Shown here: positions 1 through 64,000 of the stretch, piece by piece
How the letters are laid out: each line of letters begins with the position of its first letter
Numbering within the stretch: position 1 is the first letter of the stretch
DNA from: Armatimonadia bacterium
GTDB lineage: Bacteria > Armatimonadota > Zipacnadia > Zipacnadales > UBA11051
Assembly (NCBI GenBank): GCA_039683575.1
Contig: JBDKRC010000196.1
Span: 1 to 64,000, forward strand
Direction of reading: 5' to 3'
DNA: 64,000 nucleotides
The notes under the pieces: model-generated
Seen by the model: the letters and a program-made list of their open reading frames with translations, nothing else
Databases searched by the model: none
What the model was told of the DNA's origin: nothing
Translations under genes and position numbers: made by a program

Positions 1-125
1 GCCTCCCAACCAAGGGCGCACAAGCCGACAGGCCACCAACCCGCCTCCGACCACCCCTGGCGCAAGTCCTACAAAGGGACATTTCTAGCTGGCAGATAGA
101 GGGACATTTCTACTTTGCGTTGACA
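1..125 (+). mobile_element. Right end of an IS1202/ISNCY-like insertion sequence (transposase C-terminus plus terminal inverted repeat), truncated by the window edge
   Basis: Frame 1 reads ...HQPASDHPWRKSYKGTFLAGR* (stop 97-99). A C-terminal DHPWR motif is typical of this transposase group. GGGACATTTCTA occurs twice (76-87, 101-112) and the end reads TTGACA (to 125), matching TGT...ACA ends with subterminal repeats. Confidence 0.75.
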
Positions 126-154
126 GATTGGGGATGGGCCACCTTGCTCCTCTT

Positions 155-254
155 CTGTAGGGCGGGGGCTCGTACCCCGCCACTCGGGTAGTCGGCGATA
201 ACGGCCGGCGGGGTACGAGCTGCGATGCAGACATCGCCAAGCCCCGCCCTACAG
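155..254. repeat. REP family A inverted doublet (CTGTAGGGCGGGGGCTCGTACCCCGCC)
   Basis: GTAG-preceded hairpin at 155-181 and an inverted copy at 207-254 with an extra internal hairpin. The same units recur at 59286-59369 and 60460-60543. Confidence 0.85.
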
Positions 255-276
255 CAGAGGCCGGCTCCCCTTGGCG

Positions 277-693
277 TCACACATCGAAAACCACTGTCAC
301 TGTCAGCAGGTCGCCCTGTGGGGTGATTTGCAGGCCGTGACGGGTCACTGCCTTAATCGGGGCTCCGAAGAGCGTTTCGGCGGCTTCTCGAGGGATTACG
401 CTTACCCGTAGAGTGGCCGTCTGCTCGGTGGCCTCGGTCACCTCGACGGTCACCGGAGCAAGGGCCTCGTCTTCGAGGAGATACAAGAGCTCTCGCAGGG
501 CGTGGTGGACCAGCAGTTCGGGGCTTTCGGCCTCGATCTGGCGCTCAAGGGTCTCGTCGGCCTGCGTTAGCGGCTCGATGTACAGCAGCGCGAGCATCCC
601 CGCCGCGGCGTTCTCCACCAGTTCCCGCATGTCGCGACCATAGGCCCTAATGGCCTGGTCGGCGGTGTGTTCCACTAGATCGAACTTGGGCAT
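277..693 (-). CDS. Archease (SHS2 domain; RtcB activator family)
   Basis: N-terminal EHTAD motif, IKAVTRH motif and C-terminal VVFDV, all characteristic of archeases. Confidence 0.9.
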   Translation of the reverse strand: MPKFDLVEHTADQAIRAYGRDMRELVENAAAGMLALLYIEPLTQADETLERQIEAESPELLVHHALRELLYLLEDEALAPVTVEVTEATEQTATLRVSVIPREAAETLFGAPIKAVTRHGLQITPQGDLLTVTVVFDV

Positions 694-779
694 AGCCTAC
701 CCCAACTGGGCCAGCGCTTTCCTCACTTAGACTCGGACGCAAGCAGAGGCCTCAAGACCTCAGCGGGGCGACTAATTGG

Positions 780-2537
780 TCACTCTTTGACGACCAGCAC
801 GGCATTTGAGACTGCGCGCTCGCAGCCGTCGCTGGGATCGTTGAGCAGTTGGCCACCGACCACTATCGCGGTCGAGCCGCCGCCGTCGAGGTTCATGGCG
901 CTGCGGGCGCCCAGCTTGACCATTGTCGCCGCGAGTTCTTTGAGCGTCATGCCCGGGTTCTGGACGGCGAGAAGGATCACTTCGCCGGTCGCGGAGAGGC
1001 CGACCGCCGAGCGAGGGCGGCAACTGGCAGTGACGTCGGAGCGGAAGCGCTCGGCCTGACCATTGACGCACACCTGCCCGTCCACCACCAGCACCGGGCC
1101 GCCGCCGATGGCGTGCCGCAGGTTCGGCCACTGCGGGGCGGTCTGCAGGTGTAGTTTGACACTAGTGCCCTGGCAGATATTGGCGAGGGTCTCAGCGCGG
1201 CGGCCGTTGCCGGAGATTACGTACCCTCCGTCTGGTATGGGCACATCCATTCCCGCGGGATAGACGGCGGCCACCAGGCCGCCAGCGGTTACGGCCAGTC
1301 GCGTCTTGCCGGGGGCCCCCGTAACCAGCGGCCCCCAGCGTTGGGTGAAGACCACGATGCCGTCGTCGGTCAGATGCCCCTCGTTCAGGCTCTCGATGGG
1401 CAGGAAGCCGAAGCCGTCGAACTCGAGCTTGCCGTCGAAGTCCACGTTGGCGATGGTGTAGTTGCCGTCAGTGGTGATGCCGAGCACTGCACGGCTGTAT
1501 AGCGGAGGCTTGATCCACTCGCCATCAATCACCAGCATGCCCAGCGGAGGGCCGTTTTTGGCGAAGAAGCCACCGTTGATGGCCCCGTAGGCGTTGTTGT
1601 GACGAGCGGCAATACGGGAGACGGTCCTGCGATGCATGATCGTGCCGTCGGCCAGCGCCGGGCATAGGGTCCAGCCGGTCTTCTGGGGGTTGAAGCGGAT
1701 CACGTAGCCTCGCACGGGCCCCTTACTGCCGGTGAAGGCATGGCTGCTCCAGAGATCGCCGGGGCGAGGCTTGGGGGCGACCTTGGGCTGTACCGGGGCA
1801 GGGCACTCGGTGGGCTGACGGAGCAGGTCCACGACTATCCGCGAGGGTTCGCTGAGGGTGAAGAGTTGCGGCGGCTCGGTGCTGGCGTGGCTGAAGATCA
1901 GGCGCGTGAAGCCGTCCTGCAGGCTCTCAGTGACCTGCTGGGCGAGGGCGTCGTCGAACTCGTGCACCCGCAGCAGGCTCTTGCGGCCTTCGGCATCGGG
2001 GAGGGCGGGGAACTCGACAATGAGCTTGCCGGGCTCTTCGTACCAGCGGAAGAAGGCGGGCTGCGAGACGTCCACGACGAAGCGCACCCGGTCGGGGTGG
2101 ATGCCTTGCCGCAGGGAGGTAACGCCGCTCGGGGCGGTGGTGATCTCCCAGGTCGCGGCCTGGCGGACGGTCAGGCCCAGCGGCTCGACAAGAATCTGGA
2201 CGGGCACGAGGAGGTCGCCCTCGCGAAGCACGGGCGCGACTGGCGCCTGCAGCTTCTGTTGCTCAAGCTGATATTCGCGATTGCCGGCGCGCAGGGCCAA
2301 CTGCCGGCCATAGGCGCGCAGCCGCCAGACGGTATTGTCCTGCTCGACGGTTACGCCGAGGTCGCTCTCCAGCACGCAGGTCGGCACGAGCAATTGGCCG
2401 TCCACAACGATGGGGGCGGGCTCGGGCTCAAGGAGGCGGCCGTTGATGCTCAGGGGGGCAGGGGCCTCCTGAGCGTGGGCGCAGGCGGTGGCTGCGAGCA
2501 CGATTAGGAGTATGAGGGGGACGTGGTTGCGGTTCAT
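780..2537 (-). CDS. Exported phosphodiester glycosidase (NAGPA-like) family protein with N-terminal stalk and AMIN-like domains
   Basis: Start reassigned to ATG 2537 (MNRNHVPLILLIVLAATACAHA signal peptide). Motifs AINGGFF, AIGGGPVLV, PRSAVG, AMNLDGGGST and RAVSNAV; AMIN-like FTLSEPSRIVVDL. Confidence 0.85.
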   Translation of the reverse strand: MNRNHVPLILLIVLAATACAHAQEAPAPLSINGRLLEPEPAPIVVDGQLLVPTCVLESDLGVTVEQDNTVWRLRAYGRQLALRAGNREYQLEQQKLQAPVAPVLREGDLLVPVQILVEPLGLTVRQAATWEITTAPSGVTSLRQGIHPDRVRFVVDVSQPAFFRWYEEPGKLIVEFPALPDAEGRKSLLRVHEFDDALAQQVTESLQDGFTRLIFSHASTEPPQLFTLSEPSRIVVDLLRQPTECPAPVQPKVAPKPRPGDLWSSHAFTGSKGPVRGYVIRFNPQKTGWTLCPALADGTIMHRRTVSRIAARHNNAYGAINGGFFAKNGPPLGMLVIDGEWIKPPLYSRAVLGITTDGNYTIANVDFDGKLEFDGFGFLPIESLNEGHLTDDGIVVFTQRWGPLVTGAPGKTRLAVTAGGLVAAVYPAGMDVPIPDGGYVISGNGRRAETLANICQGTSVKLHLQTAPQWPNLRHAIGGGPVLVVDGQVCVNGQAERFRSDVTASCRPRSAVGLSATGEVILLAVQNPGMTLKELAATMVKLGARSAMNLDGGGSTAIVVGGQLLNDPSDGCERAVSNAVLVVKE

Positions 2538-2587
2538 GCTGTTACGTTGGGTGCTGTGATGTTTGCTGCGATCTACGACGGCAATCC

Positions 2588-4033
2588 CTATTCTACCACT
2601 TCGATGCTGAGAGTGTTGGTGGTGCCGGGCTGGCCCATCGGGACCCCGGCGGTGATGGCCACCAGATCGCCGGTCGCCACGTGGCCCAGGCGCTTTACCT
2701 CGGCGGTCGTGCGGCTGATCATCTCTTCGGTCGCGGCCACCGTTGATACCAGGACGGGGATGACACCCCAGTACAGGCTGCAGCGGCGGGCAGTGGCCTC
2801 CAGGGGCGTGCAGGCCAGCAAGGGCACCCGCGGGCGACGCTTGGAGACGAGGCGCGCCGTGGAACCGGATTCGGTGAAGGCGATGATGGCCTTTGCGCCC
2901 ACTTCGCCGGCAATCTCGGCCGCCGCGCGGCTGATGGCGTCGGCTACGCCCAACTGGGCATTCTCCGGCGCCTGCAGCCACTCCGAATGGCGCCAGCGCG
3001 CCTGCTCGTTCTCGGCCACTGACGCGATCCGCCGCATCATGGCGACTGCTTCGACGGGATAGTGACCGACAGCGGTTTCGGCTGACAGCATCACGGCGTC
3101 GGTGCCGTCGAAAATGGCGTTGGCGACGTCGGAGGCCTCGGCACGGGTCGGGCGCGGGTTGTCGAGCATGGACTGCAGCATCTGGGTGGCGGTGATGACA
3201 GGCTTGCCCTGCAGGGCACACTCGGCGATGATGCGCTTTTGCCAGACCGGAACCTGCTCAGGCGACAGTTCGACGGCCAGATCGCCCCGGGCGATCATGA
3301 TCGCATCCGCGGCGGCCACAACCTCGCTCATCCGGTCAAGCGCCTCGGATTTTTCGAGCTTGGCGACGATCGGCGTGACATTGCAGCCCCGGCGACAGAG
3401 GCCGCGCAGTTCCAGCACGTCCTCAGGCCGGCGGACGAAGCTCAGGGCTACGTAATCCACGCCGAGTTCCAGCGCAAATTCGAGATCTTCGCGGTCCTTT
3501 TCGGTCAGCGAAGGCGTGCTGACACGCACGCCCGGCAGGTTTATACCCTTGTGCTCACCCAGCGGCCCGCCGGTGACGACGGTGCAGGTCACGTCGGTAC
3601 GGGTTTTGTTGTTGACTTCCAGTTCTAGTAGACCGTCGTCGAGCAAGATATGGTCCCCCGGCTTGACATCCTCGGCGAGGTGCTCGTAGGTCGTCGAGAC
3701 GCGGTCGGCAGTGCCGATGAGGGGCTCGGTAGTGATGACGAGGGTGGCCCCGGCCACGAGTTCGACCGGTCCGCCGCCGGCCAGGGTTCCAGTGCGGATC
3801 TTGGGGCCCTGCAGGTCAGCGAGGATGGCTACATGGGCGCCGGTCTCGGCGGCAGCATTGCGCAGGGCCTCGACGGTGCGGGCGTGGTCCTCGTGGGTGC
3901 CGTGGGAGAAATTCAGCCGCGCCACATCCATGCCGGCGGCGATCATGTCATGCATGACCGCCTGATCGTGGGAGGCGGGGCCGAGGGTGCAGATGATTTT
4001 GGTGGAGTTGTAGCTGATCAAGGGTCTGGTCAT
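2588..4033 (-). CDS. pyk: Pyruvate kinase
   Basis: TKIICTLGPAS, ARLNFSHG, DLQGPKIR, IMIARGDL, ATQML, PTRAEASDVANA. Start taken at ATG 4033 because the upstream extension runs through a REP. Confidence 0.97.
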   Translation of the reverse strand: MTRPLISYNSTKIICTLGPASHDQAVMHDMIAAGMDVARLNFSHGTHEDHARTVEALRNAAAETGAHVAILADLQGPKIRTGTLAGGGPVELVAGATLVITTEPLIGTADRVSTTYEHLAEDVKPGDHILLDDGLLELEVNNKTRTDVTCTVVTGGPLGEHKGINLPGVRVSTPSLTEKDREDLEFALELGVDYVALSFVRRPEDVLELRGLCRRGCNVTPIVAKLEKSEALDRMSEVVAAADAIMIARGDLAVELSPEQVPVWQKRIIAECALQGKPVITATQMLQSMLDNPRPTRAEASDVANAIFDGTDAVMLSAETAVGHYPVEAVAMMRRIASVAENEQARWRHSEWLQAPENAQLGVADAISRAAAEIAGEVGAKAIIAFTESGSTARLVSKRRPRVPLLACTPLEATARRCSLYWGVIPVLVSTVAATEEMISRTTAEVKRLGHVATGDLVAITAGVPMGQPGTTNTLSIEVVE

Positions 4034-4056
4034 TTCGTTTGGAGAGTGGTTCCAGT

Positions 4057-4145
4057 CGCGTTGTGCGGGCGTCTCGCCCGCCACGCCTGTAACACGTTCT
4101 GATGGTCTGCCGCGTCCGGAGCGGGCGAGACGCCCGCACTACGCG
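4057..4145. repeat. REP family B inverted doublet (GCGGGCGAGACGCCCGCACTAC; reverse complement starts GTAG)
   Basis: Two inverted hairpin copies at 4057-4081 and 4121-4145. The family recurs at 6365, 8848-8971 and 11993. Confidence 0.85.
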
Positions 4146-4191
4146 GAGGTTCGCACCTGCGGCCGGCTGAAGCTTGGCCCCGCCTTGGCGC

Positions 4192-4219
4192 TTGCGGCTG
4201 GGAGGCCATGTGCTATAAT
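4192..4219 (+). promoter_or_regulatory. Putative sigma70 promoter of the hypothetical-DUF366-queE operon
   Basis: TTGCGG-N16-TATAAT with an extended -10 (TGcTATAAT). Confidence 0.5.
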
Positions 4220-4329
4220 CGGCGAACGGCACAATCGTACTAGAGCCTACATGACGTGTCAACCGCGCCAGGCTGTGGTCGCGAGGCCCTGAGGCTGGCG
4301 CGCGAAGATTAACCTTACGAGGCACCGCC

Positions 4330-4974
4330 ATGAGCGAAGAACTCGATCTGCAGGAACTATGGAAGCTGGTCAATGGCTTCGTCAAGACCATCGGCATCAA
4401 CCGCAGCCTGTGGGAGGCGACGGCGGCCGCCAAGCCGCTGGCCGTGGATGAGGACACGCTGGTTCTGGGCTTCAAGCCGGCGGAGATGCGGCTGTCGGGG
4501 TATCTGACCACGCCGGCGAACAAGGTCCAGATCGAGGGCTTCATCGCCAAGCAGGTGGGGCGGCGCCTGTCGCTGCAGGTGATTGAGGGCGACACCCCTG
4601 AGGCGTGGGAGAAGTACAAGGAGCGCTTGCAGGCGCAGGTGGACCACACCCTCGACCGGGTGCAGTTCCGCAGCGACCACAAGGGCGCGCTGGGGATCTG
4701 GGAGACGCTTGCGGCAGACATGCACAAAATGTTCACGGAAACCCAGCAGCGCCGGTTCGCCGACCAACTCGCGCGGCTGCTGATCAGGGCGATCCCGATC
4801 ATATCCGAGGCCGAGGACAAGGCCCGCGAGGCGGAGCCAGAGGCCGAGCAGGTGCATTTCATCCACCTGAACCGCGCTTTTGACAAGCTTTCGACCTATA
4901 CCGACATTCCGGCCCCGATTGTGGCGCTGGAGTATCTGCGCTACAAGAGCAGCCGCAAGAAGCAGCAGGGATAA
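4330..4974 (+). CDS. Conserved hypothetical protein; N-terminal half resembles a DnaA domain I / DciA / tau C-terminal KH-like fold
   Basis: Typical codon usage; AKPLAVDEDTLVLGF...IEGFIAKQVGRRLSLQV pattern; TAATG coupling to the next gene. Confidence 0.6.
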   Translation: MSEELDLQELWKLVNGFVKTIGINRSLWEATAAAKPLAVDEDTLVLGFKPAEMRLSGYLTTPANKVQIEGFIAKQVGRRLSLQVIEGDTPEAWEKYKERLQAQVDHTLDRVQFRSDHKGALGIWETLAADMHKMFTETQQRRFADQLARLLIRAIPIISEAEDKAREAEPEAEQVHFIHLNRAFDKLSTYTDIPAPIVALEYLRYKSSRKKQQG

Positions 4975-5528
4975 TGCAGACCGCTTTCGCGACCGATATC
5001 TTCTACGACGGCTCCCAGCTTCGCTCAGGCTTCATCGCTGAGACCTTTGGGCTGAGCGGTGATGCCATCGTCGCGTTCACGGGCGGGTGTGACGTTTCGC
5101 CGGAGCATATGCTCGATCTGGAGGACCTGGAGGCCGGGCAGAGCATCAGAGCACGGCTCATGCTGCACTTCATTGTCGAGCACTACGGCATGGAGTTGCC
5201 ACTGGCAGTGGCGCGCCAACGGCTGCTGGCGGCGCTGGTACGCGAGGTGCTGACGGATGAATTCCATGTCACCGGTCTCACCCGCGAAGGTGATGACCTG
5301 TATCTGCGCGAGCGCAAGCTTTCGATATCGGTAGCCGTGAAATCGCCGGTGTCCGGGCTGATACACTTTGCCATGAACATTGATCCCACGGACGCGCCGG
5401 TTCCGGCAGTTGGCCTAAGGGAGTTGGGCCTGCAGGAGAGCGCCGTGGCAACAGTTATTCAGAAGGCCTATGTCACGGAGATCGCTTCCTGTGAACGCGC
5501 GGCTTCCAAAGTGCGTGCGGCGAAATGA
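4974..5528 (+). CDS. DUF366 family protein (biotin/lipoate ligase-like fold)
   Basis: YDGSQL, DAIVAFTGGCDV, DLED, MLHFIVEH, RQRLL, REGDDLY, KLSISVA, IHFAMNI. Confidence 0.85.
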   Translation: MQTAFATDIFYDGSQLRSGFIAETFGLSGDAIVAFTGGCDVSPEHMLDLEDLEAGQSIRARLMLHFIVEHYGMELPLAVARQRLLAALVREVLTDEFHVTGLTREGDDLYLRERKLSISVAVKSPVSGLIHFAMNIDPTDAPVPAVGLRELGLQESAVATVIQKAYVTEIASCERAASKVRAAK

Positions 5529-6268
5529 GCGTCCAGGCACAGGTTGCCGAGGTCTTTGCCTCTATTCAGGGGGAGGGGCCGCTCGTTGGGGTGCGGCAGG
5601 TGTTCGTGCGGCTGCGAGGCTGTGCGCTGACCTGCAAGTACTGCGACACGACTCAGTCCCGCGCGGGCGCCGGGCCGGGACGCTTTGAGCGCGAGCCCAA
5701 CGGCGGCTGGGAGTCATTCGAAAATCCCGTCACGGTGCAGCAGGTTCTGGGACTCGTGAGCGAACTGGCGGGAAGATTCCGGCCTCACTCTGTCTCTATC
5801 ACCGGTGGGGAGCCTTTGCTGCAGTCTGAGTTCCTGCTGGAGTTGCTGCCGCGTGTGAAGGAGGCAGGCCTGCAGACGTACCTCGATACCGCCTGCTGCT
5901 ACCCAGAGGCCATGCAGCGCATTGGAGAGCACGTGGACTGGGTGTCGGCTGACCTCAAGCTGCCGTCTACGATGGTCGAGCGGGTGAGCTTTGCCGATTT
6001 CGCGGCCACGTGGCAGGCGATTCGGCACGAGCGGTTCGTGAAGGTAGTCCTGACAGCCGAGGTGAGTGTGGAGGAGCTTGGGGAGGCGCTGGGAGCGCTG
6101 CGAGGGGTTGACCCGCAGGCGCAGGTGGTCCTGCAGCCAGCGACGCCGTCGGGGGGATGTCTGGCACCGTCGGCGGAACAGCTGTTTGCGCTGCTGGCGG
6201 CGGCGGTTGACCTCTTCCCCACCGTGCGACTCATCCCGCAGTGCCATGTGATGATGGGGATCAGGTAG
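5525..6268 (+). CDS. queE: 7-carboxy-7-deazaguanine synthase (radical SAM)
   Basis: EVFASIQGEG, FVRLRGCALTCKYCDT (CxxxCxxC), SITGGEPLLQ, RLIPQCH. Confidence 0.88.
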   Translation: MSVQAQVAEVFASIQGEGPLVGVRQVFVRLRGCALTCKYCDTTQSRAGAGPGRFEREPNGGWESFENPVTVQQVLGLVSELAGRFRPHSVSITGGEPLLQSEFLLELLPRVKEAGLQTYLDTACCYPEAMQRIGEHVDWVSADLKLPSTMVERVSFADFAATWQAIRHERFVKVVLTAEVSVEELGEALGALRGVDPQAQVVLQPATPSGGCLAPSAEQLFALLAAAVDLFPTVRLIPQCHVMMGIR

Positions 6269-6278
6269 GGCACAGCGC

Positions 6279-6355
6279 TGTCATCCTGAACGAAGTGAAG
6301 GATGTCAAGCCCTCGGAGAGATCCTTCGTCGCATACGACGCTCCTCAGGATGACA
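6279..6355. repeat. REP-like palindrome family C (TGTCATCCTGA...GAAGGAT / ATCCTTC...TCAGGATGACA)
   Basis: Perfect 11-bp terminal inverted repeats and inner complementary arms; intergenic. Confidence 0.75.
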
Positions 6356-6364
6356 CGCTCGTTG

Positions 6365-6389
6365 GCGGGCGGGACGCCCGCACTACGCG
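6365..6389. repeat. REP family B single copy
   Basis: GCGGGCGGGACGCCCGCACTACGCG. Confidence 0.8.
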
Positions 6390-6462
6390 GAGGGGGGGGA
6401 GGACAGGGCCGTATTGCGACGGCTACACCCGGGGCGGGTAGTATTCAACTATTTTAGCAACT

Positions 6463-7464
6463 ATGCAAACAGTCGGTTTTACCACAACAATCCCCGTCGA
6501 GGTGGTGCTGGCGGCCGGGCGGCGGCCTGTTGACCTCAACAACGTATTCATCAACGCCGACGATACGGCGGCGCTGGTGCGGCAGGCCGAGCTTGAGGGA
6601 TACCCGCGGACAGCCTGCGCGTGGATCAAGGGGCTGTACGGCACGCTGCGGCGGGAAATGGTGGATGAGGTCATCGTCGTCACCGAGGGGGATTGCAGCC
6701 AGACCCATGCGATGATGGAGACGCTGAGGGATCATGGTGTGCGGATCGTGGCCTTCTCGTTTCCGTACAACCGTGACGCTGAGCGGCTGCGCGCGGAGAT
6801 TGCGCGGCTTGCCGAGCATTTTGGTGTGACTTGGGAGGCAGCCGAGCAGGTGCGGGAGGAATTGCGGCGGCTGCGGGGAAAGATAGCACGGATTGATGAG
6901 CTGACCTGGCAGAAGGGAACCGTCACCGGGTTCGAGAATCACTACTACCAGGTATCGTGCAGCGACTTTGAGAGCGACCCGGTGGCGTTTGAGGCGAAGG
7001 TGGATGGGTTTCTGGCCGAGGTGGCGACGCGGGAGCCAACCCCGCCCGCGATCCGGCTGGGGTTTCTGGGAGTGCCGCCGATCTACAGCGACCTGTACCA
7101 GTTCCTCGAGACCCGCGGCGCGCGGATTGTATACAATGAGATCCAGCGGCAGTTCACGATGGCCGACAGCGTTGACTGCGGGCTGTTGGACCAGTACCAG
7201 CGCTACACGTACCCATATGACATTTTCGGGCGGCTGGAGGACCTCAAGCGGCAGTTGCCGCTACGGCGCCTTGACGGGGTTATCCACTATGTGCAGTCCT
7301 TCTGCTTCCGGCAGATTCAGGATACCATCATCCGCCAGCACCTGCCCTATCCGGTACTGACGCTCGAGGGAGACGTCCCGGGGCCGCTGGATGGCCGCAA
7401 CAAGCTGCGGCTGGAGGCGTTTTTGGAGACGTTGGAGGCGCGGCAGACGCGAACGCGAAAGTAG
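6463..7464 (+). CDS. 2-hydroxyacyl-CoA dehydratase family (HgdB/FldB-like) protein
   Basis: TTIPVEV, CAWIKG, GDCS, DGVIHYVQSFC, PVLTLEGD, RLEAFLE. Confidence 0.85.
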   Translation: MQTVGFTTTIPVEVVLAAGRRPVDLNNVFINADDTAALVRQAELEGYPRTACAWIKGLYGTLRREMVDEVIVVTEGDCSQTHAMMETLRDHGVRIVAFSFPYNRDAERLRAEIARLAEHFGVTWEAAEQVREELRRLRGKIARIDELTWQKGTVTGFENHYYQVSCSDFESDPVAFEAKVDGFLAEVATREPTPPAIRLGFLGVPPIYSDLYQFLETRGARIVYNEIQRQFTMADSVDCGLLDQYQRYTYPYDIFGRLEDLKRQLPLRRLDGVIHYVQSFCFRQIQDTIIRQHLPYPVLTLEGDVPGPLDGRNKLRLEAFLETLEARQTRTRK

Positions 7465-7475
7465 CTTGATGTAAG

Positions 7476-7688
7476 ATGCTCAAACTTCACATATTCATCC
7501 GACCAGATGAGATCGACGGCGGCTATATCGCTGATTGCCCCGACATCCCTGGCTGCATGTCACAGGGAGCAACGGAAGAGGAAGCCCTCGCCAACATTCG
7601 TGAGGCCATAGCTCTGTGTCTCGAAGTGCGCAGGCAGGAGGGTTTGCCGCTGACGGTTCCTGTGCACGAATATGAGGTGGCCATGTGA
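7476..7688 (+). CDS. hicB: HicB-family antitoxin (short, no DNA-binding domain)
   Basis: GGYIADCPDIPGCMSQGATEEEALANIREAI. Confidence 0.92.
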   Translation: MLKLHIFIRPDEIDGGYIADCPDIPGCMSQGATEEEALANIREAIALCLEVRRQEGLPLTVPVHEYEVAM

Positions 7689-7906
7689 GTCGGCTTCCGC
7701 AGCTTCGGGGGGATGAGGTTGTTGCGGCTCTCAAGCGGGCGGGATGGGCGGTAAGAGGCCAACGGGGCAGTCATGTAGTCCTGGTCAGGGCAGGAAGCAT
7801 CTACTCCCTGTCAGTACCTTTGCACGATCGGGTCGGGCGCGGCTTGTTGCACGACCTAATACGTAAGGCGGGCCTGTCGGACGACGAATTCCTCGAGTTA
7901 CTGTAG
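7685..7906 (+). CDS. hicA: HicA-family mRNA interferase toxin
   Basis: LKRAGW...RGSHVVL...VPLH...GLLHDLIRKAGLS; GTGA overlap with hicB. Confidence 0.92.
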   Translation: MSRLPQLRGDEVVAALKRAGWAVRGQRGSHVVLVRAGSIYSLSVPLHDRVGRGLLHDLIRKAGLSDDEFLELL

Positions 7907-7941
7907 TCAATTGCATACACCGAATGCGTGAGGTGATCGCC

Positions 7942-8841
7942 GTGAAGAAGATGACTATCTGTCTGCTCGTCGCACTGATGTTGCTGGCGCTGACGGCTGC
8001 GCTGGCCCAGGAGCCCGCGCCGCTTTCCGGTACCGTGACCTTCCGCAGCGGCCAGACGCTCACCGGCGTCATCCGCTCGGCTGATCTGGGGATCATGGAA
8101 GGCAGCGGGATCGGCACCAACGCCGGCGGCGGCGGCAGCCTCAAGATCGCCATCAACGGCAAGACGCAGGTCATTCCGGCCTCTAACATCGCAGCAGTCG
8201 AAGTGACCTGGGCGGATGCCAGCAAGCCCGGCGAGCCCGCATGGGACATCACTGAGCTTCGCGTCACGACCCGCGACGGCCAGGTACTCGTAGGCAAGCC
8301 GACGTGGCACATGCATGCGACCAACGTCAGCGTGCAGCTTCCGTCGGGCGAGACCAAGCGGGTGCATGCGTTCCCGCTGGCCGGCCCGGACTTCAAGCCC
8401 GAGAACCTGATCGCCAAGATCGAACTCACCGGCACGGCTCCGGTGGCAACGACGCCGGCTCCGGCGGCGACCGTAACCCCGGTGCCTGATGCCACGACGC
8501 CCGCACCGGCGGCCACGACGCCTGCTCCGGCAGCTACGACACCTGCTCCGGCAGCTACGACACCGGCACCCGCGGCGACCACTCCGGCCCCCGGGCCCGA
8601 TGTGAACATCACTCCCGCGCCGGCAGCTACGACCCCGGCGCCGGCAACGATCACTCCAGCCCCGGCGGCCACGACGCCCGCTCCAGTCGCTGTGACGGCG
8701 ACGGCCAAGCCCGTGGCGGCCACTCCCGGCCAGCCGGTAGTGGTGACCGTGAAGGTCCCCGGCACGGACAAGCTGGTCAGCATTCTGCTGTACGTGACGG
8801 TCACCGACCAGGGCGTGACGGTGGCCCCGGCGACCCCGTAG
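7942..8841 (+). CDS. Exported protein with a Pro/Ala/Thr-rich repeat linker
   Basis: GAGGTG SD then GTG; signal peptide KKMTICLLVALMLLALTAALA; beta-rich domain, PAPAATT repeats and a short beta-rich C-terminus. Confidence 0.8.
   Translation: MKKMTICLLVALMLLALTAALAQEPAPLSGTVTFRSGQTLTGVIRSADLGIMEGSGIGTNAGGGGSLKIAINGKTQVIPASNIAAVEVTWADASKPGEPAWDITELRVTTRDGQVLVGKPTWHMHATNVSVQLPSGETKRVHAFPLAGPDFKPENLIAKIELTGTAPVATTPAPAATVTPVPDATTPAPAATTPAPAATTPAPAATTPAPAATTPAPGPDVNITPAPAATTPAPATITPAPAATTPAPVAVTATAKPVAATPGQPVVVTVKVPGTDKLVSILLYVTVTDQGVTVAPATP
8449..8685 (+). repeat. Coding 21-bp tandem repeat (TPAPAAT units)
   Basis: About 9-10 degenerate heptapeptide repeats. Confidence 0.85.
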
Positions 8842-8847
8842 GTTCGA

Positions 8848-8971
8848 GCGGGCGGGACGCCCGCACTACGCGTTGTAGAAGCGGGCGGGACGCCCCTATT
8901 GCGCGTTGTGGGAGCGGGCGAGACGCCCCTATTACGCGTTGTGGGAGCGGGCGAGACGCCCGCACTGCGCG
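8848..8971. repeat. Four direct tandem REP family B copies, 33-bp period
   Basis: Units start at 8848, 8881, 8914 and 8947; linkers are near-identical (CGCGTTGTRGRA). Confidence 0.9.
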
Positions 8972-9124
8972 CGGCATGTAACCATAGTGCTATAGCCAGC
9001 CTCGCAATGGCCGTCACAATCATCTGTGCGGCTATTGCGAGGCTGTGGTATGATTAGGCGCCAGCCCCACGGCTGGCGCACATATGATTCCCGCCGCGCC
9101 CCGCGGATAGAGAGGCCGTACCTG

Positions 9125-10336
9125 ATGAGCCCGAAAGAACAACTCGAACTACTCAGATTCAACTCCATTGACTTCGTGTGTGAGGAAGAACTGCTCGCGA
9201 AGCTCGAGCAAGGCCGGCCGCTGCGCATCAAGTATGGCGCCGACCCCAGCGCCCCTGACCTGCACCTCGGCCACAGCGTCCCCATGCGCCGCCTGCGGCA
9301 GTTTCAGGAGCTTGGACACACGATCGTCTTCATCATCGGCGACTTTACCGCCCGCATCGGCGATCCAAGTGGCAAGTCCAAGACCCGCCCGATGCTGACG
9401 CAGGAGCAGGTTGAGGAGAATGCCCGCTCCTATGCCGCGCAGGTGGGGCAAATTCTCGACATCGAGAAGGCCGAACTGCACTATAACAGCACTTGGCTCA
9501 ACGGCCTGGGCGTTGACGGCATGCTGAAGCTGTGCTCGCATTACACCGTGGCGCGGATGCTCGAGCGCGACGACTTCTGCAAGCGCATGAAAGAAGAAGT
9601 GCCGATCTCCGTCGTGGAGCTGCTATACCCACTCACGCAGGCATACGACTCCGTGGCGGTGAAGGCCGATGTAGAGCTTGGCGGAACCGACCAGCTCTTC
9701 AACTTCCTGGTCGGACGCGACATCATGCGGGCCTACGGGCTGCCGCCACAGGTGGTCATGACGTGGCCGCTGCTGGTCGGAACCGACGGCAGCGACAAAA
9801 TGAGCAAATCGCTCGGAAATTACGTCGGAATCACTGACGCGCCGGGCCAGATGTATGGCAAGCTGATGTCCGTGCCGGATGCCGCAATGCCAATGTACTA
9901 TGAGCTGTTGCTCGACTACACCAAGGCGCAAGCGGCGCAGTTGATGGCGGACATCGAGCAGGGGAGCTTGCATCCGAAGCAGGCCAAGTCGGAACTGGCC
10001 AAGCGGATTGTGACCACCTACCACAGCCAGGGGGCTGCAGAGGACGCGGCGGCGGAATTTGACAAGGTATTCGCCCAGGGCGAGTTGCCCACCGAGATGC
10101 CGGACATAGAGGTCTCGCGCGGGGACTTCGAAGGGGAGACGATCTGGCTGGTCAAAGTGCTCCTGACCGCAGGATTCGCGACCAGCAATGGCGAGGGGCG
10201 GCGTCTGATCCGCGGCGGTGGCGTGAAGGTGGATGGGCAGACCATCACAGATGAGATGGCCCAGGTGAGCCTGCATGGCGGCGAGGTGGTTCAGGTCGGC
10301 AAGCGCCGCGTGGGTAGGGTGGTTGTGAAGGGTTAG
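9125..10336 (+). CDS. tyrS: Tyrosyl-tRNA synthetase
   Basis: GADPSAPDLHLGH (HIGH), KMSKS, ELGGTDQ, C-terminal S4 domain; start at ATG 9125. Confidence 0.97.
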   Translation: MSPKEQLELLRFNSIDFVCEEELLAKLEQGRPLRIKYGADPSAPDLHLGHSVPMRRLRQFQELGHTIVFIIGDFTARIGDPSGKSKTRPMLTQEQVEENARSYAAQVGQILDIEKAELHYNSTWLNGLGVDGMLKLCSHYTVARMLERDDFCKRMKEEVPISVVELLYPLTQAYDSVAVKADVELGGTDQLFNFLVGRDIMRAYGLPPQVVMTWPLLVGTDGSDKMSKSLGNYVGITDAPGQMYGKLMSVPDAAMPMYYELLLDYTKAQAAQLMADIEQGSLHPKQAKSELAKRIVTTYHSQGAAEDAAAEFDKVFAQGELPTEMPDIEVSRGDFEGETIWLVKVLLTAGFATSNGEGRRLIRGGGVKVDGQTITDEMAQVSLHGGEVVQVGKRRVGRVVVKG

Positions 10337-10415
10337 GCCCTCCAGAGGGCCACGTTGCGAGAGAGGTGGGAAGGGCATGATGGAATGTGGAGGGCAGGAA
10401 AGAGGAGGTTTGGGC

Positions 10416-10718
10416 ATGGAATCTCAGTATCGTGAACATCGGCACAGCAGCAGCTTCTCAGCATTCATGGCGACTATCGGCTCCATAGTCTTCGGTGCCT
10501 TGATCGGGGCGGCGGTCGCACTGCTCATGGCCCCCAAGTCTGGCGAGGAACTACGCACCGATCTGCGGGAAGGCGCGAACCGCATGAGCGAGCGCATCTC
10601 GGACACGAGCCATGAGGTTGTCGAGAGTATGCGCGACAAGATCAGCCAGATCGGCCGGGAGGCCGAGAAGATGGGCGAGAAGGCCCAGCGTGCGGCTGAG
10701 GATATTGCGGAGCGCTAG
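10416..10718 (+). CDS. YtxH-domain protein
   Basis: GALIGAAVALLMAPKSGEELR; GAGGAGG SD. Confidence 0.88.
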   Translation: MESQYREHRHSSSFSAFMATIGSIVFGALIGAAVALLMAPKSGEELRTDLREGANRMSERISDTSHEVVESMRDKISQIGREAEKMGEKAQRAAEDIAER

Positions 10719-10748
10719 CGAGCTGTAGCAGGCTTCCAATAGACCGGC

Positions 10749-10777
10749 AAATGGGGACATACAGTTGTCCCCATTTT
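10749..10777. repeat. Hairpin AAATGGGGACA-N6-TGTCCCCATTT (terminator or REP family D relative)
   Basis: 11-bp inverted repeat followed by T residues downstream of the YtxH gene. Confidence 0.5.
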
Positions 10778-10810
10778 CATTCCACTTTGCCCCGGCATCC
10801 GAGGTGCAGT

Positions 10811-11971
10811 ATGCTGCGCCGTTTCCTTGTCTCCCTCGTCATTCTCCCCATCCTGCTTGTCGCCGGCTGTGCCCCCGTCGGGCTGCGCGTTCCGTGGGGG
10901 CTATCGAAGCTGCCGTGGACCGTGCTCTACCTGGACAGCAACCAGCGCCTTGTGGCGCAGGGGATGGACCATCCCCTGCTCGAGAAGGCGCAGACGAATT
11001 CCGTGGCGCCCTCGCCCAGCGGCGCGCATCTGGCGGCGGTGGACGAGCAGGGCCGGCTTTCTATCGTGCCCATAGTGGCGGGCGCGAGAGTACAGATTGA
11101 CGCGGGGCCTGTGGACACGTCGTTTTGGCCGAAGGTGAGCCCGTGGTCGGCGGACGGGCGGTCGCTGGTGTACGTGGCTCGGGGGGATATCATGTACTAC
11201 CGCCTCGGCAGGAAGCCGCGGCAGTTGACTACCACGAAGGATGCCTTCACCCCGACTCTGTCACCGGATGGTAGTCTCGTAGCATACGGCCGGAGGACCA
11301 AGGAGGCCCAGCAGGACCTGGGGCTATGGGTCGTGTCGGTGAAGGGCGGCGAGCCGCGGCAACTGGTCGACGCGACCGGGGATGTGTTCTCGGCCTGCTG
11401 CCCCACGTGGTCGCCCGACCAGCAGTGGATCGCGTTCCTGCAGGCCTACGAGGGCGGCGCGGTTGGCGTGGTGAAGAGCGATGGGAGCGGCGTGAACGTC
11501 GGCATCGAGGCGGCGTGGCTGCCGCTGTGTTGGTCGCCTGACAGCACTACCGTGGTCTTCCCCAAAATCTACTATGGCGAGAGCGGGGACGGGCTGTGGC
11601 GGTACAGTGTGGGCACGCAACAGACGGAGATGCTGGCGGGCAAGGGGCTGACGGCGGAACCAATAGTCTCGGCTGACTATACTCGCGCGATACTGGCGAT
11701 GGCGGAGAAGCAGGTCGAGGGTAAGCCAAGGCAGACCAAGTTGCTGGAATACGCCCTGCCGGCGTGGCAGAGGGGCTCCGAGCAGGCGACGCTGCCCGGA
11801 CAGGCGGTCAGGGGCTTGTTCTCTCCCGATGGTGCACAGGTGGCGCTGCTGATGGTGGAGGACAACAAGTTCCCCCTGTATGTCGGGCCTGGAACGGTGA
11901 AAGGGCTCAAGAAGATTGCGGCGGCTGAGGAGCTGATGGGCTGGGTGCGGCTGCCGGTGGAGAAGGAGTAG
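10811..11971 (+). CDS. TolB-like (PD40) beta-propeller lipoprotein
   Basis: Lipobox LVAGC; repeated WSADG / LSPDG / WSPDQ / WSPDS / FSPDG motifs. Confidence 0.82.
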   Translation: MLRRFLVSLVILPILLVAGCAPVGLRVPWGLSKLPWTVLYLDSNQRLVAQGMDHPLLEKAQTNSVAPSPSGAHLAAVDEQGRLSIVPIVAGARVQIDAGPVDTSFWPKVSPWSADGRSLVYVARGDIMYYRLGRKPRQLTTTKDAFTPTLSPDGSLVAYGRRTKEAQQDLGLWVVSVKGGEPRQLVDATGDVFSACCPTWSPDQQWIAFLQAYEGGAVGVVKSDGSGVNVGIEAAWLPLCWSPDSTTVVFPKIYYGESGDGLWRYSVGTQQTEMLAGKGLTAEPIVSADYTRAILAMAEKQVEGKPRQTKLLEYALPAWQRGSEQATLPGQAVRGLFSPDGAQVALLMVEDNKFPLYVGPGTVKGLKKIAAAEELMGWVRLPVEKE

Positions 11972-11992
11972 CGTCACAAGCGCGCGCACGAG

Positions 11993-12014
11993 ACGGGCGA
12001 GACGCCCGTCGTAC
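11993..12014. repeat. REP family B variant
   Basis: ACGGGCGAGACGCCCGTCGTAC between convergent genes. Confidence 0.65.
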
Positions 12015-12041
12015 AAAGACGGCGATCTTGGTGCACTGGGT

Positions 12042-12482
12042 TCAGCTGATTTTGGCCCCGCAGCGGTCGCAGAAGTGAGCAGTGGCGCTGAGGGTGTTGT
12101 TGCACTTGGGACAGGTTTTGGTAGCCGCCGGTGGGACCGGGGCCGGACCTGCTGTCGCCGAAGCGGGCGGAGGCGGAGGAGGGGGCGGCGGTGGCGCTGT
12201 AGCTTCGACCGGAGGGGTCTGGATCCCAGCGACTTTGTGCCGCAACTCCATCATTTCCTCATCAATCTGTTCAACACGCCGCAGCAGCGAGTCCATCTGC
12301 GGATCGCTCAGCAGGCCCTGACGCTTGAGTTCGCGGGCCCTCTTCCCCACCTCGATCAGCACCCGGTCGCTCTCTTCGTCGAGATTCCCCAGTTGCGCCT
12401 GCAGCGACAAGGTTTCCGTCTCGCGCGATACGGCAGCGGCTGCCTGTCCCAGGGCTGCGCGGGCTTTGTCGAATAGACTCAT
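12042..12482 (-). CDS. Coiled-coil / polyproline / zinc-ribbon protein
   Basis: MSLFDKA helical N-terminus, poly-P linker, CPKC-x10-CDRCG. Confidence 0.82.
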   Translation of the reverse strand: MSLFDKARAALGQAAAAVSRETETLSLQAQLGNLDEESDRVLIEVGKRARELKRQGLLSDPQMDSLLRRVEQIDEEMMELRHKVAGIQTPPVEATAPPPPPPPPPPASATAGPAPVPPAATKTCPKCNNTLSATAHFCDRCGAKIS

Positions 12483-12632
12483 GTGACCACCTCAAGTGTG
12501 CGACCGTCTGATATCGTAGACGTTGATTGGCCGTCGTGGGCACAGTGACCTGCCACAACAGCGAGGCCCGCCGACGCTGTGGGCGCAGGCGGGCGTTGAA
12601 GATACCGTGTCAGAGACCACGCAGGGCGTTAG

Positions 12633-13043
12633 CTATCGGCATGGCGGGCGGTAATTGCCGTAGGGGCCGTAGCTGTAGTTGTTGTCGGCTTGCCACTGAT
12701 CACGGCGGCCGTTATCGTATCCGTACCGGTAGCCGTTGTCATAGCCCTGCCGGCGGCCGTTGTGGGTCCCGTCGCTGTAGCCATCACGGTAGCCGTTGTC
12801 GTAGCTCTGACGCGGACTGCCGTAACCGTAGCCGCCGTAGCACGGCGGGTCGTAGCGGGGTCGATCGCAGTGACGATCATCGTCATCGCTCAAGGCAGCG
12901 CCGATGATGGCGCCGATCGCCAGGCCGGCGATGAAGCGGCCGCTCTTGCTGCTCGCGGCAGCGGGAGTGGTGCCTACCGTTGTGACGGCGAAGGCAGCGA
13001 TGACTGCGATGAGGAGCAAACGACTGAGATTAGTGTGAAACAT
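12633..13043 (-). CDS. Small exported protein with glycine-zipper-like helix and YDNGY repeats
   Basis: Signal peptide, FIAGLAIGAIIGAAL, then a G/Y/D/N-rich tail; purine-rich SD. Confidence 0.75.
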   Translation of the reverse strand: MFHTNLSRLLLIAVIAAFAVTTVGTTPAAASSKSGRFIAGLAIGAIIGAALSDDDDRHCDRPRYDPPCYGGYGYGSPRQSYDNGYRDGYSDGTHNGRRQGYDNGYRYGYDNGRRDQWQADNNYSYGPYGNYRPPCR

Positions 13044-13125
13044 GATGTTAGCACTTCCTTTCCCTCAAACTAAAGATGCCGGACCATTCACAATTCAGGG
13101 CGGCTGCATGGGCCTGGCCCGATGA

Positions 13126-13548
13126 CTAGTCGTACGGTCGCGTGTACTTCTGATAGGTGCCGCCGAGCCTCATTGGCGAGACGAAGCGGTAGTGGGGTTG
13201 CTCTTTGTAGTAGTATTGTCCAGGCAACCGACGCTGGGTGTAGACTGTGTTCGGGTTCTCGTCGTTGCCGCCTGCAGGGCACTGCCTGCCGCAGTAGGGA
13301 CACGCGTCCTGGCCCGGGAAATGCGCGTGGCCGCAACTGGCACAAGGGATCGGCTGGCCGTAGGCAGACTCGTTGAGCGGGTAGGCGGAATTGGGTGAGG
13401 GTTGGTAGTAGTAGCCGTAGGCGGGATTGCTGCGGTTCTCAACCCAGCCCTCGAAAGCGCCACGGTACCACATGCGCTGGGTCTGCGCACTCAACGGCAC
13501 AGTGGCGACGAGACTCAGAAGCAGTGTTTGCGTTAGCAGGCGAAGCAT
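13126..13548 (-). CDS. Small exported Tyr-rich protein with a zinc-ribbon-like motif
   Basis: GGAGG SD; signal peptide; CASCG-x9-CPYCG. Confidence 0.75.
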   Translation of the reverse strand: MLRLLTQTLLLSLVATVPLSAQTQRMWYRGAFEGWVENRSNPAYGYYYQPSPNSAYPLNESAYGQPIPCASCGHAHFPGQDACPYCGRQCPAGGNDENPNTVYTQRRLPGQYYYKEQPHYRFVSPMRLGGTYQKYTRPYD

Positions 13549-13615
13549 ACTAAACTACCTCCCGGGCGTGGAGTGAAGCTGGCGTATGCCATCCACATCC
13601 ACTATCTACTAGGTT

Positions 13616-13647
13616 CAGTAGTATATCTACCAAGGTACTACTGTCAA
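13616..13647 (-). promoter_or_regulatory. Putative sigma70 promoter overlapped by an operator-like inverted repeat
   Basis: Minus strand TTGACA(13647-13642)-N16-TATACT(13625-13620); inverted repeat CAGTAGTA-N12-TACTACTG (13616-13643). Confidence 0.55.
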
Positions 13648-13677
13648 TAGTAATTTTCGCGATACGACAGGACGTCT

Positions 13678-14709
13678 ATGACTAGTAATCTCTTCTACGA
13701 ACTAAATCTTCCCGACCTTCAGGCCTGGCTGAAAATACGCAAGCAGCCAGGATACCGGGCCAAGCAGGTTTTCGAGGCTGCGTACCAGCATCTGGCGCAC
13801 ACCTTCGAGGATATGACGGCGCTGCCCAAGGACCTGCGGGAGGCGCTGGCGGCTGAGTATGAGATCGGCCCGGCGGAGGTCGAGAGCGTCTCGCGCAATG
13901 AGGACACGATCAAGCTGCTGGTGAAGCTGCGCGACGGTGGGATGGTGGAATGCGTTCGCATCCACATGGAGGGCAGCTACACGGCCTGCATCTCCAGCCA
14001 GGTGGGCTGCGCGATCAAATGTGCGTTTTGTGCGACGGGGCGGATCAAGGAGTGCAGAAGCCTGACCGTGGGCGAGATCGTGCGGCAGGTCATAACGGTC
14101 AACGACCTTGGTGAGCGGGTTCGCAACGTGGTCTTCATGGGGATGGGCGAGCCATTCCACAACTACGCCAACGTGGTGGAGGCGGTGCGGCGGTTGATCT
14201 CGCCGGAGGCTTTTGCGATGTCACCACGGCGGATCACCATCTCCACCTCGGGGATCGTGCCAGCGATACATCGCTATGCCGAGGAGGGGCTGAATACGGA
14301 GTTGGCGGTGTCGCTGAACGCCTCGACGGATGACCAGCGGCGGATGCTGATGCCCGGCGTGGCACGGTGGACGCTGACGCAGCTTCTGGAGGCGTGTGCC
14401 CACTTCTCCGAGGCACACAAGGGCCAGCCGGTGACGTTCGCGTATGTCCTGCTGGATGGCGTAAACGACGATTTCGACGATGCCGAGCGGCTGGGGAAGC
14501 TGCTCAAGCACCAACCGCATCATATCAACCTGATCCCGTTTAACGAGGTCGCCAACTCGCGCTTCCACGCTCCCCACAAGGTCCGGGTGCGGGCCTTCCT
14601 GGAGGCGTGCCGGCGGCACCGGCTGAATGTGAGCGTGCGGCACAGCAAGGGCGGGGACATTGACGCGGCGTGTGGGCAGCTTCGGGCGAAGCAGGAAGAG
14701 GAGCGGTAG
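13678..14709 (+). CDS. rlmN: 23S rRNA (A2503)/tRNA C2-methyltransferase
   Basis: CISSQVGCAIKCAFCATG, VVFMGMGEP, DIDAACGQL. Confidence 0.93.
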   Translation: MTSNLFYELNLPDLQAWLKIRKQPGYRAKQVFEAAYQHLAHTFEDMTALPKDLREALAAEYEIGPAEVESVSRNEDTIKLLVKLRDGGMVECVRIHMEGSYTACISSQVGCAIKCAFCATGRIKECRSLTVGEIVRQVITVNDLGERVRNVVFMGMGEPFHNYANVVEAVRRLISPEAFAMSPRRITISTSGIVPAIHRYAEEGLNTELAVSLNASTDDQRRMLMPGVARWTLTQLLEACAHFSEAHKGQPVTFAYVLLDGVNDDFDDAERLGKLLKHQPHHINLIPFNEVANSRFHAPHKVRVRAFLEACRRHRLNVSVRHSKGGDIDAACGQLRAKQEEER

Positions 14710-14714
14710 AACCG

Positions 14715-14739
14715 AAAAACCGCTGCGTTAGCAGCGGTT
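14715..14739 (-). terminator. Intrinsic terminator between convergent rlmN and tRNA-Gln
   Basis: AACCGCTGC-GTTA-GCAGCGGTT hairpin with a U-tract on the minus strand. Confidence 0.7.
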
Positions 14740-14756
14740 AAGCCAATGTTTCAGAT

Positions 14757-14830
14757 TGGCTGCCAGGCAAGGGCTCGAACCTTGAATGGCTGATCCAGAG
14801 TCAGCTGTGTTACCATTACACCACCTGGCA
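14757..14830 (-). tRNA. tRNA-Gln (anticodon CTG)
   Basis: Minus strand TGCCAGG TGGTGTAATGGTAACAC A GCTGA CT CTG GA TCAGC CATT CAAGG TTCGAGC CCTTG CCTGGCA GCCA: full cloverleaf with encoded CCA. Confidence 0.96.
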
Positions 14831-14841
14831 GAACGGGCATA

Positions 14842-14870
14842 AGTATACCGAATACCAGCCTCGTCGTCAA
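14842..14870 (-). promoter_or_regulatory. tRNA-Gln promoter
   Basis: TTGACG-N17-TATACT just upstream of the tRNA. Confidence 0.7.
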
Positions 14871-14923
14871 GCGCCAGAGCAGGGCGCTTGACGACTGGTT
14901 CCTGGATTGCCCACCAGTTGCGG

Positions 14924-16663
14924 TCAGGCCATTCGCCAGCGTCCCCCGTCCATCTGCTCGAATCTCTCCTCCGCTGTCAGCACCGAGGCTACTTGCAGCC
15001 GCGTAACCCTCCTGATCACATTGACTTGCGCCCATAGCTGATCGAAGGCGAGGCCCTTGGTGACCCCGTGGAGCACTGCCGCCAAGACCTCTGCCAGCGT
15101 GGCGCGCTTGCGTGAAAGACGCGCGCGTATGGCTTCTAGCTGCGCCAGGCGGTCCTTGCCGATGTAGGTGGCCTGGTCCGTGGCGGCGTCACTGGCCAAG
15201 TGGTACGTTTCGACCAGCTCAGGGTTGCGCTCGATCTCGAGTAGCGCGCCGGCCGGTGGCAGATGCTGCTGGTACCAGACCAGAAGGCCATAGAGCAAGC
15301 GGGTTTCAGTGTTGACCCACACGGGCAACGTGTCGCCCTGCGGCGTGATGAAGCTGACGACGGCAACCGGTCCGGGAACGTCGAACAGGTGGTGGTCCTG
15401 CAGACGCAGCTTGAGGGTTCCGCACTGGAAGTGGTGATAGGCCACAGGAATTCGCGTTGCGTCCACACTCTCCTCGCCGACCGCCACCTCTGCCTCGCCC
15501 TGGTCCTCATAGAAGGGGTCGGTGACGTGCCCGGCGAGGCCGGGGGCGAGTTCGTCCAGGGGGAGCAGGCGCTCTCCCGCCTGCTGCGGCACCAGGGCCT
15601 CCGGGACCGTCCGCACCCACTGCGGGGTAGCCAACCTCGGCAGATAGCGTCCAGAACCAACGCGCAGCAGTGTCATTTCACTGCCCAGAAGGCCGTCAAC
15701 GGCCTGGGCGCTGGCGACGAACTGCTTCTGGCGGGGCCGTACGTGGATCACGTCGGTGAGGATCTCTTCGACGTCCAAAGGTGTGCGGACGCAGGTGGCG
15801 AGGTCTCTGATCTGTGCGGCAACCGCCAGGTCAAGCTTCAGGCGCTGTCCGGCTTCGGCATGCAGGATGGCTTCGAGGTCCACGGACGGCGGGGTGAAGT
15901 CTTCCTCCTGGTTGTAGGCTTTGGTCAGCTCACGTGACATCGCCTTTTCGGCGGTCGCCAAAAGCCACTGTGGCCCGCTGAGGCATAGGAACCTCTCGTC
16001 TTCGCACATTGCCAGAAGTGTCTCAGCCGCGCTGAACTTGTCCCCGTGGTGGTGCAGAAGCACGAGCCCCAGCCCGGGGTTAGGTAGCGGGATCTTGGCC
16101 AGCTTCAGGACCGCCTCAGCCGTGTCCAGCACCTGGCGCTGTTTGAGGCTGGGCATCGTGAGCTTAGGATACAGCGAGACGAAGGCGCTATCAGTGGCAA
16201 GGCCGTTGATGAAGAGGAGGCTGTCGAGGTCCCTGGCGGTGGTTTGTGGGAGCCATTTGGTGAGGTAGATAAGGTCGTCGAAGGCGCCGAAGTCGCGGCC
16301 GGAGAGCAGTAGCCGCTCGAGGAGGTCATTGTTCTGCCGGGGATCGCCCGTGCGGGTGAGGCAAAGCTCCGCGATCAGCAGAGCGCGGGGCATGGGCCGG
16401 CCATAGGCATCAAGGAGGGCTTCCAGCGCCCCGCCGAGGGGGCGAGAGGGCATGTAGGCCCGGTGGGTGAGGTCCCAGCGGGTGACGCAGGGGGCAAAGC
16501 GGCTGTCGGAGGCCATCACCTCCTGAGCCAGAACGGCCCCGGTTGGCCGGCCCTCCGGCAAAGCCGTCAGGAGGGTACTGAGCCGCGTAGGGCCTGGCTG
16601 ACTGAAGAGCGCGTCAGCGAGGGCATCGGCGAGGTAGTGCGCGGCAGCCCGATCTTTGACCAT
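14924..16663 (-). CDS. Hypothetical protein with multiple winged-helix (HARE-HTH / RNAP delta-like) repeats
   Basis: AGGAG SD; recurring wing motif (SDSRF..RWDL, EDERFLCLSGPQWLL, EERFEQMDGGRWRM). Confidence 0.6.
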   Translation of the reverse strand: MVKDRAAAHYLADALADALFSQPGPTRLSTLLTALPEGRPTGAVLAQEVMASDSRFAPCVTRWDLTHRAYMPSRPLGGALEALLDAYGRPMPRALLIAELCLTRTGDPRQNNDLLERLLLSGRDFGAFDDLIYLTKWLPQTTARDLDSLLFINGLATDSAFVSLYPKLTMPSLKQRQVLDTAEAVLKLAKIPLPNPGLGLVLLHHHGDKFSAAETLLAMCEDERFLCLSGPQWLLATAEKAMSRELTKAYNQEEDFTPPSVDLEAILHAEAGQRLKLDLAVAAQIRDLATCVRTPLDVEEILTDVIHVRPRQKQFVASAQAVDGLLGSEMTLLRVGSGRYLPRLATPQWVRTVPEALVPQQAGERLLPLDELAPGLAGHVTDPFYEDQGEAEVAVGEESVDATRIPVAYHHFQCGTLKLRLQDHHLFDVPGPVAVVSFITPQGDTLPVWVNTETRLLYGLLVWYQQHLPPAGALLEIERNPELVETYHLASDAATDQATYIGKDRLAQLEAIRARLSRKRATLAEVLAAVLHGVTKGLAFDQLWAQVNVIRRVTRLQVASVLTAEERFEQMDGGRWRMA

Positions 16664-16759
16664 AGGGCACTCCTATGGTGGGCCCGGCCTGCGACATTGC
16701 CGAGCAACGCCACGAGATCGCCCGGCTTAGAGCCGAGGCGTTCACAGCGGCCGGGGGGC

Positions 16760-18100
16760 TTAGCCTATGAGCGTTCCCTCAAGATCATGGACTTCGGCGC
16801 GGGTGATCTTGACGAGAACAAAGCTCCCCGGCGTCAGAGATTGCGGCCCCAGCCCCACTATCTTGACCTCGCCATCAACCTCAGGGGCATCACGGTACGA
16901 GCGACCTTTCCAGACGGGGGCAACATATTCCTCCACCAACACCTGCAGTATCTGCCCCTCCAGCTTCCGGTTCACGTCCAGCGAAATCATCTCCTGAAGC
17001 TCCATCAGCCGCGCGAGGCGGTCGTCGCGGACCTCTTCAGGGATTTGATTGACCATTGTGGCCGCCGGAGTGCCCTCCTCGGGCCAGAAACGGAAGGCCG
17101 AAACACGATCCAGGCGAGCTTCCTGGATGAATTCGAGCATGGCCTCGAAATCTCCCTCAGTCTCCTGGGGGAAACCAGTCATGAAGGTGGTGCGGATGGC
17201 GGCGTCGGGCAAGATGGAGCGGATCATGTTGATCAGGGCCAGGCACTGCTGCTTGTCCCCGCGCCGGCCCATGCGGTACAGGATGTTCTTGGACACATGC
17301 TGCAGCGGCAGATCGACGTAGTGAACCACCTGCGGCAGGGCAGCGATAGCCTCAAGCAACTTGTCGCTAACGTGCTCAGGGTGCATGTAGAGCAGCCTGA
17401 TCCAGCCAGCATAGGGGACTTCGCCCATGGTTTGCAGCAGTTTGGCGAGGTTGGGGCGGTCCGGCAGGTCCCAGCCGTAGACGGTGGTATCCTGCGCGAT
17501 CAGGCACACTTCCCTGACGTCTTCGGAGACCATCTTCTGGAATTCCGCAACGACATCGTCAACCGGGCGGCTGCGATACGGGCCGCGGATGTCTGGGATG
17601 GCGCAGAAGGAGCAAAAGTTCGAGCAGCCATCGGCGATGCGGAGGTATGTGGTCCACTGGGGAGCGGAGCGCCAGCGGGGCGTTTGGGCGGTGGGCGAGT
17701 AGGTAAAGTCCTCGCCGATGAGCACTTTCTCGCCTGCCAGGGTCCGGCGCACTACCTCGGGAAGACGGCTGACGGAGCCCACGCCGACGAACGCATCAAC
17801 CTCGGGCAGGAGTTCGGCCAGCTTCCCGCCTCTCCGGGAGGGCAGGCAGCCAGTGCAGATCAAGACCCGTGAGCGCTTGCCCTTCTTGAGATCGGACATA
17901 TCCAGCAGCGCTTCGATGGCTTCTTCCTCGGCTGGCTGGATGAAGGCACAGGTATTGACGATGATCACGTCCGCCTGCTCGGGCTCCTCCACGATCTCAT
18001 AGCCCTCTGCCGCGAGCAGTCCCAGCATGTTCTCGGCGTCCACCAGGTTCTTGGAGCAGCCGAGAGAGACAAGCGCAATACTGGCCCCTTGTGATGACAT
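16760..18100 (-). CDS. rimO: Ribosomal protein S12 methylthiotransferase
   Basis: SLGCSKNLVDAE, NTCAFI, IADGCSNFCSFCAIP, GRSYRDAPEVDG, TRAM domain. Confidence 0.95.
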   Translation of the reverse strand: MSSQGASIALVSLGCSKNLVDAENMLGLLAAEGYEIVEEPEQADVIIVNTCAFIQPAEEEAIEALLDMSDLKKGKRSRVLICTGCLPSRRGGKLAELLPEVDAFVGVGSVSRLPEVVRRTLAGEKVLIGEDFTYSPTAQTPRWRSAPQWTTYLRIADGCSNFCSFCAIPDIRGPYRSRPVDDVVAEFQKMVSEDVREVCLIAQDTTVYGWDLPDRPNLAKLLQTMGEVPYAGWIRLLYMHPEHVSDKLLEAIAALPQVVHYVDLPLQHVSKNILYRMGRRGDKQQCLALINMIRSILPDAAIRTTFMTGFPQETEGDFEAMLEFIQEARLDRVSAFRFWPEEGTPAATMVNQIPEEVRDDRLARLMELQEMISLDVNRKLEGQILQVLVEEYVAPVWKGRSYRDAPEVDGEVKIVGLGPQSLTPGSFVLVKITRAEVHDLEGTLIG

Positions 18101-18131
18101 AGCAGGTGACCCTCCCAGGCACGTCGCCGAT

Positions 18132-19031
18132 CTACGACAACTTCCGGAAAATTAGACAATAGTGATGGTGGTAGTTCGGCACAAAGACCGTCGGGTAGCC
18201 CCAAATGCCGAGTGGCTTGCTGTTTTGGCACCAGATACGCTCGCCCTGGAAGCTAAGCGTCTGAGAGATGCGGCGTTGCAGGTCCCAGGCCAAGGGCCGC
18301 ACTTCGCCGTTAACATCCCGCAGGTTCTGGACTACAACCACAAGGTACCGCTTCGGCTTCAGCAGCAGCGCCGCCTGGTCGAAGATCTGCCCCATGGCCT
18401 CGATGTAGCTTTCGTACTCGTCTATGTTGCCAAGATCACGGTGATCGTCGCTGTAGTGCGTGTCGAGCCCGGCCTTGGCGCGTTTCTTCTGGACAGATTC
18501 GACGCCACCACGGCTCTTGCGCAGCATGTTGAAGTACGGCGGCGAGGTCATGATGAAATCGAACTGAGGTAGGTCGTCTGCCCCCCAAGTGTCCGTGTTC
18601 GCCAGTCGTGCCGCATCGCCCTGCACGATGGTGCAATCTGTGGCGCCCAGAGACTGCAGACGCCGGCGGGTGATCTCTACATAGCGCCCGGATAGCTCAA
18701 CGCCTACTCCCTGCCGTCCGGTTTCATGGCAGCTCACCAGCGTGGCTCCACTGCCGCAGAAGGGGTCCAGCACCCGCTCGCCCTGCTTGGTGAAAAACTG
18801 GACGAACTCACTCACCAGTTCCTCAGGGTACCGCGCCGGATGCAGCTCAGTATTCCTGTTCTTCTGATACCGACGGGAGTCGCAGATTAGCCAGGACTTG
18901 GTGAACTTTATCCAGTCGCGGCCTTCGAGATCATTGAGAGTGTTACGGCGCCGGAAGGCATCCGGCGGCTGAGGCGCCGGGACGGGCGCGACCTCGACGG
19001 CCACATGCGCGGCCTTGCCTGTCTTCCTCAT
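18132..19031 (-). CDS. Orphan amino-group DNA methyltransferase (SPPY type, probably N4-cytosine)
   Basis: HPARYP (motif X), VLDPFCGSG (I), GVELS (II), QGDA (III), TSPPY (IV), HYCLIFRK (VIII). Confidence 0.8.
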   Translation of the reverse strand: MRKTGKAAHVAVEVAPVPAPQPPDAFRRRNTLNDLEGRDWIKFTKSWLICDSRRYQKNRNTELHPARYPEELVSEFVQFFTKQGERVLDPFCGSGATLVSCHETGRQGVGVELSGRYVEITRRRLQSLGATDCTIVQGDAARLANTDTWGADDLPQFDFIMTSPPYFNMLRKSRGGVESVQKKRAKAGLDTHYSDDHRDLGNIDEYESYIEAMGQIFDQAALLLKPKRYLVVVVQNLRDVNGEVRPLAWDLQRRISQTLSFQGERIWCQNSKPLGIWGYPTVFVPNYHHHYCLIFRKLS

Positions 19032-19137
19032 GTGCTGGCTCCGGTACTGCGAAGATGCTGCGAATAGTAGTGTGTAGTTGATCTGCGGCGAACCAGGCCA
19101 TTTTCTGCGCGGCGGACACGTCCGGCCCGAACGACTG

Positions 19138-21840
19138 TTAGCCAGTCTCCTCCCCTACCTCGCCCAGTTCGTCTGTATCCTCTAGCTTGGGGGCCGGGAG
19201 GTCGTCGAAGGCCGAGCTCGGGCTTTCGGAGGCTTCGCCCTCTTCCCCCAGAGGTGGGGCACCGACGCCCCCGATGGCAGCGTCCACGAAGGCAGAGCCG
19301 ATCAGCACCTGGCGCGGCTTGGGGCCGTTGCTGGGGCCGACTACGCCGCGCTGGGCCATCATGTCGATAAGGCGGCCGGCGCGGGCGTAGCCCACTTTGA
19401 AGCGCCGCTGGATCATCGAGACCGAGGCCTCGTCCTCGCTGACCACGTACCGCACCGCGTCTGCGTACAGGTCGTCGCTCGGCTCGGCGTCGCCCGACAT
19501 GCCCTCTTCTTCCTCAGGCACCTGCGGGATGATCGAGTAGTTCGGCTCGCCCTGGCGGCGGCAGTGCTCGGCCACGGCCTCGATCTCCTGGCGTGAGACG
19601 AAGGCGCCTTGTGCGCGGCGGGGCTTGCTGGCATCAATCGGCGCGTACAGCATGTCACCGCGTCCTATGAGGCGCTCGGCGCCGATGCCGTCGAGAATCG
19701 TCCGCGAGTCCACTTGAGAGGCCACGGATAGCGCGATGCGCGAAGGGATGTTGGCCTTGATGTTGCCGGTGACAACCTTCACTGACGGGCGCTGGGTGGC
19801 GATAACGAGATGGATACCCGTGGCACGGGCGAGCTGGGCAATACGGCAGATGCTGAACTCGAACTCCGCGCGAGCCTGCATCATCAGGTCGGCCAACTCG
19901 TCGATAACGATGACTACGCGGGCCAGAGCGACTGTGCGATGATCATCCTCGGCGATTATCACGCGCCAGGGCTCGTCGGGGTCCTCGTTTTCGAGCACCA
20001 CGCCGCCCCATTCCATCATGTCCATGAGGCGCTTGGCCTTGGCTTCATCGAGCTTGAGGCGCTTTTGGAGCGTTTCAATGGAGATTTCCTTCTTCCCGGC
20101 GGCGAGTTGGGCCCCGGCGGTGAAGAAGTTGTACTCGGCGATGTTGGCCGCGCTGACCTTGGCGAACTGGTCGAGGCGCTTGGTCATCTCGTTGATAGCC
20201 TTGCGCAGCACGTCCGAGGCCTGCTGGACGGTGCTGGTGACCGGCGACATCAGGTGCGGGATGCCCTCGTAGAGGTTCATCTCGACCCGCTTGGGGTCAA
20301 TCATGATGAGTTGCACGTCCTGGGGGCGGGCGCGCATGAGCAGGCTGACGATGATCGAGTGCAGGCAGACGCTCTTGCCGGAGTTGGTGGCGCCGGCGAT
20401 GAGCAGATGCGGCATGTGCACGAGATCGGCGATCACGGGATGGCCCGCGATGTCGCGGCCGAGGGCCACGGCGAGCGATGACGGGTGGTTGCGGAACTCC
20501 TCGCACTCCATGAGGCTCCGCAGACCGACCATGCCGGCTTTCTTGTTCGGGACCTCGATGCCCACGGCGGCCTTGCCCGGGATGGGAGCCTCAACGCGCA
20601 CGTCCCACGCCGCGAGAGCCATGCGCAGGTCGTCGGTGTGCCGCGAGACCTGATTGACGCGGATCCCCCGCTCCGGCTCGACCTCATAGCGCGTCAACAC
20701 CGGCCCGCGCTCATAGTGGGTCACTTTGGCATGGATGCCGAAGCTCTCGAGCGTGTCCTCGAGCTTGATGATGTTCTCGGCGGCCAGCGCACGGTCTTCC
20801 TTGGTCTCAACCTCATCCGGATACTCGGTTAGCAGGCTGGTCGGAGGAGACTGGTAGAGCGCGTCGGGGTCCAACAGGGCGGCCTGGCGCGGCTTTTGGC
20901 GCATCGGGTTGTTGCCGCCGGTCTTGGCGATGGCAGGGCCAGAGCTCTGGGCCGGAGGGGGTGTAGCCGCGGCAGCCTCAGGAACCAACTCGCCATTGCC
21001 GCCGCTCGTACCGTTTCCGGGCAGGGGATCAAGGTCGGGTGCGGTGTTGGCCGGGGGCTCGGGAGCGGGTTCCGGTTCGGGCTCAGGCTCCGGCTCGGAC
21101 TCCGGGATACGCTCAGGGAGCCGATCATCGGCATCGTCATCAGTGTCGAGGTCTACTATGGGGCCTCGCGGCTGGCGCGGCCGACGCTCTTTGCGTTCGG
21201 CTTTGGGGGCACGGGGGCTCGAGGGACTCCGTCGATGCTGCTTGATATTGCTGATTCCGCCGTTGGCAGCGCGCAGGCCCCGGCCAGCAGTGCTGCGCAT
21301 CCAGCTCAGTACCAGTGGCATCGTACCCTGAGTGATGAGAATCAGTGCCATCGCGCCGACGCCGGAGAGGATAATGTAGCTGCCCAGGGGCCCGACGATG
21401 GTGAGAAAGACGAAGGCGAAGGAGGCGCCGACATACCCACCTCGGTCCAGGAGGTTGTCCTCGCTGAAGAGGTACTTCCAGCGTTCGGCAACGGTCTCCC
21501 CGTCAAGGTTCGGACCGCCCGGGGTCTGAAGGTGGATCATGGTGAGGACGGCGATGAAGAGCAGGGCAATGCCAATGAGGGCGCGCACGGGAGTGACAGG
21601 GGCCTTCTCCAGGCCATAGAAGGCGGCCAGCGCGAAGGCGACCGCGGGCACACCAAAAGCTCCAACACCGAGCAGAAGACTGAAACCACGGGCGAGGGCC
21701 CTGGTGAGGAAGCCGTCAAAACCGTTGGCGCTGAAAATCAGGGCGGCCAGGAGAAAGGCACCCAAGGTGAGGAAGGCGATAGCGAGGAGGTCTTTGAGAA
21801 GCCGGTCTTCACCGGCTTGTGGCTTGGTACTTCGCGGCAA
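19138..21840 (-). CDS. ftsK: DNA translocase FtsK/SpoIIIE
   Basis: N-terminal TM helices, Pro/Glu linker, PHLLIAGATNSGKS, IDELADLM, ATQRPSV, C-terminal gamma domain. Confidence 0.96.
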   Translation of the reverse strand: MPRSTKPQAGEDRLLKDLLAIAFLTLGAFLLAALIFSANGFDGFLTRALARGFSLLLGVGAFGVPAVAFALAAFYGLEKAPVTPVRALIGIALLFIAVLTMIHLQTPGGPNLDGETVAERWKYLFSEDNLLDRGGYVGASFAFVFLTIVGPLGSYIILSGVGAMALILITQGTMPLVLSWMRSTAGRGLRAANGGISNIKQHRRSPSSPRAPKAERKERRPRQPRGPIVDLDTDDDADDRLPERIPESEPEPEPEPEPAPEPPANTAPDLDPLPGNGTSGGNGELVPEAAAATPPPAQSSGPAIAKTGGNNPMRQKPRQAALLDPDALYQSPPTSLLTEYPDEVETKEDRALAAENIIKLEDTLESFGIHAKVTHYERGPVLTRYEVEPERGIRVNQVSRHTDDLRMALAAWDVRVEAPIPGKAAVGIEVPNKKAGMVGLRSLMECEEFRNHPSSLAVALGRDIAGHPVIADLVHMPHLLIAGATNSGKSVCLHSIIVSLLMRARPQDVQLIMIDPKRVEMNLYEGIPHLMSPVTSTVQQASDVLRKAINEMTKRLDQFAKVSAANIAEYNFFTAGAQLAAGKKEISIETLQKRLKLDEAKAKRLMDMMEWGGVVLENEDPDEPWRVIIAEDDHRTVALARVVIVIDELADLMMQARAEFEFSICRIAQLARATGIHLVIATQRPSVKVVTGNIKANIPSRIALSVASQVDSRTILDGIGAERLIGRGDMLYAPIDASKPRRAQGAFVSRQEIEAVAEHCRRQGEPNYSIIPQVPEEEEGMSGDAEPSDDLYADAVRYVVSEDEASVSMIQRRFKVGYARAGRLIDMMAQRGVVGPSNGPKPRQVLIGSAFVDAAIGGVGAPPLGEEGEASESPSSAFDDLPAPKLEDTDELGEVGEETG

Positions 21841-22014
21841 GAATGGCTCACCCTTTGCGCACGCAAGCGCGCGCTGGCAGCGATGAATGAAGCGGTAGTG
21901 ACGGGTGAAGCGTCAGCCAGGCCCCGAGGCGGCCCGTCCGGGCGGTATTATATCAAGAAGAGGTGGAAGAGGCAATACAGGCCCGTGATAGGGGCAATTG
22001 TGGCCGCTTGTGTG

Positions 22015-22044
22015 TTGACAACAACGTTGGAATATCAGTATACT
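22015..22044 (+). promoter_or_regulatory. Putative promoter of the ffh operon
   Basis: TTGACA-N18-TATACT. Confidence 0.6.
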
Positions 22045-22170
22045 ATTCGACGCTGGTCTTTCACCGGAGCCACCGCTGAAGAGGCCGGATCGCCGTGCGA
22101 TTGATCCGGCTTCCTTTACTTGTGCGCGCCGGCATATTGTCGCTGATGGTAGTAGAAGCAGAAATACAGC

Positions 22171-23502
22171 ATGTTTGAGTCGCTCACCGACAAACTGCAA
22201 ACCGCTTTCCGCCACCTTTCCAGTCGCGGGAAGATTACGCCGAAGGACGTTCGCGCGGGCCTGAAAGAAGTGCAGATGGCCCTGCTTGAGGCGGACGTCA
22301 ACTATCAGGTCGTCAAGCAGTTCGTGCGTGAGGTGACGGACGAGGCGCTCGGAGAGAAGATCCTCTCTGGTCTCAACCCCACCCAGCAGATCGTCGGTAT
22401 CGTCCACGACAAGCTCGTAAAGCTCCTGGGCGACGCCGCGGCGCCGATCAAGCTGTCCCCCAAGCCCCCAACGGTCATCATCATGGCCGGCTTGCAGGGT
22501 TCTGGTAAGACGACCACAGCGGGTAAGCTGGCACGACACTTCACCAAACAGGGCCACAAGGTCCTGATGGTGGCGGGTGACGTCTACCGGCCGGCTGCTA
22601 TCGAGCAGCTGAAGCAGGTGGGCGCCAATGCCGGGGTTGAGGTCTTCACCATGGGTGAGGCCAATCCCGTGGACATCGCCCGCGCCGGTGTGGCCCATGC
22701 TGCCTCCATCGGCTTTGACGTAGTGATCATTGATACGGCGGGCCGCCTGCAAATCGACGAGCAGATGATGCAGGAAGTCCAGAACATCGAGCAGTCGTTC
22801 CTGGCGACGGAGACGCTGCTCGTGATTGACGCCATGACCGGCCAGGAAGCCGTGAATATTGCGGCGGAGTTCGGCCGGCGGCTGAAGCTGGACGGTTTGA
22901 TCCTCACCAAGCTCGACGGCGATGCTCGTGGCGGCGCGGCGCTCTCAGCCCGCTCTGTCACCGGCGTGCCGATCAAGTTTGTGGGTATGGGCGAGAAGCT
23001 CGAGGGTCTCGAGGTCTTCCACCCGGACCGCATGGCCCAGCGCATTCTCGGCATGGGCGACGTGCTGACGCTGATTGAGAAGGCGCAGCAGGCCGTTGAC
23101 GCCGAGGAAGCCGTCAAGCTGCAAAAGAAGATGCTGTCGGCGAAGTTCGATCTCGAGGACTTCCGGCAACAGCTTGCCAATGTGCGCAAGATGGGCCCGC
23201 TGGACCAGATCATGAAGCTGCTACCCGGCGCCGCCAAGATGGGCGGGATGATGCCGGACGAGTTCGATGAGCGCGAGATGGACGTGGTGGATGCGATCAT
23301 CAACTCGATGACCAAGCAGGAACGGCGCGACCCGGAACTGTTGAACGCCAGCCGCAAGCGGCGGATAGCCGCCGGCAGCGGCACTACGGTGCAGGATATC
23401 AACGTGCTGCTGAAGCAGTTCCGCGAGCTCGCCAAGATGATGAAGGCCATGTCTTCGGGCAAGTCCGTCAACTTCGGCGGGATGAGACTGGGCAAGATGT
23501 AG
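22171..23502 (+). CDS. ffh: Signal recognition particle protein
   Basis: GLQGSGKTT, DTAGR, TKLDGDARGG, Met-rich M domain. Confidence 0.97.
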   Translation: MFESLTDKLQTAFRHLSSRGKITPKDVRAGLKEVQMALLEADVNYQVVKQFVREVTDEALGEKILSGLNPTQQIVGIVHDKLVKLLGDAAAPIKLSPKPPTVIIMAGLQGSGKTTTAGKLARHFTKQGHKVLMVAGDVYRPAAIEQLKQVGANAGVEVFTMGEANPVDIARAGVAHAASIGFDVVIIDTAGRLQIDEQMMQEVQNIEQSFLATETLLVIDAMTGQEAVNIAAEFGRRLKLDGLILTKLDGDARGGAALSARSVTGVPIKFVGMGEKLEGLEVFHPDRMAQRILGMGDVLTLIEKAQQAVDAEEAVKLQKKMLSAKFDLEDFRQQLANVRKMGPLDQIMKLLPGAAKMGGMMPDEFDEREMDVVDAIINSMTKQERRDPELLNASRKRRIAAGSGTTVQDINVLLKQFRELAKMMKAMSSGKSVNFGGMRLGKM

Positions 23503-23626
23503 GCGAAAGCCGCATTAGAACGAGTACCACGCAGCCAGCCGCTGCTTACAACATTTGGAATGGACACACGTCACGGAGCCGCTTGAGGCATGGGCCGCGG
23601 GCTCCGCAGGCGAAGGGAGAACTGCC

Positions 23627-23920
23627 TTGTCAACGAGAATCAGGCTTAAGAGAACCGGCTCAAAGAAGCAGCCGTACTACCGGTTGGTAGTTGCGGATTC
23701 GCGGACGCCACGTGATGGCAGGACCATCGAGGAACTGGGCGTCTATGGCCCGGTTCTGGATCCGCCGCTGATGCAGATCAACACCGAGCGGGCGCTGCAC
23801 TGGCTGATGGAAGGCGCCCAGCCGTCCGATACGGCCCGGTCGCTGCTATCGAAGTCCGGCGTCATGACTTCGTTTGCTGAGGCCCAGAAGGCGCGCAAGC
23901 AGGCTGTGGCGACCGAGTAG
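23627..23920 (+). CDS. rpsP: 30S ribosomal protein S16
   Basis: TTG start after AAGGGAG; RIRLKRTGSKKQPYYRLVVADSRTPRDG, GAQPSDT. Confidence 0.95.
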   Translation: MSTRIRLKRTGSKKQPYYRLVVADSRTPRDGRTIEELGVYGPVLDPPLMQINTERALHWLMEGAQPSDTARSLLSKSGVMTSFAEAQKARKQAVATE

Positions 23921-24017
23921 CGGGACGTCTGTTCTCAGGCATACAACCGCCGGCGCAAGCCAAAACGCCCTGTCACTGCCACGTGCGGGGCGATTCTGAA
24001 CTCTAGGGGCCAGGCAA

Positions 24018-24248
24018 ATGGTCGAACTAGTTGAGTACATGGTCAAGGCCCTCGTGGACGAGCCCGAGGCCGTGAGCGTGTCCGCCGTCGAGGGTGACGC
24101 AGTGACCATCTATGAGGTCAGTGTGGCTCCCGGCGACATGGGCAAGGTCATCGGCCGGCACGGGCGGATCGCCAACGCGTTGCGCAATGTCGTCAAAGCG
24201 GCTGCGATGAAGTCCGATCAGCGGGCTACCGTGGAGATTGTCAGCTAA
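24018..24248 (+). CDS. khpA: KH-domain RNA-binding protein KhpA (YlqC)
   Basis: DMGKVIGRHGRIANALR; position after rpsP. Confidence 0.92.
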   Translation: MVELVEYMVKALVDEPEAVSVSAVEGDAVTIYEVSVAPGDMGKVIGRHGRIANALRNVVKAAAMKSDQRATVEIVS

Positions 24249-24358
24249 GAAGTGTGAGCAGCCGTTGAGGCCGATCGCGGCACGCGCCGTAGTGGTTCGC
24301 GCCGCCCGGGTAGTCCGGCTTGCAGCCTTCGACTTGGAAACCATTGGAGGCGGGACGA

Positions 24359-24838
24359 ATGGGCGTACTTGTTAAGCGAACCGTCGTGCTGCGTGCGATC
24401 GTTACCGACCAGCTCAAGGAGCAGGTCGCAGCGGAGCTTCAGGCTGCCGCCGACGAAGTCGAGCAGCGCGTTCAGCAGTTGGACTTCTCTACCAAGGCCT
24501 ACATCACCGATCTGCAGCGGGCCGACCTTCAGCGCGCGATGCAGGTGCGCAAGCAGGTCGAGGCTGAGAAGCAAAAGCAGACCGAGCTTCGCGACGCCCT
24601 GATGGAGCGCAAGGCTGAGGTCGCCGAGCTTGAGAACGGCAAGGAAGTTGTCCGCGGCACGCTCGAGAGCTTCGTTGAGATCAACGAGGGCGACGATCTG
24701 GCAGTGCTGATGGGCGGCACCGAGATCGTCAGCAAGGATGATATCGTGGTGGAGATCAGGCAGCGGCGTCCCGAGGAGATCCTCGATCAGACCCCGTTGC
24801 TGGCGATTCCGAGCAATGAGCAATCCAACGGCCAGTGA
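24359..24838 (+). CDS. ylqD: YlqD family protein
   Basis: KRTVVLRAIVT, coiled coil, GTLESFVEINEGD, EIVSKDDIVVEIR; conserved synteny. Confidence 0.85.
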   Translation: MGVLVKRTVVLRAIVTDQLKEQVAAELQAAADEVEQRVQQLDFSTKAYITDLQRADLQRAMQVRKQVEAEKQKQTELRDALMERKAEVAELENGKEVVRGTLESFVEINEGDDLAVLMGGTEIVSKDDIVVEIRQRRPEEILDQTPLLAIPSNEQSNGQ

Positions 24839-25355
24839 GTATGACGTTCAGGTAGGCAAGGTGCTGGGGGCCCACGGCCTCCGAGGCCTTTTGCGAGTGC
24901 TCCCGCTGACCGACGTGCCGGGCCGGCACCAGACTCTCGAAGAAGTGATGGTGCGGACGGCCCGTACGGCGCAGCTTTACAAAGTAGTGACGGCCACTCC
25001 CGCGCCGAAGGGCCTATGGCTCGTGCGGCTCGAAGGGGTAAACGACAGGACGCAGGCCGAGACTCTCAAGGGCGCAGAGCTGTTCGTTCGCGAGACCGAC
25101 CTGCCGGAGTTGCCTGAGGGCCAGTACTATATCCACCAGATCCTGGGCCTTAGGGTCATTACGACCCAGGGACGCGAACTGGGGCCGATCACCGAAGTAC
25201 TGCCTACGGGTGCCAATGATGTCTATGTGACCCCCGCGGGTCTCCTTCCCGCCACCAATGAAGTGATCAAGCAAATTGACCTTGAGGCGGGGACGATGAT
25301 AGTGGACCCACTGCCCGGGATGATCGAGGAGCCAGCCGACGAAGATGCGGATTGA
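24816..25355 (+). CDS. rimM: Ribosome maturation factor RimM
   Basis: VGKVLGAHGLRG, YYIHQILGL, TGANDVY. Confidence 0.93.
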   Translation: MSNPTASEYDVQVGKVLGAHGLRGLLRVLPLTDVPGRHQTLEEVMVRTARTAQLYKVVTATPAPKGLWLVRLEGVNDRTQAETLKGAELFVRETDLPELPEGQYYIHQILGLRVITTQGRELGPITEVLPTGANDVYVTPAGLLPATNEVIKQIDLEAGTMIVDPLPGMIEEPADEDAD

Positions 25356-26082
25356 CATCGTCACCATCTTCCCGGACTTCGTGAACCAGGCTCTGAGCTT
25401 TAGCATCATCGGGCGCGCGATTGGCAGGGGGGCAGTTCGGGCGCAGGCTCACGACCTGCGGCAGTGGACACACGACGCGCACCGTACCGTGGATGACACG
25501 CCCTATGGCGGCGGCCCGGGCATGGTTATGAAGCCCGAGCCGTTTTTCGAGGCTCTCGACGACTTGCGCGCGGCTGATACCAATGACGCCCATGTTATTC
25601 TGCTCACCCCGCAGGGCCGCACCTTCAACCAGCGGATGGCAGAGAGGCTCTCGCAGCGCTCGCACCTGATCTTCCTGTGCGGTCATTACGAGGGCGTGGA
25701 CGAGCGAGTAGCAGCGCTGGCGGATGAACAGATTTCGCTGGGGGATTTTGTACTGACAGGCGCCGAACTACCGGCACTGGTGATCACGGACGCGGTTGTG
25801 AGACTGCTTCCGGGGGTGCTCGGGAACGAGGCGTCACCGCTGGAGGAGAGCTTCAGCGGTCTTTTGGAATATCCACAATACACCCGGCCGCCGGAATATC
25901 GGGGCCTGGAAGTGCCCGACGTGCTGCTGGGGGGGCATCACGAGCAGGTGCGGGTGTGGCGGAGAAGAGAAGCGCTGCGGCGCACGCGCGACCGTCGTCC
26001 GGATTTGCTGGCGACGGCGGAACTGAAAGACGAAGACTGGCGGCTCCTGGGCCAACTGGACGGGCCAGCCCCAGAAGATTGA
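25345..26082 (+). CDS. trmD: tRNA (guanine-N1)-methyltransferase
   Basis: [42 protein letters not shown]. Confidence 0.97.
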
Positions 26083-26092
26083 GGTGACGACG

Positions 26093-26557
26093 ATGGTTAA
26101 GACACAACTCGACCAGGTCACGCGGCAGTATCTGAAGGCAGACTTGCCCGAGTTCATCCCTGGCGACACCGTGCGGGTCAACGTAAAGGTGACCGAGCGC
26201 GTGCGGAACCAGGAGCGGACGCGCCTGCAGGCGTTCGAGGGCCTGGTCATCGCCCGGCGCGGCAACGGCATCAATGAGGAGTTCACAGTCCGCCGCGTTT
26301 CCCACGGCGTCGGCTGCGAGCGCACCTTCCCGATCCACTCGCCGGTTGTGGACAGCATCGAGGTCACCCGCCGTGGTGACGTCCGCCGCGCGAAGCTGTA
26401 CTACCTGCGTGAGCGCGTCGGTAAGGCCGCTCGTGTGCGCGAGAAGGCCCGGCGCCCCCGGACCGAGGAGGAGCTGGCCGCGGCGAAGGCCGCCAAGGCC
26501 GCAAACCTGGCTCCGATGGCTACCGCAGCTCCGGCTGCTGAGGCTGACAGCGAATAA
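26093..26557 (+). CDS. rplS: 50S ribosomal protein L19
   Basis: [32 protein letters not shown]. Confidence 0.96.
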
Positions 26558-26619
26558 CGTGAGCAGCGCGGACAGGGCGCGGGCTACCAGTTGCGGCGTA
26601 AGAGATCGAGGGACTAAGC

Positions 26620-27552
26620 ATGCTGGCCTTTGACAACGCATGGTGGATAACCAGCGCGATCGGTCTGGCCAGCTTGCTGCGTGTCTGGATGGCCAACCTC
26701 GTGCGCCTGCCCAAATGGGTGTCGTGGGCGCTGGCCGGCGTGGTGCTGATCATCGGGATCTGGCGCTTCTCGCTGGCCCTTCATGCCCAGGCCCTCATGA
26801 TCACGCCGACCCCCGGAGTGCTGCGGCTGACTGTCCTCGTGACTCTGGGTGTCATCGCCCTGGTGCTGTACCTGTTTGACTACGAGCGGGCACAGAAGTA
26901 CAAGGCTTCGATCCTAGAGTTCATTGATTCCGTCCTGATCGCTCTGCTCCTGGTCTTCTGCATCCTGCGGCCGTTCGTTATCCAGGCCTTCTTCATCCCC
27001 TCCGGCTCAATGCTGGACACGCTCCAGATCAACGACCGCATCATAGTCAACAAGTTTGTGTTCTTCTTCCGTGAGCCTAAGCACGGAGAGATCATCGTCT
27101 TCCGCGCGCCGCCGCAGGCGGATCCCGGCAAGAAGGACTTCATCAAGCGCGTCATGGGGCTTCCCGGGGACCATATCTCCGTGCATGACGAGAAGGTCTG
27201 GCGGAATGGCCAGCCGCTCGACGAGCCGTACGTGAGGGAAACGATCGGATATAACTGGCCAGTTCTGGGGCGGGATACGTTTGCGCCCGGCGTGCTGGTG
27301 GACAGCACCAAGGGCGGGCGTGACTGGCCAATCATAGGTAATGATGGGATGCCAGCGAGGGTCGGCGAGGTTGTGGTGCCGCCCGGAGGGGTGCTCGTTA
27401 TGGGTGATAACCGTAACGATTCTGCCGACAGCCATGCTTGGCCCCAGTCAGACCCCACTGCGCAGAGAGAGCCGTTTGTGCCCCGGGAAAACGTACTGGG
27501 CGAGGCGAGACTGATTTTCTGGCCGCTGCGACGCATGACGCTGATTGAGTGA
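26620..27552 (+). CDS. lepB: Signal peptidase I with an N-terminal multi-TM extension
   Basis: IPSGSM (catalytic Ser), FIKRV (Lys), MGDNRNDSADS; three extra hydrophobic helices at the N-terminus. Confidence 0.93.
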   Translation: MLAFDNAWWITSAIGLASLLRVWMANLVRLPKWVSWALAGVVLIIGIWRFSLALHAQALMITPTPGVLRLTVLVTLGVIALVLYLFDYERAQKYKASILEFIDSVLIALLLVFCILRPFVIQAFFIPSGSMLDTLQINDRIIVNKFVFFFREPKHGEIIVFRAPPQADPGKKDFIKRVMGLPGDHISVHDEKVWRNGQPLDEPYVRETIGYNWPVLGRDTFAPGVLVDSTKGGRDWPIIGNDGMPARVGEVVVPPGGVLVMGDNRNDSADSHAWPQSDPTAQREPFVPRENVLGEARLIFWPLRRMTLIE

Positions 27553-27769
27553 GGGGTGGCGGGGAACCTTGAGTGCCTATTTGAGCCACCCCTTATTAGC
27601 GGGTGGCTCACGCGTTCTCGGGGGCGGGCGGTTCGAGATTGCCCTTCAACCATCACACCACAATGTTGTATAATGATTTGAATATGAGCAGTGCCAACTG
27701 CCGTCTGTTCCCCGGCGGCCGCGAAACACTTCAGACGAGACTTTCATCTTCCCTGAGAGGGGGAATAGC

Positions 27770-28879
27770 ATGATCCTGCTGCGCGGACTATGGTCGCTGT
27801 TTGTTGTCGCGGTAACCGCGATCGGCGTCATGGCCGGTCAGATTGTCCACACTCTTGTGGCCTATCGTCTCGATAGGCTGGACAACCTCGGGCCATACGA
27901 AAAGACTTCGTTTCACGTGGGGCTGCTTGTAGTTGGCGGCCTGATCGGCTTCCTGGTTTCGCTCTATTCCTTCCGTGCATTGGTGCATTTCGTCACGCGC
28001 CTTGAGGGCGTGTCACTTCTGGACAAGGTCTCGGCAGTCGTCGGCGTACTGCTGGGCCTGGTAGTTGGTCTGATGGCCACAGCGCCATTCGGCGCCGGGG
28101 CCTTCGGCCTGCCTATCCGAATCTTTGGCACCATGGTGTGCGTCATTCTGGGCGTCGGTTTTGCGATCAGCGCCAAACAGCAACTCATGTATGTCTTCCC
28201 GAGCCTCGCAACCCGCACACCAGTGAGTGAAGACCAAGTGGCCGCCCGGGCCAAGATGCTGGACACTAACATCATCATTGACGGTCGGATTGCTGATATC
28301 TGTGGGACGGGGTTCCTTGAGGGTCCCATCCTGGTGCCGGGGTTTGTGCTGCGGGAACTCCATCATATCGCCGATTCCGCCGACAGTCTTAAGCGCGCTC
28401 GCGGGCGACGGGGTCTCGAGGTCCTCAATCGCCTCAACAAGATGACCGCGGCTGATGTTCACATCTTCGAGGAATACCCCGCCAGCGACCAACCCGGTGA
28501 AGAGGTTGATGTGCGGCTGGTCAAGCTCGCGAAGGAACTCGCGGCCGCAGTGGTCACCAATGACTACTCAGTCAACGAAATCGCCAAGCTGCACAATGTC
28601 AAAGTGCTGAACGTGAACGAACTGGCCGGCGCCATGCGGCCTGTCTATCTGCCGGGCGAAGAGACCATGGTCACGATCGTCAAGGAGGGCAAGGAGCCCG
28701 GTCAGGGGGTAGCCTACCTCGACGACGGCACGATGGTCGTTGTTGAGAAGGCCGCTCGTTTCGTGGGGCAGATGGTCCCCGCAGTGGTGACGAGTGCCCT
28801 GCAGACCAGCGCCGGTAAGATGATATTCGCCGATCTGGCCACCGATGACGCAGATGCCAAGGCGGCCGGCAAGCGGTGA
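27770..28879 (+). CDS. PIN/TRAM domain membrane protein (YacL-like)
   Basis: TM helices, LDTNIIIDGRI, RGRRGL, VTND, GVAYLDDGTMVVV, LQTSAGKMIF. Confidence 0.92.
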   Translation: MILLRGLWSLFVVAVTAIGVMAGQIVHTLVAYRLDRLDNLGPYEKTSFHVGLLVVGGLIGFLVSLYSFRALVHFVTRLEGVSLLDKVSAVVGVLLGLVVGLMATAPFGAGAFGLPIRIFGTMVCVILGVGFAISAKQQLMYVFPSLATRTPVSEDQVAARAKMLDTNIIIDGRIADICGTGFLEGPILVPGFVLRELHHIADSADSLKRARGRRGLEVLNRLNKMTAADVHIFEEYPASDQPGEEVDVRLVKLAKELAAAVVTNDYSVNEIAKLHNVKVLNVNELAGAMRPVYLPGEETMVTIVKEGKEPGQGVAYLDDGTMVVVEKAARFVGQMVPAVVTSALQTSAGKMIFADLATDDADAKAAGKR

Positions 28880-30051
28880 GTGAACGCGTCGCGGCCCTGA
28901 TTGTCGCCGCCGGCTCGGGTACCCGTTTCGGCTGCGCACTTCCCAAAGTCTTCGCGCCTCTGTCAGGACGTCCGCTCCTCTGCTGGTCACTTCGTGCTTT
29001 TGGCACACATCCCGAGGTCGATGAAGTCGTTGTAGTCGCCGCCACGGAATACGCCGCCCAGGCCAGGAGCTTGTGCGAGGCTGAGCTGTCGGTGCCCTGG
29101 CAGGTGGTCGAGGGTGGCTCTGAGCGGCGGGTATCGGTGTACAACGGCCTGGCTGCGCTGCAAAGCAACCCGCCTGACATTGTGGCCATCCACGACGGGG
29201 CGCGGCCGCTGGTGAGCAGCGAGGTCATCAGTGACAGCCTGCGAGTGTGCCGGGATCATGGGGCGGCGCTGGCAGCCGTAGGGGCCGTTGACACTGTCAA
29301 GCAGGCCGACCCGAATGGCCTGGTAACCGCGACCCTGGACCGCAGCAATATCTTCCTCGCCCAGACCCCGCAGACGTTCTCCTACAGGCTCATATTTGAC
29401 GCACACGAGCGGGCCGCGCGGGAGCAGTGTGAAGTCACCGATGATGCGATGCTGCTTGAGCGATTCGGTTCGCCGGTGCATCTGAGCCGCGGGGAGAGCC
29501 ACAACCTGAAGATCACCATGCCGGAGGACCTGAAGTTGGCAGAATGGTTGCTCCAAGGCCAGAACCCCGCGCCACGAGTGGGGCACGGCTACGATCTGCA
29601 CCGGCTGGTGGAGGGGAGACGGCTGGTGCTCGGCGGGATCGAGATACCACACACCAAGGGCCTGCTCGGCCATTCTGACGCCGATGCGGCGCTGCATGCC
29701 ATCTGTGACGCCATCCTGGGGGCCTGCGCGCTGGGCGACATAGGCCGGCATTTCCCCGACACGGACGCTGCCTACAAGGACGCCGACAGCCGCGAACTCA
29801 CGCGGCAAGTCGTTGCTTTGGCGCGCGAGGCCGGTTGGCGGGTAGGTAACGTAGATGTGACGATCATGGCCCAGGAGCCGAAGCTGGCACCGCACAATGC
29901 GGCCATGCGAGAAGCTACGGCTGCCGCTCTCAATGTGCCGGTCGAGCAGGTTAGCTTCAAAGCCACGACTAACGAAGGCCTCGACTCCATCGGACGGGGC
30001 GAGGCCATCGCGGCGCATGCTTTCATCGTTATGCTGCCGATTTCTACATAG
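28876..30051 (+). CDS. ispDF: Bifunctional IspD/IspF
   Basis: AAGSGTRFG, IHDGARP, AQTPQ, TDDA, KIT; GHGYDLH, GHSDAD, DIGRHFPD, KATTNE. Confidence 0.95.
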   Translation: MSERVAALIVAAGSGTRFGCALPKVFAPLSGRPLLCWSLRAFGTHPEVDEVVVVAATEYAAQARSLCEAELSVPWQVVEGGSERRVSVYNGLAALQSNPPDIVAIHDGARPLVSSEVISDSLRVCRDHGAALAAVGAVDTVKQADPNGLVTATLDRSNIFLAQTPQTFSYRLIFDAHERAAREQCEVTDDAMLLERFGSPVHLSRGESHNLKITMPEDLKLAEWLLQGQNPAPRVGHGYDLHRLVEGRRLVLGGIEIPHTKGLLGHSDADAALHAICDAILGACALGDIGRHFPDTDAAYKDADSRELTRQVVALAREAGWRVGNVDVTIMAQEPKLAPHNAAMREATAAALNVPVEQVSFKATTNEGLDSIGRGEAIAAHAFIVMLPIST

Positions 30052-30091
30052 AATGCGAGTTCCGCTGTAGCCGGGAAGATGGAGGATTTAC

Positions 30092-32011
30092 GTGCAAGGT
30101 ACCATTGCTGAGAAGATTCTGAAGGCCCATCTCGTCGAGGGCGAACTGAAGCCGGGCACTGAGATTGGGCTACGGATTGACCAGACGCTCACCCAGGACT
30201 CCACAGGGACGATGGCGTACCTGCAGTTCGAAGCGCTTGGCGTGCCCCGGGTAAGGACCGAACTATCCGTTGCATATGTGGATCACAACACCCTGCAGTC
30301 TGGTCCTGAAAGCGCCGACGATCACAAGTACCTGCAGACCGTGGCGGCAAAGCACGGCGTAGTTTTCTCGCGGCCCGGCAATGGGATCTGCCACCAGGTG
30401 CATCTAGAACGCTTCGGCCGGCCCGGCAAGACGCTCCTTGGGTCAGACAGCCACACCCCCACCGCGGGCGGCATTGGGATGCTCGGCATCGGCGCCGGCG
30501 GGCTGGATGTCGCGGTCGCGATGGCCGGGGCGCCCTACTTCACGCCCTGCCCGAAGGTGCTCGGCGTGAAGTTGACCGGGCAGTTGCGGGACTGGGTCTC
30601 AGCCAAGGATATCATCCTTGAGCTGCTGCGGCGCCTGTCGGTCAAGGGCGGCGTCGGGCGCATTGTCGAGTACTTTGGGCCTGGCGTGGCTTCCCTGAGT
30701 GTGCCTGAGCGGGCCACCATCACCAACATGGGCGCGGAACTGGGTGCCACCTCTTCCCTATTCCCCAGCGATGAGCGGACGCGCGAGTTCCTGGCGGCCC
30801 AGGGGCGCGAGGATGCGTTCACTCCCCTTGCCGCCGACGAGGGCGCCGAGTATGACGAGATCGTCGAGATTGATCTGTCATCACTGGAACCCATGATCGC
30901 ACAGCCGCACAGCCCCGACGCAGTCGTAAGCGTGAGCAGCATCGCAGGGCGGAAAGTGGATCAGGTATGCATCGGCAGCTGCACCAACTCGTCCTATCGC
31001 GACATGATGATGGTTGCGGCGATCCTGCGCGGCCGCCACATCCATCCCGACACCAGTCTCACGATTTCACCTGGCTCCCGGCAGGTTCTGAAGATGCTGG
31101 CCAGCAACGGTGCCCTGGCCGATATGCTCGGGGCGGGCGCACGTGTGCTCGAGTCCGCCTGCGGCCCCTGCATCGGCATGGGCCAGGCTCCCGTGTCATC
31201 AGGGGCTTCGGCCCGTTCCTTCAACCGTAACTTCGAGGGGCGCAGCGGCACCAAGTCTGCAGACGTCTTCCTGGCCTCACCTGAGGTATGTGCCACGACG
31301 GCCCTGGCAGGGGAACTGGCTGACCCACGAGCTTTGGGGCAGGCGCCAGAGATCGCCGCGCCCGAGCGTTTTGATCTCGATGACAGCATGCTCCTGGCGC
31401 CCGCGCCGGAAGGGGCTGCGGTTGAGGTCGTGCGCGGGCCGAACATCAAACCCGTGCCGACCCGTGGGCCGCTGGCGGATACCATCGGCTTCAAGGTGCT
31501 GCTGAAGGTCGGGGATAACATCACAACCGACCACATCTCACCCGCCGGCGCGAAGTACCTGCCGATGCGCTCGAACGTCCCCGCGCTCTCGGAGCATGTG
31601 TTTGAGGGTGTCGATCCAAGCTTTGCGGGTCGCGCGCTTGAGACTGGCGGCGGGGCTATCGTGGGCGGGGATAACTACGGTCAGGGCTCCAGTCGCGAAC
31701 ATGCGGCCATGTGCCCGCTTCATCTGGGCATCCAGGCCGTGCTGGCGACCTCGTTCGCACGCATCCATAAGGCGAACCTGATCAACTTCGGCATCCTGCC
31801 CCTCGAAATCGCCAAGGATGATTACGAGGCACTGCAGCAGGGCGATGAGTTGCAGCTTGAGGGCGTGTACCAGGGGTTGGAGCAGGGGGAACTCGTGGTG
31901 CAGAACGTGACTCAGGGGAAGGACCTGAAGGCAACGATCACGATCTCCGAGCGGCAGAGGGACATCCTGAGGGCCGGCGGGACGCTGAACTACGTGAAGC
32001 AGAACCAGTAG
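30092..32011 (+). CDS. Aconitate hydratase (short aconitase type)
   Basis: DSHT, CIGSCTN, ACGPCIG, NRNFEGR, ITTDHI, NYGQGSSREHA. Confidence 0.9.
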   Translation: MQGTIAEKILKAHLVEGELKPGTEIGLRIDQTLTQDSTGTMAYLQFEALGVPRVRTELSVAYVDHNTLQSGPESADDHKYLQTVAAKHGVVFSRPGNGICHQVHLERFGRPGKTLLGSDSHTPTAGGIGMLGIGAGGLDVAVAMAGAPYFTPCPKVLGVKLTGQLRDWVSAKDIILELLRRLSVKGGVGRIVEYFGPGVASLSVPERATITNMGAELGATSSLFPSDERTREFLAAQGREDAFTPLAADEGAEYDEIVEIDLSSLEPMIAQPHSPDAVVSVSSIAGRKVDQVCIGSCTNSSYRDMMMVAAILRGRHIHPDTSLTISPGSRQVLKMLASNGALADMLGAGARVLESACGPCIGMGQAPVSSGASARSFNRNFEGRSGTKSADVFLASPEVCATTALAGELADPRALGQAPEIAAPERFDLDDSMLLAPAPEGAAVEVVRGPNIKPVPTRGPLADTIGFKVLLKVGDNITTDHISPAGAKYLPMRSNVPALSEHVFEGVDPSFAGRALETGGGAIVGGDNYGQGSSREHAAMCPLHLGIQAVLATSFARIHKANLINFGILPLEIAKDDYEALQQGDELQLEGVYQGLEQGELVVQNVTQGKDLKATITISERQRDILRAGGTLNYVKQNQ

Positions 32012-32032
32012 TCCAATAGGCAGAGAGAAAGC

Positions 32033-32063
32033 AAAAGGGGCCGCCACAGGCGGCCCTTTTTTT
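32033..32063. terminator. Bidirectional intrinsic terminator
   Basis: AAAAGGGGCCGCC-ACA-GGCGGCCCTTTTTTT between convergent genes. Confidence 0.88.
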
Positions 32064-32072
32064 CGTGCCTGA

Positions 32073-32891
32073 TCAGGCGAACTCCCTGGCCAATGCCGCG
32101 TTCATCGCGACCTGGTTGAGGTCCCGCTGGAACATCCCCACCACCACTCCGTCGGTCGGCTTGATGTTCTCGAAGGCATACTTGAAGGCTTCGCGGACGC
32201 AATCTTCGCTATCGCACTTCCGGCTTGCCGCCAGGATCTTGAAGCCGAGGCAGGGCTTGTCAGTCGCCCGCATGACGGCCGTCATGCGGTCCCGGTCAGC
32301 GTCATCGTAGATCTCACCGCCGACGAATGAGAACGCCGAGCCGGTCGCAGGACGGGCAATCCCAAGGGTATAGAAGCACGTCATGTAGAAATCGACATTC
32401 CACTCGTGCTCCTCAGCATACTCGATGACCTCGGGACGATGACTACCCAGGCCAACGACGACCCCGCATTCGCGCATGACGTCCAGACGCGGGCGCACCT
32501 CGTCCAACCGGCCTTCGCGCCACATAGCATCGGTGCACGAGCCATGGTGGTAGATGGCGATGGCGCCGTTGGCAGCCGCCTGTCGGATGTTGCCCGGGAT
32601 GTCGGCGTGCTCGGATGCGGTCTGCGCGATCCACTTTAGCTTGCCGCCCTCGTTGCGATACTCGCGGTTGGCGCGCATGATGTGGCGGTCGGCGCGGGTC
32701 TGCATGCAGTTGATCCCCTGCTTCTCCGCCTCGAACAGCGCCGCCTTGATGTTGTCGTTGGTATAGTAGTCCATGAAGGCCGTGTCCATCTCCTGCGACG
32801 TGTGCGACCCGCCGGAGAAGGGGTTGCCCCCAATGATGAGACGGGTGATCTCGTGCGGCCCCAGCTTGATCGTTGGCAGCAAATCAGACAT
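32073..32891 (-). CDS. Aldo/keto reductase-like TIM-barrel protein
   Basis: IKLGPHEITRLIIGGNPF, GFKILAA, VVVGM; TGATG coupling to uvrC. Confidence 0.65.
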   Translation of the reverse strand: MSDLLPTIKLGPHEITRLIIGGNPFSGGSHTSQEMDTAFMDYYTNDNIKAALFEAEKQGINCMQTRADRHIMRANREYRNEGGKLKWIAQTASEHADIPGNIRQAAANGAIAIYHHGSCTDAMWREGRLDEVRPRLDVMRECGVVVGLGSHRPEVIEYAEEHEWNVDFYMTCFYTLGIARPATGSAFSFVGGEIYDDADRDRMTAVMRATDKPCLGFKILAASRKCDSEDCVREAFKYAFENIKPTDGVVVGMFQRDLNQVAMNAALAREFA

Positions 32892-34858
32892 CAGGTCGGC
32901 TCCTCGGTAGGTGGATCATCTTCGCGCTCTCCAGTGAACGGGCGCGCCTCGTGTAGCGCGTCCAGCAGGAACGCGTGAAGCTTGCGCGCCGCTGGTAGGT
33001 TCATTCCTTCGACGGCCGCGAGTTCCTCCACAGAGGCCTCGCTCATCGCCTGTATGGAGGGAAACGCACGGAACAACGCGGCCCGGCGGGTGTGGCCGAT
33101 GCCGGAGACCATGTCCAGTTGAGAACGCGTAACGGTCCTGCTGCGCAGCCCCTCATGGTACGAATGCGCGAAGCGGTGGGCCTCGTCGCGAAGGCGCTGG
33201 AGGAGAAATCCGCCGCGTGGATGGCCTTCCATGTTCAGTGGCTCCGACGCCCCCGGCACGAAGACCTCCTCTTCCCTCTTCGCCAGCCCCACGAGTGCAA
33301 TCTGCTCCATGCCTTCGTCTTCGAGCACCTTGGCGGCGGTGCTGACTTGTCCCTTGCCGCCGTCCACCAGGATCAGATCGGGCAGGGGCAGGAACTTCTC
33401 ATCGCCGGCGGCACCACGACGCAGGCGACGCCGGATCATCTCGGCCATCATCGCATAGTCGTCGGGCTTACCCTCGAGCCGGATCTTGAAGCGGCGGTAG
33501 TGCTTCTTGTCCGGCAGGCCGTCAGTGAAGACGACCATCGAGCCGACCGCCTCCTGGCCCTGCAGGTTTGAGATATCGTAGCATTCGATGCGGGCAGGCC
33601 GCTCATCCATTTCGAGCGTTTCCGCAAGGTCATTGAGCGCCGCGAGGTTCTCCCGCCGTTTGCGTCCCCGCTCTTCCTGCAGACGCACCAGGTTGAGCTT
33701 CGCGTTCTTGTCGGCCAGTTCCACCATCCGCCGCTTCTCCCCGCGCCTGGGAACGGCCATCTCGACCTTCCCCTCGCGCAGTTCCCCCAGCATCTTCTCC
33801 CACTGAGCCGTCTCGTCCAGCGGCTCAGGAAGCAGTATCTGCCGCGGAGGCGTCGCGTTCTGGCCGTAGTGCACCCCGAAGGCCGCCTCGATGACCTCAG
33901 CCGTAGTGCGACCCCGAACGTGCGAGAAGCTCAGGTGCTCCGGCGCGAGTAGACGCCCCTGCCGCACCGGAAAGACATCCACCACCGCGAAGTCTTCCTC
34001 CATCGCCACCCCGATGACGTCCTGATCGCGCTCTTCAGCGTTGTTGATGAGTTGGTCTTCGCCCGCGGCGTCCAGCACCCGGATCTTGTCCCGCCACGCC
34101 GCGGCACGCTCAAAGTCCAACTCTGCCGCTGCCGCTTCCATGCGCTCCTGGAACTGCTTTTTGACGTCTTCGGTGCGACCCTCGAGTAGCAGGATGACCT
34201 GATCCACTACCTGGTCATACTCAGCGGCGCTAATCTCCCCTCGGCAGGGCCCGACGCAGCGCTTGATGTGGTAGTTGAGGCACGGCCGCGTGGGCTTGGA
34301 GGGATCAAGAGCCCGCCTGCAGTGCCGGAGGCCAAACACCTGGCCGGCGATGTCGCGCATGCGCCACATGATGCTGGCTTGCGGGTACGGCCCGAATATC
34401 AGGCCGTCACGCATGCCATACACTTCGTGGCGCCGCGGGTCATGCAGCCCCCGGCGCAGCTTCCCGCGCCCACCAGGAATCCGCACCCGTGCATCTTTGG
34501 GAAGGTCTCGAACGACTATCAGGCGGGGGAACAGCTCGTTGGTCAGCTTCAGGTAGGGATAGCTCTTGTCGTCGGCGAGGCGGATGTTGTAAAGGGGCTT
34601 GTGTTCCTTGATGAGGTTGGATTCGAGCAGCAGGGCTTCCATCTCGCTGCGAGTAACGATCCAGTCTACATCACGCGCCCGCTCGTGCATGACCTCTGCC
34701 CAGCCGCCGACACTGTCGCCACGAAAGTGCTGCAGCAGACGGTTACGCAGATCGCCTGCTTTGCCCACGTAGATGGGTTTGCCGTCGTCATCCTTGAATA
34801 TGTAGGCTCCCGGCTCGTGCGGGGAGGCCTTGATCTTGTGTTCGAGAGACTGGTCCAT
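32891..34858 (-). CDS. uvrC: Excinuclease ABC subunit C
   Basis: PGAY..IYVGKA GIY-YIG domain, UVR domain, RIECYDIS, DGGKGQ, RDEAHRFA, HhH. Confidence 0.96.
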   Translation of the reverse strand: MDQSLEHKIKASPHEPGAYIFKDDDGKPIYVGKAGDLRNRLLQHFRGDSVGGWAEVMHERARDVDWIVTRSEMEALLLESNLIKEHKPLYNIRLADDKSYPYLKLTNELFPRLIVVRDLPKDARVRIPGGRGKLRRGLHDPRRHEVYGMRDGLIFGPYPQASIMWRMRDIAGQVFGLRHCRRALDPSKPTRPCLNYHIKRCVGPCRGEISAAEYDQVVDQVILLLEGRTEDVKKQFQERMEAAAAELDFERAAAWRDKIRVLDAAGEDQLINNAEERDQDVIGVAMEEDFAVVDVFPVRQGRLLAPEHLSFSHVRGRTTAEVIEAAFGVHYGQNATPPRQILLPEPLDETAQWEKMLGELREGKVEMAVPRRGEKRRMVELADKNAKLNLVRLQEERGRKRRENLAALNDLAETLEMDERPARIECYDISNLQGQEAVGSMVVFTDGLPDKKHYRRFKIRLEGKPDDYAMMAEMIRRRLRRGAAGDEKFLPLPDLILVDGGKGQVSTAAKVLEDEGMEQIALVGLAKREEEVFVPGASEPLNMEGHPRGGFLLQRLRDEAHRFAHSYHEGLRSRTVTRSQLDMVSGIGHTRRAALFRAFPSIQAMSEASVEELAAVEGMNLPAARKLHAFLLDALHEARPFTGEREDDPPTEEPT

Positions 34859-34868
34859 CGTGGTTGTG

Positions 34869-36851
34869 CTAACTTGCCAGAAGCTGCCTTAGCTCCTTGA
34901 TCTCATCCCTCAGTTCGGCTGCTCGCTCGAAGTCGAGATCGGCCGCCGCGGTCTTCATCTCCGTCTCCAGCGCGCCAATGACATGCTCAAGATCGTCCGA
35001 ATCGAGCCTGTTCGCAATATCCTCGCCAATGAACCGCCGGGCCGCTTCCTGAACTTCCTGGGTTGCGCGCACCGTCTCGCGCACCCCCTTCTTCACCGTC
35101 TGGGGTATGATACCATGCTCTACATTATACGCGTGCTGCTTGATCCGGCGACGCTCAACCTCACCGAGTGCCGCCTTCATGGCCGCCGTAATACGGTCGG
35201 CGTACATGATGACCTTGCCCTCAACATGACGTGACGCGCGTCCCATGGTCTGCACGAGCGACGTCTCGGACCGCAGGAAACCTTCCTTGTCAGCATCCAG
35301 GATGGCCACAAGTGTCACTTCAGGCAGATCAAGGCCCTCCCGAAGGAGGTTTATGCCCACAAGCACATCATACTCGCCCAGACGCAGGTTACGCAGTAGC
35401 TCCTGACGATCCAAAGTCTCCACATCGGAGTGCAGATAGTGCACCCGCACCCCAAGCTCCGCGAGATAGTCCGTCAGGTCCTCGGCCATGCGTTTGGTCA
35501 GGGTGGTGACCAGCACCCGCTGCTCCTTGGCCACGCGAGCATTGATCTCAGCCACCAGATCGTCAATCTGCCCATCGGTCGGGCGCACGTCGACCTCAGG
35601 ATCGAGAAGCCCTGTAGGCCGAACCACGCACTCCACGATTTGTGTCGCCCGTTGCAGTTCATAGGGGCCCGGTGTGGCGGAGAGGTAGATCACCTGACTG
35701 ATGCGCTCTTCCCATTCCTTGAAGGTGAGTGGCCGGTTGTCCAGCGCCGAGGGCAGTCTGAAGCCATATTCGACGAGGTTCTCCTTGCGCGATCGATCCC
35801 CCGAGTACATCGCCCGCAATTGCGGGATGGTCTGGTGCGACTCATCCACGATGACCAGGAAGTCCTGCGGAAAGTAATCGAGCAGGGTATATGGCGGCTG
35901 TCCTGCCACGCGTCCGTCCATGTGCCGCGAGTAGTTTTCGATGCCTTGGCAGTACCCGATCTCGCGGATCATCTCCATGTCGTACCGCGTGCGCTGCTCC
36001 AGGCGCTGTGCTTCGAGCAGTTTGCCGCGCTTGTGTAGCTCGGCAAGACGCTCGTTGAGTTCCTCTTCGATGGTCTGCAACGCGCGATCAAGTCGCTCGC
36101 GAGAGGCAACGAAGTGGGTAGCCGGGTATACCGTCAGGCGGTCCTTGCCCTCCATCACCTCGCCGGTTAGCTGGTCGACCAGCACGATGCGCTCGATCTC
36201 GTCACCAAACAGCTCCAGCCGGATGATCAGGTCCTGCTCCACGGGGTGGATTTCGATGACTTCCCCGCGCGCGCGGAACGTGCCGCGGTCCAGGGCGATG
36301 TCATTGCGGGAGAACTGCATCTTGACTAACTGGCGGAGAATGGCGTCGCGCTCAATCTCCTGGCCACGCCGCACATTCAGCACTATCTCCTGGTACTGCT
36401 CCGGCGAACCCAGGCCGAAGATGCACGAAACCGAGGCAACCACGATCGTGTCCTTGCGCTCGCGCAACGCCTGGGTGGCCGAGTGGCGCAGACGATCGAT
36501 CTCCTCGTTGATCTGCGAGTCCTTCTCGATATAAGTGTCAGTCTGCGGCAGGTAGGCTTCCGGCTGGTAGTAATCGTAGTAGCTGACGAAGTACTCGCAG
36601 GCGTTATTGGGGAAGAACTCCTTGAACTCCATCGCCAACTGGCCTGCCAGCGTCTTGTTGTGAGCCAGCACCAGCGTCGGCCGCTGCACCTTCTCCACAA
36701 CGTTGGCGACCATGTAGGTCTTGCCAGAGCCTGTGACGCCAAGCAGCACTTGCTCCTTATCGCCGCGCATGACGCCCGCAGACAGCCCTGCAATGGCCTG
36801 CGGCTGGTCGCCGCGAGGCTCGTATTCGGATATGATCTCAAACTCAGGCAC
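34869..36851 (-). CDS. uvrB: Excinuclease ABC subunit B
   Basis: [39 protein letters not shown]; start taken at GTG 36851. Confidence 0.97.
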
Positions 36852-36946
36852 TGTAGATGCTCCCGTGCGCCTGATGCCCCTCAGGCGCGAGCCGGCAATG
36901 CATACGTACACATCAGCTGTAGTAGCCGTGTGTATGGCAGCCGCAT

Positions 36947-36971
36947 ATTATACCATACAAACAAATGTTTG
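36947..36971 (-). promoter_or_regulatory. uvrB extended -10 promoter with a candidate LexA (GAAC-N4-GTTC type) box
   Basis: Minus strand TGgTATAAT (36955-36947) next to the palindrome CAAAC-AAAT-GTTTG (36958-36971). Confidence 0.55.
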
Positions 36972-36983
36972 GGGAGAGGCGCG

Positions 36984-38933
36984 CTATTTCAGCCCAAATC
37001 CGCCCAGGCTGATGGAGAAACGCTGCGTGTCAGTGGAGTAGACGAGGTTGATCTCGCGTGACCCGAATAGGCGCCCGAGCGAGAGTTCCAGGTCTTGGTA
37101 CTGCGAGTTCTCGAGATCGTAGTACGTACCAGTCAGGCCCCAGCGCCACTTTGGGTCCATGTGATAGTCCAGAGTGGCGTAGCCGTACAGACCTGAAGTG
37201 GTGAGGTCATAGGTACTTGATAGGTAGGCATTCCACTTGCTGCCATAGGCCCGTGCATCGAACCCGAAGACGTGGTTCCAGCCCTCGTCATCAGCGTCTC
37301 CGTGCCGCAACTCGGCGCTATAGTCAAACCCGAAATGCAGCTTGCGGCTCGCCTTGTGGTCCAGACGCAAGTCGGCGCGAAGGCTGTTTTCGGCATATCC
37401 CCCCGTGTCCCACGAGTACACGTTGCTGATCGACGGCTGCAGGGTAGTAGCCTTCCCCCAGGAGCGTTCGCCGAGGCTCAGTTCCGAGAACAGTTCGTTG
37501 GCAAAGACAACGCCCTCATCGGCCGCATACTGCCGCACGCCGACGGAGGTGCCAAGCCGATAGGCAAGATTGTGGCCACCTATCCGATTGGGCTCGGCGA
37601 GCCAGTCGGCAAGGGCGCCCCAAGACTGCTCATAGTCATCGGGACCGTCATAGTACCCCCGGAGGCTCAGACGCCCCCGGTCACTGTACCGCATTATATT
37701 CGCGTCGCTGTAGATACTCTTGTGGTCCGGCAGGGCCAGATCGAAATATCCGGAACCGTCACCGAACATCGGCCTGGAATCCCGCCACTCGAGGCCCCAG
37801 TCAGGCTTGGTCAGCCCCGAGACTTCCACAGTGCCTTCGGCACCGCCCGCCGACCTGTACTCCTCAGCGATGGCCAGTGACCACCCGTCCCGTGAGGTAA
37901 AGGAACTGGAGCGCGCGCCACGCTGGATCTTTATCGCGCCGGTAGCGCGGTCTGTCACACGATAGAAAAAGGGGAAGTCGATCGCCACGTCGCCTTCGGA
38001 GGTTACGCCCAGCGCCTGCGTATTGCTGGCGCCGCTATACCCTGGCAACCCGATGATCCAGTATGGGGGAAAAGTGAAGATCTTCTGCTCCTGCACCCAC
38101 AGCGCGGCGTGCTTGAGCACGACCTTCTCATTCACAAAGAGGCTGATACTCTTGGCAACGAGCCAGCTGTCTGCCTCGCCTTTGTTCATTTTGAACGCGT
38201 CGGTAGGTACATCCCATTCCGTGGTCAGCGGCCGCAAGCCAACCAGATCGAAGTACACCCGCTCAAGGCGCTCCTCGCCGAAGCGGCGCACGATGCCACG
38301 CCGGCTGATCAGGTCAAGGAATACGTCCTCGCCTTTGAGTTGCTGGTCACCACGACGTATGATGACATCCTGAGCCTTGATCGTCAGGTTTTCGACGTTG
38401 ACCTGCAACATCCCCCCGCATTCCAGCACGAGCTTCCCAAACCTGAGCTTAGCGCAGTCACGAGCCTCGATGGCCCCGGCGTCGAGATTGTAGCCGACCC
38501 ATCCCCCCGTGATGTCCACCACACGGGCTTCGCCCTGGGCAGCTTCACCTTCAGGCAGGAAGTCAACATATGCCACAGCGCGACTGTCTGCGGCCTGAAT
38601 CGTAACGGTTGCGGTGCCGGGGGTGGTGCTGGTGACGAGGATGATGGCGAATCCGCCGGAGGTACGACCAGTAAGGGAGTCTTGCCTACCCACGCTGCTA
38701 AAGCTCAGCAAGCCCAGATCAGTGTGGGCGACAAACTGCGTGCCATCAGGAACGCTGTGCCCTCGCTCATCGCGCATCTCAACCCGCAGGCGAGCCTGAC
38801 TTTGTCCATCAGCAGGCACTTGGCGAGGAGTGACCGACACGTTGACACGGTAGGTCCCTGCACGCTCAAGTTGAGCCCACGCAACGGAAATAAGGAGGCT
38901 GCCGAGGGTGAGCAGGGCCAGAATGCGTTTCAC
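36984..38933 (-). CDS. LptD-like outer-membrane beta-barrel with N-terminal invasin-type Ig and OstA-like domains
   Basis: Signal peptide; VPADGQSQA..TPGTATVT (Big_1-like); beta-jellyroll-like segment; PPYW...DFPFFY; amphipathic aromatic beta strands to the C-terminus. Confidence 0.7.
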   Translation of the reverse strand: MKRILALLTLGSLLISVAWAQLERAGTYRVNVSVTPRQVPADGQSQARLRVEMRDERGHSVPDGTQFVAHTDLGLLSFSSVGRQDSLTGRTSGGFAIILVTSTTPGTATVTIQAADSRAVAYVDFLPEGEAAQGEARVVDITGGWVGYNLDAGAIEARDCAKLRFGKLVLECGGMLQVNVENLTIKAQDVIIRRGDQQLKGEDVFLDLISRRGIVRRFGEERLERVYFDLVGLRPLTTEWDVPTDAFKMNKGEADSWLVAKSISLFVNEKVVLKHAALWVQEQKIFTFPPYWIIGLPGYSGASNTQALGVTSEGDVAIDFPFFYRVTDRATGAIKIQRGARSSSFTSRDGWSLAIAEEYRSAGGAEGTVEVSGLTKPDWGLEWRDSRPMFGDGSGYFDLALPDHKSIYSDANIMRYSDRGRLSLRGYYDGPDDYEQSWGALADWLAEPNRIGGHNLAYRLGTSVGVRQYAADEGVVFANELFSELSLGERSWGKATTLQPSISNVYSWDTGGYAENSLRADLRLDHKASRKLHFGFDYSAELRHGDADDEGWNHVFGFDARAYGSKWNAYLSSTYDLTTSGLYGYATLDYHMDPKWRWGLTGTYYDLENSQYQDLELSLGRLFGSREINLVYSTDTQRFSISLGGFGLK

Positions 38934-38970
38934 TACAGATGGTTACTCCGCGGCGGTGTCGTTAGCAGGA

Positions 38971-39008
38971 CGCCCTCGCCAGCCCTGCAACAGAGCTTGG
39001 CGAGGGCG
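38971..39008. repeat. GC-rich hairpin inside the cluster
   Basis: CGCCCTCGCCA...TGGCGAGGGCG 11-bp arms; no U-tract. Confidence 0.5.
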
Positions 39009-39038
39009 ATGGTTGCGCGTGTGGGGCTACGCCTGACG

Positions 39039-40103
39039 CTATGCTTCCGCGTCGATTGCGGCCGAGATGGCCGCCGGGGAGACGGCGCCGCTCGTGTAGA
39101 TGACGAAGATGCGGTACTGATAGGTGTTGGTGCCTGTCAGCAGGTCGTCATCGTTCAAGAAGGTGCGACCGGCACCGACTGAACCGCGGTCGATACGCGT
39201 GAACGAGCCGCCGTTCACCGCCCGCTCGATCCGGTAGCGTTGGACCGTGAGTGTCGTTCCGGTTGGCTCCTGCCAACTCAACCGGATCGTACCGTCCAGG
39301 TCCTGGACGCGTACGTTGGTCACGGGGAGCGCGTTGGGATTGACGCCAGTGTCTCCGCCGCTGTTACCACTGTTGACTGCCACGAGAAGCCCCACCAGAA
39401 GGGCTCCCAGCAGCACGTACTTGTAGCCCTTACTGCCGGTCTTCTTGGCTTTGGCTATCTCAACAACGTCAGCACGACCGGAGAGGGTGGCCGCTGCTTT
39501 TGACGCGGCGTTGCGGATTGCTTCCTGAACCAGGACGGCCTCAGATCCGGTATAACGGGCGCGAGGCGTGCTCGCTCCTGAAACACCGAATGCCCGCAGC
39601 ACCTTCGGCTCAGCTATGGGCTCGTCAGTGGTTGGATTGAGGTTGGCCGCCACATCGTACATCTGCCCCGCCAGGATCAATTCGACCGAGACCGGGTCCG
39701 ACTTGCGTGTGAAGGACTGAATGGTGGACATGACGATGTAGTCGGCGTCAAGGGCATGGCCAATGCTGAGGGCCGTGGCCAGATCGGCGGTCCCTTCCTC
39801 TACATCCACCTGACGGATGCGGCCTTCCCCGACTGCCCGCCTTACGCTGGGCGAAGTGGGCGAGAACTGCAGCGCGTCCATCCCCGGCGTGTCATCGATT
39901 GCCATCGTGAGAGCGCCGAGAGCCCGCTGGCCAGCGTCACTTGGGACGCCCTCGGCAGCCACTGCCACCGGGAACACCAACACGGTCTTGTGGTCTTGCG
40001 CAAAAGCCATGCCTGCCCCAAGCGGCGATACAGTGGCCAGTACTAGCATAGCCAAAGCCAGGCAGATTCTGCGACTCAAGTAGTGCGAACGGATTGCCTT
40101 CAT
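39039..40103 (-). CDS. Exported protein: CsgG/TolB-N-like alpha/beta domain, internal hydrophobic helix, FN3 domain
   Basis: Signal ending AFA-Q; KTVLVFPV..IGHALDADYIVMSTI; YVLLGALLVGLLVAV; IRLSWQEP..YRIER..YQYRI. Confidence 0.7.
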   Translation of the reverse strand: MKAIRSHYLSRRICLALAMLVLATVSPLGAGMAFAQDHKTVLVFPVAVAAEGVPSDAGQRALGALTMAIDDTPGMDALQFSPTSPSVRRAVGEGRIRQVDVEEGTADLATALSIGHALDADYIVMSTIQSFTRKSDPVSVELILAGQMYDVAANLNPTTDEPIAEPKVLRAFGVSGASTPRARYTGSEAVLVQEAIRNAASKAAATLSGRADVVEIAKAKKTGSKGYKYVLLGALLVGLLVAVNSGNSGGDTGVNPNALPVTNVRVQDLDGTIRLSWQEPTGTTLTVQRYRIERAVNGGSFTRIDRGSVGAGRTFLNDDDLLTGTNTYQYRIFVIYTSGAVSPAAISAAIDAEA

Positions 40104-40211
40104 GCTTGTTACTCCCTCCACGGGCGCTGGGCACCAGGCCCATGCGGATCGACACAGACGATTACATCGAACGGCTGAAGCCCTTGTAGCAGCCCAACGC
40201 GACGGCTGCCC

Positions 40212-43073
40212 CTAACGACTAATCTGCAGCGGCTGAACCACAGTGACCGCCTGCCCAGTCTCTTGCGACTTGGCCACGATCTCACAGAGGTACCGGCCGC
40301 TCGGGACCTTGTTTCCGCGGTTGCTGCGACCGCTCCACAGAACGGTATTCTGACCGGCAGTCGAAGCGCGGTTGGCCGCAACCTGCCCGACGACGATCCC
40401 CGATATGTTGCGGATGCGAATGTCAACCGCAGCGTCGGCGCTCAGCGAGTAGCTGATGGCTGCTCCGCCCTGCGCGCTCTGAGTGGCAACCACCGAGCTC
40501 ACCGCGAGGGCATTGGCCCCGCGTGGCTGCACCACGATCCGCAGGGCCCGCTCAGTCGCCTGAGTGCCGGTACGGAAGGTATAGGAGCTCGTGGTGCGCA
40601 TGTAGCGCCGGTCACCGGTAGCCTCGTCGACCAGGGTGGCGATCAGGCTCGACGGCAGCGTCGACAGGTTCGGCCACGTTACAGTCGCAGTGCTGTTTGC
40701 GGCGTTAGTCTTGACGATCAGATTCCATTCCTGCCGCTCCTGGCCCGCGCTGCGCACGTCCATCAGGTATGGCATACCAAGCGCGCTTGAGCCCGAGTAG
40801 AAGGCGGACTTCAGATATACGCTCTCTTGCTTGATGCTTGCGGGCGGCTGAGGCACGTCATAGCGGTCCAGACCAGCCACCGCATTCTTCTTTACCGCCG
40901 CACTCTGAGTCACGAGCGGCAATCCCGAAATGCCCACCTGTACATCGAATTCCCAGCCGTCTTTCTCTGCAGCCTTTGGCTGCGGTGCGCCTGTCTCGGC
41001 CTCGGCCGGACTGTACTGGTTGGGCGGCTGGAACATCAGCGTGCAACTCTGGCGAGCAAGTACCCAGTAGCCCATGTACGGGTCGAGATAGGTATCTGCC
41101 GGCGTTGCTTCCCAGGTGTATTGATTCGTCTCCGGATCGTACGCATAGACGGTGGAAAGCAGCATGTTCCGCGCTACCGCTTCGTCGAGTGACCAGTCGC
41201 CGCCGCTCTGCCCCGCCACGCGTACCTCATCGAGGCGCACGCCAGTGGTAAACGGATTACCAATCTGGTTCCAGCCGGGCAGTAGGTCCACGTTGTACGC
41301 GATCGAGCTATCCACTGGCTCGGCCCCTGCGGGCATGTAGACGGGCTCACGGTTGCGGTTCAGGAGCCAGTAGCCGGCGCCGGGCACGATGGCCGTGACG
41401 TAAGGGTCAGGGAACCAGCGGTACTGATTGCCCTGAGGGTCGTAACGAATGAGCGAGGCAGGACCGCCGGCCAACAACGAGCCAAGGCTCTGGAAGACGG
41501 TTTCAGCATCGTTATCCGGGAACTCGTAGGGTACCGAGACCATCTCCAGACCCAGGTCCGCGTTCGGCAGCGGGTTGAGCACGGGGATAGCCGGGATATT
41601 GATGGTCCGGCTGACGACTTTGCCGCGCGGGCCCGTGAAGCGCACCTCCGCATGCCCGGGGCGAGCCGCTGTAGCGACGACCTTCCAGTCGAGGTTCTTG
41701 ATCTCATTGCGCTGAATGATCCCGGCATTCTTTGCCAGCGATTCTCCGGGCGCCAGCTCCAAGCCCACCGGCAAGCGCACGCGCACGCTTGCATCATACA
41801 GCGGAGAGCTGCCGAAGTTGTCCATGTAGGCTGCCAGCTTGAACGGCGAGTTGCCGTCTTGGTCGACTAGGTCATGCGCCTCATTTTCCGAAGTAGCCGG
41901 GTCGTCCTCACCCGCCTGCAGTGAGTACGGCGCATATGCCATGAAAGCGTATGGGGACGTGTAATCGGCGGCCGATGAGCCGAGCCCATAGTAGGTCACA
42001 TAGCGCCGCGAGAGCCCGGGTCCGAGGTCGCGCGGCTGCCAGGACACTGCATAGGCCCAGTCTTCGTCGATTATCGACGCCTGGGTATTCGGGGTGAAGT
42101 AGTACTGCTGATCGGCGCCCATGTTCCGCATCTGGCCAAAGGAGATGCTATCGGGCGGACCGGCGGCGTAGTTGGCGATGCCGGCGTTGTCAACTTCGCT
42201 GCCGGTAAGCACGCCACGCAATACAACGTTCGGAGCCTGCGCGTTGTCGTAGGCGACCCAGCTATCGGGCAACAACTGATTCGTGCTTCCGACAGAGGGG
42301 ATAGTCGTCTCTGTAGTGATGACGCTCTTGTCGGGGAGGATAATCGCGCGGCCGTCGTACTGGCTCTGCCCGAAGGTAGCGTCTATCAATGTCCGCAGCC
42401 CAACCTGGTGGGTCGCGGAGGTCGTGTTGGTGACGATGTACTCGAACTGAACGGTGTCGCCAAGGACGGTGGTTACCTGCCGAACCTGGATCCAGTCCGT
42501 GACCTCATCCAAATCGGCTTGACTGGCCGGCACGCGGAAGACGCCCGAGACGTCTCGGCTGCCATTGGTCAGGACTGAGGGCCACAGGCTCAGGAGATTG
42601 GAGATTTCCTCAACGAAGCCCAACTCCTCAGCCAGAAAGTGCGGGTCAAAGATGCCACCCACGTCGGGGTCTGCCTCATTGCTGTCCACCGCAATGGAGA
42701 CCTTACTCGTGTAGTAGTAGCCGACGTCATCATCTTCGTATTGGGCGACGTTGCTCGCAATGACCTTATCCTCGTCGTTGGCGTGTGTGGGATTGCCACC
42801 GACAGGACTTTCGGTCGCAGTTCGGATCTGCACCCGGCCAGCTGGCTGGTACATGTAGTCGGTATCGGTAGCCGACACCGCGTTCCTGATCACACCAGGG
42901 TATTCCGCCCGAAGCTTGATCAGGGCGCGCGAAAAGGTGGGCACTTCGGCCGTCGTGAAGTTGGGCGCCAGTCTGGCCTGAGCCCACACAATGCCAAGTG
43001 CCACGGTCGCTAAGGCTAAAGCGCCTACAGTGACGCGTATCGCTGCCGATCTCCGATTACTGTTGCGATCCAA
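40212..43073 (-). CDS. Large exported protein with the shared C-terminal module (FlgD-Ig-like end)
   Basis: AGAGGAG SD, TTG start, signal peptide; GWNQIGNPF, YMRT, ISYSLS..IRNISG..WSGR..PSGRYL. Confidence 0.8.
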   Translation of the reverse strand: MDRNSNRRSAAIRVTVGALALATVALGIVWAQARLAPNFTTAEVPTFSRALIKLRAEYPGVIRNAVSATDTDYMYQPAGRVQIRTATESPVGGNPTHANDEDKVIASNVAQYEDDDVGYYYTSKVSIAVDSNEADPDVGGIFDPHFLAEELGFVEEISNLLSLWPSVLTNGSRDVSGVFRVPASQADLDEVTDWIQVRQVTTVLGDTVQFEYIVTNTTSATHQVGLRTLIDATFGQSQYDGRAIILPDKSVITTETTIPSVGSTNQLLPDSWVAYDNAQAPNVVLRGVLTGSEVDNAGIANYAAGPPDSISFGQMRNMGADQQYYFTPNTQASIIDEDWAYAVSWQPRDLGPGLSRRYVTYYGLGSSAADYTSPYAFMAYAPYSLQAGEDDPATSENEAHDLVDQDGNSPFKLAAYMDNFGSSPLYDASVRVRLPVGLELAPGESLAKNAGIIQRNEIKNLDWKVVATAARPGHAEVRFTGPRGKVVSRTINIPAIPVLNPLPNADLGLEMVSVPYEFPDNDAETVFQSLGSLLAGGPASLIRYDPQGNQYRWFPDPYVTAIVPGAGYWLLNRNREPVYMPAGAEPVDSSIAYNVDLLPGWNQIGNPFTTGVRLDEVRVAGQSGGDWSLDEAVARNMLLSTVYAYDPETNQYTWEATPADTYLDPYMGYWVLARQSCTLMFQPPNQYSPAEAETGAPQPKAAEKDGWEFDVQVGISGLPLVTQSAAVKKNAVAGLDRYDVPQPPASIKQESVYLKSAFYSGSSALGMPYLMDVRSAGQERQEWNLIVKTNAANSTATVTWPNLSTLPSSLIATLVDEATGDRRYMRTTSSYTFRTGTQATERALRIVVQPRGANALAVSSVVATQSAQGGAAISYSLSADAAVDIRIRNISGIVVGQVAANRASTAGQNTVLWSGRSNRGNKVPSGRYLCEIVAKSQETGQAVTVVQPLQISR

Positions 43074-43115
43074 TACTGTCAGCTCCTCTCTACGTCGGAC
43101 GGGGTGCCTGTGCAG

Positions 43116-46100
43116 TTACCGTGTTACCGAGAATGGATGGATTGCCTGTACAGTCTGTCCATCCTCGGCCCGAGCGGTAATGCGGGCGAGATATCTGCCC
43201 GACGGAGCCTTCAAGCCGCGTTCGTTGCAGCCGTTCCAGACTGCGGTCTGACTCGTCCCCGCGGCCACCGAGCGTTCAGCGACTCTGCCGATCAACATAC
43301 CAGAGATGTTGCGAATCTCCACGCTCACGTTCGACTGGCGCGTCACTGAGTAGGTGAACATCACCTGTCCCCCGCGAGCTGATGCCGACGAGACGGAATT
43401 GACCGTCAGCAAAGTGCTCTTCTGGTCCGAGGCCGTGATGCGCAGATGACGCACTCCCGGCTCAGCCATGGTGAACGTGTAACCGGTGGCGGTGCGCATG
43501 TATACGCTGTTCCCACTATCGAGGTCTTCCATTCGCATGCTCAGACCGCGTGGTAGGGACGCGTTCAGACGCGGCCAAGATACGGTGACCGGGACGTCTT
43601 TCAGCCGACACGACACCTCAACATCCCATTCCTGTTTCGTCGAGGCGGCGCTGCGCACATCCTTTGCGAGGGTACCCTCGCTGTTGGGAATGTACATCCG
43701 CAATGCGTCGACCAGCGGCGGCGGCTCGGATACGTCCACCCCAAGGTCATAGCCATCGGTCGCAGCGGCACTGACGCCGATATAGTTGATCGGGTCCTCA
43801 TACTTGCCAGCACGTGCTTGCAGTTGCAGCAACCAGTTGTCTGTGGTGCCTTGCACTGGCTTGGCAGTGGTCTGCCTCTGGCGCGTCGCGACGATCTGTG
43901 CAGTCGTGGAAGTGTTGTGCACGACCAGCGTCGCGTCCTTGCGCACGTGGAGCCAGTAGCCCTTCAACGGCGCAAGCGTGTCTTCAGTCGGGTCGGTCGG
44001 GAAATCGTAGTAGCCGCCGCCTGCGTTGCTGACGAAATCGTAAAGCACACCCTCGGTAACCGGGCTGTTGGTCGAGTCCATCGCCTCACGCAGGTCTTGT
44101 CGTCCGTTGGCACTCACAAACTCGACGCTACCCCAGTCCACGTTGTCCTCATATGGATTCCCAATGAGGTTCCAGCCCTTTGGTTGGTCTGAGCCGTAGA
44201 TGAGCTTGATGTCATAGCTCGCGTCGGTGAGACCGTTGGCAGTCACGCTGAGCATGCCGGTGGTTCGCAGGCTCAGGAAGTAGCCGAGACCTGCAGGCGG
44301 CTTCGCCACGAGGTTGTCGGGCGGGGCGAACCCTGCGAACTCGTCAGGGTACAGGTGGTACTTGCTTGAGCGGCTGTCGGTGGGAACCCATCGCAGCAAG
44401 GACATGTTCTCCAGCGGCACGCCAAAGACCACAGCCGGATCAGCTTCGCTCAGGTCTGGATATGGAAGCGCAATGATGTGTAGCCCTGCTGCGATGCTCG
44501 GGGTGGCAACGCGGAAGTAAACGGTAGCCCCCTTCGAGGGATTGCCCGCCTGGTCAGAGACCATCATGCTGACCTGGTGACGCGTGCGCGTCAGATTCGA
44601 CAAGACAAAGCTTATCTGCCCCGTCTCGTGGTCAACTCGCAGGTCGGTTGCTGGTGAGATTGCCACCAGGTTGGTGCCATCGGTCTTGACAACAGCCTTG
44701 CCGTCATATTTGGCAACAAAGGTGTCCCAGTTGATCTCGCCGCTGTCGGACAGGGTGGCAATCACTCTGGGCGAGGCACTGGTAATGGTGCTGTTGTTCA
44801 GGGGGAAGTCGATGACGATCACCGGCAGGTCGTCGTCCGTCTCCTGGCCTACCCGCAGCGACAGCCGGCCGCCCGCGTACGGCGTGTCATTGCCTTCGTC
44901 AATGTCAGGGAACTCCGTCTGGTACTCGTCGATGGTGTACTTCCTCGCCATGACCTTGAGCAGGCTCTGCAGCGTCGAAGGGGCGCGCGCGGAGTCTTCG
45001 GAGAGAAGCAATGCCACCGCACCGGCCACATGTGGCGCCGCCGCCGAAGTACCCATGAACGGATTTAGGCCATATCCCGCAGCCGCCGCTGCGCCACCAA
45101 TGGTGACCGCATCGGGAGCCAGGATGTCGGGTTTTCCACGTGTCGTGCCCACACCCAGCTTGTACGACGAGAACGGCTCCATATGATCAATCTGGACCGC
45201 CGCCAACTCCGGGGTCGCGGGCGGGGAGACGATGAGATTGGTGCCACGGACTGCGCCAACCGCATACGCACCAGTAGCTTCCGCTGGCACCGCCAAACTC
45301 TCGTCACCGACGCGCAGGTCGCGACTGGCAATATCGAAATTGGGGGAGAAGTACTGCAGTTTGACCGCGGGGATCTCGCTCTCCGCCGGGAGATTCGCGT
45401 TGACGTATTGGATCCGCACTACGTACTGGCCAGCCGTGCGGATGTCAACCCAAAGCTGCTCCTGCGGCGGGTCGTCACCATTCTGGGTCACCGCGGAGCG
45501 AGTGATCTCTCGGGTGCCAGTGCTGTCGAACAGGACAATATCAAAGTCGTTCGCAGTCTCCCCACCGTCGCCCGGCATATACCAGGAGAGATAGACTTGA
45601 AATGCGCCGACCGGGAGGTCATAGCGCAGTTCGTCCGTCGAGCCATCTAGCTCTACGTATGAGTCATCGTCGGTGTTCTCGGCAATGCCGGACCAGTGCT
45701 GCTGAGCCCAGTTCCCTGCAGCGTTGACCCAGAAAATCCCAGCCTCGCGTGCCCGGTTTACGGCCTGTGAGGCCCGGTGTGTCCCATCAAACGGTCCGTC
45801 CGCGAAACCCAGCGACATGACCACTACTTGGACCTGCGTGCTGATCAGGTAGGTCACAGCGCTGTCGATCGAGAGAGCACTGTCAGCGGCCACGAGAGTC
45901 ATGTCACAATCGGGCGCCATGTCGGCGACGATCTGAGCCACTGCCGTTCCGTGTGCGGTCGTGAACGCGTTGTTGTCGGACCGGTAGTTGACTATATCAC
46001 TGGCAACTACGGGAACCTCGGCGTCCAACCCTAAGAAACCCTCGTCAACAACGGCCACTTTCACATTCTGGCCGGTAAAACCATTGAGTTGCATCGACTG

Positions 46101-46547
46101 GGCGTTAGTCATAGTCACGCCCTGCGACACTGTCCCGCCATAGCCTTGCAGAGGGAGCGCTTTGACGGGAGGAGCAATCTGGGCGACCTGCGGTAGCGCG
46201 GCAAGCCGCACGAGTTGATCCGCTGGCACCATCGCCTGCACTTCGCGACCGCCCCGGCGTTCGGTCCTAACGCCATACTGCGACAGATTCGTTGCGGCCG
46301 CACCAGCGGGGCTACGGAAGTAAATGTTGACCCACACGAACTTGCCCTGCATGCGCACGCCAGATTTGGCGGCAGAGGCCGAACTGATTGTACCGCTTTC
46401 CGCACTCAGGGCCAGCGTTCGCAGTGGGCCGGCCAAGTCCGCCAACCCCGCGGGGTCCGCGGCATATAGACTCGCCGTCACGCCGAGCAGGATGATGGTT
46501 AGGCATGCCGCGAGCCGGCTTCGTCCGGTTGATAGTCCAAGGCTCAC
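43116..46547 (-). CDS. Exported subtilisin-like (S8) serine protease with the shared C-terminal module
   Basis: Triad VAVVDEG / HGTAVA / GTSAAAPHVAG, oxyanion NAAGN, KPDILAP; start taken at GTG 46547 after GGAGG. Confidence 0.88.
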   Translation of the reverse strand: MSLGLSTGRSRLAACLTIILLGVTASLYAADPAGLADLAGPLRTLALSAESGTISSASAAKSGVRMQGKFVWVNIYFRSPAGAAATNLSQYGVRTERRGGREVQAMVPADQLVRLAALPQVAQIAPPVKALPLQGYGGTVSQGVTMTNAQSMQLNGFTGQNVKVAVVDEGFLGLDAEVPVVASDIVNYRSDNNAFTTAHGTAVAQIVADMAPDCDMTLVAADSALSIDSAVTYLISTQVQVVVMSLGFADGPFDGTHRASQAVNRAREAGIFWVNAAGNWAQQHWSGIAENTDDDSYVELDGSTDELRYDLPVGAFQVYLSWYMPGDGGETANDFDIVLFDSTGTREITRSAVTQNGDDPPQEQLWVDIRTAGQYVVRIQYVNANLPAESEIPAVKLQYFSPNFDIASRDLRVGDESLAVPAEATGAYAVGAVRGTNLIVSPPATPELAAVQIDHMEPFSSYKLGVGTTRGKPDILAPDAVTIGGAAAAAGYGLNPFMGTSAAAPHVAGAVALLLSEDSARAPSTLQSLLKVMARKYTIDEYQTEFPDIDEGNDTPYAGGRLSLRVGQETDDDLPVIVIDFPLNNSTITSASPRVIATLSDSGEINWDTFVAKYDGKAVVKTDGTNLVAISPATDLRVDHETGQISFVLSNLTRTRHQVSMMVSDQAGNPSKGATVYFRVATPSIAAGLHIIALPYPDLSEADPAVVFGVPLENMSLLRWVPTDSRSSKYHLYPDEFAGFAPPDNLVAKPPAGLGYFLSLRTTGMLSVTANGLTDASYDIKLIYGSDQPKGWNLIGNPYEDNVDWGSVEFVSANGRQDLREAMDSTNSPVTEGVLYDFVSNAGGGYYDFPTDPTEDTLAPLKGYWLHVRKDATLVVHNTSTTAQIVATRQRQTTAKPVQGTTDNWLLQLQARAGKYEDPINYIGVSAAATDGYDLGVDVSEPPPLVDALRMYIPNSEGTLAKDVRSAASTKQEWDVEVSCRLKDVPVTVSWPRLNASLPRGLSMRMEDLDSGNSVYMRTATGYTFTMAEPGVRHLRITASDQKSTLLTVNSVSSASARGGQVMFTYSVTRQSNVSVEIRNISGMLIGRVAERSVAAGTSQTAVWNGCNERGLKAPSGRYLARITARAEDGQTVQAIHPFSVTR

Positions 46548-46623
46548 GTACGTACCTCCTGCCGGCACGCCCGCGCCGGCTACTGTTGTAATGCTTTGTG
46601 GACTGCGATACTGCTTCACGACA

Positions 46624-47766
46624 TTACTCCGTACTACTGGATGGTGCGCCGATCCACATTCCGCTCACTCGTCCCCATGATTCCCGCAGGTACGCTGCCC
46701 AACCCGTGATCGCCGCCAGTTCGAACTCTTTTGCGTATCCGGCCGGCACTTCCTCAACGGTCGGTGGGTAGTAGATCCCCAGGCCCGGGGTTTCCCCGCC
46801 CTGCCCAGCCCCCTGCCATCGCGCCACCACCATATCATCCACCGCCGCTATCACCTGCGCGCTCGCCTGGCTAACCTCTGCATTGGCGGTATTGCCCTGC
46901 AGGCGCGCGGCCAACTCGCGCACGTCACACAACTCGTTCTTCTCGCCCCAGCTTCTGGTACGGCTGCGCACGAATGTCATCGTCGGCGCGAGCTCAACCA
47001 GATGGCTTCGTAGAGCCGCAGTCAGTGTACTGAGCCCCGACGATACCGCTGGTAACCGCTCCAGGTCGAGCGCAAGCAGCGCGACGGGACCGTCACCGGG
47101 CATACCAGCCTCCACCACGTTCCGCGCAACGTCCACTGGCTGTGAGTTGCTGGACGCCAGTGCCTCTGACCAGGCCAGACCAGGGCTGTAGATGAGCCCC
47201 GGAGCGGCGGTGAGGAATCGGCACGTGCCCCGCAACTCATACGCTACTTCGAGACTGCCGCCGAAACACGTGTCGAGCCCAACCAGATCCAGCGGGCATC
47301 CTAGCCCTGCAACGGCCGGCTCCAGTTCCTGTCGCAGCGACCGCGGTGGCAGCCCTGCCGCTCCCTGCGCTCGGAGTAACCCGCTGCCATGCCCCATCAC
47401 CAGCAGGGCATAGTGCTTAGCTGGCAGCGTGTCCAGCGCTGAGGCCACGAAAGATCCCAAAACGCCCTTCACTGAACCCTTGGGTAACGGCGCCTGGTCG
47501 TCGGTTCGAGCCCCGTGGGCCCTTATCAGACAACGCTCAGCCGAATTGCGGTCCACCTGATCTGGCAGCATGATCATCGCCAGATTGTAGCCCTGCTTGC
47601 GAGCTGTATCCGCAAGCTGGCTCTGGTAATGCTGAGCGGCCTCGGTCAAGCCGCCTCGGGCTTCAAGGTACGCCAGTATGGTCCATGCCGGCTGCGCAGA
47701 TGCAAGTCCGTGCACCGCAGCAGCCAGCATGCATAGGGTCAGGATGCAGACGGTGCGGCTGTTTAT
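46624..47766 (-). CDS. Clostripain-family (C11, clan CD) cysteine peptidase
   Basis: WTILAYL, PAKHYALLVMGHGSG (His), DLVGLDTC (Cys), SLEVAYEL, GLGIYYP. The start is uncertain: ATA 47766 gives a full signal peptide; the first ATG is 47730. Confidence 0.8.
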   Translation of the reverse strand: MNSRTVCILTLCMLAAAVHGLASAQPAWTILAYLEARGGLTEAAQHYQSQLADTARKQGYNLAMIMLPDQVDRNSAERCLIRAHGARTDDQAPLPKGSVKGVLGSFVASALDTLPAKHYALLVMGHGSGLLRAQGAAGLPPRSLRQELEPAVAGLGCPLDLVGLDTCFGGSLEVAYELRGTCRFLTAAPGLIYSPGLAWSEALASSNSQPVDVARNVVEAGMPGDGPVALLALDLERLPAVSSGLSTLTAALRSHLVELAPTMTFVRSRTRSWGEKNELCDVRELAARLQGNTANAEVSQASAQVIAAVDDMVVARWQGAGQGGETPGLGIYYPPTVEEVPAGYAKEFELAAITGWAAYLRESWGRVSGMWIGAPSSSTE

Positions 47767-49652
47767 CTTCGGCCCGACCTCCCTGCACCGGTCCAGCCGC
47801 CGTGGCGCGCCGGGATCGGCGTGCGAACCCCTGCACTCGTGGGCGTCGGCGGCGGCGTCAGAGCAGTTGTGAACTTCCGCATCTCGCTGTAGAGGAAGCC
47901 GGACTTGCCGTTGTAGACGGGCCTATGGGGGTCTGCGCTCTGCCGCGCTCCCACCCGCCACCAATAGGTAGTCTCTGCCGACAATGGCCCTCGCAGCACG
48001 GCACTCTGCGGCGTTGAGGTGGTACCAGTCGTGCGGGCAATCGCTGTCCGGAACAGCGGTTCGCTGGTGCCATCTGGATCGCTCTCAGGGAATACTTCAA
48101 CCTGGTATTCATTCGCCCCAACCGTCGACTGCCAGGTGAAGGTGATATCCTCGGTGGTTACGCTCGTAGAGTTGGCAGCCGGCGTGGAGCCAAGTACAGG
48201 CGGCACGAAGAAGGTAACGGGGCCACACGCGGCGCTTGCCTCGCTGATCGCATTCGAGGGATCGACTTCAAGGTTCGGCTCAGGCAGGTCAACCACCTGG
48301 GCGGTGCCGATTGGAGGGTTGGTGCCGGGCGGCTGCAGCGGATCGATGATCCGGCGGACCCGATAGAAGTACCGGCTGCCAGCGACCAATGGATTGTCGA
48401 CGTACGCGTATGTGACGGTGCCCTGGTCGATCTCCCCATCCTCATTGCGGTAGTCGAACTCGAACTCGGTATCGGCGAATTCAGTCGTTAGTGCCTCGTC
48501 GCTGAAAACGCTGAAGCCGGGATCGTTCGTGACGGCTATGATGTTCGTGGCCGAAGTCAGGAAGTTCCTGTTGTTGGTGCCGCGGTAGACTACAAAGCCA
48601 TGGGTTGTCGCGCCCGCGGTCGACCCGGTGTGAATGCGCAGTTCGATGGTCGGTACCGCGCCAGGCGCCTCCTGATTCATGAAGCAGTCTACTGATGAGG
48701 GGCTGGCCGAGGTTGACCCGGTACCGATAGCAGCCACTCCAACAAGCAGCAGAAGCGCTGCCAGCATCTGACTGCCGCGCTTAACCTTCTTGCTTCGTTC
48801 CTCGGCGGCCATCGCACTTACAGGCTTGTAAATACGGTAGATCCGGTCGCCGGTCGTGGGTATGGCGCCCTGAACCGCACGGGCGGTGGACATGCCAGCC
48901 TCGGCGTCCGCGATGCGGATGACGCCGACGCGCCGCATGATTACCTGCTCTACGTCCGGCTGCCATGTCGGCCGCATGACCAGCATGTCATCGCCGCTTG
49001 AGATGCCGTCGTCCGTTCCCAGGTTGATGTTGATATTGCCCTGGTCATCAACCATCTCTACGGCACCGCGGCGCACCGTCGCGCTGAGCATCTGCTCAAC
49101 GCCGGCCTCAGCCGCCTGCCGCATTGCCTCATGCGTGACCTGAGCCACGTCGCCACTGAACCCTGGGATCGGCTTGGTCTGGATGCTTACCGCCGCGCCG
49201 TCCAGGTATTCGCCGATGGCTACGTCGAGCAACTGCAGATGCAGCACCACGCGCGCCTGGCCGTTGCTGGGGTCGACCCGCAGGTCAGCCAGATTGCCCA
49301 CGAGGACTTTCTCAACATGCAGGCGCTGACCTAGTCGCACCTGCTCCGGAGTGGATAGCGGCGGCTTCATCCGCAGCGCCTGCATCTCCCGGTCCAGGTC
49401 CACTGTCGAGGTGACAATGTACTCCTTGCGGTCCTCGAGCGCCAACGCCGCGGCGGCCGTGACCTCGCGCATGAGCGCGGGCGTTGCGCGGTTTGTCAGG
49501 TCCTGGAATGGCACCACGGCTACTGCCGGGACATTCTGGGCGGCTTGGCCAAATGCCGATGGCAAGTACACCAAGCCCTGGGGGGTGAGCATCGCCACCA
49601 TAATGATGTAGGCGACGATGCGACTCACCGAATTTCTGCGTAACTGCTGCAT
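47763..49652 (-). CDS. Exported protein: CsgG/FlgT-like domains, internal hydrophobic helix, FN3-like domains
   Basis: Signal ending AFG-Q; AVAVVPFQD..LGQRLHVEKVLVGNL; FlgT-C-like ININLGTDDGISSGD..VGVIRI..GDRI; MLAALLLLVGVAAIG; YFYRVR, FTWQST..YQVEV..YWWRVGA. Confidence 0.72.
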   Translation of the reverse strand: MQQLRRNSVSRIVAYIIMVAMLTPQGLVYLPSAFGQAAQNVPAVAVVPFQDLTNRATPALMREVTAAAALALEDRKEYIVTSTVDLDREMQALRMKPPLSTPEQVRLGQRLHVEKVLVGNLADLRVDPSNGQARVVLHLQLLDVAIGEYLDGAAVSIQTKPIPGFSGDVAQVTHEAMRQAAEAGVEQMLSATVRRGAVEMVDDQGNININLGTDDGISSGDDMLVMRPTWQPDVEQVIMRRVGVIRIADAEAGMSTARAVQGAIPTTGDRIYRIYKPVSAMAAEERSKKVKRGSQMLAALLLLVGVAAIGTGSTSASPSSVDCFMNQEAPGAVPTIELRIHTGSTAGATTHGFVVYRGTNNRNFLTSATNIIAVTNDPGFSVFSDEALTTEFADTEFEFDYRNEDGEIDQGTVTYAYVDNPLVAGSRYFYRVRRIIDPLQPPGTNPPIGTAQVVDLPEPNLEVDPSNAISEASAACGPVTFFVPPVLGSTPAANSTSVTTEDITFTWQSTVGANEYQVEVFPESDPDGTSEPLFRTAIARTTGTTSTPQSAVLRGPLSAETTYWWRVGARQSADPHRPVYNGKSGFLYSEMRKFTTALTPPPTPTSAGVRTPIPARHGGWTGAGRSGRR

Positions 49653-49763
49653 GGGGTGTGCTCTCCCTCCCACAGTATCTCGGCACGGCAAATGGCACGG
49701 CGACGGCAGTATATCATGCACTTCTTCAACTGTAAACGAGACGCGCGCAGCCCCCAGAGGCGA

Positions 49764-52700
49764 CTACCGCGCACCCTTGTATAGCGGCATAACAGCCCGG
49801 GCTTCCTGCCCGCTGTCGGTGCGGCCGATGATGGTGACCAGGTAACGCCCGTTCGGTGCAGTGTTGCCCCGGGCATCACGGCCGTCCCACAGCAGCGTGT
49901 TCTGGCCGGCGGCCTGGTGCTCACTGTCAGCCAGTTGCCTGATCGTGCGGCCCGCGATGTTGCAGATGACTGATGTCACCTGCGCCGGACGCGACAGCAC
50001 ATAGCTCACTGAGATGGCGCTGCCGTTGGTGGACGCTGCCATCGGGCTGATCGCCAGTTGGCCCAGGCCCTGCGGCGTAACCACGACCTGCAACTCTCGC
50101 TCGGTGTCACTCGCCGTGAACACATAGCTCGAGTTCGTCCGCATATACACCTGCTGCCCCGTCTTCGTGTCCACCAGCAGCGGTCGCACGTCCTTGGGCA
50201 GTTGCGACAGATCCGGCCACCCAACCCGCACCTTCTGCCCCACTTGGTTCGTATAGACCTTCAGTTTCCAGGTGTTCTTCTGGCCCGTCGGGCGAACGTC
50301 TACGCCGTAGTTGCCCGCCGAGTTTGACCAGCCGCTGTTGTCAATGGCCGTGTACACGTAGGCGCCCATGGCAGGAACCGGAGGCTTGGCCTGGTCCAGG
50401 TTGAAGTCGCAGCCCTCGGTGGCGCCAGTCGCGGCTCCCAGGTACGTCGCGGTGTCCGCGGTCCCCGCAACTGCGGTCTTCAGTTGCAGCAGCCACCCAT
50501 TTTCTACGCTCGGCGCATACGACCGCTCTTGCCCCGCTGCCAGCCCGCCGACGCTCTCGGTCAGGATCAGGTAGCATGGCTGATTGGCCTTGAGCCAATA
50601 GCCGGTGTACGGGGACAGCACGCCGACGGTCTGGTATCCGCCCAGTACGTACGCATACAGCCCCGAACCCAGCATTCCTCTCGACAGTGCCTCCTGCAGC
50701 GTGTACACCGACGTACCTGAGCGAACGCTCCCGGTGTAGAAGTCAATCCGGCTCTGGTGCGGGCAGCCGACCAGATTCCAGCCCGCGGAAAGCGGGATCT
50801 CGACGGTGTCCGTAGAGGCAACGCCCTCCACCGACAGGTCCGCCGAGGCCGTCAGGTTCATCCAGTAGCCTGTGCCCAGGCGGAACCGGTCAGCCGGAGC
50901 TTCCGGATACAGCCGGTAGCGCTGCCTCGTGGTCTCCCATGTCGCCATGCGCAGGCTCGAAGAGCTCACACCGAGCATGGTCGCGGGGTCAACATCACTG
51001 TAATCCCACGGGAAGGATACCAACTGCAGGCCCTTGGGGAACGTGTGCAGGGCGTCCATCGTGAAGTTGACGTTGTACGTCGTCGCTCCACTCTCGACAG
51101 TTGCCTGCTGGCTCGTCGGCTGGGCCGTCATCCCGATCTTCTCTGCGACGACGGTCAGTTCCCCGGAAGGCACGTTGTCTACCAGGAAGTTCTGCTCGAT
51201 CCCATTCTCATCTTCCGTGACAACCGTGCTGCTGGTGGTCGTCTGGCCAACCAGCCTGTCGCCGAACATCAGCCGGACCGTCACGCCGCCTATGAAGGCG
51301 CCGGTTCCTGCGCTGACCACGCGGCCGGCCACTTTTCCTGGCGGAGCCGTCTCAAGGGCTATCGGCGGATCAACGTTCAGGGTCGTCGCCGGCTCGACGG
51401 TGACGCTGCGCGGCGTGGAGACGCTGTAGCCGGCCGCTCCCGCCGTTAGCGAATACTGCCGCGGCGGCAGGTTCAGAGTCGCGTCGCCATTCTGATCCGT
51501 GTAGGCCGTGACGGTGGTGCCGGCGCTGTCCACGGCGCTTACGCGAGCGTTCACCACGGCCTTACCGTCAGTTGCCGTGACTACTTTCACGTTCACGCTG
51601 CCGTTCGCGGCATCCAGCCGGAAGTCAAGCGTGGTGGTGTCGCCGACGCGCACCACGGCCTTGGACTGCTTGGACCCGTAGGAAATCTCCGCCCCGTTCG
51701 CCGTCACCAGGTACTCGCCTGGAGGGATGTTGGGCAGCATGTACCGACCGTCTGCGCCGGTGTAAACCGTGGTGGGAAGCTCGTCCTGTGACGGCGGGTT
51801 GTCCATATCCGGATCCGGAACAATCGACACCGCGACACGCGACAGTGGCTCCTTGCTCGTTCGGGACGTCACCGTGCCGGCAATCGCGCCCGGCTTTTCC
51901 TTCTCGATCGTGAAGTCAACCGTTCGCGGTAGCTGTCCACCGTGGACAAACTCGCCCTCGTAGTGGTCAATCGCTGTATAGCCTGGCCGGACTACGTCGA
52001 TGTTGTAACGGCCCGGCGGCAGCCCCTGCACGATGTAGGTACCGTCTTCCTGGCAACGCACGGCGTACTTCACAACATCGGTCCCGGCGGTCGTGGTCAC
52101 GCTCACCCGGACCACAGGTGTCGGGTCATTCACTGCCTGCCCGGCGTCGCTAACCGAGAGCACAGTCCCCTGGAAGCCGCCAGTCCGCGACCAACATGCA
52201 AAGTTGTGAATCAAGTGGCTGCGGTGGTTGCGGCACCGGGACGGGGTAACGTCGTATCCACGATGTATCTGCTCGAGGCCGAAGGATAGGAAAACCACCT
52301 TACCGCCCAGAGTATTCCCCGTATACTCGTATCGCACGCCGACGCAGGGCCCGAAAGCTGTCCCCTCATCGGCGGCGGCGCCATAGATCTTTGTCGACCC
52401 CAGCGGCGTAAGCGAGTCCGGCCGGATGGACCACTGCGCAGCATCCGTGTACCATGGGCTGCTCGGCCGTGTCACGCGTGCTGACTTCAGCGGCAGTGGC
52501 GAATCGTCGCTTGCCGTCCAGTTGGGCCAGTCTCCAGCGTGGGAACCGCCGCCCGCAACCCCCGGGACATTCCATGCGTCGTCCGATACCGGATCGTTCC
52601 CCAGGCCACCCACCCCGAATTCCTGTGCCGTCCGCTCCATGTTGAAGGGGTTAGTGCCGTTTGGCCCAACAGCGCAGTCAGCCAGGAAGCTGACTTGAAG

Positions 52701-54881
52701 TATGTTGGTGACAAAGCTGTTCGACTGCGTGCCATTTAGCGTTAGCGCCCAGACGATGTCCTCGCCACTCATGAACAGACGCCCGCCCTGCCGGACGAAA
52801 TTGCCTACATCGGCCTGAACCGATGCGTCCATGATCGTGCCATCGGCAATCCACACGTTACCCGTGTGAGGGGCGGCCCAGATCACGGCCCGGTCGGCCA
52901 CCGGTACCGCGCGCGTGGCTACAGCATCGGGGTTGGTTGCGCGGGCCGGGTCCAACTGGTACTCGATCGTTGGCAGGTAGTACTGGTAAACGGTCTGAGG
53001 AATCGCCCCACGGCAGATCACGCGCCACACGTCGTACATGCGCGCCGCACTCAAGTTTTGGCTGCCGCCGACGCCGCCCTGAATGGTGTCGTAATCAATG
53101 GTCGATTCGACACCTCCATAAGTACTCGGGTTATACGTGTAGTACGTCTCCACGTGCCAACCCGCGGCATAGTCGTTGTTGTAGCCCTGCCCAAGCGCGT
53201 AGAGATAAGACTGGCCCTCGCAGTAGTCATCCACGAACAGGACGTTGTTGCGGGGCGAAAAAGTGCGCGTCGAGAAACCGTACACGTCGTCGTACGTGAC
53301 ATAGTTCCCGACCTTATCCACCACCATGATGTCGATGATGTAGTCATGCCCACCATTCACGGTCGGCGTCTGCCACGTACCCACGTACTCTCCCGCCGTG
53401 GCATCGTACTGCAGGGGAATCCGTCCCACCGTCTGACTGTCGATCTCCAGCCACCTCTCGCCGCCTTGGAAGCTTGAGTCGTAGTAGTGTCCGGACTCTA
53501 CGTCATAGATCCGGGGAGAGATCTCCGGGTCTTTGAACAGTGCCATAACACTGTAAACGCCGCTGTCACCGTCATAGACCGGAACCGAAACGGTGACCTC
53601 GCCGCCCGGTGACGCCAGCCGCGGGGAGGCTGACGGCAGTTCCGACGTCAGCGTACCATTTTTGAACTTCGCCAGGATCGGCGGAGTGACATCCGACTGC
53701 TGAGTCATCCAGATGTCAGTCAAGCCGCTGCGGTCTGACGTGAACACGATCCGGTACGGTGCCCCGGTCATGTTGAGCGTGAAACTCGGATCGGTGTCGT
53801 TGCTCGACTCTGTGGACACGGGCAGCGTCTGCAAGGGGCTGGAGACTTCGCCCTCGCCCGGCATTCGCAGGATATTCCAGTCCCCGCTCGTGTCGCCGGC
53901 GTCCGCCGCGCGCGTCGAAGCGAAGGCGATGGCATACCCGTACTTGGCATCCTGCGGATCGGTCGGATCGGGCCGGAAGGCCGGCTCCTTGTCGTCCGCC
54001 GTGGCGTCACCGCCACCGTTGCTGATCTGCTCTATCTCCGTCCCATCAGGGGCACAGATGAAAATGCGCTGCACCCCGCCAGCATCGCGAGTGAAAGCCA
54101 GAACTCCGCCAGACGGCGACCACGCCGGATCGGTATCATCAGCCACACCGCTCGTGATCGGCTGGATCAGTTGCGCGCCTGAAGATGCGACCTTGTAGAT
54201 GTCCCAGGTCCCATTCAAGTTGCACTGGAAGGCGATCCAGTTGCTGTCCGGCGACCACGTCGCGTGCAGCTTGTCGCCTGCGCCGAAGGTGATCTGCCGG
54301 ACGATGCTCGGATCCCGAACCTCGACCGTGAAAATCTGCCAGATCCCGTTTACCTGCGAACTGAAGGCCACCAGACGGCCGCCCGGGTCGTATGAAGGAT
54401 CAACCTGGTCGCCGGCCATGCTAAGCAGCTTATACTGCTCGCTGCCGTCCGAGCGCATGATCCACAGATCATCATTGGCATTGGCAGGAGCCGTCGCATC
54501 GATCTGCCCGTCCGCAGTGTCATTCGCGGTGGTGTTGTTGACGGCATCTACGCCGTTGCTCACAAACACGATTCTGTTCTGAGTCGCGCCCGGCGAAGCG
54601 TTCGGCTGCTTCTCGTACGTGGCGACCGCGGTGGGCGTAAGGTCCCTATCCAGGTCAGGACCCGTCTGACGCGTTTGCATCAAGGCTGGAGGCGTGGGCA
54701 GGTTCTGCCCGATGATGGGGCGAGCCGAGGGATTCTTGGTGAAGAGACTGAGGCCATTTACGGGGATGAGAGGACCGGCCGCTCGTTCGGTCCTTGCGGC
54801 CGAGACCGCGGAGGTGAAGAACAGATACAGGAAAAGAGCGAGCAGGATGGGCGCGGAAAACTTGAGGAGGCCCTTCTGCAA
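49764..54881 (-). CDS. Very large exported protein: TolB-like propeller, alpha/beta domain, carboxypeptidase-regulatory-like repeats, shared C-terminal module
   Basis: TTG start after AAGGGAG with a signal peptide; PD40 repeats; VLFVDD..GGRLFMSG..GKVVFLSFG; several G.IAG.V...DG.Y....PPG.Y repeats; GWNLVG, YMRT, FlgD-Ig-like end. Confidence 0.8.
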   Translation of the reverse strand: MQKGLLKFSAPILLALFLYLFFTSAVSAARTERAAGPLIPVNGLSLFTKNPSARPIIGQNLPTPPALMQTRQTGPDLDRDLTPTAVATYEKQPNASPGATQNRIVFVSNGVDAVNNTTANDTADGQIDATAPANANDDLWIMRSDGSEQYKLLSMAGDQVDPSYDPGGRLVAFSSQVNGIWQIFTVEVRDPSIVRQITFGAGDKLHATWSPDSNWIAFQCNLNGTWDIYKVASSGAQLIQPITSGVADDTDPAWSPSGGVLAFTRDAGGVQRIFICAPDGTEIEQISNGGGDATADDKEPAFRPDPTDPQDAKYGYAIAFASTRAADAGDTSGDWNILRMPGEGEVSSPLQTLPVSTESSNDTDPSFTLNMTGAPYRIVFTSDRSGLTDIWMTQQSDVTPPILAKFKNGTLTSELPSASPRLASPGGEVTVSVPVYDGDSGVYSVMALFKDPEISPRIYDVESGHYYDSSFQGGERWLEIDSQTVGRIPLQYDATAGEYVGTWQTPTVNGGHDYIIDIMVVDKVGNYVTYDDVYGFSTRTFSPRNNVLFVDDYCEGQSYLYALGQGYNNDYAAGWHVETYYTYNPSTYGGVESTIDYDTIQGGVGGSQNLSAARMYDVWRVICRGAIPQTVYQYYLPTIEYQLDPARATNPDAVATRAVPVADRAVIWAAPHTGNVWIADGTIMDASVQADVGNFVRQGGRLFMSGEDIVWALTLNGTQSNSFVTNILQVSFLADCAVGPNGTNPFNMERTAQEFGVGGLGNDPVSDDAWNVPGVAGGGSHAGDWPNWTASDDSPLPLKSARVTRPSSPWYTDAAQWSIRPDSLTPLGSTKIYGAAADEGTAFGPCVGVRYEYTGNTLGGKVVFLSFGLEQIHRGYDVTPSRCRNHRSHLIHNFACWSRTGGFQGTVLSVSDAGQAVNDPTPVVRVSVTTTAGTDVVKYAVRCQEDGTYIVQGLPPGRYNIDVVRPGYTAIDHYEGEFVHGGQLPRTVDFTIEKEKPGAIAGTVTSRTSKEPLSRVAVSIVPDPDMDNPPSQDELPTTVYTGADGRYMLPNIPPGEYLVTANGAEISYGSKQSKAVVRVGDTTTLDFRLDAANGSVNVKVVTATDGKAVVNARVSAVDSAGTTVTAYTDQNGDATLNLPPRQYSLTAGAAGYSVSTPRSVTVEPATTLNVDPPIALETAPPGKVAGRVVSAGTGAFIGGVTVRLMFGDRLVGQTTTSSTVVTEDENGIEQNFLVDNVPSGELTVVAEKIGMTAQPTSQQATVESGATTYNVNFTMDALHTFPKGLQLVSFPWDYSDVDPATMLGVSSSSLRMATWETTRQRYRLYPEAPADRFRLGTGYWMNLTASADLSVEGVASTDTVEIPLSAGWNLVGCPHQSRIDFYTGSVRSGTSVYTLQEALSRGMLGSGLYAYVLGGYQTVGVLSPYTGYWLKANQPCYLILTESVGGLAAGQERSYAPSVENGWLLQLKTAVAGTADTATYLGAATGATEGCDFNLDQAKPPVPAMGAYVYTAIDNSGWSNSAGNYGVDVRPTGQKNTWKLKVYTNQVGQKVRVGWPDLSQLPKDVRPLLVDTKTGQQVYMRTNSSYVFTASDTERELQVVVTPQGLGQLAISPMAASTNGSAISVSYVLSRPAQVTSVICNIAGRTIRQLADSEHQAAGQNTLLWDGRDARGNTAPNGRYLVTIIGRTDSGQEARAVMPLYKGAR

Positions 54882-55178
54882 CCGAATCACTCCCTTGGCG
54901 GGTGCTGCAGTGAAGTCTGCCAACAACTGGCGCACGTGGTAAGACGGAAGTCAGTGAGACATGCAGAACCCGCAGGACCGGTACTTCGCCCGCCAGCCAC
55001 ACCACAGAAGAATGCCTGACACACGCGTCACCGTGCCTGATAAACACGCCATCAGGTCTGCGTACGCTTTTCCCAGCTACCTGCTTGCATTGGGCAGCTC
55101 CCTCCCCATCGCCTACCCCTGTGGAGCTCAGAACCGTGTGCAAGAAGTCAATCTGCTCGCTGTTTTACCAGCGGATTC

Positions 55179-55228
55179 ATTATAACACCCGGTATTGGCG
55201 TTGACAAGATGTTGAACCGGATGTTGAA
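55179..55228 (-). promoter_or_regulatory. Promoter of the exported-protein cluster with upstream direct repeats
   Basis: Minus strand TTGTCA(55207-55202)-N17-TATAAT(55184-55179); GATGTTGAA at 55208 and 55220. Confidence 0.6.
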
Positions 55229-55305
55229 GCTGTCCGCATCATGGTATAACAAGCCCTAATCATGGCGCTTTGCGCCCGGTCAGAGGTGCGCTTGCGTCAT
55301 GAAGA

Positions 55306-55905
55306 TCATGATGAACAGACAAGCCTGCGCCAGACATGTTCCACCTGTCTGCGCAACTCGCCCAAATCGCCGTCATTGCCTATGGTGAAGTCCGCAGGAG
55401 CCTCCCCAAGTGCCAGCCGCTCGTGCGCAGCCAGCCGCCGCCGCGTCTCCTGCTCATCCAGGTGATCCCTCTCCGCCAGTCTCCCCAGCCGCTCCTCTTT
55501 CCCCGCCCGCACCAATAACACCTTGTCCACCAGCGGCCGCGCCCCCATCTCCACCAGCACCGCCGACTCCACGGCCGCCACTGCAGCCCCTTCGGCCCGC
55601 CACTGCGCCAGCCGCTCCCGCAGCCGCTCGGTCATCAGCGGGTGTACCAGGTCATCCAGCCGTCGGCGTGCCGCCTCGTCCTTGAAGATCAGGTTACCAA
55701 GCGCCCGCCGGCGCAAGTGGCCCTGATCATCAAAGTATTCGTCCCCAAACGCCTCCCGCACCTGCTTCAAAGCCGGCGCACCCGGCGCCAGCACCTCGCG
55801 GGAGAGTTCATCCGCCGCCACAGTCCGGGCCCCAAGCTCCCCAAACAGGCGCAGAACCTCAGTTTTTCCGGCGCCAATGGCCCCGACTATCCCGATGACA
55901 AGCAT
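55306..55905 (-). CDS. coaE: Dephospho-CoA kinase
   Basis: IGIVGAIGAGKT, ADELSREV, RRALGNLIF, LVHP, IGNDG. Confidence 0.92.
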   Translation of the reverse strand: MLVIGIVGAIGAGKTEVLRLFGELGARTVAADELSREVLAPGAPALKQVREAFGDEYFDDQGHLRRRALGNLIFKDEAARRRLDDLVHPLMTERLRERLAQWRAEGAAVAAVESAVLVEMGARPLVDKVLLVRAGKEERLGRLAERDHLDEQETRRRLAAHERLALGEAPADFTIGNDGDLGELRRQVEHVWRRLVCSS

Positions 55906-55986
55906 TATTGGGCCCGACCAAGGTGGAAGCTGCCCGCCAGGGGCTCGCTAGGACCGAGCCCCCGGCAAAGGCCGCTGATTGCTTCC

Positions 55987-57489
55987 CTACGCCTGTTCTT
56001 CTTCCGCTGCCTCGGGCTGGACGTTGTCCAGTGCCTCGGTCTCGGTATCGCTTTCCGAGGGCACCGAGTCCAGTTGCGCCTGGTTGTCTTCCGGCTGGTC
56101 AGCCACATCGCTCAGTGACAACTCGGTAGCCGTCGCTTCGATGTTCTGCTGCTCGCCGACCGTGCCCTGATCCGGCAGCCCCACGCGCTGCTCGACCTGC
56201 GCCGCCTCGTCCTTGTCCGTCTCCACTTCCTCGCGCCCCTTGCCCTCAGCCGGGATGTCCAGTTGCTGGAACAGGTCGCCAAACCGGTCGCCTAGCGTTA
56301 CCTTGGCTTCCTTCTGCTGGCTCATGTACGACTGGTATTCCTGCCGCTCCCGCTGCTGCTCGGCGGCCGTCAGGCTCAGCGTCATCCGCCGGGCTTCAAC
56401 GCGGATATCGTTGATCTTCAGATCAACAACCTGACCGGGCTGTACAACGTCCTTGGGGTCGATTCCGCGCCGCTGGCTCATCTCCGAAGCCGGGATGAAG
56501 CCCTCGATATCCAGGCCTTCCAGGTTCGCGAAGGCGCCAGTGCGCACTACTCTCGTGACCGTACCCTTGACCATCTGCCCCGGCCGCAGCTTCCGCGCGG
56601 TTTCTTTCCACGGGTCGGGCAGAATCTGCCGCAGCGACAGGGAGATCTTCTCGGTCTCGGGGTTGATCTCCAGGACCACTACATTGATCGTGTCGCCGAC
56701 CTTGAGCACCTCGGACGGGTCCTTGATGCGGGTCCAGGCCATCTCAGACACGTGCAGCAGCCCGTCAACGCCACCCAGATCGATGAAGGCGCCATAGCTG
56801 GTCAGGTTGCGGACCTTGCCTTCGAGCACCGCTCCCTCTTCCAGCTTCGCCATCGTCTCTTCGCGCCGCTGTGCCCGCTCTTCCTCGACCACCTGACGGT
56901 GTGACAGCACGACCTTCTTGGCCCGCCGGTCCACCTCAAGCACCTTCAGCCGCAGTGATCGGCCGACAAACCGCTCCAGGTTCCGCACGTCCCGCGTGCC
57001 CACCTGTGACGCCGGGATGAAGCCGGGAACGCCCACATCTACCCGCAGGCCGCCCTTAACCCGGTCCGTGACCATGGCGTCCACGAGTTCCCCGGCCTTG
57101 GCCGCCTTCTCAAGGTCCACCCACACGCGCTCAAAGTCCGCTCGCCGCTTCGACAGTCGAATGACGCCATTCTCGTCGTCGATCCGCAGTACCGCCACAT
57201 CGATCCGCTCGTCCACCTTGGGCATGTCTTCTTCACTGGCGAACTCAGACCGGCCGATCAGGCCCTCAAGCTTCGCCCCCAGGTCCACACTCACGCCGTC
57301 GGTACTAATGCCCACCACCACGCCGGACACGATATCGCCGCGCTTGACTTCCGCCGGGCCGGCCTCTGCCAGTGCCGCCCAGTCGGCAACGTCTTCCGCG
57401 ACGTTATGCTCGTCTTCATCTTCCGGTACGTCTCCGACAGTCTCTTCCGGCTGCTCGATCTTGGTGTCGTCGTTGTCGTCGAAAACCAT
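55987..57489 (-). CDS. rpsA: 30S ribosomal protein S1 (four S1 domains, acidic termini)
   Basis: VKGGLRV, GFIPASQ, YGAFIDLGGVDGLLHVSE, DPW; ATG 57489 after AAGGGAG. Confidence 0.92.
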   Translation of the reverse strand: MVFDDNDDTKIEQPEETVGDVPEDEDEHNVAEDVADWAALAEAGPAEVKRGDIVSGVVVGISTDGVSVDLGAKLEGLIGRSEFASEEDMPKVDERIDVAVLRIDDENGVIRLSKRRADFERVWVDLEKAAKAGELVDAMVTDRVKGGLRVDVGVPGFIPASQVGTRDVRNLERFVGRSLRLKVLEVDRRAKKVVLSHRQVVEEERAQRREETMAKLEEGAVLEGKVRNLTSYGAFIDLGGVDGLLHVSEMAWTRIKDPSEVLKVGDTINVVVLEINPETEKISLSLRQILPDPWKETARKLRPGQMVKGTVTRVVRTGAFANLEGLDIEGFIPASEMSQRRGIDPKDVVQPGQVVDLKINDIRVEARRMTLSLTAAEQQRERQEYQSYMSQQKEAKVTLGDRFGDLFQQLDIPAEGKGREEVETDKDEAAQVEQRVGLPDQGTVGEQQNIEATATELSLSDVADQPEDNQAQLDSVPSESDTETEALDNVQPEAAEEEQA

Positions 57490-57659
57490 TAGAGTGAACT
57501 CCCTTCGGCCGCCTTTGTGGCTGGCCTTCCAAGTTGTGGGCGACGGATGACATCGCGTCGCGCAAGGCAGGATGGTGTACGGCCTCAAACGTTGGTCGTT
57601 GGCACCGGCGAAGCGCGCCGGGCCCCGGCAGCTCACGGCTGCCTCTTCAGCGGCAGATA

Positions 57660-60428
57660 TTACTTCCCGACATCCTCCACATCGCGCCAGTTGTGCCCTA
57701 TCGCCACCTCAACCGTCAGCGGCACATTCAACTCCACCACGTTCTCCATGACCTCGCGTACCAGCCCGGCCACGGCCTGCGCCTGAGCCTCAGGCGCCTC
57801 CAGCACTAGTTCGTCGTGTACCTGCAGGAGCATACCCGCCTCCGGGAACCGCTCCGGCAGTAGGTTCGCCAGTCGCACCATGGCGACCTTCACGATATCT
57901 GCGGCACTTCCTTGCAGCGGGGTATTGGCCGCCGCACGCTCCGCATAGGCCGCTACCTGCCGGTCTGGCGACTGCAAATCCGGCATCGGCCGCCGTCGCC
58001 CCAGGATCGTGCTCACATACCCCTCAGCCTTCGCCCGCGCCACCGTCCCGTCCATGAACTCCTTGACCGATGACAGCGCGGCAAAGTACTGGTCGATGAA
58101 CTGCTGGGCCTCATTCCGCGATATCCCCAGCGACTTGCTCAAAGCCAGCGACCCCATGCCATACAGCACCGCGAAGTTCACGGTCTTGGCCACTCGCCGC
58201 ATGTCGGAGGTGACGTTCTCGGGCAGGCAACCATATATCATCGACGCCGTCCGCCGGTGGACATCCTCTGCCTCCCGGAACGCCGTCACGAGGTTCTCAT
58301 CCCCGCAAAAGTGCGCCAGCAGCCGCAGCTCAATCTGCGAGTAGTCTGCCTTGACCAGCAGCTTCCCCGGCGGCGCCACGAAACAGCCCCGAATCAGCCG
58401 CCCAGTCTCCGTCTTGATGGGAATATTCTGCAGGTTCGGCCCACGGCTGGATAGCCGCCCCGTCGCCGCCACAGTCTGCTCAAACGTCGTATGAATCCGC
58501 TTGCTGATGGGGTCTAGCTCCCGCAGCAGCGCATCCACATATGTTGACCGCAGCTTCGAAAGCTCGCGATACTCAAGTATCTTGGCAACTACGACATTCT
58601 CTTCCGCCAGTTCCTCCAACACCGCCGCACTCGTTGACCACCCGGTCTTTGTCTTCTTGCCCTTCGCCAGGCACAGGTTGCCAAACAGCACTTCCCCGAC
58701 CTGCTTGGGCGAATCGAGGTTGAACTCGCACCCCGCCAGCGTGTAGACCTCGTCCACCAGCGCTTCGATCTGGGTCGTCAGCGTCTCCCCAAGCTCCTGA
58801 AGCTGCGCCACGTCCACCGCGATACCCCGCGCCTCCATCTCCGCCAGCACCGCTGCCAGCGGCATTTCCACGTTTTCAAAGATATCCAGCAGTTCGAGTT
58901 GCCCAAGCTGCCCCAATACCACGTCTCGAAGCCGCTCCACCGCCATTGCCTCAACGGCCGGCCTGACCTGCCACACCGGCAAGTCCCCCGGCAGATCAAC
59001 ATCCTTGTCGGGCACCCACCAGCCTAACTCCCCCGCCGCCGTCAGCATGATGCTGTGGTCTGGCCGCTGTGGCGCAACAAGGTAATCAGCCACCTCAGCA
59101 TCAAAAGCATACCCCCGTAGCGTCACGCCAAACCTCAGCAACAGCCGCGCCGCTTCCTTCAGGCGCGATCCCCACTTGGCCACCGCCGCATCCCCCAGCA
59201 CCGCTGCCAGGCACTCCGGCAGTTCCGGCTCCTCCTCATCAAACAGGCTCGCCGTAGGCGCGCTGGCCTTCTTGCCGTGTCTGGACTGTAGGGCGGGGCT
59301 TGGCGATGTCTGCATCGCAGCTCGTACCCCGCCGCTGCCGTGCTGTAGGGCGGGGGCTCGTACCCCGCCGTCGGGATCTCCCTCCGGCATCAACCACACC
59401 CAGACCTCTTCGGGCGCAGCCGTCAGTGCCAGTCCCGTCCGCCCCTTTGGCCCCAGCAGCGGCGCCAGGGTCAAATGCCCAACCTGCCGCGCCCGGTCGC
59501 ATAGTGCCACCAGGTCCTCGCTCTCGGCCATGTGGATGGTGCCCTGCCAGTCGGCCCCCCAGTGCCCCGTCCGCTCCAGCAGGTTGCCAAACTCGAGACG
59601 TGCGAACAGCCGCCGCGCTTCCATCGCCCGTGGCCCTGGCCACTTGAGCTGCTCAAGCGTCAGTTCCACCGGCACCTTGGTATCAATTCGCGCCAGTTGC
59701 CGCCCCAGCATTGCCAGCTCTTTGCCATCGGTCAGCTTCCGCCGCAGCGATTCCTGCTTTACCCCCTCCAGCCCGTCGTAGATGCCCTGCAGGCTCCCGA
59801 ACTCCTGCAGCAGCTTCGCCGCGCCCACTGGTCCGATGCCTGCGATACCCGGGATGTTGTCGGAAGCATCCCCGGACAGGGCCTTCATGTCGGGAATCTG
59901 CTCGGGACCGATCCCATACTGCTCTCGGACCGCTTCCTCATCGTAAAGCTTGGTGTCCTTCATCCCCTTGATGCTCGCCAGTACCCTGATGCCGGGCCGG
60001 ATAAGCTGCACCATGTCCCGGTCGCTGCTGACGATCAGGACCTCCTGCCCCTGCTCCTGCGCCCGCAGAGCCATCGTTCCGATGACGTCGTCGGCCTCAT
60101 AGCCGGGCATCTCCAGCCGCGCCAACCCCAGCGCGTCAGCCATCTCTCGCGCCAGCCCCATCTGCGCCCCCAATTCGTCAGCCATCTCCGGACGATGTGC
60201 CTTGTACTGCTCATCCATCTCGTGTCGGAAGGTCTTGCCCGGGGGATCGAACGCCACGAGGACCCGCTCCGGCTTCTCGCTCTCCAAAAGTGGCAGAACC
60301 ATCTGTACGAAGCCGTAGACAGCCCCGGTGGGCTGTCCAGTCGAGCTGGAAAGCGGCGGCAAAGCATGAAAAGCCCGGTGTACCAGGCTATTGCCGTCTA
60401 TTAACACCAACTTGCTACTCAATACCAA
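57660..60428 (-). CDS. polA: DNA polymerase I
   Basis: LIDGNSL..RAFHA, YEADD, GDASDNIPG, TGRLSS, PNLQNIP, ADYSQIELR, LLQVHDEL. Confidence 0.97.
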   Translation of the reverse strand: MVLSSKLVLIDGNSLVHRAFHALPPLSSSTGQPTGAVYGFVQMVLPLLESEKPERVLVAFDPPGKTFRHEMDEQYKAHRPEMADELGAQMGLAREMADALGLARLEMPGYEADDVIGTMALRAQEQGQEVLIVSSDRDMVQLIRPGIRVLASIKGMKDTKLYDEEAVREQYGIGPEQIPDMKALSGDASDNIPGIAGIGPVGAAKLLQEFGSLQGIYDGLEGVKQESLRRKLTDGKELAMLGRQLARIDTKVPVELTLEQLKWPGPRAMEARRLFARLEFGNLLERTGHWGADWQGTIHMAESEDLVALCDRARQVGHLTLAPLLGPKGRTGLALTAAPEEVWVWLMPEGDPDGGVRAPALQHGSGGVRAAMQTSPSPALQSRHGKKASAPTASLFDEEEPELPECLAAVLGDAAVAKWGSRLKEAARLLLRFGVTLRGYAFDAEVADYLVAPQRPDHSIMLTAAGELGWWVPDKDVDLPGDLPVWQVRPAVEAMAVERLRDVVLGQLGQLELLDIFENVEMPLAAVLAEMEARGIAVDVAQLQELGETLTTQIEALVDEVYTLAGCEFNLDSPKQVGEVLFGNLCLAKGKKTKTGWSTSAAVLEELAEENVVVAKILEYRELSKLRSTYVDALLRELDPISKRIHTTFEQTVAATGRLSSRGPNLQNIPIKTETGRLIRGCFVAPPGKLLVKADYSQIELRLLAHFCGDENLVTAFREAEDVHRRTASMIYGCLPENVTSDMRRVAKTVNFAVLYGMGSLALSKSLGISRNEAQQFIDQYFAALSSVKEFMDGTVARAKAEGYVSTILGRRRPMPDLQSPDRQVAAYAERAAANTPLQGSAADIVKVAMVRLANLLPERFPEAGMLLQVHDELVLEAPEAQAQAVAGLVREVMENVVELNVPLTVEVAIGHNWRDVEDVGK
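59286..59369. repeat. REP family A tandem doublet inserted in frame inside polA
   Basis: 59286-59333 is the exact reverse complement of 207-254; 59343-59369 is identical to 155-181; total length 84 bp. Confidence 0.92.
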
Positions 60429-60459
60429 TCACATCCAAACCACTAACCGTCCGGCCGTG

Positions 60460-60560
60460 CTGTAGGGCGGGGGCTACGTACCCCGCCGCTGCCGTGCTGT
60501 AGGGCGTAGCGACGTCGGCGTCGCAGGGGGCTCGTACCCCGCCGGCCGTTGTCTGCGACT
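60460..60560. repeat. REP family A tandem doublet upstream of polA
   Basis: Two CTGTAGGGCG...GTACCCCGCC units with the same GCTGCCGTG linker seen in the polA insert. Confidence 0.85.
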
Positions 60561-60584
60561 TCCCCCAACCCCTGATCAGCCCCA

Positions 60585-60667
60585 GGAACGGGGACTGACC
60601 CCAATTTCGCAACCTCACCATCCGCCTCCGCCAGCCCTCATGCGAAATTGGGGTCTGTCCCCGTTCC
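60585..60667. repeat. REP-like family D inverted pair (GGGGACTGACCCC / GGGGTCTGTCCCC)
   Basis: 27-bp near-perfect inverted repeats (60585-60611, 60641-60667), each internally palindromic. Confidence 0.8.
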
Positions 60668-60677
60668 GACGTAACGC

Positions 60678-61892
60678 CTACAACCCAAACCCCTGGTAGA
60701 CCTCCGGCAACAGCAGCATCGGGCCCTGCAGCGGCGGCTCTTGCAGCAACGCCTGCCCCGCCACATGCTTGAACATGCTGCTCTCGCTGCCCGACAAGGC
60801 CCCCAGCAGCCCCGTGCTCTCGCCGTAATACCTCAGCTTCGGCTCGCCCTTGATCCCGCCCAGCTGCCCGGCAAGCTTCACTGCGTCATAGAAGTTGCCC
60901 AGTTGATCCACCAGCCCAACCTTCTTCGCCTGGGCCCCGGTATAGATGCGCCCCTCCGCGAGCCCCCGCACCTTCTTGATGTCCATCTTCCGCCCGTCAG
61001 CGACGGCCTTCAGGAACTGCCCGTAGACATCCTGCAAGAGCGCCTGCAGATAGGCCTTCTCTTCCGCCGTCATCGGCCGCTTCCCGGAGCCAATGTCCTT
61101 GTACTTCCCGGCGGTCTGGGTCTGGTCGGTCAGACCGAGCTTCTGCATCAGGCCATAGTATCCCATACCGCCGAAGATCACGCCGATGCTGCCGGTCAAC
61201 GTCGAGCCCTGCGCCACGATCTTGTCACACGAAGACGCCACATAGTAGCCCCCGGATGCAGCCACGTCGGTCATGCAGGCCACGACCTTCTTCTTCGTCC
61301 GCAGCCGCACTATCTCCTCATAGATCGCATGAGAGGCCGCCGGGCTGCCCCCGGGGCTGTTTATCAGGATGATGACCGACTTAACGTTGTCATCTTTGTA
61401 GGCCGCACGGATGTCCTTCATCCACCCCCGCGCCCCCGGTCCGCCGCTAAAGAGCCCGCCCCGCCCGCCATCCTGAATGACGCCCGTGATCGAGATCACA
61501 CCCACCTGGTCCCCCGTCAGCGGCACAGACGTGCCACCACCAAGCGCCCCGATCATCCCGATCATCAGTATCAGGAATAAGCCCCCGACAATCGCAATTG
61601 CGATGATCCACAGCCCAAGCGCCGACCGCCGGCGCGGCGGCTGCGGCGGCGGAGGGTAGTACCCCGGCCAATACGGCGGCGGCCCTGCCGGAGCCTGAGG
61701 CCCGGCGGGCGTTACAGCCTGCGTAGGCGGCGGGGGTGGTGGCGGCGGAGGAGGGGGTGGCGCTGGATGCGATTCAGCGGCGGCAGGCGCCGGCTCTACC
61801 GGGGCCTCCGCGTCAGAGACACTGTCCGGGCCTTCCTGAACGCCCTCCGGCTCACCGGTTCCAGGCTCTACTCTCTGTTCATCATCATTCAT
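60678..61892 (-). CDS. sppA: Signal peptide peptidase SppA (S49) with an acidic, Pro-rich N-terminus
   Basis: INSPGGS, AASGGYYVA, TGSIGV, GKYKD, GRIYTG. Confidence 0.92.
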   Translation of the reverse strand: MNDDEQRVEPGTGEPEGVQEGPDSVSDAEAPVEPAPAAAESHPAPPPPPPPPPPPPTQAVTPAGPQAPAGPPPYWPGYYPPPPQPPRRRSALGLWIIAIAIVGGLFLILMIGMIGALGGGTSVPLTGDQVGVISITGVIQDGGRGGLFSGGPGARGWMKDIRAAYKDDNVKSVIILINSPGGSPAASHAIYEEIVRLRTKKKVVACMTDVAASGGYYVASSCDKIVAQGSTLTGSIGVIFGGMGYYGLMQKLGLTDQTQTAGKYKDIGSGKRPMTAEEKAYLQALLQDVYGQFLKAVADGRKMDIKKVRGLAEGRIYTGAQAKKVGLVDQLGNFYDAVKLAGQLGGIKGEPKLRYYGESTGLLGALSGSESSMFKHVAGQALLQEPPLQGPMLLLPEVYQGFGL

Positions 61893-62109
61893 GACCAAGC
61901 TCCTGAGGTAGAAAGACCTCGCCGACGGTGGCCTTCTTCTAGAACCTCAGGCCGAGTGTACCATGCCAATCCTGCGCACTGCAAGCTAAGTGACGTTCCG
62001 CGAGGCGCTAACGTCTTAGCTGACGTTTGCTCAGCATCTTCTCCTCACCGGTCAGCAGGTCCTCGCAACTCCCTTGTACAACCATCACCTACACGGAGGG
62101 GTGATACCC

Positions 62110-64000
62110 ATGCGCTACTTGCTTTCGTTGCTCGCGATCTCGATCTCACTGAGCTCTTTCGCGGCGCCCGCCCGCAATCAGAACCTGCTGCTCAATCCTG
62201 GTTTCGAGCAGGCCACCAAGCCTGGCTCAACCGCCTGGCAGCCCTATAACCTCGGCTACAGTCCCTCGACCACAGCCCGTCACGGCCACACCGCAATCTC
62301 ATGCGCTTCCACTAGCCCCCAGGAGATACGCGGGGCGATGCAGGAAGTCGTCTTCGACCCGCCCCTGCGGCACTCGTTCCGCATCTCCGGCTGGAGCAAG
62401 GCCGAGAACGCGAGCGGCCAGGACTACTGCCTGTACCTGGACTGTTTCTATGACGATGGCACACCCTTGTGGGGCCAGCGCACGGACTTCTCCCAGGGCA
62501 CCCATGACTGGGAGTACGTCGAGAACACCTTCACCCCTGCCAAACCCATCGCGAAGATACAGTACTTCATCCTTTTCCGCCGCTGCACCGGCAAAGTCTG
62601 GTTCGATGACGTGTCATTAAGCCTCTCCCCCTTCGAGCTCGAGGCGGAGCGCATCTTCCCCAGCCTCTACGGCAGCAACACCATCGAGTACACCGGACGC
62701 CTCAGCCTCCCCGGTGCCTGGACCGGCCAGATCCTGCGCGATGGCCGCGAGGTCTACACTCAACGCGGCAAGGGCACCGGCATCAGCTTCAGTTGGTCCG
62801 GCAAAGACCCCTCTGGCGCCCCCCTCGCCCCCGGCCCCTACCAACTCCGCCTCACTGCCAAAGATGACCTGCTGGGCGAGCAGCTAACCATCGACCGCAC
62901 GGTAACCACCACCAACACGCCTCGCCGGGGCTACGTCGCCTGGACCGAGAGCAGCATGAACCGGGTGCTCATCAACCGTCTGCCTGAGGTCAAGCGGGAA
63001 CTGCTCGGTCGCGTCTCCCTCGCCCGCAACGAGTACGAGAGCTTCCAGGTCGCCCTCCGCACCGCTCCCAACGTCGAGCTCCGCGACTGCCGGGTGACTC
63101 TACCAGACCTCACCGGCCCCGGAGGCGCCAAGCTCACATCCAACTGCCTTCAGTGGCAACAAGTGGGCTTTGTGGACATCAAGGACCTGTCACCCTCAAC
63201 GGTCCTGCCCGAGGACGCCGTGCCCGGCTGGTGGCCGGACCCACTCCTGCCCGTCAGCCGCTTCAACGTCAAGCCGGCCATGACCCAAAGCCTGTGGTTC
63301 ACCGTGTACGCGCCACCCGGCACCCGCCCCGGGCTGTACACAGGCCAGGTGACGATCACCCCCGCCAACGCCCCGGCCCTGCAAGTGCCTGTCCAGGCCA
63401 CCGTCTATGACTTTGATATCCCCACCCAGGGCCACCTCAAGACCGCCTTCGCCCTGATGGACGGCTATCTGGAGCGTCTCTACGGCCCGCTGACGCCCGA
63501 ACTGCGCCGCAAGTACGGCGACTTTGCCCTCAAGCACCACCTCAACCCCGACGACATCTCCCGCACCGACCCGCCCGATCTGGATGATCTCGCGTACTAC
63601 AACGACCACGGGCTGAATGCCTTCAACGTCATCAACATGGTAGAACCCCGCGGCAAGCGCACCTGGGTCTGCTACAGCGACCTCGGCGTCTACACGCCAA
63701 CCTTCAAGCAGCAACTCATCGAACGCCTCGATCCCTACGTCGCAGAACTCAAGCGCCGCGGTCTCTACGAGAAGGCCTACGTCTACACCTTCGACGAGCG
63801 AGGCAAAGAGTTCTACCCGATCATGAAGGAGTACTTCGGCCTCATCAAGGAGCGGTACGGCCTGCCGACGCTGACCACCGCTAAGGTGCCCCAGGAACCC
63901 CAGGCGATGCGGGATCTGAACATCGACTGGAACTGCCCGGTGTCTTCCGTCTACAACCTCCAGCAGGCAGAGCAGTGCCGCAAGGCCGGGCTAAAGGTCT
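62110..64000 (+). CDS. Exported glycoside hydrolase family 123-like (DUF4091) protein with CBM-like and FlgD-Ig-like domains; runs off the window
   Basis: Absent from the ORF track because there is no stop in the window. GGAGGGG SD, ATG 62110, signal MRYLLSLLAISISLSSFA; NLLLNPGFE..GTHDW..VWFDDVSL; FSWSGKD..LAPGPYQLRL; ARNEYESFQV, WWPDPL, PGLYTGQV, YVYTFDE. Confidence 0.8.
   Translation, partial: MRYLLSLLAISISLSSFAAPARNQNLLLNPGFEQATKPGSTAWQPYNLGYSPSTTARHGHTAISCASTSPQEIRGAMQEVVFDPPLRHSFRISGWSKAENASGQDYCLYLDCFYDDGTPLWGQRTDFSQGTHDWEYVENTFTPAKPIAKIQYFILFRRCTGKVWFDDVSLSLSPFELEAERIFPSLYGSNTIEYTGRLSLPGAWTGQILRDGREVYTQRGKGTGISFSWSGKDPSGAPLAPGPYQLRLTAKDDLLGEQLTIDRTVTTTNTPRRGYVAWTESSMNRVLINRLPEVKRELLGRVSLARNEYESFQVALRTAPNVELRDCRVTLPDLTGPGGAKLTSNCLQWQQVGFVDIKDLSPSTVLPEDAVPGWWPDPLLPVSRFNVKPAMTQSLWFTVYAPPGTRPGLYTGQVTITPANAPALQVPVQATVYDFDIPTQGHLKTAFALMDGYLERLYGPLTPELRRKYGDFALKHHLNPDDISRTDPPDLDDLAYYNDHGLNAFNVINMVEPRGKRTWVCYSDLGVYTPTFKQQLIERLDPYVAELKRRGLYEKAYVYTFDERGKEFYPIMKEYFGLIKERYGLPTLTTAKVPQEPQAMRDLNIDWNCPVSSVYNLQQAEQCRKAGLKV

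Follow-up and report, generated by a model that had tools for sequence, protein, structure and literature searches.

Gene content, transcription and conservation of the locus

The window analysed here, a stretch of 64,000 nucleotides from an Armatimonadia bacterium, contains seven co-oriented open reading frames, as an earlier note on this DNA had described; they are named g1 to g7 here and all lie on the minus strand at 36984-54935. The flanking genes are polA, rpsA, coaE and uvrB, uvrC. The genes, and the best promoter match ahead of them, are as follows.

55179-55207, minus strand: best sigma-70-like promoter match (TTGTCA-17-TATAAT, with TG; 11/12), between coaE and g1; a consensus match only
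49764-54935, minus strand: g1, 1723 aa; signal peptide, TolB-like PD40 propeller, CarboxypepD_reg repeats, shared tail (49767-51068)
47763-49721, minus strand: g2, 652 aa; PelC/CsgG/FlgT-like domain that has a further domain inserted, hydrophobic helix (residues ~319-335), FN3-like domains
46624-47730, minus strand: g3, 368 aa; clan CD Peptidase_C11 with conserved His/Cys dyad
43116-46619, minus strand: g4, 1167 aa; S8 subtilase, Ig-like domains, shared tail (43119-44480)
40212-43073, minus strand: g5, 953 aa; N-terminal part of ~500 aa of no known family, then shared tail
39039-40121, minus strand: g6, 360 aa; N-terminal helix (residues 14-36)
36984-38933, minus strand: g7, 649 aa; signal peptide at the N-terminus

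The true start of g1 is uncertain, being placed at 54935 here and at 54881 previously. The claim that all seven products have signal-peptide-like starts stands with a reservation at g3, whose orthologues have clear ones; g3 itself has a full one only with a non-canonical start codon upstream of the ATG at 47730. A single promoter for the cluster is not demonstrable: sigma-70-like sites number 4 vs 4.9 in shuffled sequence and are thus not in excess, terminator-like sites likewise show no excess, and a second sigma-70-like site lies upstream of g2. In three metatranscriptome runs, all from a single study, contigs span each gene junction from g7 through g1 and cover 29-30 of the 30 bins of the cluster, and RNA-library contigs extend upstream to 55229 (X3) and 55349 (X2). 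The junction-bridging contigs are compatible with co-transcription and no proof of it; contig depth is unfit for ranking the expression of the cluster.

Together these genes make up a single envelope gene cluster that is conserved in the phylum Armatimonadota, and no description of it was found in the literature searched. The g7 profile matches 242 of 251 genomes, mostly in single copy, and one strong g7 homologue is present in 40 of the 41 genomes of the order. All seven genes occur in the same order at 11 of 15 loci of this order, with g1 lacking at two loci and contig ends cutting two more. Elsewhere in the phylum, partial clusters in which homologues of g1, g2, g4, g5 and g6 lie immediately upstream of g7 are found at 16 of 20 loci, and g7 stands alone at the other four. 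Two families (f15 and f30) have a g1-g2-g4-g5-g6 cluster that is unlinked from g7. The proposed linkage between tail-bearing proteins and the barrel and CsgG-like genes was upheld, except for the C11 peptidase, which is carried by 0/20 loci outside the order.

The predicted barrel g7 and the paired proteins g2 and g6

The model of g7 (pLDDT 81.4) starts with an Ig-like domain, continues with a beta-rich one and closes with a barrel of ~21-22 strands (DSSP), in agreement with the outer-membrane barrel read from the sequence earlier.

38556-38849, minus strand: invasin/intimin-type Big_1 domain of g7 (residues 29-126)
38049-38522, minus strand: beta-jellyroll-like domain of g7 (residues ~138-295)
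37002-37988, minus strand: predicted outer-membrane barrel of g7, ~21-22 strands (residues 316-644)

The best 15 matches of this model in the PDB by Foldseek are all LptD or LptDE (E 1e-14 to 1e-10), and full-length LptD entries score far above barrel-only entries (1e-5 to 1e-6). VIA-align matched TonB-dependent receptors, FhaC, TamA, FimD and LptD alike (Z 11-13.7), and a PDB profile search with g7 found only the invasin/intimin Ig domain. The Pfam models LptD (PF04453) and LptD_N (PF03968) had no match on g7 or at its locus; PF04453 is insensitive here, since it matched in only 2 of 14 control genomes.

The idea that g7 is the single LptD of the genome was rejected, as a separate protein, P0198 (863 aa, contig C345), is the better candidate. 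The nearest Atlas clusters of P0198 are LptD_N and 'LPS-assembly protein LptD' (0.98), and it is found in 53 of 61 genomes of the phylum. Candidate LptDs on contigs C110 and C345 returned nothing by Pfam, NCBIfam or PDB phmmer, and the identity of P0198 rests on the Atlas and on a reading of its translation; it is probably the canonical LptD, existing beside g7. The final ~90 barrel residues of g7 align with P0198 (hhalign probability 90.8, E 1e-6), and the jellyroll region of P0198 matches a g7 homologue (E 1e-6). Assignment of g7 to LptD depends on Foldseek and these two weak profile links. As modelled, g7 is LptD-like in build, with a Big_1 domain, a jellyroll-like domain and a barrel of ~22 strands, and does not resemble SprA or PorV. 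It shares with LptDE of Proteobacteria the order of an N-terminal beta-jellyroll-like domain and a large barrel, and differs in its extra Big_1 domain and in falling below the Pfam LptD and LptD_N thresholds. Previously characterised LptD barrels have 26 strands, according to a recent preprint (bioRxiv 10.64898/2026.10.03.756453), vs ~21-22 in g7.

The domains of g6 are given below.

39483-39989, minus strand: PelC/CsgG/FlgT-like alpha/beta domain of g6 (residues 45-213)
39372-39425, minus strand: hydrophobic helix of g6 (residues 233-250)
39045-39320, minus strand: FN3 domain of g6 (residues 268-359)

BLASTP of g2 against g6 is not significant (E 0.48), and their families are homologous by profile comparison (hhalign probability 99.8, E 4e-30). 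In the g6 model (pLDDT 87.6) the alpha/beta domain leads into the helix and this into FN3. The folds that fit best are FlgT (3w1e, E 5e-8), PelC (5t0z and 5t11, E ~1e-6, with a TM of 0.54-0.66 on target) and CsgG (4uv2, 1e-6); GNA1162 matches at 1e-5. LptE, of which g6 was considered as a possible analogue, is absent among the fold matches listed. The Pfam CsgG model gave no match. The profile homology and the fold matches of g6 bear out the description of g2 and g6 as two similar CsgG/FlgT-like proteins with a helix and FN3.

PelC and CsgG bear an N-terminal lipobox cysteine. In g6 and its 35 aligned relatives the signal-like region does not end in such a cysteine; instead these proteins have a hydrophobic helix in their interior and FN3 behind it. 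The likeness to PelC, CsgG and FlgT lies in the alpha/beta fold of g6, to which g2 is homologous. The absence of Pel or curli genes near the cluster is a further difference from those systems. The internal helix is very hydrophobic and is flanked by basic residues on its N-terminal side in 54/54 sequences, a flank that no simple topology accommodates. Prediction of a complex of g7 (130-649) with g6 (40-225), run with alignments, scored 0.20 against a mark of 0.32 and counts neither way.

The LptD-like fold of g7 with its jellyroll-like domain, and the place of PelC, the Pel polysaccharide export ring, among the best g6 fold matches, could indicate an export station for lipid, glycolipid or polymer. 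In such a station g7 would be an additional LptD-type insertase, serving a lipid other than LPS or a lipid-linked polymer, g2 and g6 would form a PelC-like funnel, and g1, g4 and g5 would be envelope enzymes in an accessory role, with no relation to protein export. The near-universal, mostly single-copy occurrence of g7 is what a housekeeping envelope function would give, and the genome encodes LpxC (lipid A synthesis), with LptA/LptC-like genes away from the cluster. We nonetheless consider this explanation unlikely: glycosyltransferase, flippase and lipid-synthesis genes are absent from the cluster and its flanks, and the genes conserved alongside g7 encode a peptidase, a propeller and proteins rich in Ig/FN3.

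The shared tail, the peptidases and the comparison with T9SS

The C-termini of g1, g4 and g5 align over ~430 residues with 30-32% identity, confirming that three large proteins have a long C-terminal module in common. In g5 this tail has three parts.

41034-41558, minus strand: tail domain A of g5 (residues ~506-680; GYW...GWNxIGxP...GYWL; borders approximate)
40509-40961, minus strand: tail domain B of g5 (residues ~705-855; borders approximate)
40215-40481, minus strand: FlgD_ig / T9SS-CTD-like end domain of g5

Domain A is the sole tail part retained in all lineages and has neither a Pfam nor a PDB match. Domains A and B fall with unnamed Armatimonadota clusters in the Atlas, where T9SS-type clusters reach just 0.81-0.83, under the trust level. 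Neither domain A nor the g7 profile retrieved anything past Armatimonadota-named proteins in word-indexed searches, a method-limited result that does not prove restriction to the phylum. Pfam matches on the tails were FlgD_ig (38/38), CHU_C (5/38) and Por_Secre_tail (3/38), all weak, and a PDB profile search of the tail found only FlgD and the PorU CTD (E 0.005 for the latter). The cargo CTD models compared were type A (TIGR04183 / PF18962) and type B (PF13585); TIGR04183 has two matches in the genome, close to its 23-bit cut-off. The tail appears from its sequence to resemble the T9SS CTD weakly.

The heads of the cluster proteins were searched as well. The N-terminal part of g5 has no match in Pfam or in a PDB profile search. 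The S8 subtilase domain of g4 (PF00082) scores 68.7 bits vs a cut-off of 21.8, and motifs in its translation are presumably the D/H/S motifs of a subtilase. A clan CD cysteine protease is present as reported: g3 matches Peptidase_C11 (PF03415) with E 7e-12 and 46 bits vs a cut-off of 25.8, and its dyad is conserved across orthologues (His114 in 13/14 and Cys155 in 14/14); no NCBIfam model matches g3.

Three large proteins with a common tail had suggested cargo. Rather than variable cargo, they are 1:1 orthologues throughout the phylum, always with domain A in common, and g1 orthologues are found with E=0 at most loci of the order. Most lineages also have domain B and the T9SS-CTD-like Ig domain on g1, g4 and g5, and four families (f15, f30, f29 and f35) keep the three proteins without the CTD, each stopping where the first tail domain (~170 aa) is complete. 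The CTD-free families retain g1-g2-g4-g5-g6. The C11 peptidase g3 is an addition within this order, and its absence from all loci outside the order speaks against its role as a PorU analogue. CsgG-like (g2/g6-like) genes occur in 5 of 6 genomes with zero FlgD_ig matches; the barrel and CsgG-like genes are thus kept in CTD-free genomes and are therefore independent of the CTD. Where the cluster proteins of a genome are without the CTD, FlgD_ig matches number 0-3 overall. In a quick, unfinished g7 tree, CTD presence or absence maps to about two places, so this co-variation is not replicated evidence.

A tail HMM run over the genome itself matches 37 ORFs at the extreme C-terminus, 29 of them through the end domain only. 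Twenty-six of these 29 finish in Big_5+FlgD_ig, and the heads are of peptidase, beta-helix, propeller or adhesin type. Neither the cluster proteins, tail-bearing or not, nor the other CTD-bearing ORFs are lipoproteins, and the tail-bearing proteins have no lipobox.

The T9SS core was not found in this genome, which is 96.4% complete. The SprA/Sov model (TIGR04189) and those for GldL, GldM and GldN have no match in the genome and are silent in the control genomes too (14 for SprA/Sov). GldK gives generic matches only, the best at 52 bits vs 350. PorV (NF033710) has no match, and PorV_fam (NF033709) reaches 20.5 bits at best vs a cut-off of 90, which the Bacteroides thetaiotaomicron control exceeds. 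PorU (NF033707) scores <=24.7 bits genome-wide and 40.2 on g4, vs 420, through CTD-like or Ig-like pieces only.

Both T9SS and the system described here have many secreted-type proteins that end in an Ig-like CTD, which is ~90 aa long here and only distantly T9SS-like. PorU and PorZ themselves carry CTDs, as do conserved components of this cluster, and in this order there is also a clan CD peptidase. The two differ in that no SprA, PorV, PorU or GldK/L/M/N was found here, the barrel g7 is LptD-like, the machine genes of the cluster occur in lineages without CTD proteins, and C11 is not conserved.

The earlier note had proposed a dedicated, T9SS-like and CTD-dependent pathway of secretion and attachment, with g1, g4 and g5 as cargo, g7 as translocon, g2 and g6 as pore rings and the C11 peptidase as a PorU-like sortase removing the CTD. 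Of that model, the failure to find a T9SS core, the weakly CTD-like tail and the gene linkage stand; the cargo role, the C11 sortase and the dependence on the CTD are not supported, and the barrel is LptD-like rather than SprA- or PorV-like. The uniform Big_5+FlgD_ig ends on diverse heads are cargo-like, the CTD weakly resembles that of PorU itself, and FlgD_ig matches are few where cluster proteins are CTD-less. Taken as a whole, however, the pathway is decidedly improbable given that g1, g4 and g5 are conserved 1:1 and kept without a CTD, that g7 and the g2/g6-like genes persist without any CTD protein, and that 20/20 loci outside the order lack C11.

A structural surface layer, with g1, g4 and g5 as S-layer-like coat subunits tied to the outer membrane by domain A and g2, g6 and g7 as membrane anchors, would suit three large, conserved, Ig/CarboxypepD_reg-rich proteins with a common tail in a cluster covered throughout by metatranscriptome contigs, but is very doubtful, because the retained g4 motifs and g3 dyad point to enzymes rather than lattice proteins, Pfam finds no SLH or known S-layer domain in the cluster, and no expression rank can be derived from contig depth.

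A candidate LptD-type envelope machine

The cluster gives the impression of a constant envelope machine, so far uncharacterised, rather than a secretion system plus its cargo. The explanation we favour, tentatively and with somewhat less than even confidence, is an outer-membrane complex of several subunits with an LptD paralogue as its base, akin to the expanded LptD translocons for which export of surface proteins has been reported. This function we infer; complex membership and cell location of the products are likewise predicted from genes and models. The products would assemble round the LptD-paralogue barrel g7, g2 and g6 would provide a ring- or helix-anchored platform, and g1, g4 and g5 may dock by way of domain A. 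By analogy with Borrelia BB0838 and the expanded Bacteroidota LptD complex, the assembly might deliver proteins to the cell surface or keep them there. Where it exists, the CTD tail would be an accessory that varies by lineage, common to g1, g4, g5 and 29 other ORFs of the genome, and g4, together with g3 in this order, would be a candidate processing peptidase. This explanation draws on the synteny within and beyond the order, the LptD-like features of g7, the homology and folds of g2 and g6, the other CTD-bearing ORFs, the metatranscriptome contigs and the precedents below. Counting against it are the weak links of g7 to LptD, the loci where g7 is alone or unlinked, the finding that neither the cluster proteins nor the other CTD-bearing ORFs are lipoproteins, the basic flank of the g2/g6 helix and the unreplicated CTD co-variation.

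Two precedents are described in recent preprints. The expanded LPS translocon of Bacteroidota comprises LptD/A/E with LptN, P, Q, R, S, T, U and V, and has a 22-strand partner barrel, a ring of Ig domains beneath the barrel, an outer-membrane protein whose alpha-helices span the membrane, and surface proteins atop the barrel; its genes are mostly unlinked (bioRxiv 10.64898/2026.10.03.756453). In Borrelia, the LptD-family translocon BB0838 is reported to bring surface proteins to the cell exterior (bioRxiv 10.1101/2022.12.21.521298). These translocons resemble the cluster in having an LptD-type barrel, here the predicted fold of g7, amid several extra envelope subunits; the membrane-spanning helices in the Bacteroidota complex have a possible parallel in the very hydrophobic helix, with its unusual flanks, of g2 and g6. 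They differ in three ways: g7 is a paralogue accompanied by what is probably the true LptD; the cluster brings its genes together, unlike the mostly unlinked ones of Bacteroidota; and the substrates of the precedents are lipoproteins, which the CTD-bearing ORFs and cluster proteins here are not.

A more specific form of the LptD-type complex, which we regard as possible yet unlikely, is an undescribed Armatimonadota machine that exports and anchors proteins at the outer membrane, in which a dedicated LptD paralogue would insert helix-anchored g2 and g6 into that membrane through its lateral gate; this machine, rather than a T9SS, would handle the T9SS-like CTD proteins of the phylum. If true, LptD-family barrels would be a general and ancient route of surface-protein display in diderm bacteria. 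The cluster bears on how outer membranes are built and surfaces displayed in diderms beyond Proteobacteria and Bacteroidota, and on how T9SS-like CTD proteins are handled in phyla without T9SS. It yields candidate genes that are phylum-wide and apparently expressed: those for another barrel of the LptD family, for two PelC-like proteins with a putative helix anchor, and for three enzymes that share a new domain, presumably used for docking. It would also build on a very recent proposal, that of surface-protein export by LptD-type translocons. These questions are testable in cultured Armatimonadota, and natural CTD-minus lineages are available for comparison.

Gene content and transcription

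All seven ORFs of the cluster (g1 to g7) are on the minus strand, in line with the co-orientation described in the earlier note, and searches of Pfam and NCBIfam assign them the following domains:

g1, 49764-54935, minus strand: PD40/TolB-like repeats, four CarboxypepD_reg stretches and a C-terminal FlgD_ig
g2, 47763-49721, minus strand: FN3-like match only
g3, 46624-47730, minus strand: Peptidase_C11
g4, 43116-46619, minus strand: Peptidase_S8 and FlgD_ig
g5, 40212-43073, minus strand: FlgD_ig, no other domain
g6, 39039-40121, minus strand: no family match
g7, 36984-38933, minus strand: N-terminal Big_1/Invasin_D3 domain

The cluster is flanked on the same strand by housekeeping genes (polA, rpsA and coaE upstream, uvrB and uvrC downstream), and its named homologues are labeled Armatimonadota, Armatimonadetes or Candidatus Zipacnadales. 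The source assembly comprises 352 contigs (6.23 Mb, completeness 96.4%), in which g2, g3, g6 and g7 are essentially single-copy. A 'GVIVLQKG'-like stretch precedes the signal peptide in g1 (54881-54935) and its orthologues at loci L011-L024, which means that conservation covers either the true start or an N-terminal extension.

Of the words sampled from the stretch, three metatranscriptome runs from one study contain 55-65%. RNA contigs cover 29-30 of 30 bins between 36500 and 56000 and span all the gene junctions (g7/g6/g5, 38586-40624; g5/g4, 42080-44772; g4/g3, 45325-46783; g3/g2/g1, 46924-50133); contigs cannot prove a single transcript. Upstream, RNA cover stops at 55229 and 55349; two RNA runs have nothing in the last bin, where the DNA run continues. 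The top promoter-like match is at 55207-55179. One contig of the DNA run (X1) links 47565 to 39046 through 37 intervening letters of different sequence, and reflects either a chimeric assembly or a strain from which most of g3-g6 is missing.

Orthologues of g3 keep the clan CD dyad (His114 in 13/14, Cys155 in 14/14) and have clear signal peptides. The g3 ATG in the window (47730-47770) leaves a 13-aa signal-peptide remnant, completed only from upstream in-frame codons beginning at an ATA in overlap with the g2 stop codon, which suggests a start that is non-canonical and coupled. No g3 homologue was found at the 20 loci from families outside the order.

Conservation and the shared tail

Within the order, 40 of 41 genomes from seven families have one strong g7 homologue, and all seven genes occur in the same order at 11 of 15 loci around it; two of the remaining loci have no g1, and contig ends truncate the other two. 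Of 251 phylum genomes sampled, 242 match the g7 profile, mostly once and at full length, and at 20 loci in other families homologues of g1, g2, g4, g5 and g6 lie directly upstream of g7 in 16, with g7 alone in four. The synteny that the earlier note proposed examining among relatives is retained at most of these loci.

The common C-terminal module reported for the three large proteins was borne out: the last ~430 residues of g1, g4 and g5 can be aligned, with 30-32% identity. Alignment of 38 tails from the source and related genomes resolves three parts, namely domain A (~170 aa) and domain B (~150 aa), neither with a match in Pfam or PDB, and an end domain (CTD). The latter is FlgD_ig in 38/38 tails, with weak likeness to CHU_C (5/38), Por_Secre_tail (3/38) and the CTD of PorU itself (E 0.005).

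The tail HMM matches 37 stop-to-stop ORFs in the source genome: seven with the complete tail (three window proteins, two subtilases on contig C144, two giants on C238), one with domain A alone (C110), and 29 with the end domain alone, always at the extreme C-terminus. Big_5+FlgD_ig terminates 26 of these 29, on peptidase heads (M6, two; S8; C14, two; C11; C39-like) and non-peptidase heads (beta-helix/Disaggr_assoc/NosD-type, nine; PD40 propellers, five; NHL; cadherin-like); six of the CTD ORFs have no recognised head.

The C144 S8 subtilases are in tandem (L028:4673-11519), both with the full tail. The upstream one loses its CTD reading frame ~230 nt ahead of the next gene, and its contig has a Por_Secre_tail match in a reading frame that contains one TGA, indicating a frameshift or overlap. 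C110 carries a second envelope cluster on one strand (L027:3204-15913), beginning with 436-aa and 1108-aa proteins of no known family and a 758-aa protein ending in domain A without other tail parts, followed by two CarboxypepD_reg proteins, LptC-like, LptA/OstA-like, DUF4159 and RmlD. An ORF at window 62074-63999 (plus strand), open at its 3' end, encodes a protein whose N-terminal domains are of GH123 type and which also has a CBM-like domain and, internally, a stretch resembling FlgD_ig.

A canonical T9SS, which the earlier note suggested seeking elsewhere in the genome, was not found. PorV gave no match, and PorV_fam reached 20.5 bits (cut-off 90; control positive). The highest PorU scores were 24.7 bits in the genome-wide search and 40.2 bits on g4 (cut-off 420), and GldK reached 52 bits (cut-off 350). 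SprA, GldL, GldM and GldN gave no match, and these models were silent in every control genome too.

FlgD_ig matches range from 0 to 40 per genome in a 61-genome sample, and five of the six genomes with none (G042, G073, G075, G082, G085, G095) still have the g2/g6-type N-domain. The CTD-free or CTD-poor families f15, f30 and f29 keep the g1-g2-g4-g5-g6 cluster intact, with g1, g4 and g5 stopping at the end of domain A or within domain B, without the CTD; g1 of f35 likewise stops without it. Judged by this sequence distribution, g1, g4 and g5 are therefore core parts and not the cargo first supposed, and domain A is their universal common piece; the pattern also suggests that B+CTD is a lineage-variable extension appearing together with CTD tails on other proteins. 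The CTD-less families fall in about two places on a g7 tree (quick search, 37 rows, f12 and f31 left out), so the co-variation is suggestive, not replicated.

The g7 barrel and the g2/g6 pair

In the g7 model (pLDDT 81.4), an Ig domain of invasin/intimin type (VIA Z 15.5, rmsd 1.0) is followed by a beta-rich domain and then by a barrel with some 21-22 strands. All top 15 Foldseek matches are LptD, with E values of 1e-14 to 1e-10 for full-length LptD and 1e-5 to 1e-6 for barrel-only LptD and FimD usher. VIA-align did not separate LptD from other large barrels, so the assignment rests on Foldseek and two weak profile links. These links are to P0198, an 863-aa probable canonical LptD on contig C345: the final ~90 residues of the g7 family can be aligned with its end (probability 90.8%, E 1e-6), and its jellyroll region matches the g7 homologue of one genome (E 1e-6). 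The nearest Atlas clusters to P0198 are LptD_N-bearing families and 'LPS-assembly protein LptD' (score 0.98), and it was found in at least 53 of 61 phylum genomes sampled; the source genome also has LpxC and LptA/LptC-like genes. Because P0198 is the better LptD candidate and is linked to g7 by profile, the most reasonable reading of g7 is a distant paralogue within the LptD family, not the LPS insertase.

BLASTP shows no likeness between g2 and g6, and the similarity claimed for them emerged by profile, which shows the two families to be homologous (hhalign 99.8%, E 4e-30, 316 columns). The g6 model (pLDDT 87.6) begins with a helix and continues with an alpha/beta domain, a hydrophobic helix and FN3; the alpha/beta domain best matches FlgT, LPHT ring, PelC, CT253, CsgG and GNA1162 in Foldseek, in agreement with the 'CsgG/FlgT-like' label proposed previously. 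The internal hydrophobic helix (window 39372-39425 in g6, about 48717-48767 in g2) has Lys/Arg on its N-terminal side in 36/36 g6-family and 18/18 g2-family sequences (54/54). The usual rule for stop-transfer anchors opposes Lys/Arg on that flank. By sequence, the pattern does not match an ordinary stop-transfer anchor of the inner membrane or a PelC-like domain in the cytoplasm; one possible solution would be a helix seated in the outer membrane, with FN3 on the cell exterior. A 282-aa ORF on contig C113 (29463-30308, L033) shows weak similarity to the g2 N-terminal part (E 2e-6) and resembles short ~250-aa g6 relatives without FN3.

Proposed function

Two recent preprints report export of surface lipoproteins by LptD-family barrels: in Borrelia, surface-lipoprotein flipping needs the distant LptD homologue BB0838 (bioRxiv 10.1101/2022.12.21.521298), and in Bacteroidota the LptD complex bears up to eight extra subunits, including a 22-strand barrel, an Ig-domain ring beneath LptD, an outer-membrane protein of alpha-helical type and, over the barrel, surface lipoproteins (bioRxiv 10.64898/2026.10.03.756453). 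LptDE and surface lipoproteins are reportedly also the subject of a third paper. By analogy, we propose that g7, g2/g6 and g1/g4/g5 would form an elaborated LptD-paralogue complex that would place or hold proteins at the cell surface. The literature searched, with incomplete coverage of subscription journals, contained no description of the g1-g7 cluster. The folds of its parts are known, and so are multi-subunit translocons centred on LptD; what would be new is an operon-encoded complex built around a second barrel of the LptD family, together with the partners and the tail described here.

Follow-up and report, generated by a model that had tools for sequence, protein, structure and literature searches.

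A C-terminal domain ending in arginine, and two preceding domains without a family model, in secreted proteins of an Armatimonadota bacterium

The window analysed here, the whole 64,000-nucleotide stretch of Armatimonadia bacterium DNA, encodes on its minus strand three proteins (P1, P2 and P3) whose N-terminal parts are unrelated (lowest pairwise BLASTP E = 0.53) and whose C-terminal ends resemble each other, which raises the question of what this shared end is and what it does. A preliminary description had taken the entire 430-460 aa to be one portable sorting or anchoring cassette.

P1 (40212..43073) is a 953-aa secreted protein with a signal-peptide-like N-terminus followed by about 500 aa, labelled a beta-sandwich in the preliminary description, that match no Pfam or NCBIfam family, and its orthologues in loci L033-L040 have the same layout. 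P2 (43116..46619) is a 1167-aa subtilase (Peptidase_S8, 68.7 bits) in which the domain before the shared region matches positions 891-1005 of the PorU model (E 9e-11). P3 (49764..54935; 1723 aa) carries a TolB-like propeller (PD40, 54.1 bits) and four CarboxypepD_reg domains. Both the subtilase and the propeller had been named in the preliminary description and are confirmed. The C-terminal 427-462 residues of the three ORFs align over their full length. Pairwise BLASTP gave 33% identity over 446 aa for P1-P3 (E 2e-57), 29% over 472 aa for P1-P2 (E 2e-48), and 30% over 461 aa for P2-P3 (E 8e-53), with scores of 162-185 bits compared with a top score of 28.1 bits in 50 shuffles of one copy. In the multiple alignment the second and third copies are 31% and 34% identical to the first and 77 of 479 columns are invariant, including the motifs listed in the preliminary description (GWN.IGNP, G.GYW twice, PP, DVR, WP.L..LP, YMRT and GRYL); the C-termini QISR, SVTR and KGAR of P1, P2 and P3 were likewise as described. 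The three locations also stood, except that the upper bound of the second copy moves from 44503 to 44504 for the reading frame.

The region common to the three proteins consists of three distinct domains in a row, D1-D2-D3, rather than a single cassette. A flexible linker some 20 aa long connects D1 (about 180 aa) to D2 (about 145 aa), which is followed by D3 (about 100 aa) ending at the stop codon; the median gaps are 21 aa between D1 and D2 and 3 aa between D2 and D3. In P1, HMMs and the alignment place D1, a beta-rich domain with GWN.IGNP and two G.GYW motifs, at 41016..41555, the linker at 40965-41015, and D2, a predicted beta-sandwich with WPDLS.LP and YMRT motifs, at 40530..40964. D3, of the FlgD_ig type (PF13860), lies at 40215..40529 and ends PLQISR-stop. 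By HMM, D1 and D2 of P2 lie at 43920..44498 (ORF residues 723-915) and 43434..43844 (941-1077), and those of P3 at 50562..51047 (1302-1463) and 50082..50504 (1483-1623). The corresponding D3 copies are at 43119..43433, ending PFSVTR-stop, and 49767..50081, ending PLYKGAR-stop. The structure model of P1 D1 is of high confidence (pLDDT 93.2, pTM 0.86); in the module model, pLDDT is about 83-91 in D3 and low (38-47) in the D1-D2 linker. The region is indeed much longer than a T9SS CTD, as had been remarked, because two extra domains precede a CTD that is itself of ordinary size.

D1 and D2 have no Pfam-A or NCBIfam match in the three window proteins, four other copies in the source genome, or 43 database homologues, and no homologue bears a name other than "hypothetical" or "FlgD immunoglobulin-like domain containing protein". 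ESM Atlas clusters matching D1-D2 are labelled "hypothetical protein" and have no Pfam family in common. The D1 fold has no PDB neighbour at Z>=5 among 48,161 chains (VIA-align, top Z 4.7), and the lowest Foldseek E value was 0.017. A sequence profile of the module matched PDB entries within D3 and none in D1 or D2, and a fold search with the model of the whole 447-aa module returned generic Ig/FN3 multidomain matches only, the list being filled by D3. Consistent with the preliminary description, the Pfam, NCBIfam, PDB profile and fold searches gave no match to a characterised catalytic or ligand-binding family. The possibility that D2 is a diverged Big_5 domain (PF13205) was rejected on an hhalign probability of 0.4% to the source-genome Big_5 domains that precede D3. 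A complex prediction for binding between the module of P1 and that of P2 (all of D1-D2-D3, orthologue alignments) scored 0.00, with the mark at 0.32, and speaks neither for nor against such binding.

D1-D2 is very common. A threshold of E<=1e-3 gave 17,831 cluster representatives (50% identity) and one of E<=1e-30 gave 1,335, and the pair was detected in 269 of 301 sampled Armatimonadota genomes (E<=1e-10). The D1-D2-D3 unit was present in several phyla in a contig profile search; this search used the full-module alignment of the three copies, and its match list is therefore biased to sequences that retain GWN.IGNP and GYW. Across the source genome (HMMs, six-frame ORFs) D1 and D2 occur together in seven ORFs, each time directly before D3, and all seven genes lie in adjacent groups of three, two and two. 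D1 occurs by itself at one further C-terminus there, and loci with only this first part were found in other genomes. Among the best 150 database matches the module is C-terminal in every one, as the preliminary description anticipated; the order is D1-D2-D3 in 130, and in 14 a second D1 replaces the CTD at the end. D1-D2 is best read as an optional adaptor preceding D3.

D3 ends 37 ORFs of the source genome, 30 of which have no D1-D2; of 31 further ORFs scanned for the domain before D3, 24 have Big_5 there. The PF13860 cut-off of 27 bits is exceeded in all three window copies (34.7, 29.9 and 38.5 bits in P1, P2 and P3) and in most of the genome's other CTD ORFs. In every complete case D3 is the very last domain. 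It lies 0-3 residues from the stop codon in 28 of 32 source-genome ORFs, and the complete CTDs end in Arg (27/32) or Lys (2/32). D3 is the last domain in 131 of the best 150 database matches; 116 of these 131 have 0-3 residues after it and 112 have Arg as the last residue. This terminal position, with an Arg end in about 85%, points to a function needing a free C-terminus, as in T9SS CTDs. Signal-peptide-like N-termini were found by an in-house heuristic in 31 of 33 5'-complete CTD ORFs of the source genome (2 of the 31 weak), and the expectation that module bearers would also carry them held. The claim of portability proved sound as well: the module is found on S8, M6, C11 and C39-like peptidases, FG-GAP and beta-helix proteins, PD40/PQQ propellers and CarboxypepD_reg arrays, and the source-genome CTD cargo comprises S8, M6, C11 and C14 peptidases and beta-helix/Disaggr_assoc, PD40, NHL and cadherin-like proteins. 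Of the cassette idea, then, the portability, the C-terminal placement and the secreted bearers are retained and the unity of the 430-460 aa is not; for D3 alone, we infer a role in sorting or anchoring.

The explanation that we favour, and hold to be fairly probable, is that D3 is a portable sorting or anchoring tag for an envelope route other than T9SS, that D1-D2 is an adaptor, and that the genes clustered around P1, P2 and P3 act together. Proteins would cross the inner membrane via Sec; an envelope machinery would then recognise D3, with its free, Arg-ended last strand, and carry the protein to the surface or hold it there, and this D3-reading machinery would be distinct from the known T9SS. 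D1-D2 and Big_5 are two alternative units placed directly before D3. D2 is packed closely on D3, with D1 attached by a flexible linker, and D1-D2 could form a membrane-proximal adaptor or stalk that would probably bind an envelope component. A full copy of the module also occurs in a metagenome-assembled genome (MAG) labelled "Bacillota" (locus L064), which counts against this explanation.

A further difficulty concerns the machinery. T9SS is the only pathway known to read such CTDs. Of its translocon and attachment parts, SprA/Sov, PorV, GldM/PorM and PorU were searched for. SprA, PorV and GldM had no match over their cut-offs in the source genome (96% complete), and each was found in 0 of 151 sampled Armatimonadota genomes, whereas the Marivirga positive control scored 2386.9 (SprA), 453.6 (PorV) and 382.4 (GldM) bits. 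PorU, searched without a positive control, had no match over its cut-off in the source genome. With SprA, PorV and GldM not found, the known CTD-reading pathway seems to be lacking, and D3 may do some other job.

That other job is the substance of an alternative which we regard as unlikely, namely that none of D1, D2 and D3 has a sorting role. All three would be ordinary accessory domains outside the cell, serving as stalks, in substrate binding or in self-assembly, at the C-terminus of enzymes that are secreted by another route (e.g. type II) or stay periplasmic, and D3 would work like the fibril-building assembly domains of Vpr. Besides the T9SS parts not found in the sampled genomes, it draws on the top NCBIfam matches of Armatimonadota D3 domains, which are FlgD models and not Por_Secre_tail, and on structure. 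The top structural neighbour of D3 is residues 701-802 of Bacillus Vpr (PDB 8jmw; Z 13.4, rmsd 2.4, 24% identity over 98 aligned residues), and the Foldseek alignment to that chain spans 215 columns. P2 and Vpr are both subtilases with C-terminal beta-sandwich domains; Vpr differs from the D1-D2-D3 proteins in having no D1 and in coming from a bacterium without an outer membrane, since Bacillus has none, and this nearest fold therefore also weighs against the tag explanation. A figure legend in the Vpr paper (PDB 8jmw) names an "assembly domain I" and an "assembly domain II". Against this alternative stand the position of D3 as the last domain in every complete case, with Arg as its usual end, and the association of D1-D2 with true T9SS CTDs outside Armatimonadota, described below.

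The genomic setting bears on the tag explanation and on a second alternative. Seven genes lie on the same strand in the order P3, mem652, C11 peptidase, P2, P1, mem360 and barrel649. The C11 gene (46624..47730) encodes a 368-aa clostripain-family Peptidase_C11 cysteine peptidase (46 bits, cut-off 25.8) and sits between P3/mem652 and P2, the same place as in other genomes. Its N-terminus is weakly signal-like, and there is no canonical upstream start that would give a better signal peptide. The product of mem652 (47763..49721; 652 aa) begins with a signal-like N-terminus, contains a hydrophobic helix and ends in an FN3-like part, and its orthologue in L043 is 42% identical; that of mem360 (39039..40121; 360 aa) has the same plan and orthologues in L033-L040. 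The last gene, barrel649 (36984..38933), encodes a 649-aa signal-peptide protein with an N-terminal Big_1/Invasin_D3-like domain followed by an OstA/LptD_N-like part rich in Tyr, Gly and Trp. It resembles OstA/LptD_N clusters in an ESM Atlas feature search (score 0.97), a likeness that we treat as a lead only. Identification as LptD was rejected, with no match to PF04453 in the source genome (E<=1) and an hhalign probability of 0.8% to LptD of E. coli K-12. The order P2-P1-mem360-barrel recurs in L033-L040 and P3-mem652-C11-P2 in L043, and 29 of the 41 genomes of the class contain a C11 homologue; in at least 20 of these 29 genomes its neighbour is a module gene of the P2-like or P3-like kind. 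A promoter-like TTGTCA-17-TATAAT (11/12, with TG extension) lies about 245 bp upstream of P3 (55179..55207, minus strand) and is a consensus match only, because the total of promoter-like sites was not above that of shuffles. Taken together, gene order and conservation suggest that the cluster genes probably act together at the envelope.

This cluster invites comparison with PorU, PorV and PorZ, the attachment complex of the Porphyromonas gingivalis T9SS, in that both bring together a cysteine peptidase of clan CD, a CTD-bearing propeller protein and an outer-membrane protein. The cluster peptidase differs in being C11, not C25, no PorV or PorU homologue exceeded its cut-off, and the resemblance does not go beyond gene content. 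The broad proposal that Armatimonadota, a phylum distant from Bacteroidota, possess an undescribed surface-sorting route, with D3 as an Arg-ended sister type of the T9SS CTD, the cluster as part of the machinery, C11 as a PorU-like sortase and D1, with its putatively new fold, as a docking domain, seems to us quite unlikely. The second alternative is a cryptic, T9SS-independent CTD attachment in which C11 would act as a PorU-like sortase that cuts off D3 and fixes the cargo at the envelope, on a platform made up of the cluster's two membrane proteins and its OstA/LptD-like outer-membrane protein, with D1-D2 docking the cargo there; this we consider improbable. It fits the conserved position of C11 in several families, a second C11 peptidase of the source genome that bears D3 as PorU bears a CTD, the PorU-model match in P2, and the Atlas resemblance of barrel649, but there is a single such cluster for 37 CTD ORFs, C11 was not matched in every genome of the class, its N-terminus is no more than weakly signal-like, the hhalign comparison of barrel649 with LptD failed, and adjacency of genes is not function.

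That the module works only as a whole, as a sorting or anchoring cassette with all three parts required for targeting, is scarcely credible, for although the D1-D2-D3 order prevails among the best matches, holds in all seven source-genome copies and extends to several phyla, D3 also ends 30 further source-genome ORFs without D1-D2, mostly behind Big_5, D1 stands alone at C-termini or closes the protein as a second copy, and D1 is carried on a flexible linker.

Two consequences follow for annotation. D1-D2 is a very common domain pair without a family model, and a family definition would help to annotate many large surface proteins. Dozens of secreted proteins per Armatimonadota genome end in a CTD that is, by sequence comparison, homologous to the T9SS CTD and distinct from it; either these CTDs do a non-sorting job or a novel export or attachment route exists, and both would change how the tails are annotated. 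These tails are currently annotated as "FlgD immunoglobulin-like domain containing protein" or "hypothetical". A search of the available literature returned no paper on CTD proteins in Armatimonadota.

Among known systems, the family-level match of D3 is FlgD_ig, and its profile also matches solved FlgD chains (7eh9, E 2.4e-8) and its fold that of FlgD 3osv (Z 9.2, rmsd 1.6, 74 residues). Unlike FlgD, the flagellar hook-cap protein, the D3 bearers are not flagellar, and D3 closes large multidomain proteins that are secreted and carries a conserved terminal Arg. Close counterparts are the Big_5-FlgD_ig tails of the source genome, which share D3, its ...LQ(V/L/I)R ending and the range of cargo, and differ in having one Big_5 Ig domain in place of D1-D2.

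CTD-type tails are the hallmark of type IX secretion, in which the type A CTD is cut off once the protein has been exported, the cargo then being either attached to anionic LPS or released. Like this CTD (TIGR04183 Por_Secre_tail / PF18962), a beta-sandwich of about 70-100 aa that closes proteins with an N-terminal signal peptide, D3 is a beta-sandwich (about 100 aa) found at the very end of proteins that have signal peptides and varied cargo, and its last strand ends in a basic residue. PF13860, fold and hhalign all agree with the earlier assignment of the last part to the FlgD_ig/T9SS-CTD kind: the D3 fold matches the PorU CTD (Z 11.1, rmsd 2.4, 95 residues), and hhalign of source-genome CTDs with CTDs of the FCB phyla (the Fibrobacterota-Chlorobiota-Bacteroidota group) gave a probability of 98.6% (E 9e-16), the profile comparisons with T9SS CTDs spanning 98.6-98.9%. 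The TIGR04183 cut-off (23 bits), however, was reached by none of the three window copies (P2 scored 18 bits as a whole protein, and its last 120 aa had no match at E<=0.001) and by only 2 of 24 Armatimonadota copies, barely (23.9 and 24.2 bits), which counts against the tag explanation. The last strand reads ..P-L-x-V-x-R in D3 and ..KKMVLVK in the T9SS CTD; the profile alignment does not extend over this strand. These comparisons indicate that D3 is homologous to the T9SS type A CTD and forms a distinct subtype. Two papers (PMC4793230, PMC11611037) confine T9SS to Bacteroidetes. In phyla with T9SS (FCB), 25 of 28 copies of D1-D2 have a true TIGR04183 CTD directly after them, and true T9SS CTDs accompany the pair in Bacteroidota, Ignavibacteria, and Calditrichota-like and related MAGs.

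The window encodes three minus-strand proteins, P1 (40212-43073, 953 aa ORF), the subtilase P2 (43116-46619, 1167 aa ORF) and the PD40/TolB-like propeller protein P3 (49764-54935, 1723 aa ORF), each with a plain N-terminal signal peptide-like segment and a C-terminal module of three domains, D1, D2 and D3. Their C-terminal 447, 462 and 427 residues, respectively, align over the full length; the other two copies are 31% and 34% identical to the first, and 77 columns are invariant across the three. Module pairs match by BLASTP at E 2e-48 to 2e-57 across 446-472 residues, with scores of 162-185 bits vs at most 28.1 bits from 50 shuffles, and the N-terminal parts show no mutual match (BLASTP, best E 0.53). 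The endings QISR, SVTR and KGAR, read in the preliminary description, were borne out in the translated ORFs; its bound of 44503 lies one base short of the reading frame. A promoter-like site is well placed upstream of P3, in a scan that overall did not rise above shuffles. The P2 domain immediately before D1 (residues 607-721; 44499-44843, minus) matches positions 891-1005 of the NCBIfam model of PorU, the type IX secretion (T9SS) sortase, at E 9e-11 in a scan of the entire protein. In PorU itself, this stretch lies ahead of the C-terminal domain (CTD).

Pfam and NCBIfam recognise only the final ~100 residues of the module, as FlgD_ig (PF13860; 34.7, 29.9 and 38.5 bits in the window copies, cut-off 27). 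A whole-module model from six copies is all-beta (pLDDT 75.7) and forms three blocks, D1 (~residues 1-180 of the module), D2 (~198-342) and D3 (~343-447), with low confidence at residues 180-196. Among 130 database homologues the median gap is 21 residues between D1 and D2 and 3 between D2 and D3, and D1 is therefore tethered and D2-D3 a tight pair. D1, with its conserved Gly/Trp/Asn/Pro motifs, was modelled confidently alone from 53 sequences (pLDDT 93.2, pTM 0.86); against 48,161 solved chains nothing reached Z>=5 in VIA-align (best Z 4.7), and a solved neighbour was not found by Foldseek (best E 0.017).

HMMs of the three parts were run on six-frame ORFs of the MAG containing the window (6.23 Mb, 96% complete). 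D3 terminates 37 ORFs. Only seven contain D1+D2, in every case directly before D3: P1-P3, a pair of neighbouring subtilases on contig C144 and a pair of neighbouring giant proteins on C238. One further ORF has D1 alone as its C-terminus. Among 31 of the remaining ORFs scanned with Pfam, Big_5 stands immediately before FlgD_ig in 24, with cargo of PD40 propellers, beta-helix/Disaggr_assoc, M6/S8/C14/C11 peptidases, NHL and cadherin-like repeats. The common tail is therefore D3, which can be preceded by either of two units, D1-D2 being one; this fits D3 as a CTD-type tail of many secreted proteins and D1-D2 as an optional two-domain unit before it. The portable C-terminal cassette proposed in the preliminary description thus keeps its portability, C-terminal position and FlgD_ig likeness, and loses its standing as one signal of 430-460 aa because the module is composite. 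A signal-peptide-like start was scored with our simple heuristic in 31 of 33 5'-complete CTD ORFs (2 of the 31 weak), and the 32 complete D3 domains end in Arg in 27 cases and Lys in two, typically as ...PLQ(V/L/I)R-stop. D2 was also considered as a Big_5 relative and rejected (hhalign probability 0.4%).

The module subtilase at C144:8109-11528 (minus; L004 / L128) has an in-frame TGA within D3 at an otherwise conserved Gly (LWN*RNDNG vs LWDGR..RG in other copies; the readthrough frame ends ...GLSFRR); either the gene is a pseudogene or the stop is a sequencing error. Tandem Big_5-FlgD_ig arrays lie on C275 (four), C79 (three), C171 (two) and C159 (two), at loci L114, L116, L118, L119, L122, L123, L125, L126, L130, L131 and L136; their near-identical tails (...GTYLVRVEAKGAEGTQTTAV..LQ(V/I)R) suggest recent duplication. 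Another C11 peptidase, encoded at C111:722-3631 (minus, L132; 167.5 bits), is joined to an InhA-like MAM domain, Big_5 and D3; this clan CD enzyme thus bears the CTD on its own chain, like PorU.

A D1-D2 profile searched against 1.84 billion cluster representatives gave 17,831 matches (E<=1e-3), of which 7,787 pass E<=1e-10 and 1,335 pass E<=1e-30. Layouts were judged on the best 150 of the 17,831 matches: 130 are D1-D2-D3 with D3 final, one is D1-D2-D3 with additional D2 copies, 14 are D1-D2 followed by a second D1, and five are D1-D2 only, mostly fragments. Arg terminates 112 of the 131 D3-ended matches among these 150. The D1-D2-D1 variant (P0050, P0070, P0073, P0081, P0088, P0095, P0103, P0116, P0125, P0132, P0133, P0135, P0138, P0152) lacks the FlgD_ig tail, often has Glucodextran_B upstream and shows endings such as ...DC.(V/I)ILKK; because it exists, D1 itself may be able to act as a terminal domain. 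Cargo of 43 Pfam-scanned matches comprises S8, M6, C11 and C39-like peptidases, FG-GAP/ASPIC, beta-helix, PD40 and PQQ propellers, and Glucodextran_B or CarboxypepD_reg arrays, and none of the 43 has a named family over D1-D2. Homologues are publicly named 'hypothetical protein' or 'FlgD immunoglobulin-like domain containing protein', and their Atlas clusters have no Pfam family.

By profile search of genome contigs, with taxon labels of MAG contigs used as deposited, the nearest copies, at 56-40% identity, come from MAGs of Armatimonadota or Armatimonadia, followed by Fimbriimonadales, Chthonomonadaceae and Ca. Thermosaccharophagus (also Armatimonadota), and remoter ones occur in Cytophagia, Ohtaekwangia, Cyclobacteriaceae, Marivirga atlantica, Ignavibacteria, Caldithrix, KSB1, Latescibacterota, Eisenbacteria and Krumholzibacteriota. 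With at most seven candidates scored per genome, D1-D2 is present at E<=1e-10 in 269 of 301 sampled Armatimonadota genomes and 224 of 238 high-quality ones; by family, it is in 0 of 15 genomes of f29 and 14 of 27 of f11. Full D1-D2-D3 copies with Armatimonadota-type endings also lie on CALRVI020000001.1 (L089, labelled Methyloversatilis discipulorum MAG, ...VPVNVIR) and JAAYGR010000119.1 (L064, labelled Bacillota MAG, ...GRLAILR), possibly through mis-binning or gene transfer.

P1-P3 belong to a seven-gene, one-strand cluster flanked by rpsA/polA and uvrB/uvrC, in the order P3, mem652 (47763-49721, minus), a Peptidase_C11 gene (46624-47730, minus), P2, P1, mem360 (39039-40121, minus) and barrel649 (36984-38933, minus, 649 aa), with gaps of 42, 32, 4, 42, 90 and 105 bp. 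The P2-P1-mem360-barrel order is repeated in L033-L040 and the P3-mem652-C11-P2 order in L043. Of 41 genomes of the class, 29 gave a C11 homologue, and in at least 20 of the 29 it adjoins P2-like or P3-like module genes on the same contig. The window C11 peptidase is of the clostripain family, with a weakly signal-like N-terminus and the motifs GHGSG and DTCFGG, which we take to be a putative catalytic His/Cys dyad. Both mem360 and mem652 are conserved beside module genes and share a common plan: a signal-like N-terminus, a ~180-300 aa family-less domain, a strongly hydrophobic helix with Lys/Arg ahead of it, and FN3-like domain(s). Barrel649 begins with a signal peptide, carries a Big_1/Invasin_D3-like domain in its N-terminal region and is rich in Tyr, Gly and Trp in its C-terminal part; by Atlas features it lies near OstA/LptD_N clusters (score 0.97). 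Pfam LptD (PF04453) has zero matches in the 96%-complete genome, and hhalign of barrel649 with E. coli LptD is not significant; barrel649 may represent a highly diverged LptD of this phylum, or a different protein.

From the tight coupling of D2 to D3, the tethering of D1 and the conserved D1 motifs, we favour the inferred reading that D1-D2 would be a membrane-proximal adaptor binding an envelope component. For D3, strict terminal position, the conserved Arg and homology to T9SS CTDs argue for a role requiring a free C-terminus, as does the pairing of D1-D2 with genuine T9SS CTDs in other phyla: in Marivirga, D1-D2 is followed by a T9SS type A CTD (TIGR04183, 31.8 bits vs cut-off 23). The main rival reading would make D3 a structural or assembly domain of the kind seen in Bacillus Vpr, for which a figure legend names two C-terminal assembly domains (PMC10657474). 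The sequence profile matches only FlgD and PorU in the PDB, inside D3, and the D3 fold matches the Vpr C-terminal domain (8jmw, Z 13.4), the PorU CTD (6za2, Z 11.1) and FlgD (3osv, Z 9.2).

A role requiring a free C-terminus does not make these proteins simple 'T9SS cargo'; the machinery searches and the TIGR04183 test argue against that label. Searches covered SprA, PorV, GldM and PorU, and results hold for the sampled genomes and models used. SprA, PorV and GldM were not found above cut-offs in the window's genome, nor was PorU, in a search without a positive control; across 151 sampled phylum genomes SprA, PorV (one weak match) and GldM were each found in none, vs 2386.9, 453.6 and 382.4 bits, respectively, in Marivirga as positive control. 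Weak SprA-model matches in 86 of the 151 (up to 45.5 bits, ORFs of ~900-1200 aa) are limited to model positions ~586-692; this region is a common ~100 aa domain, not a SprA homologue.

Passages of Abby et al. 2016 (PMC4793230) and a 2022 review (PMC11611037) describe T9SS as confined to Bacteroidetes and a 60-100 aa CTD as its outer-membrane export signal. Tested on the final 120 residues of each complete copy in hand, the TIGR04183 cut-off was reached by 25 of 28 copies from FCB-type phyla, 2 of 24 from Armatimonadota (23.9 and 24.2 bits) and 0 of 3 in the window, and the top NCBIfam matches of Armatimonadota copies are FlgD models. The CTDs of the two groups are homologous (hhalign probability 98.6-98.9%, E about 1e-16), in an alignment that ends short of the last strand, where FCB copies read ..KKMVLVK or ..RKMLLVK, whereas those of Armatimonadota read ..VRPLVVTR or ..TATVSR.
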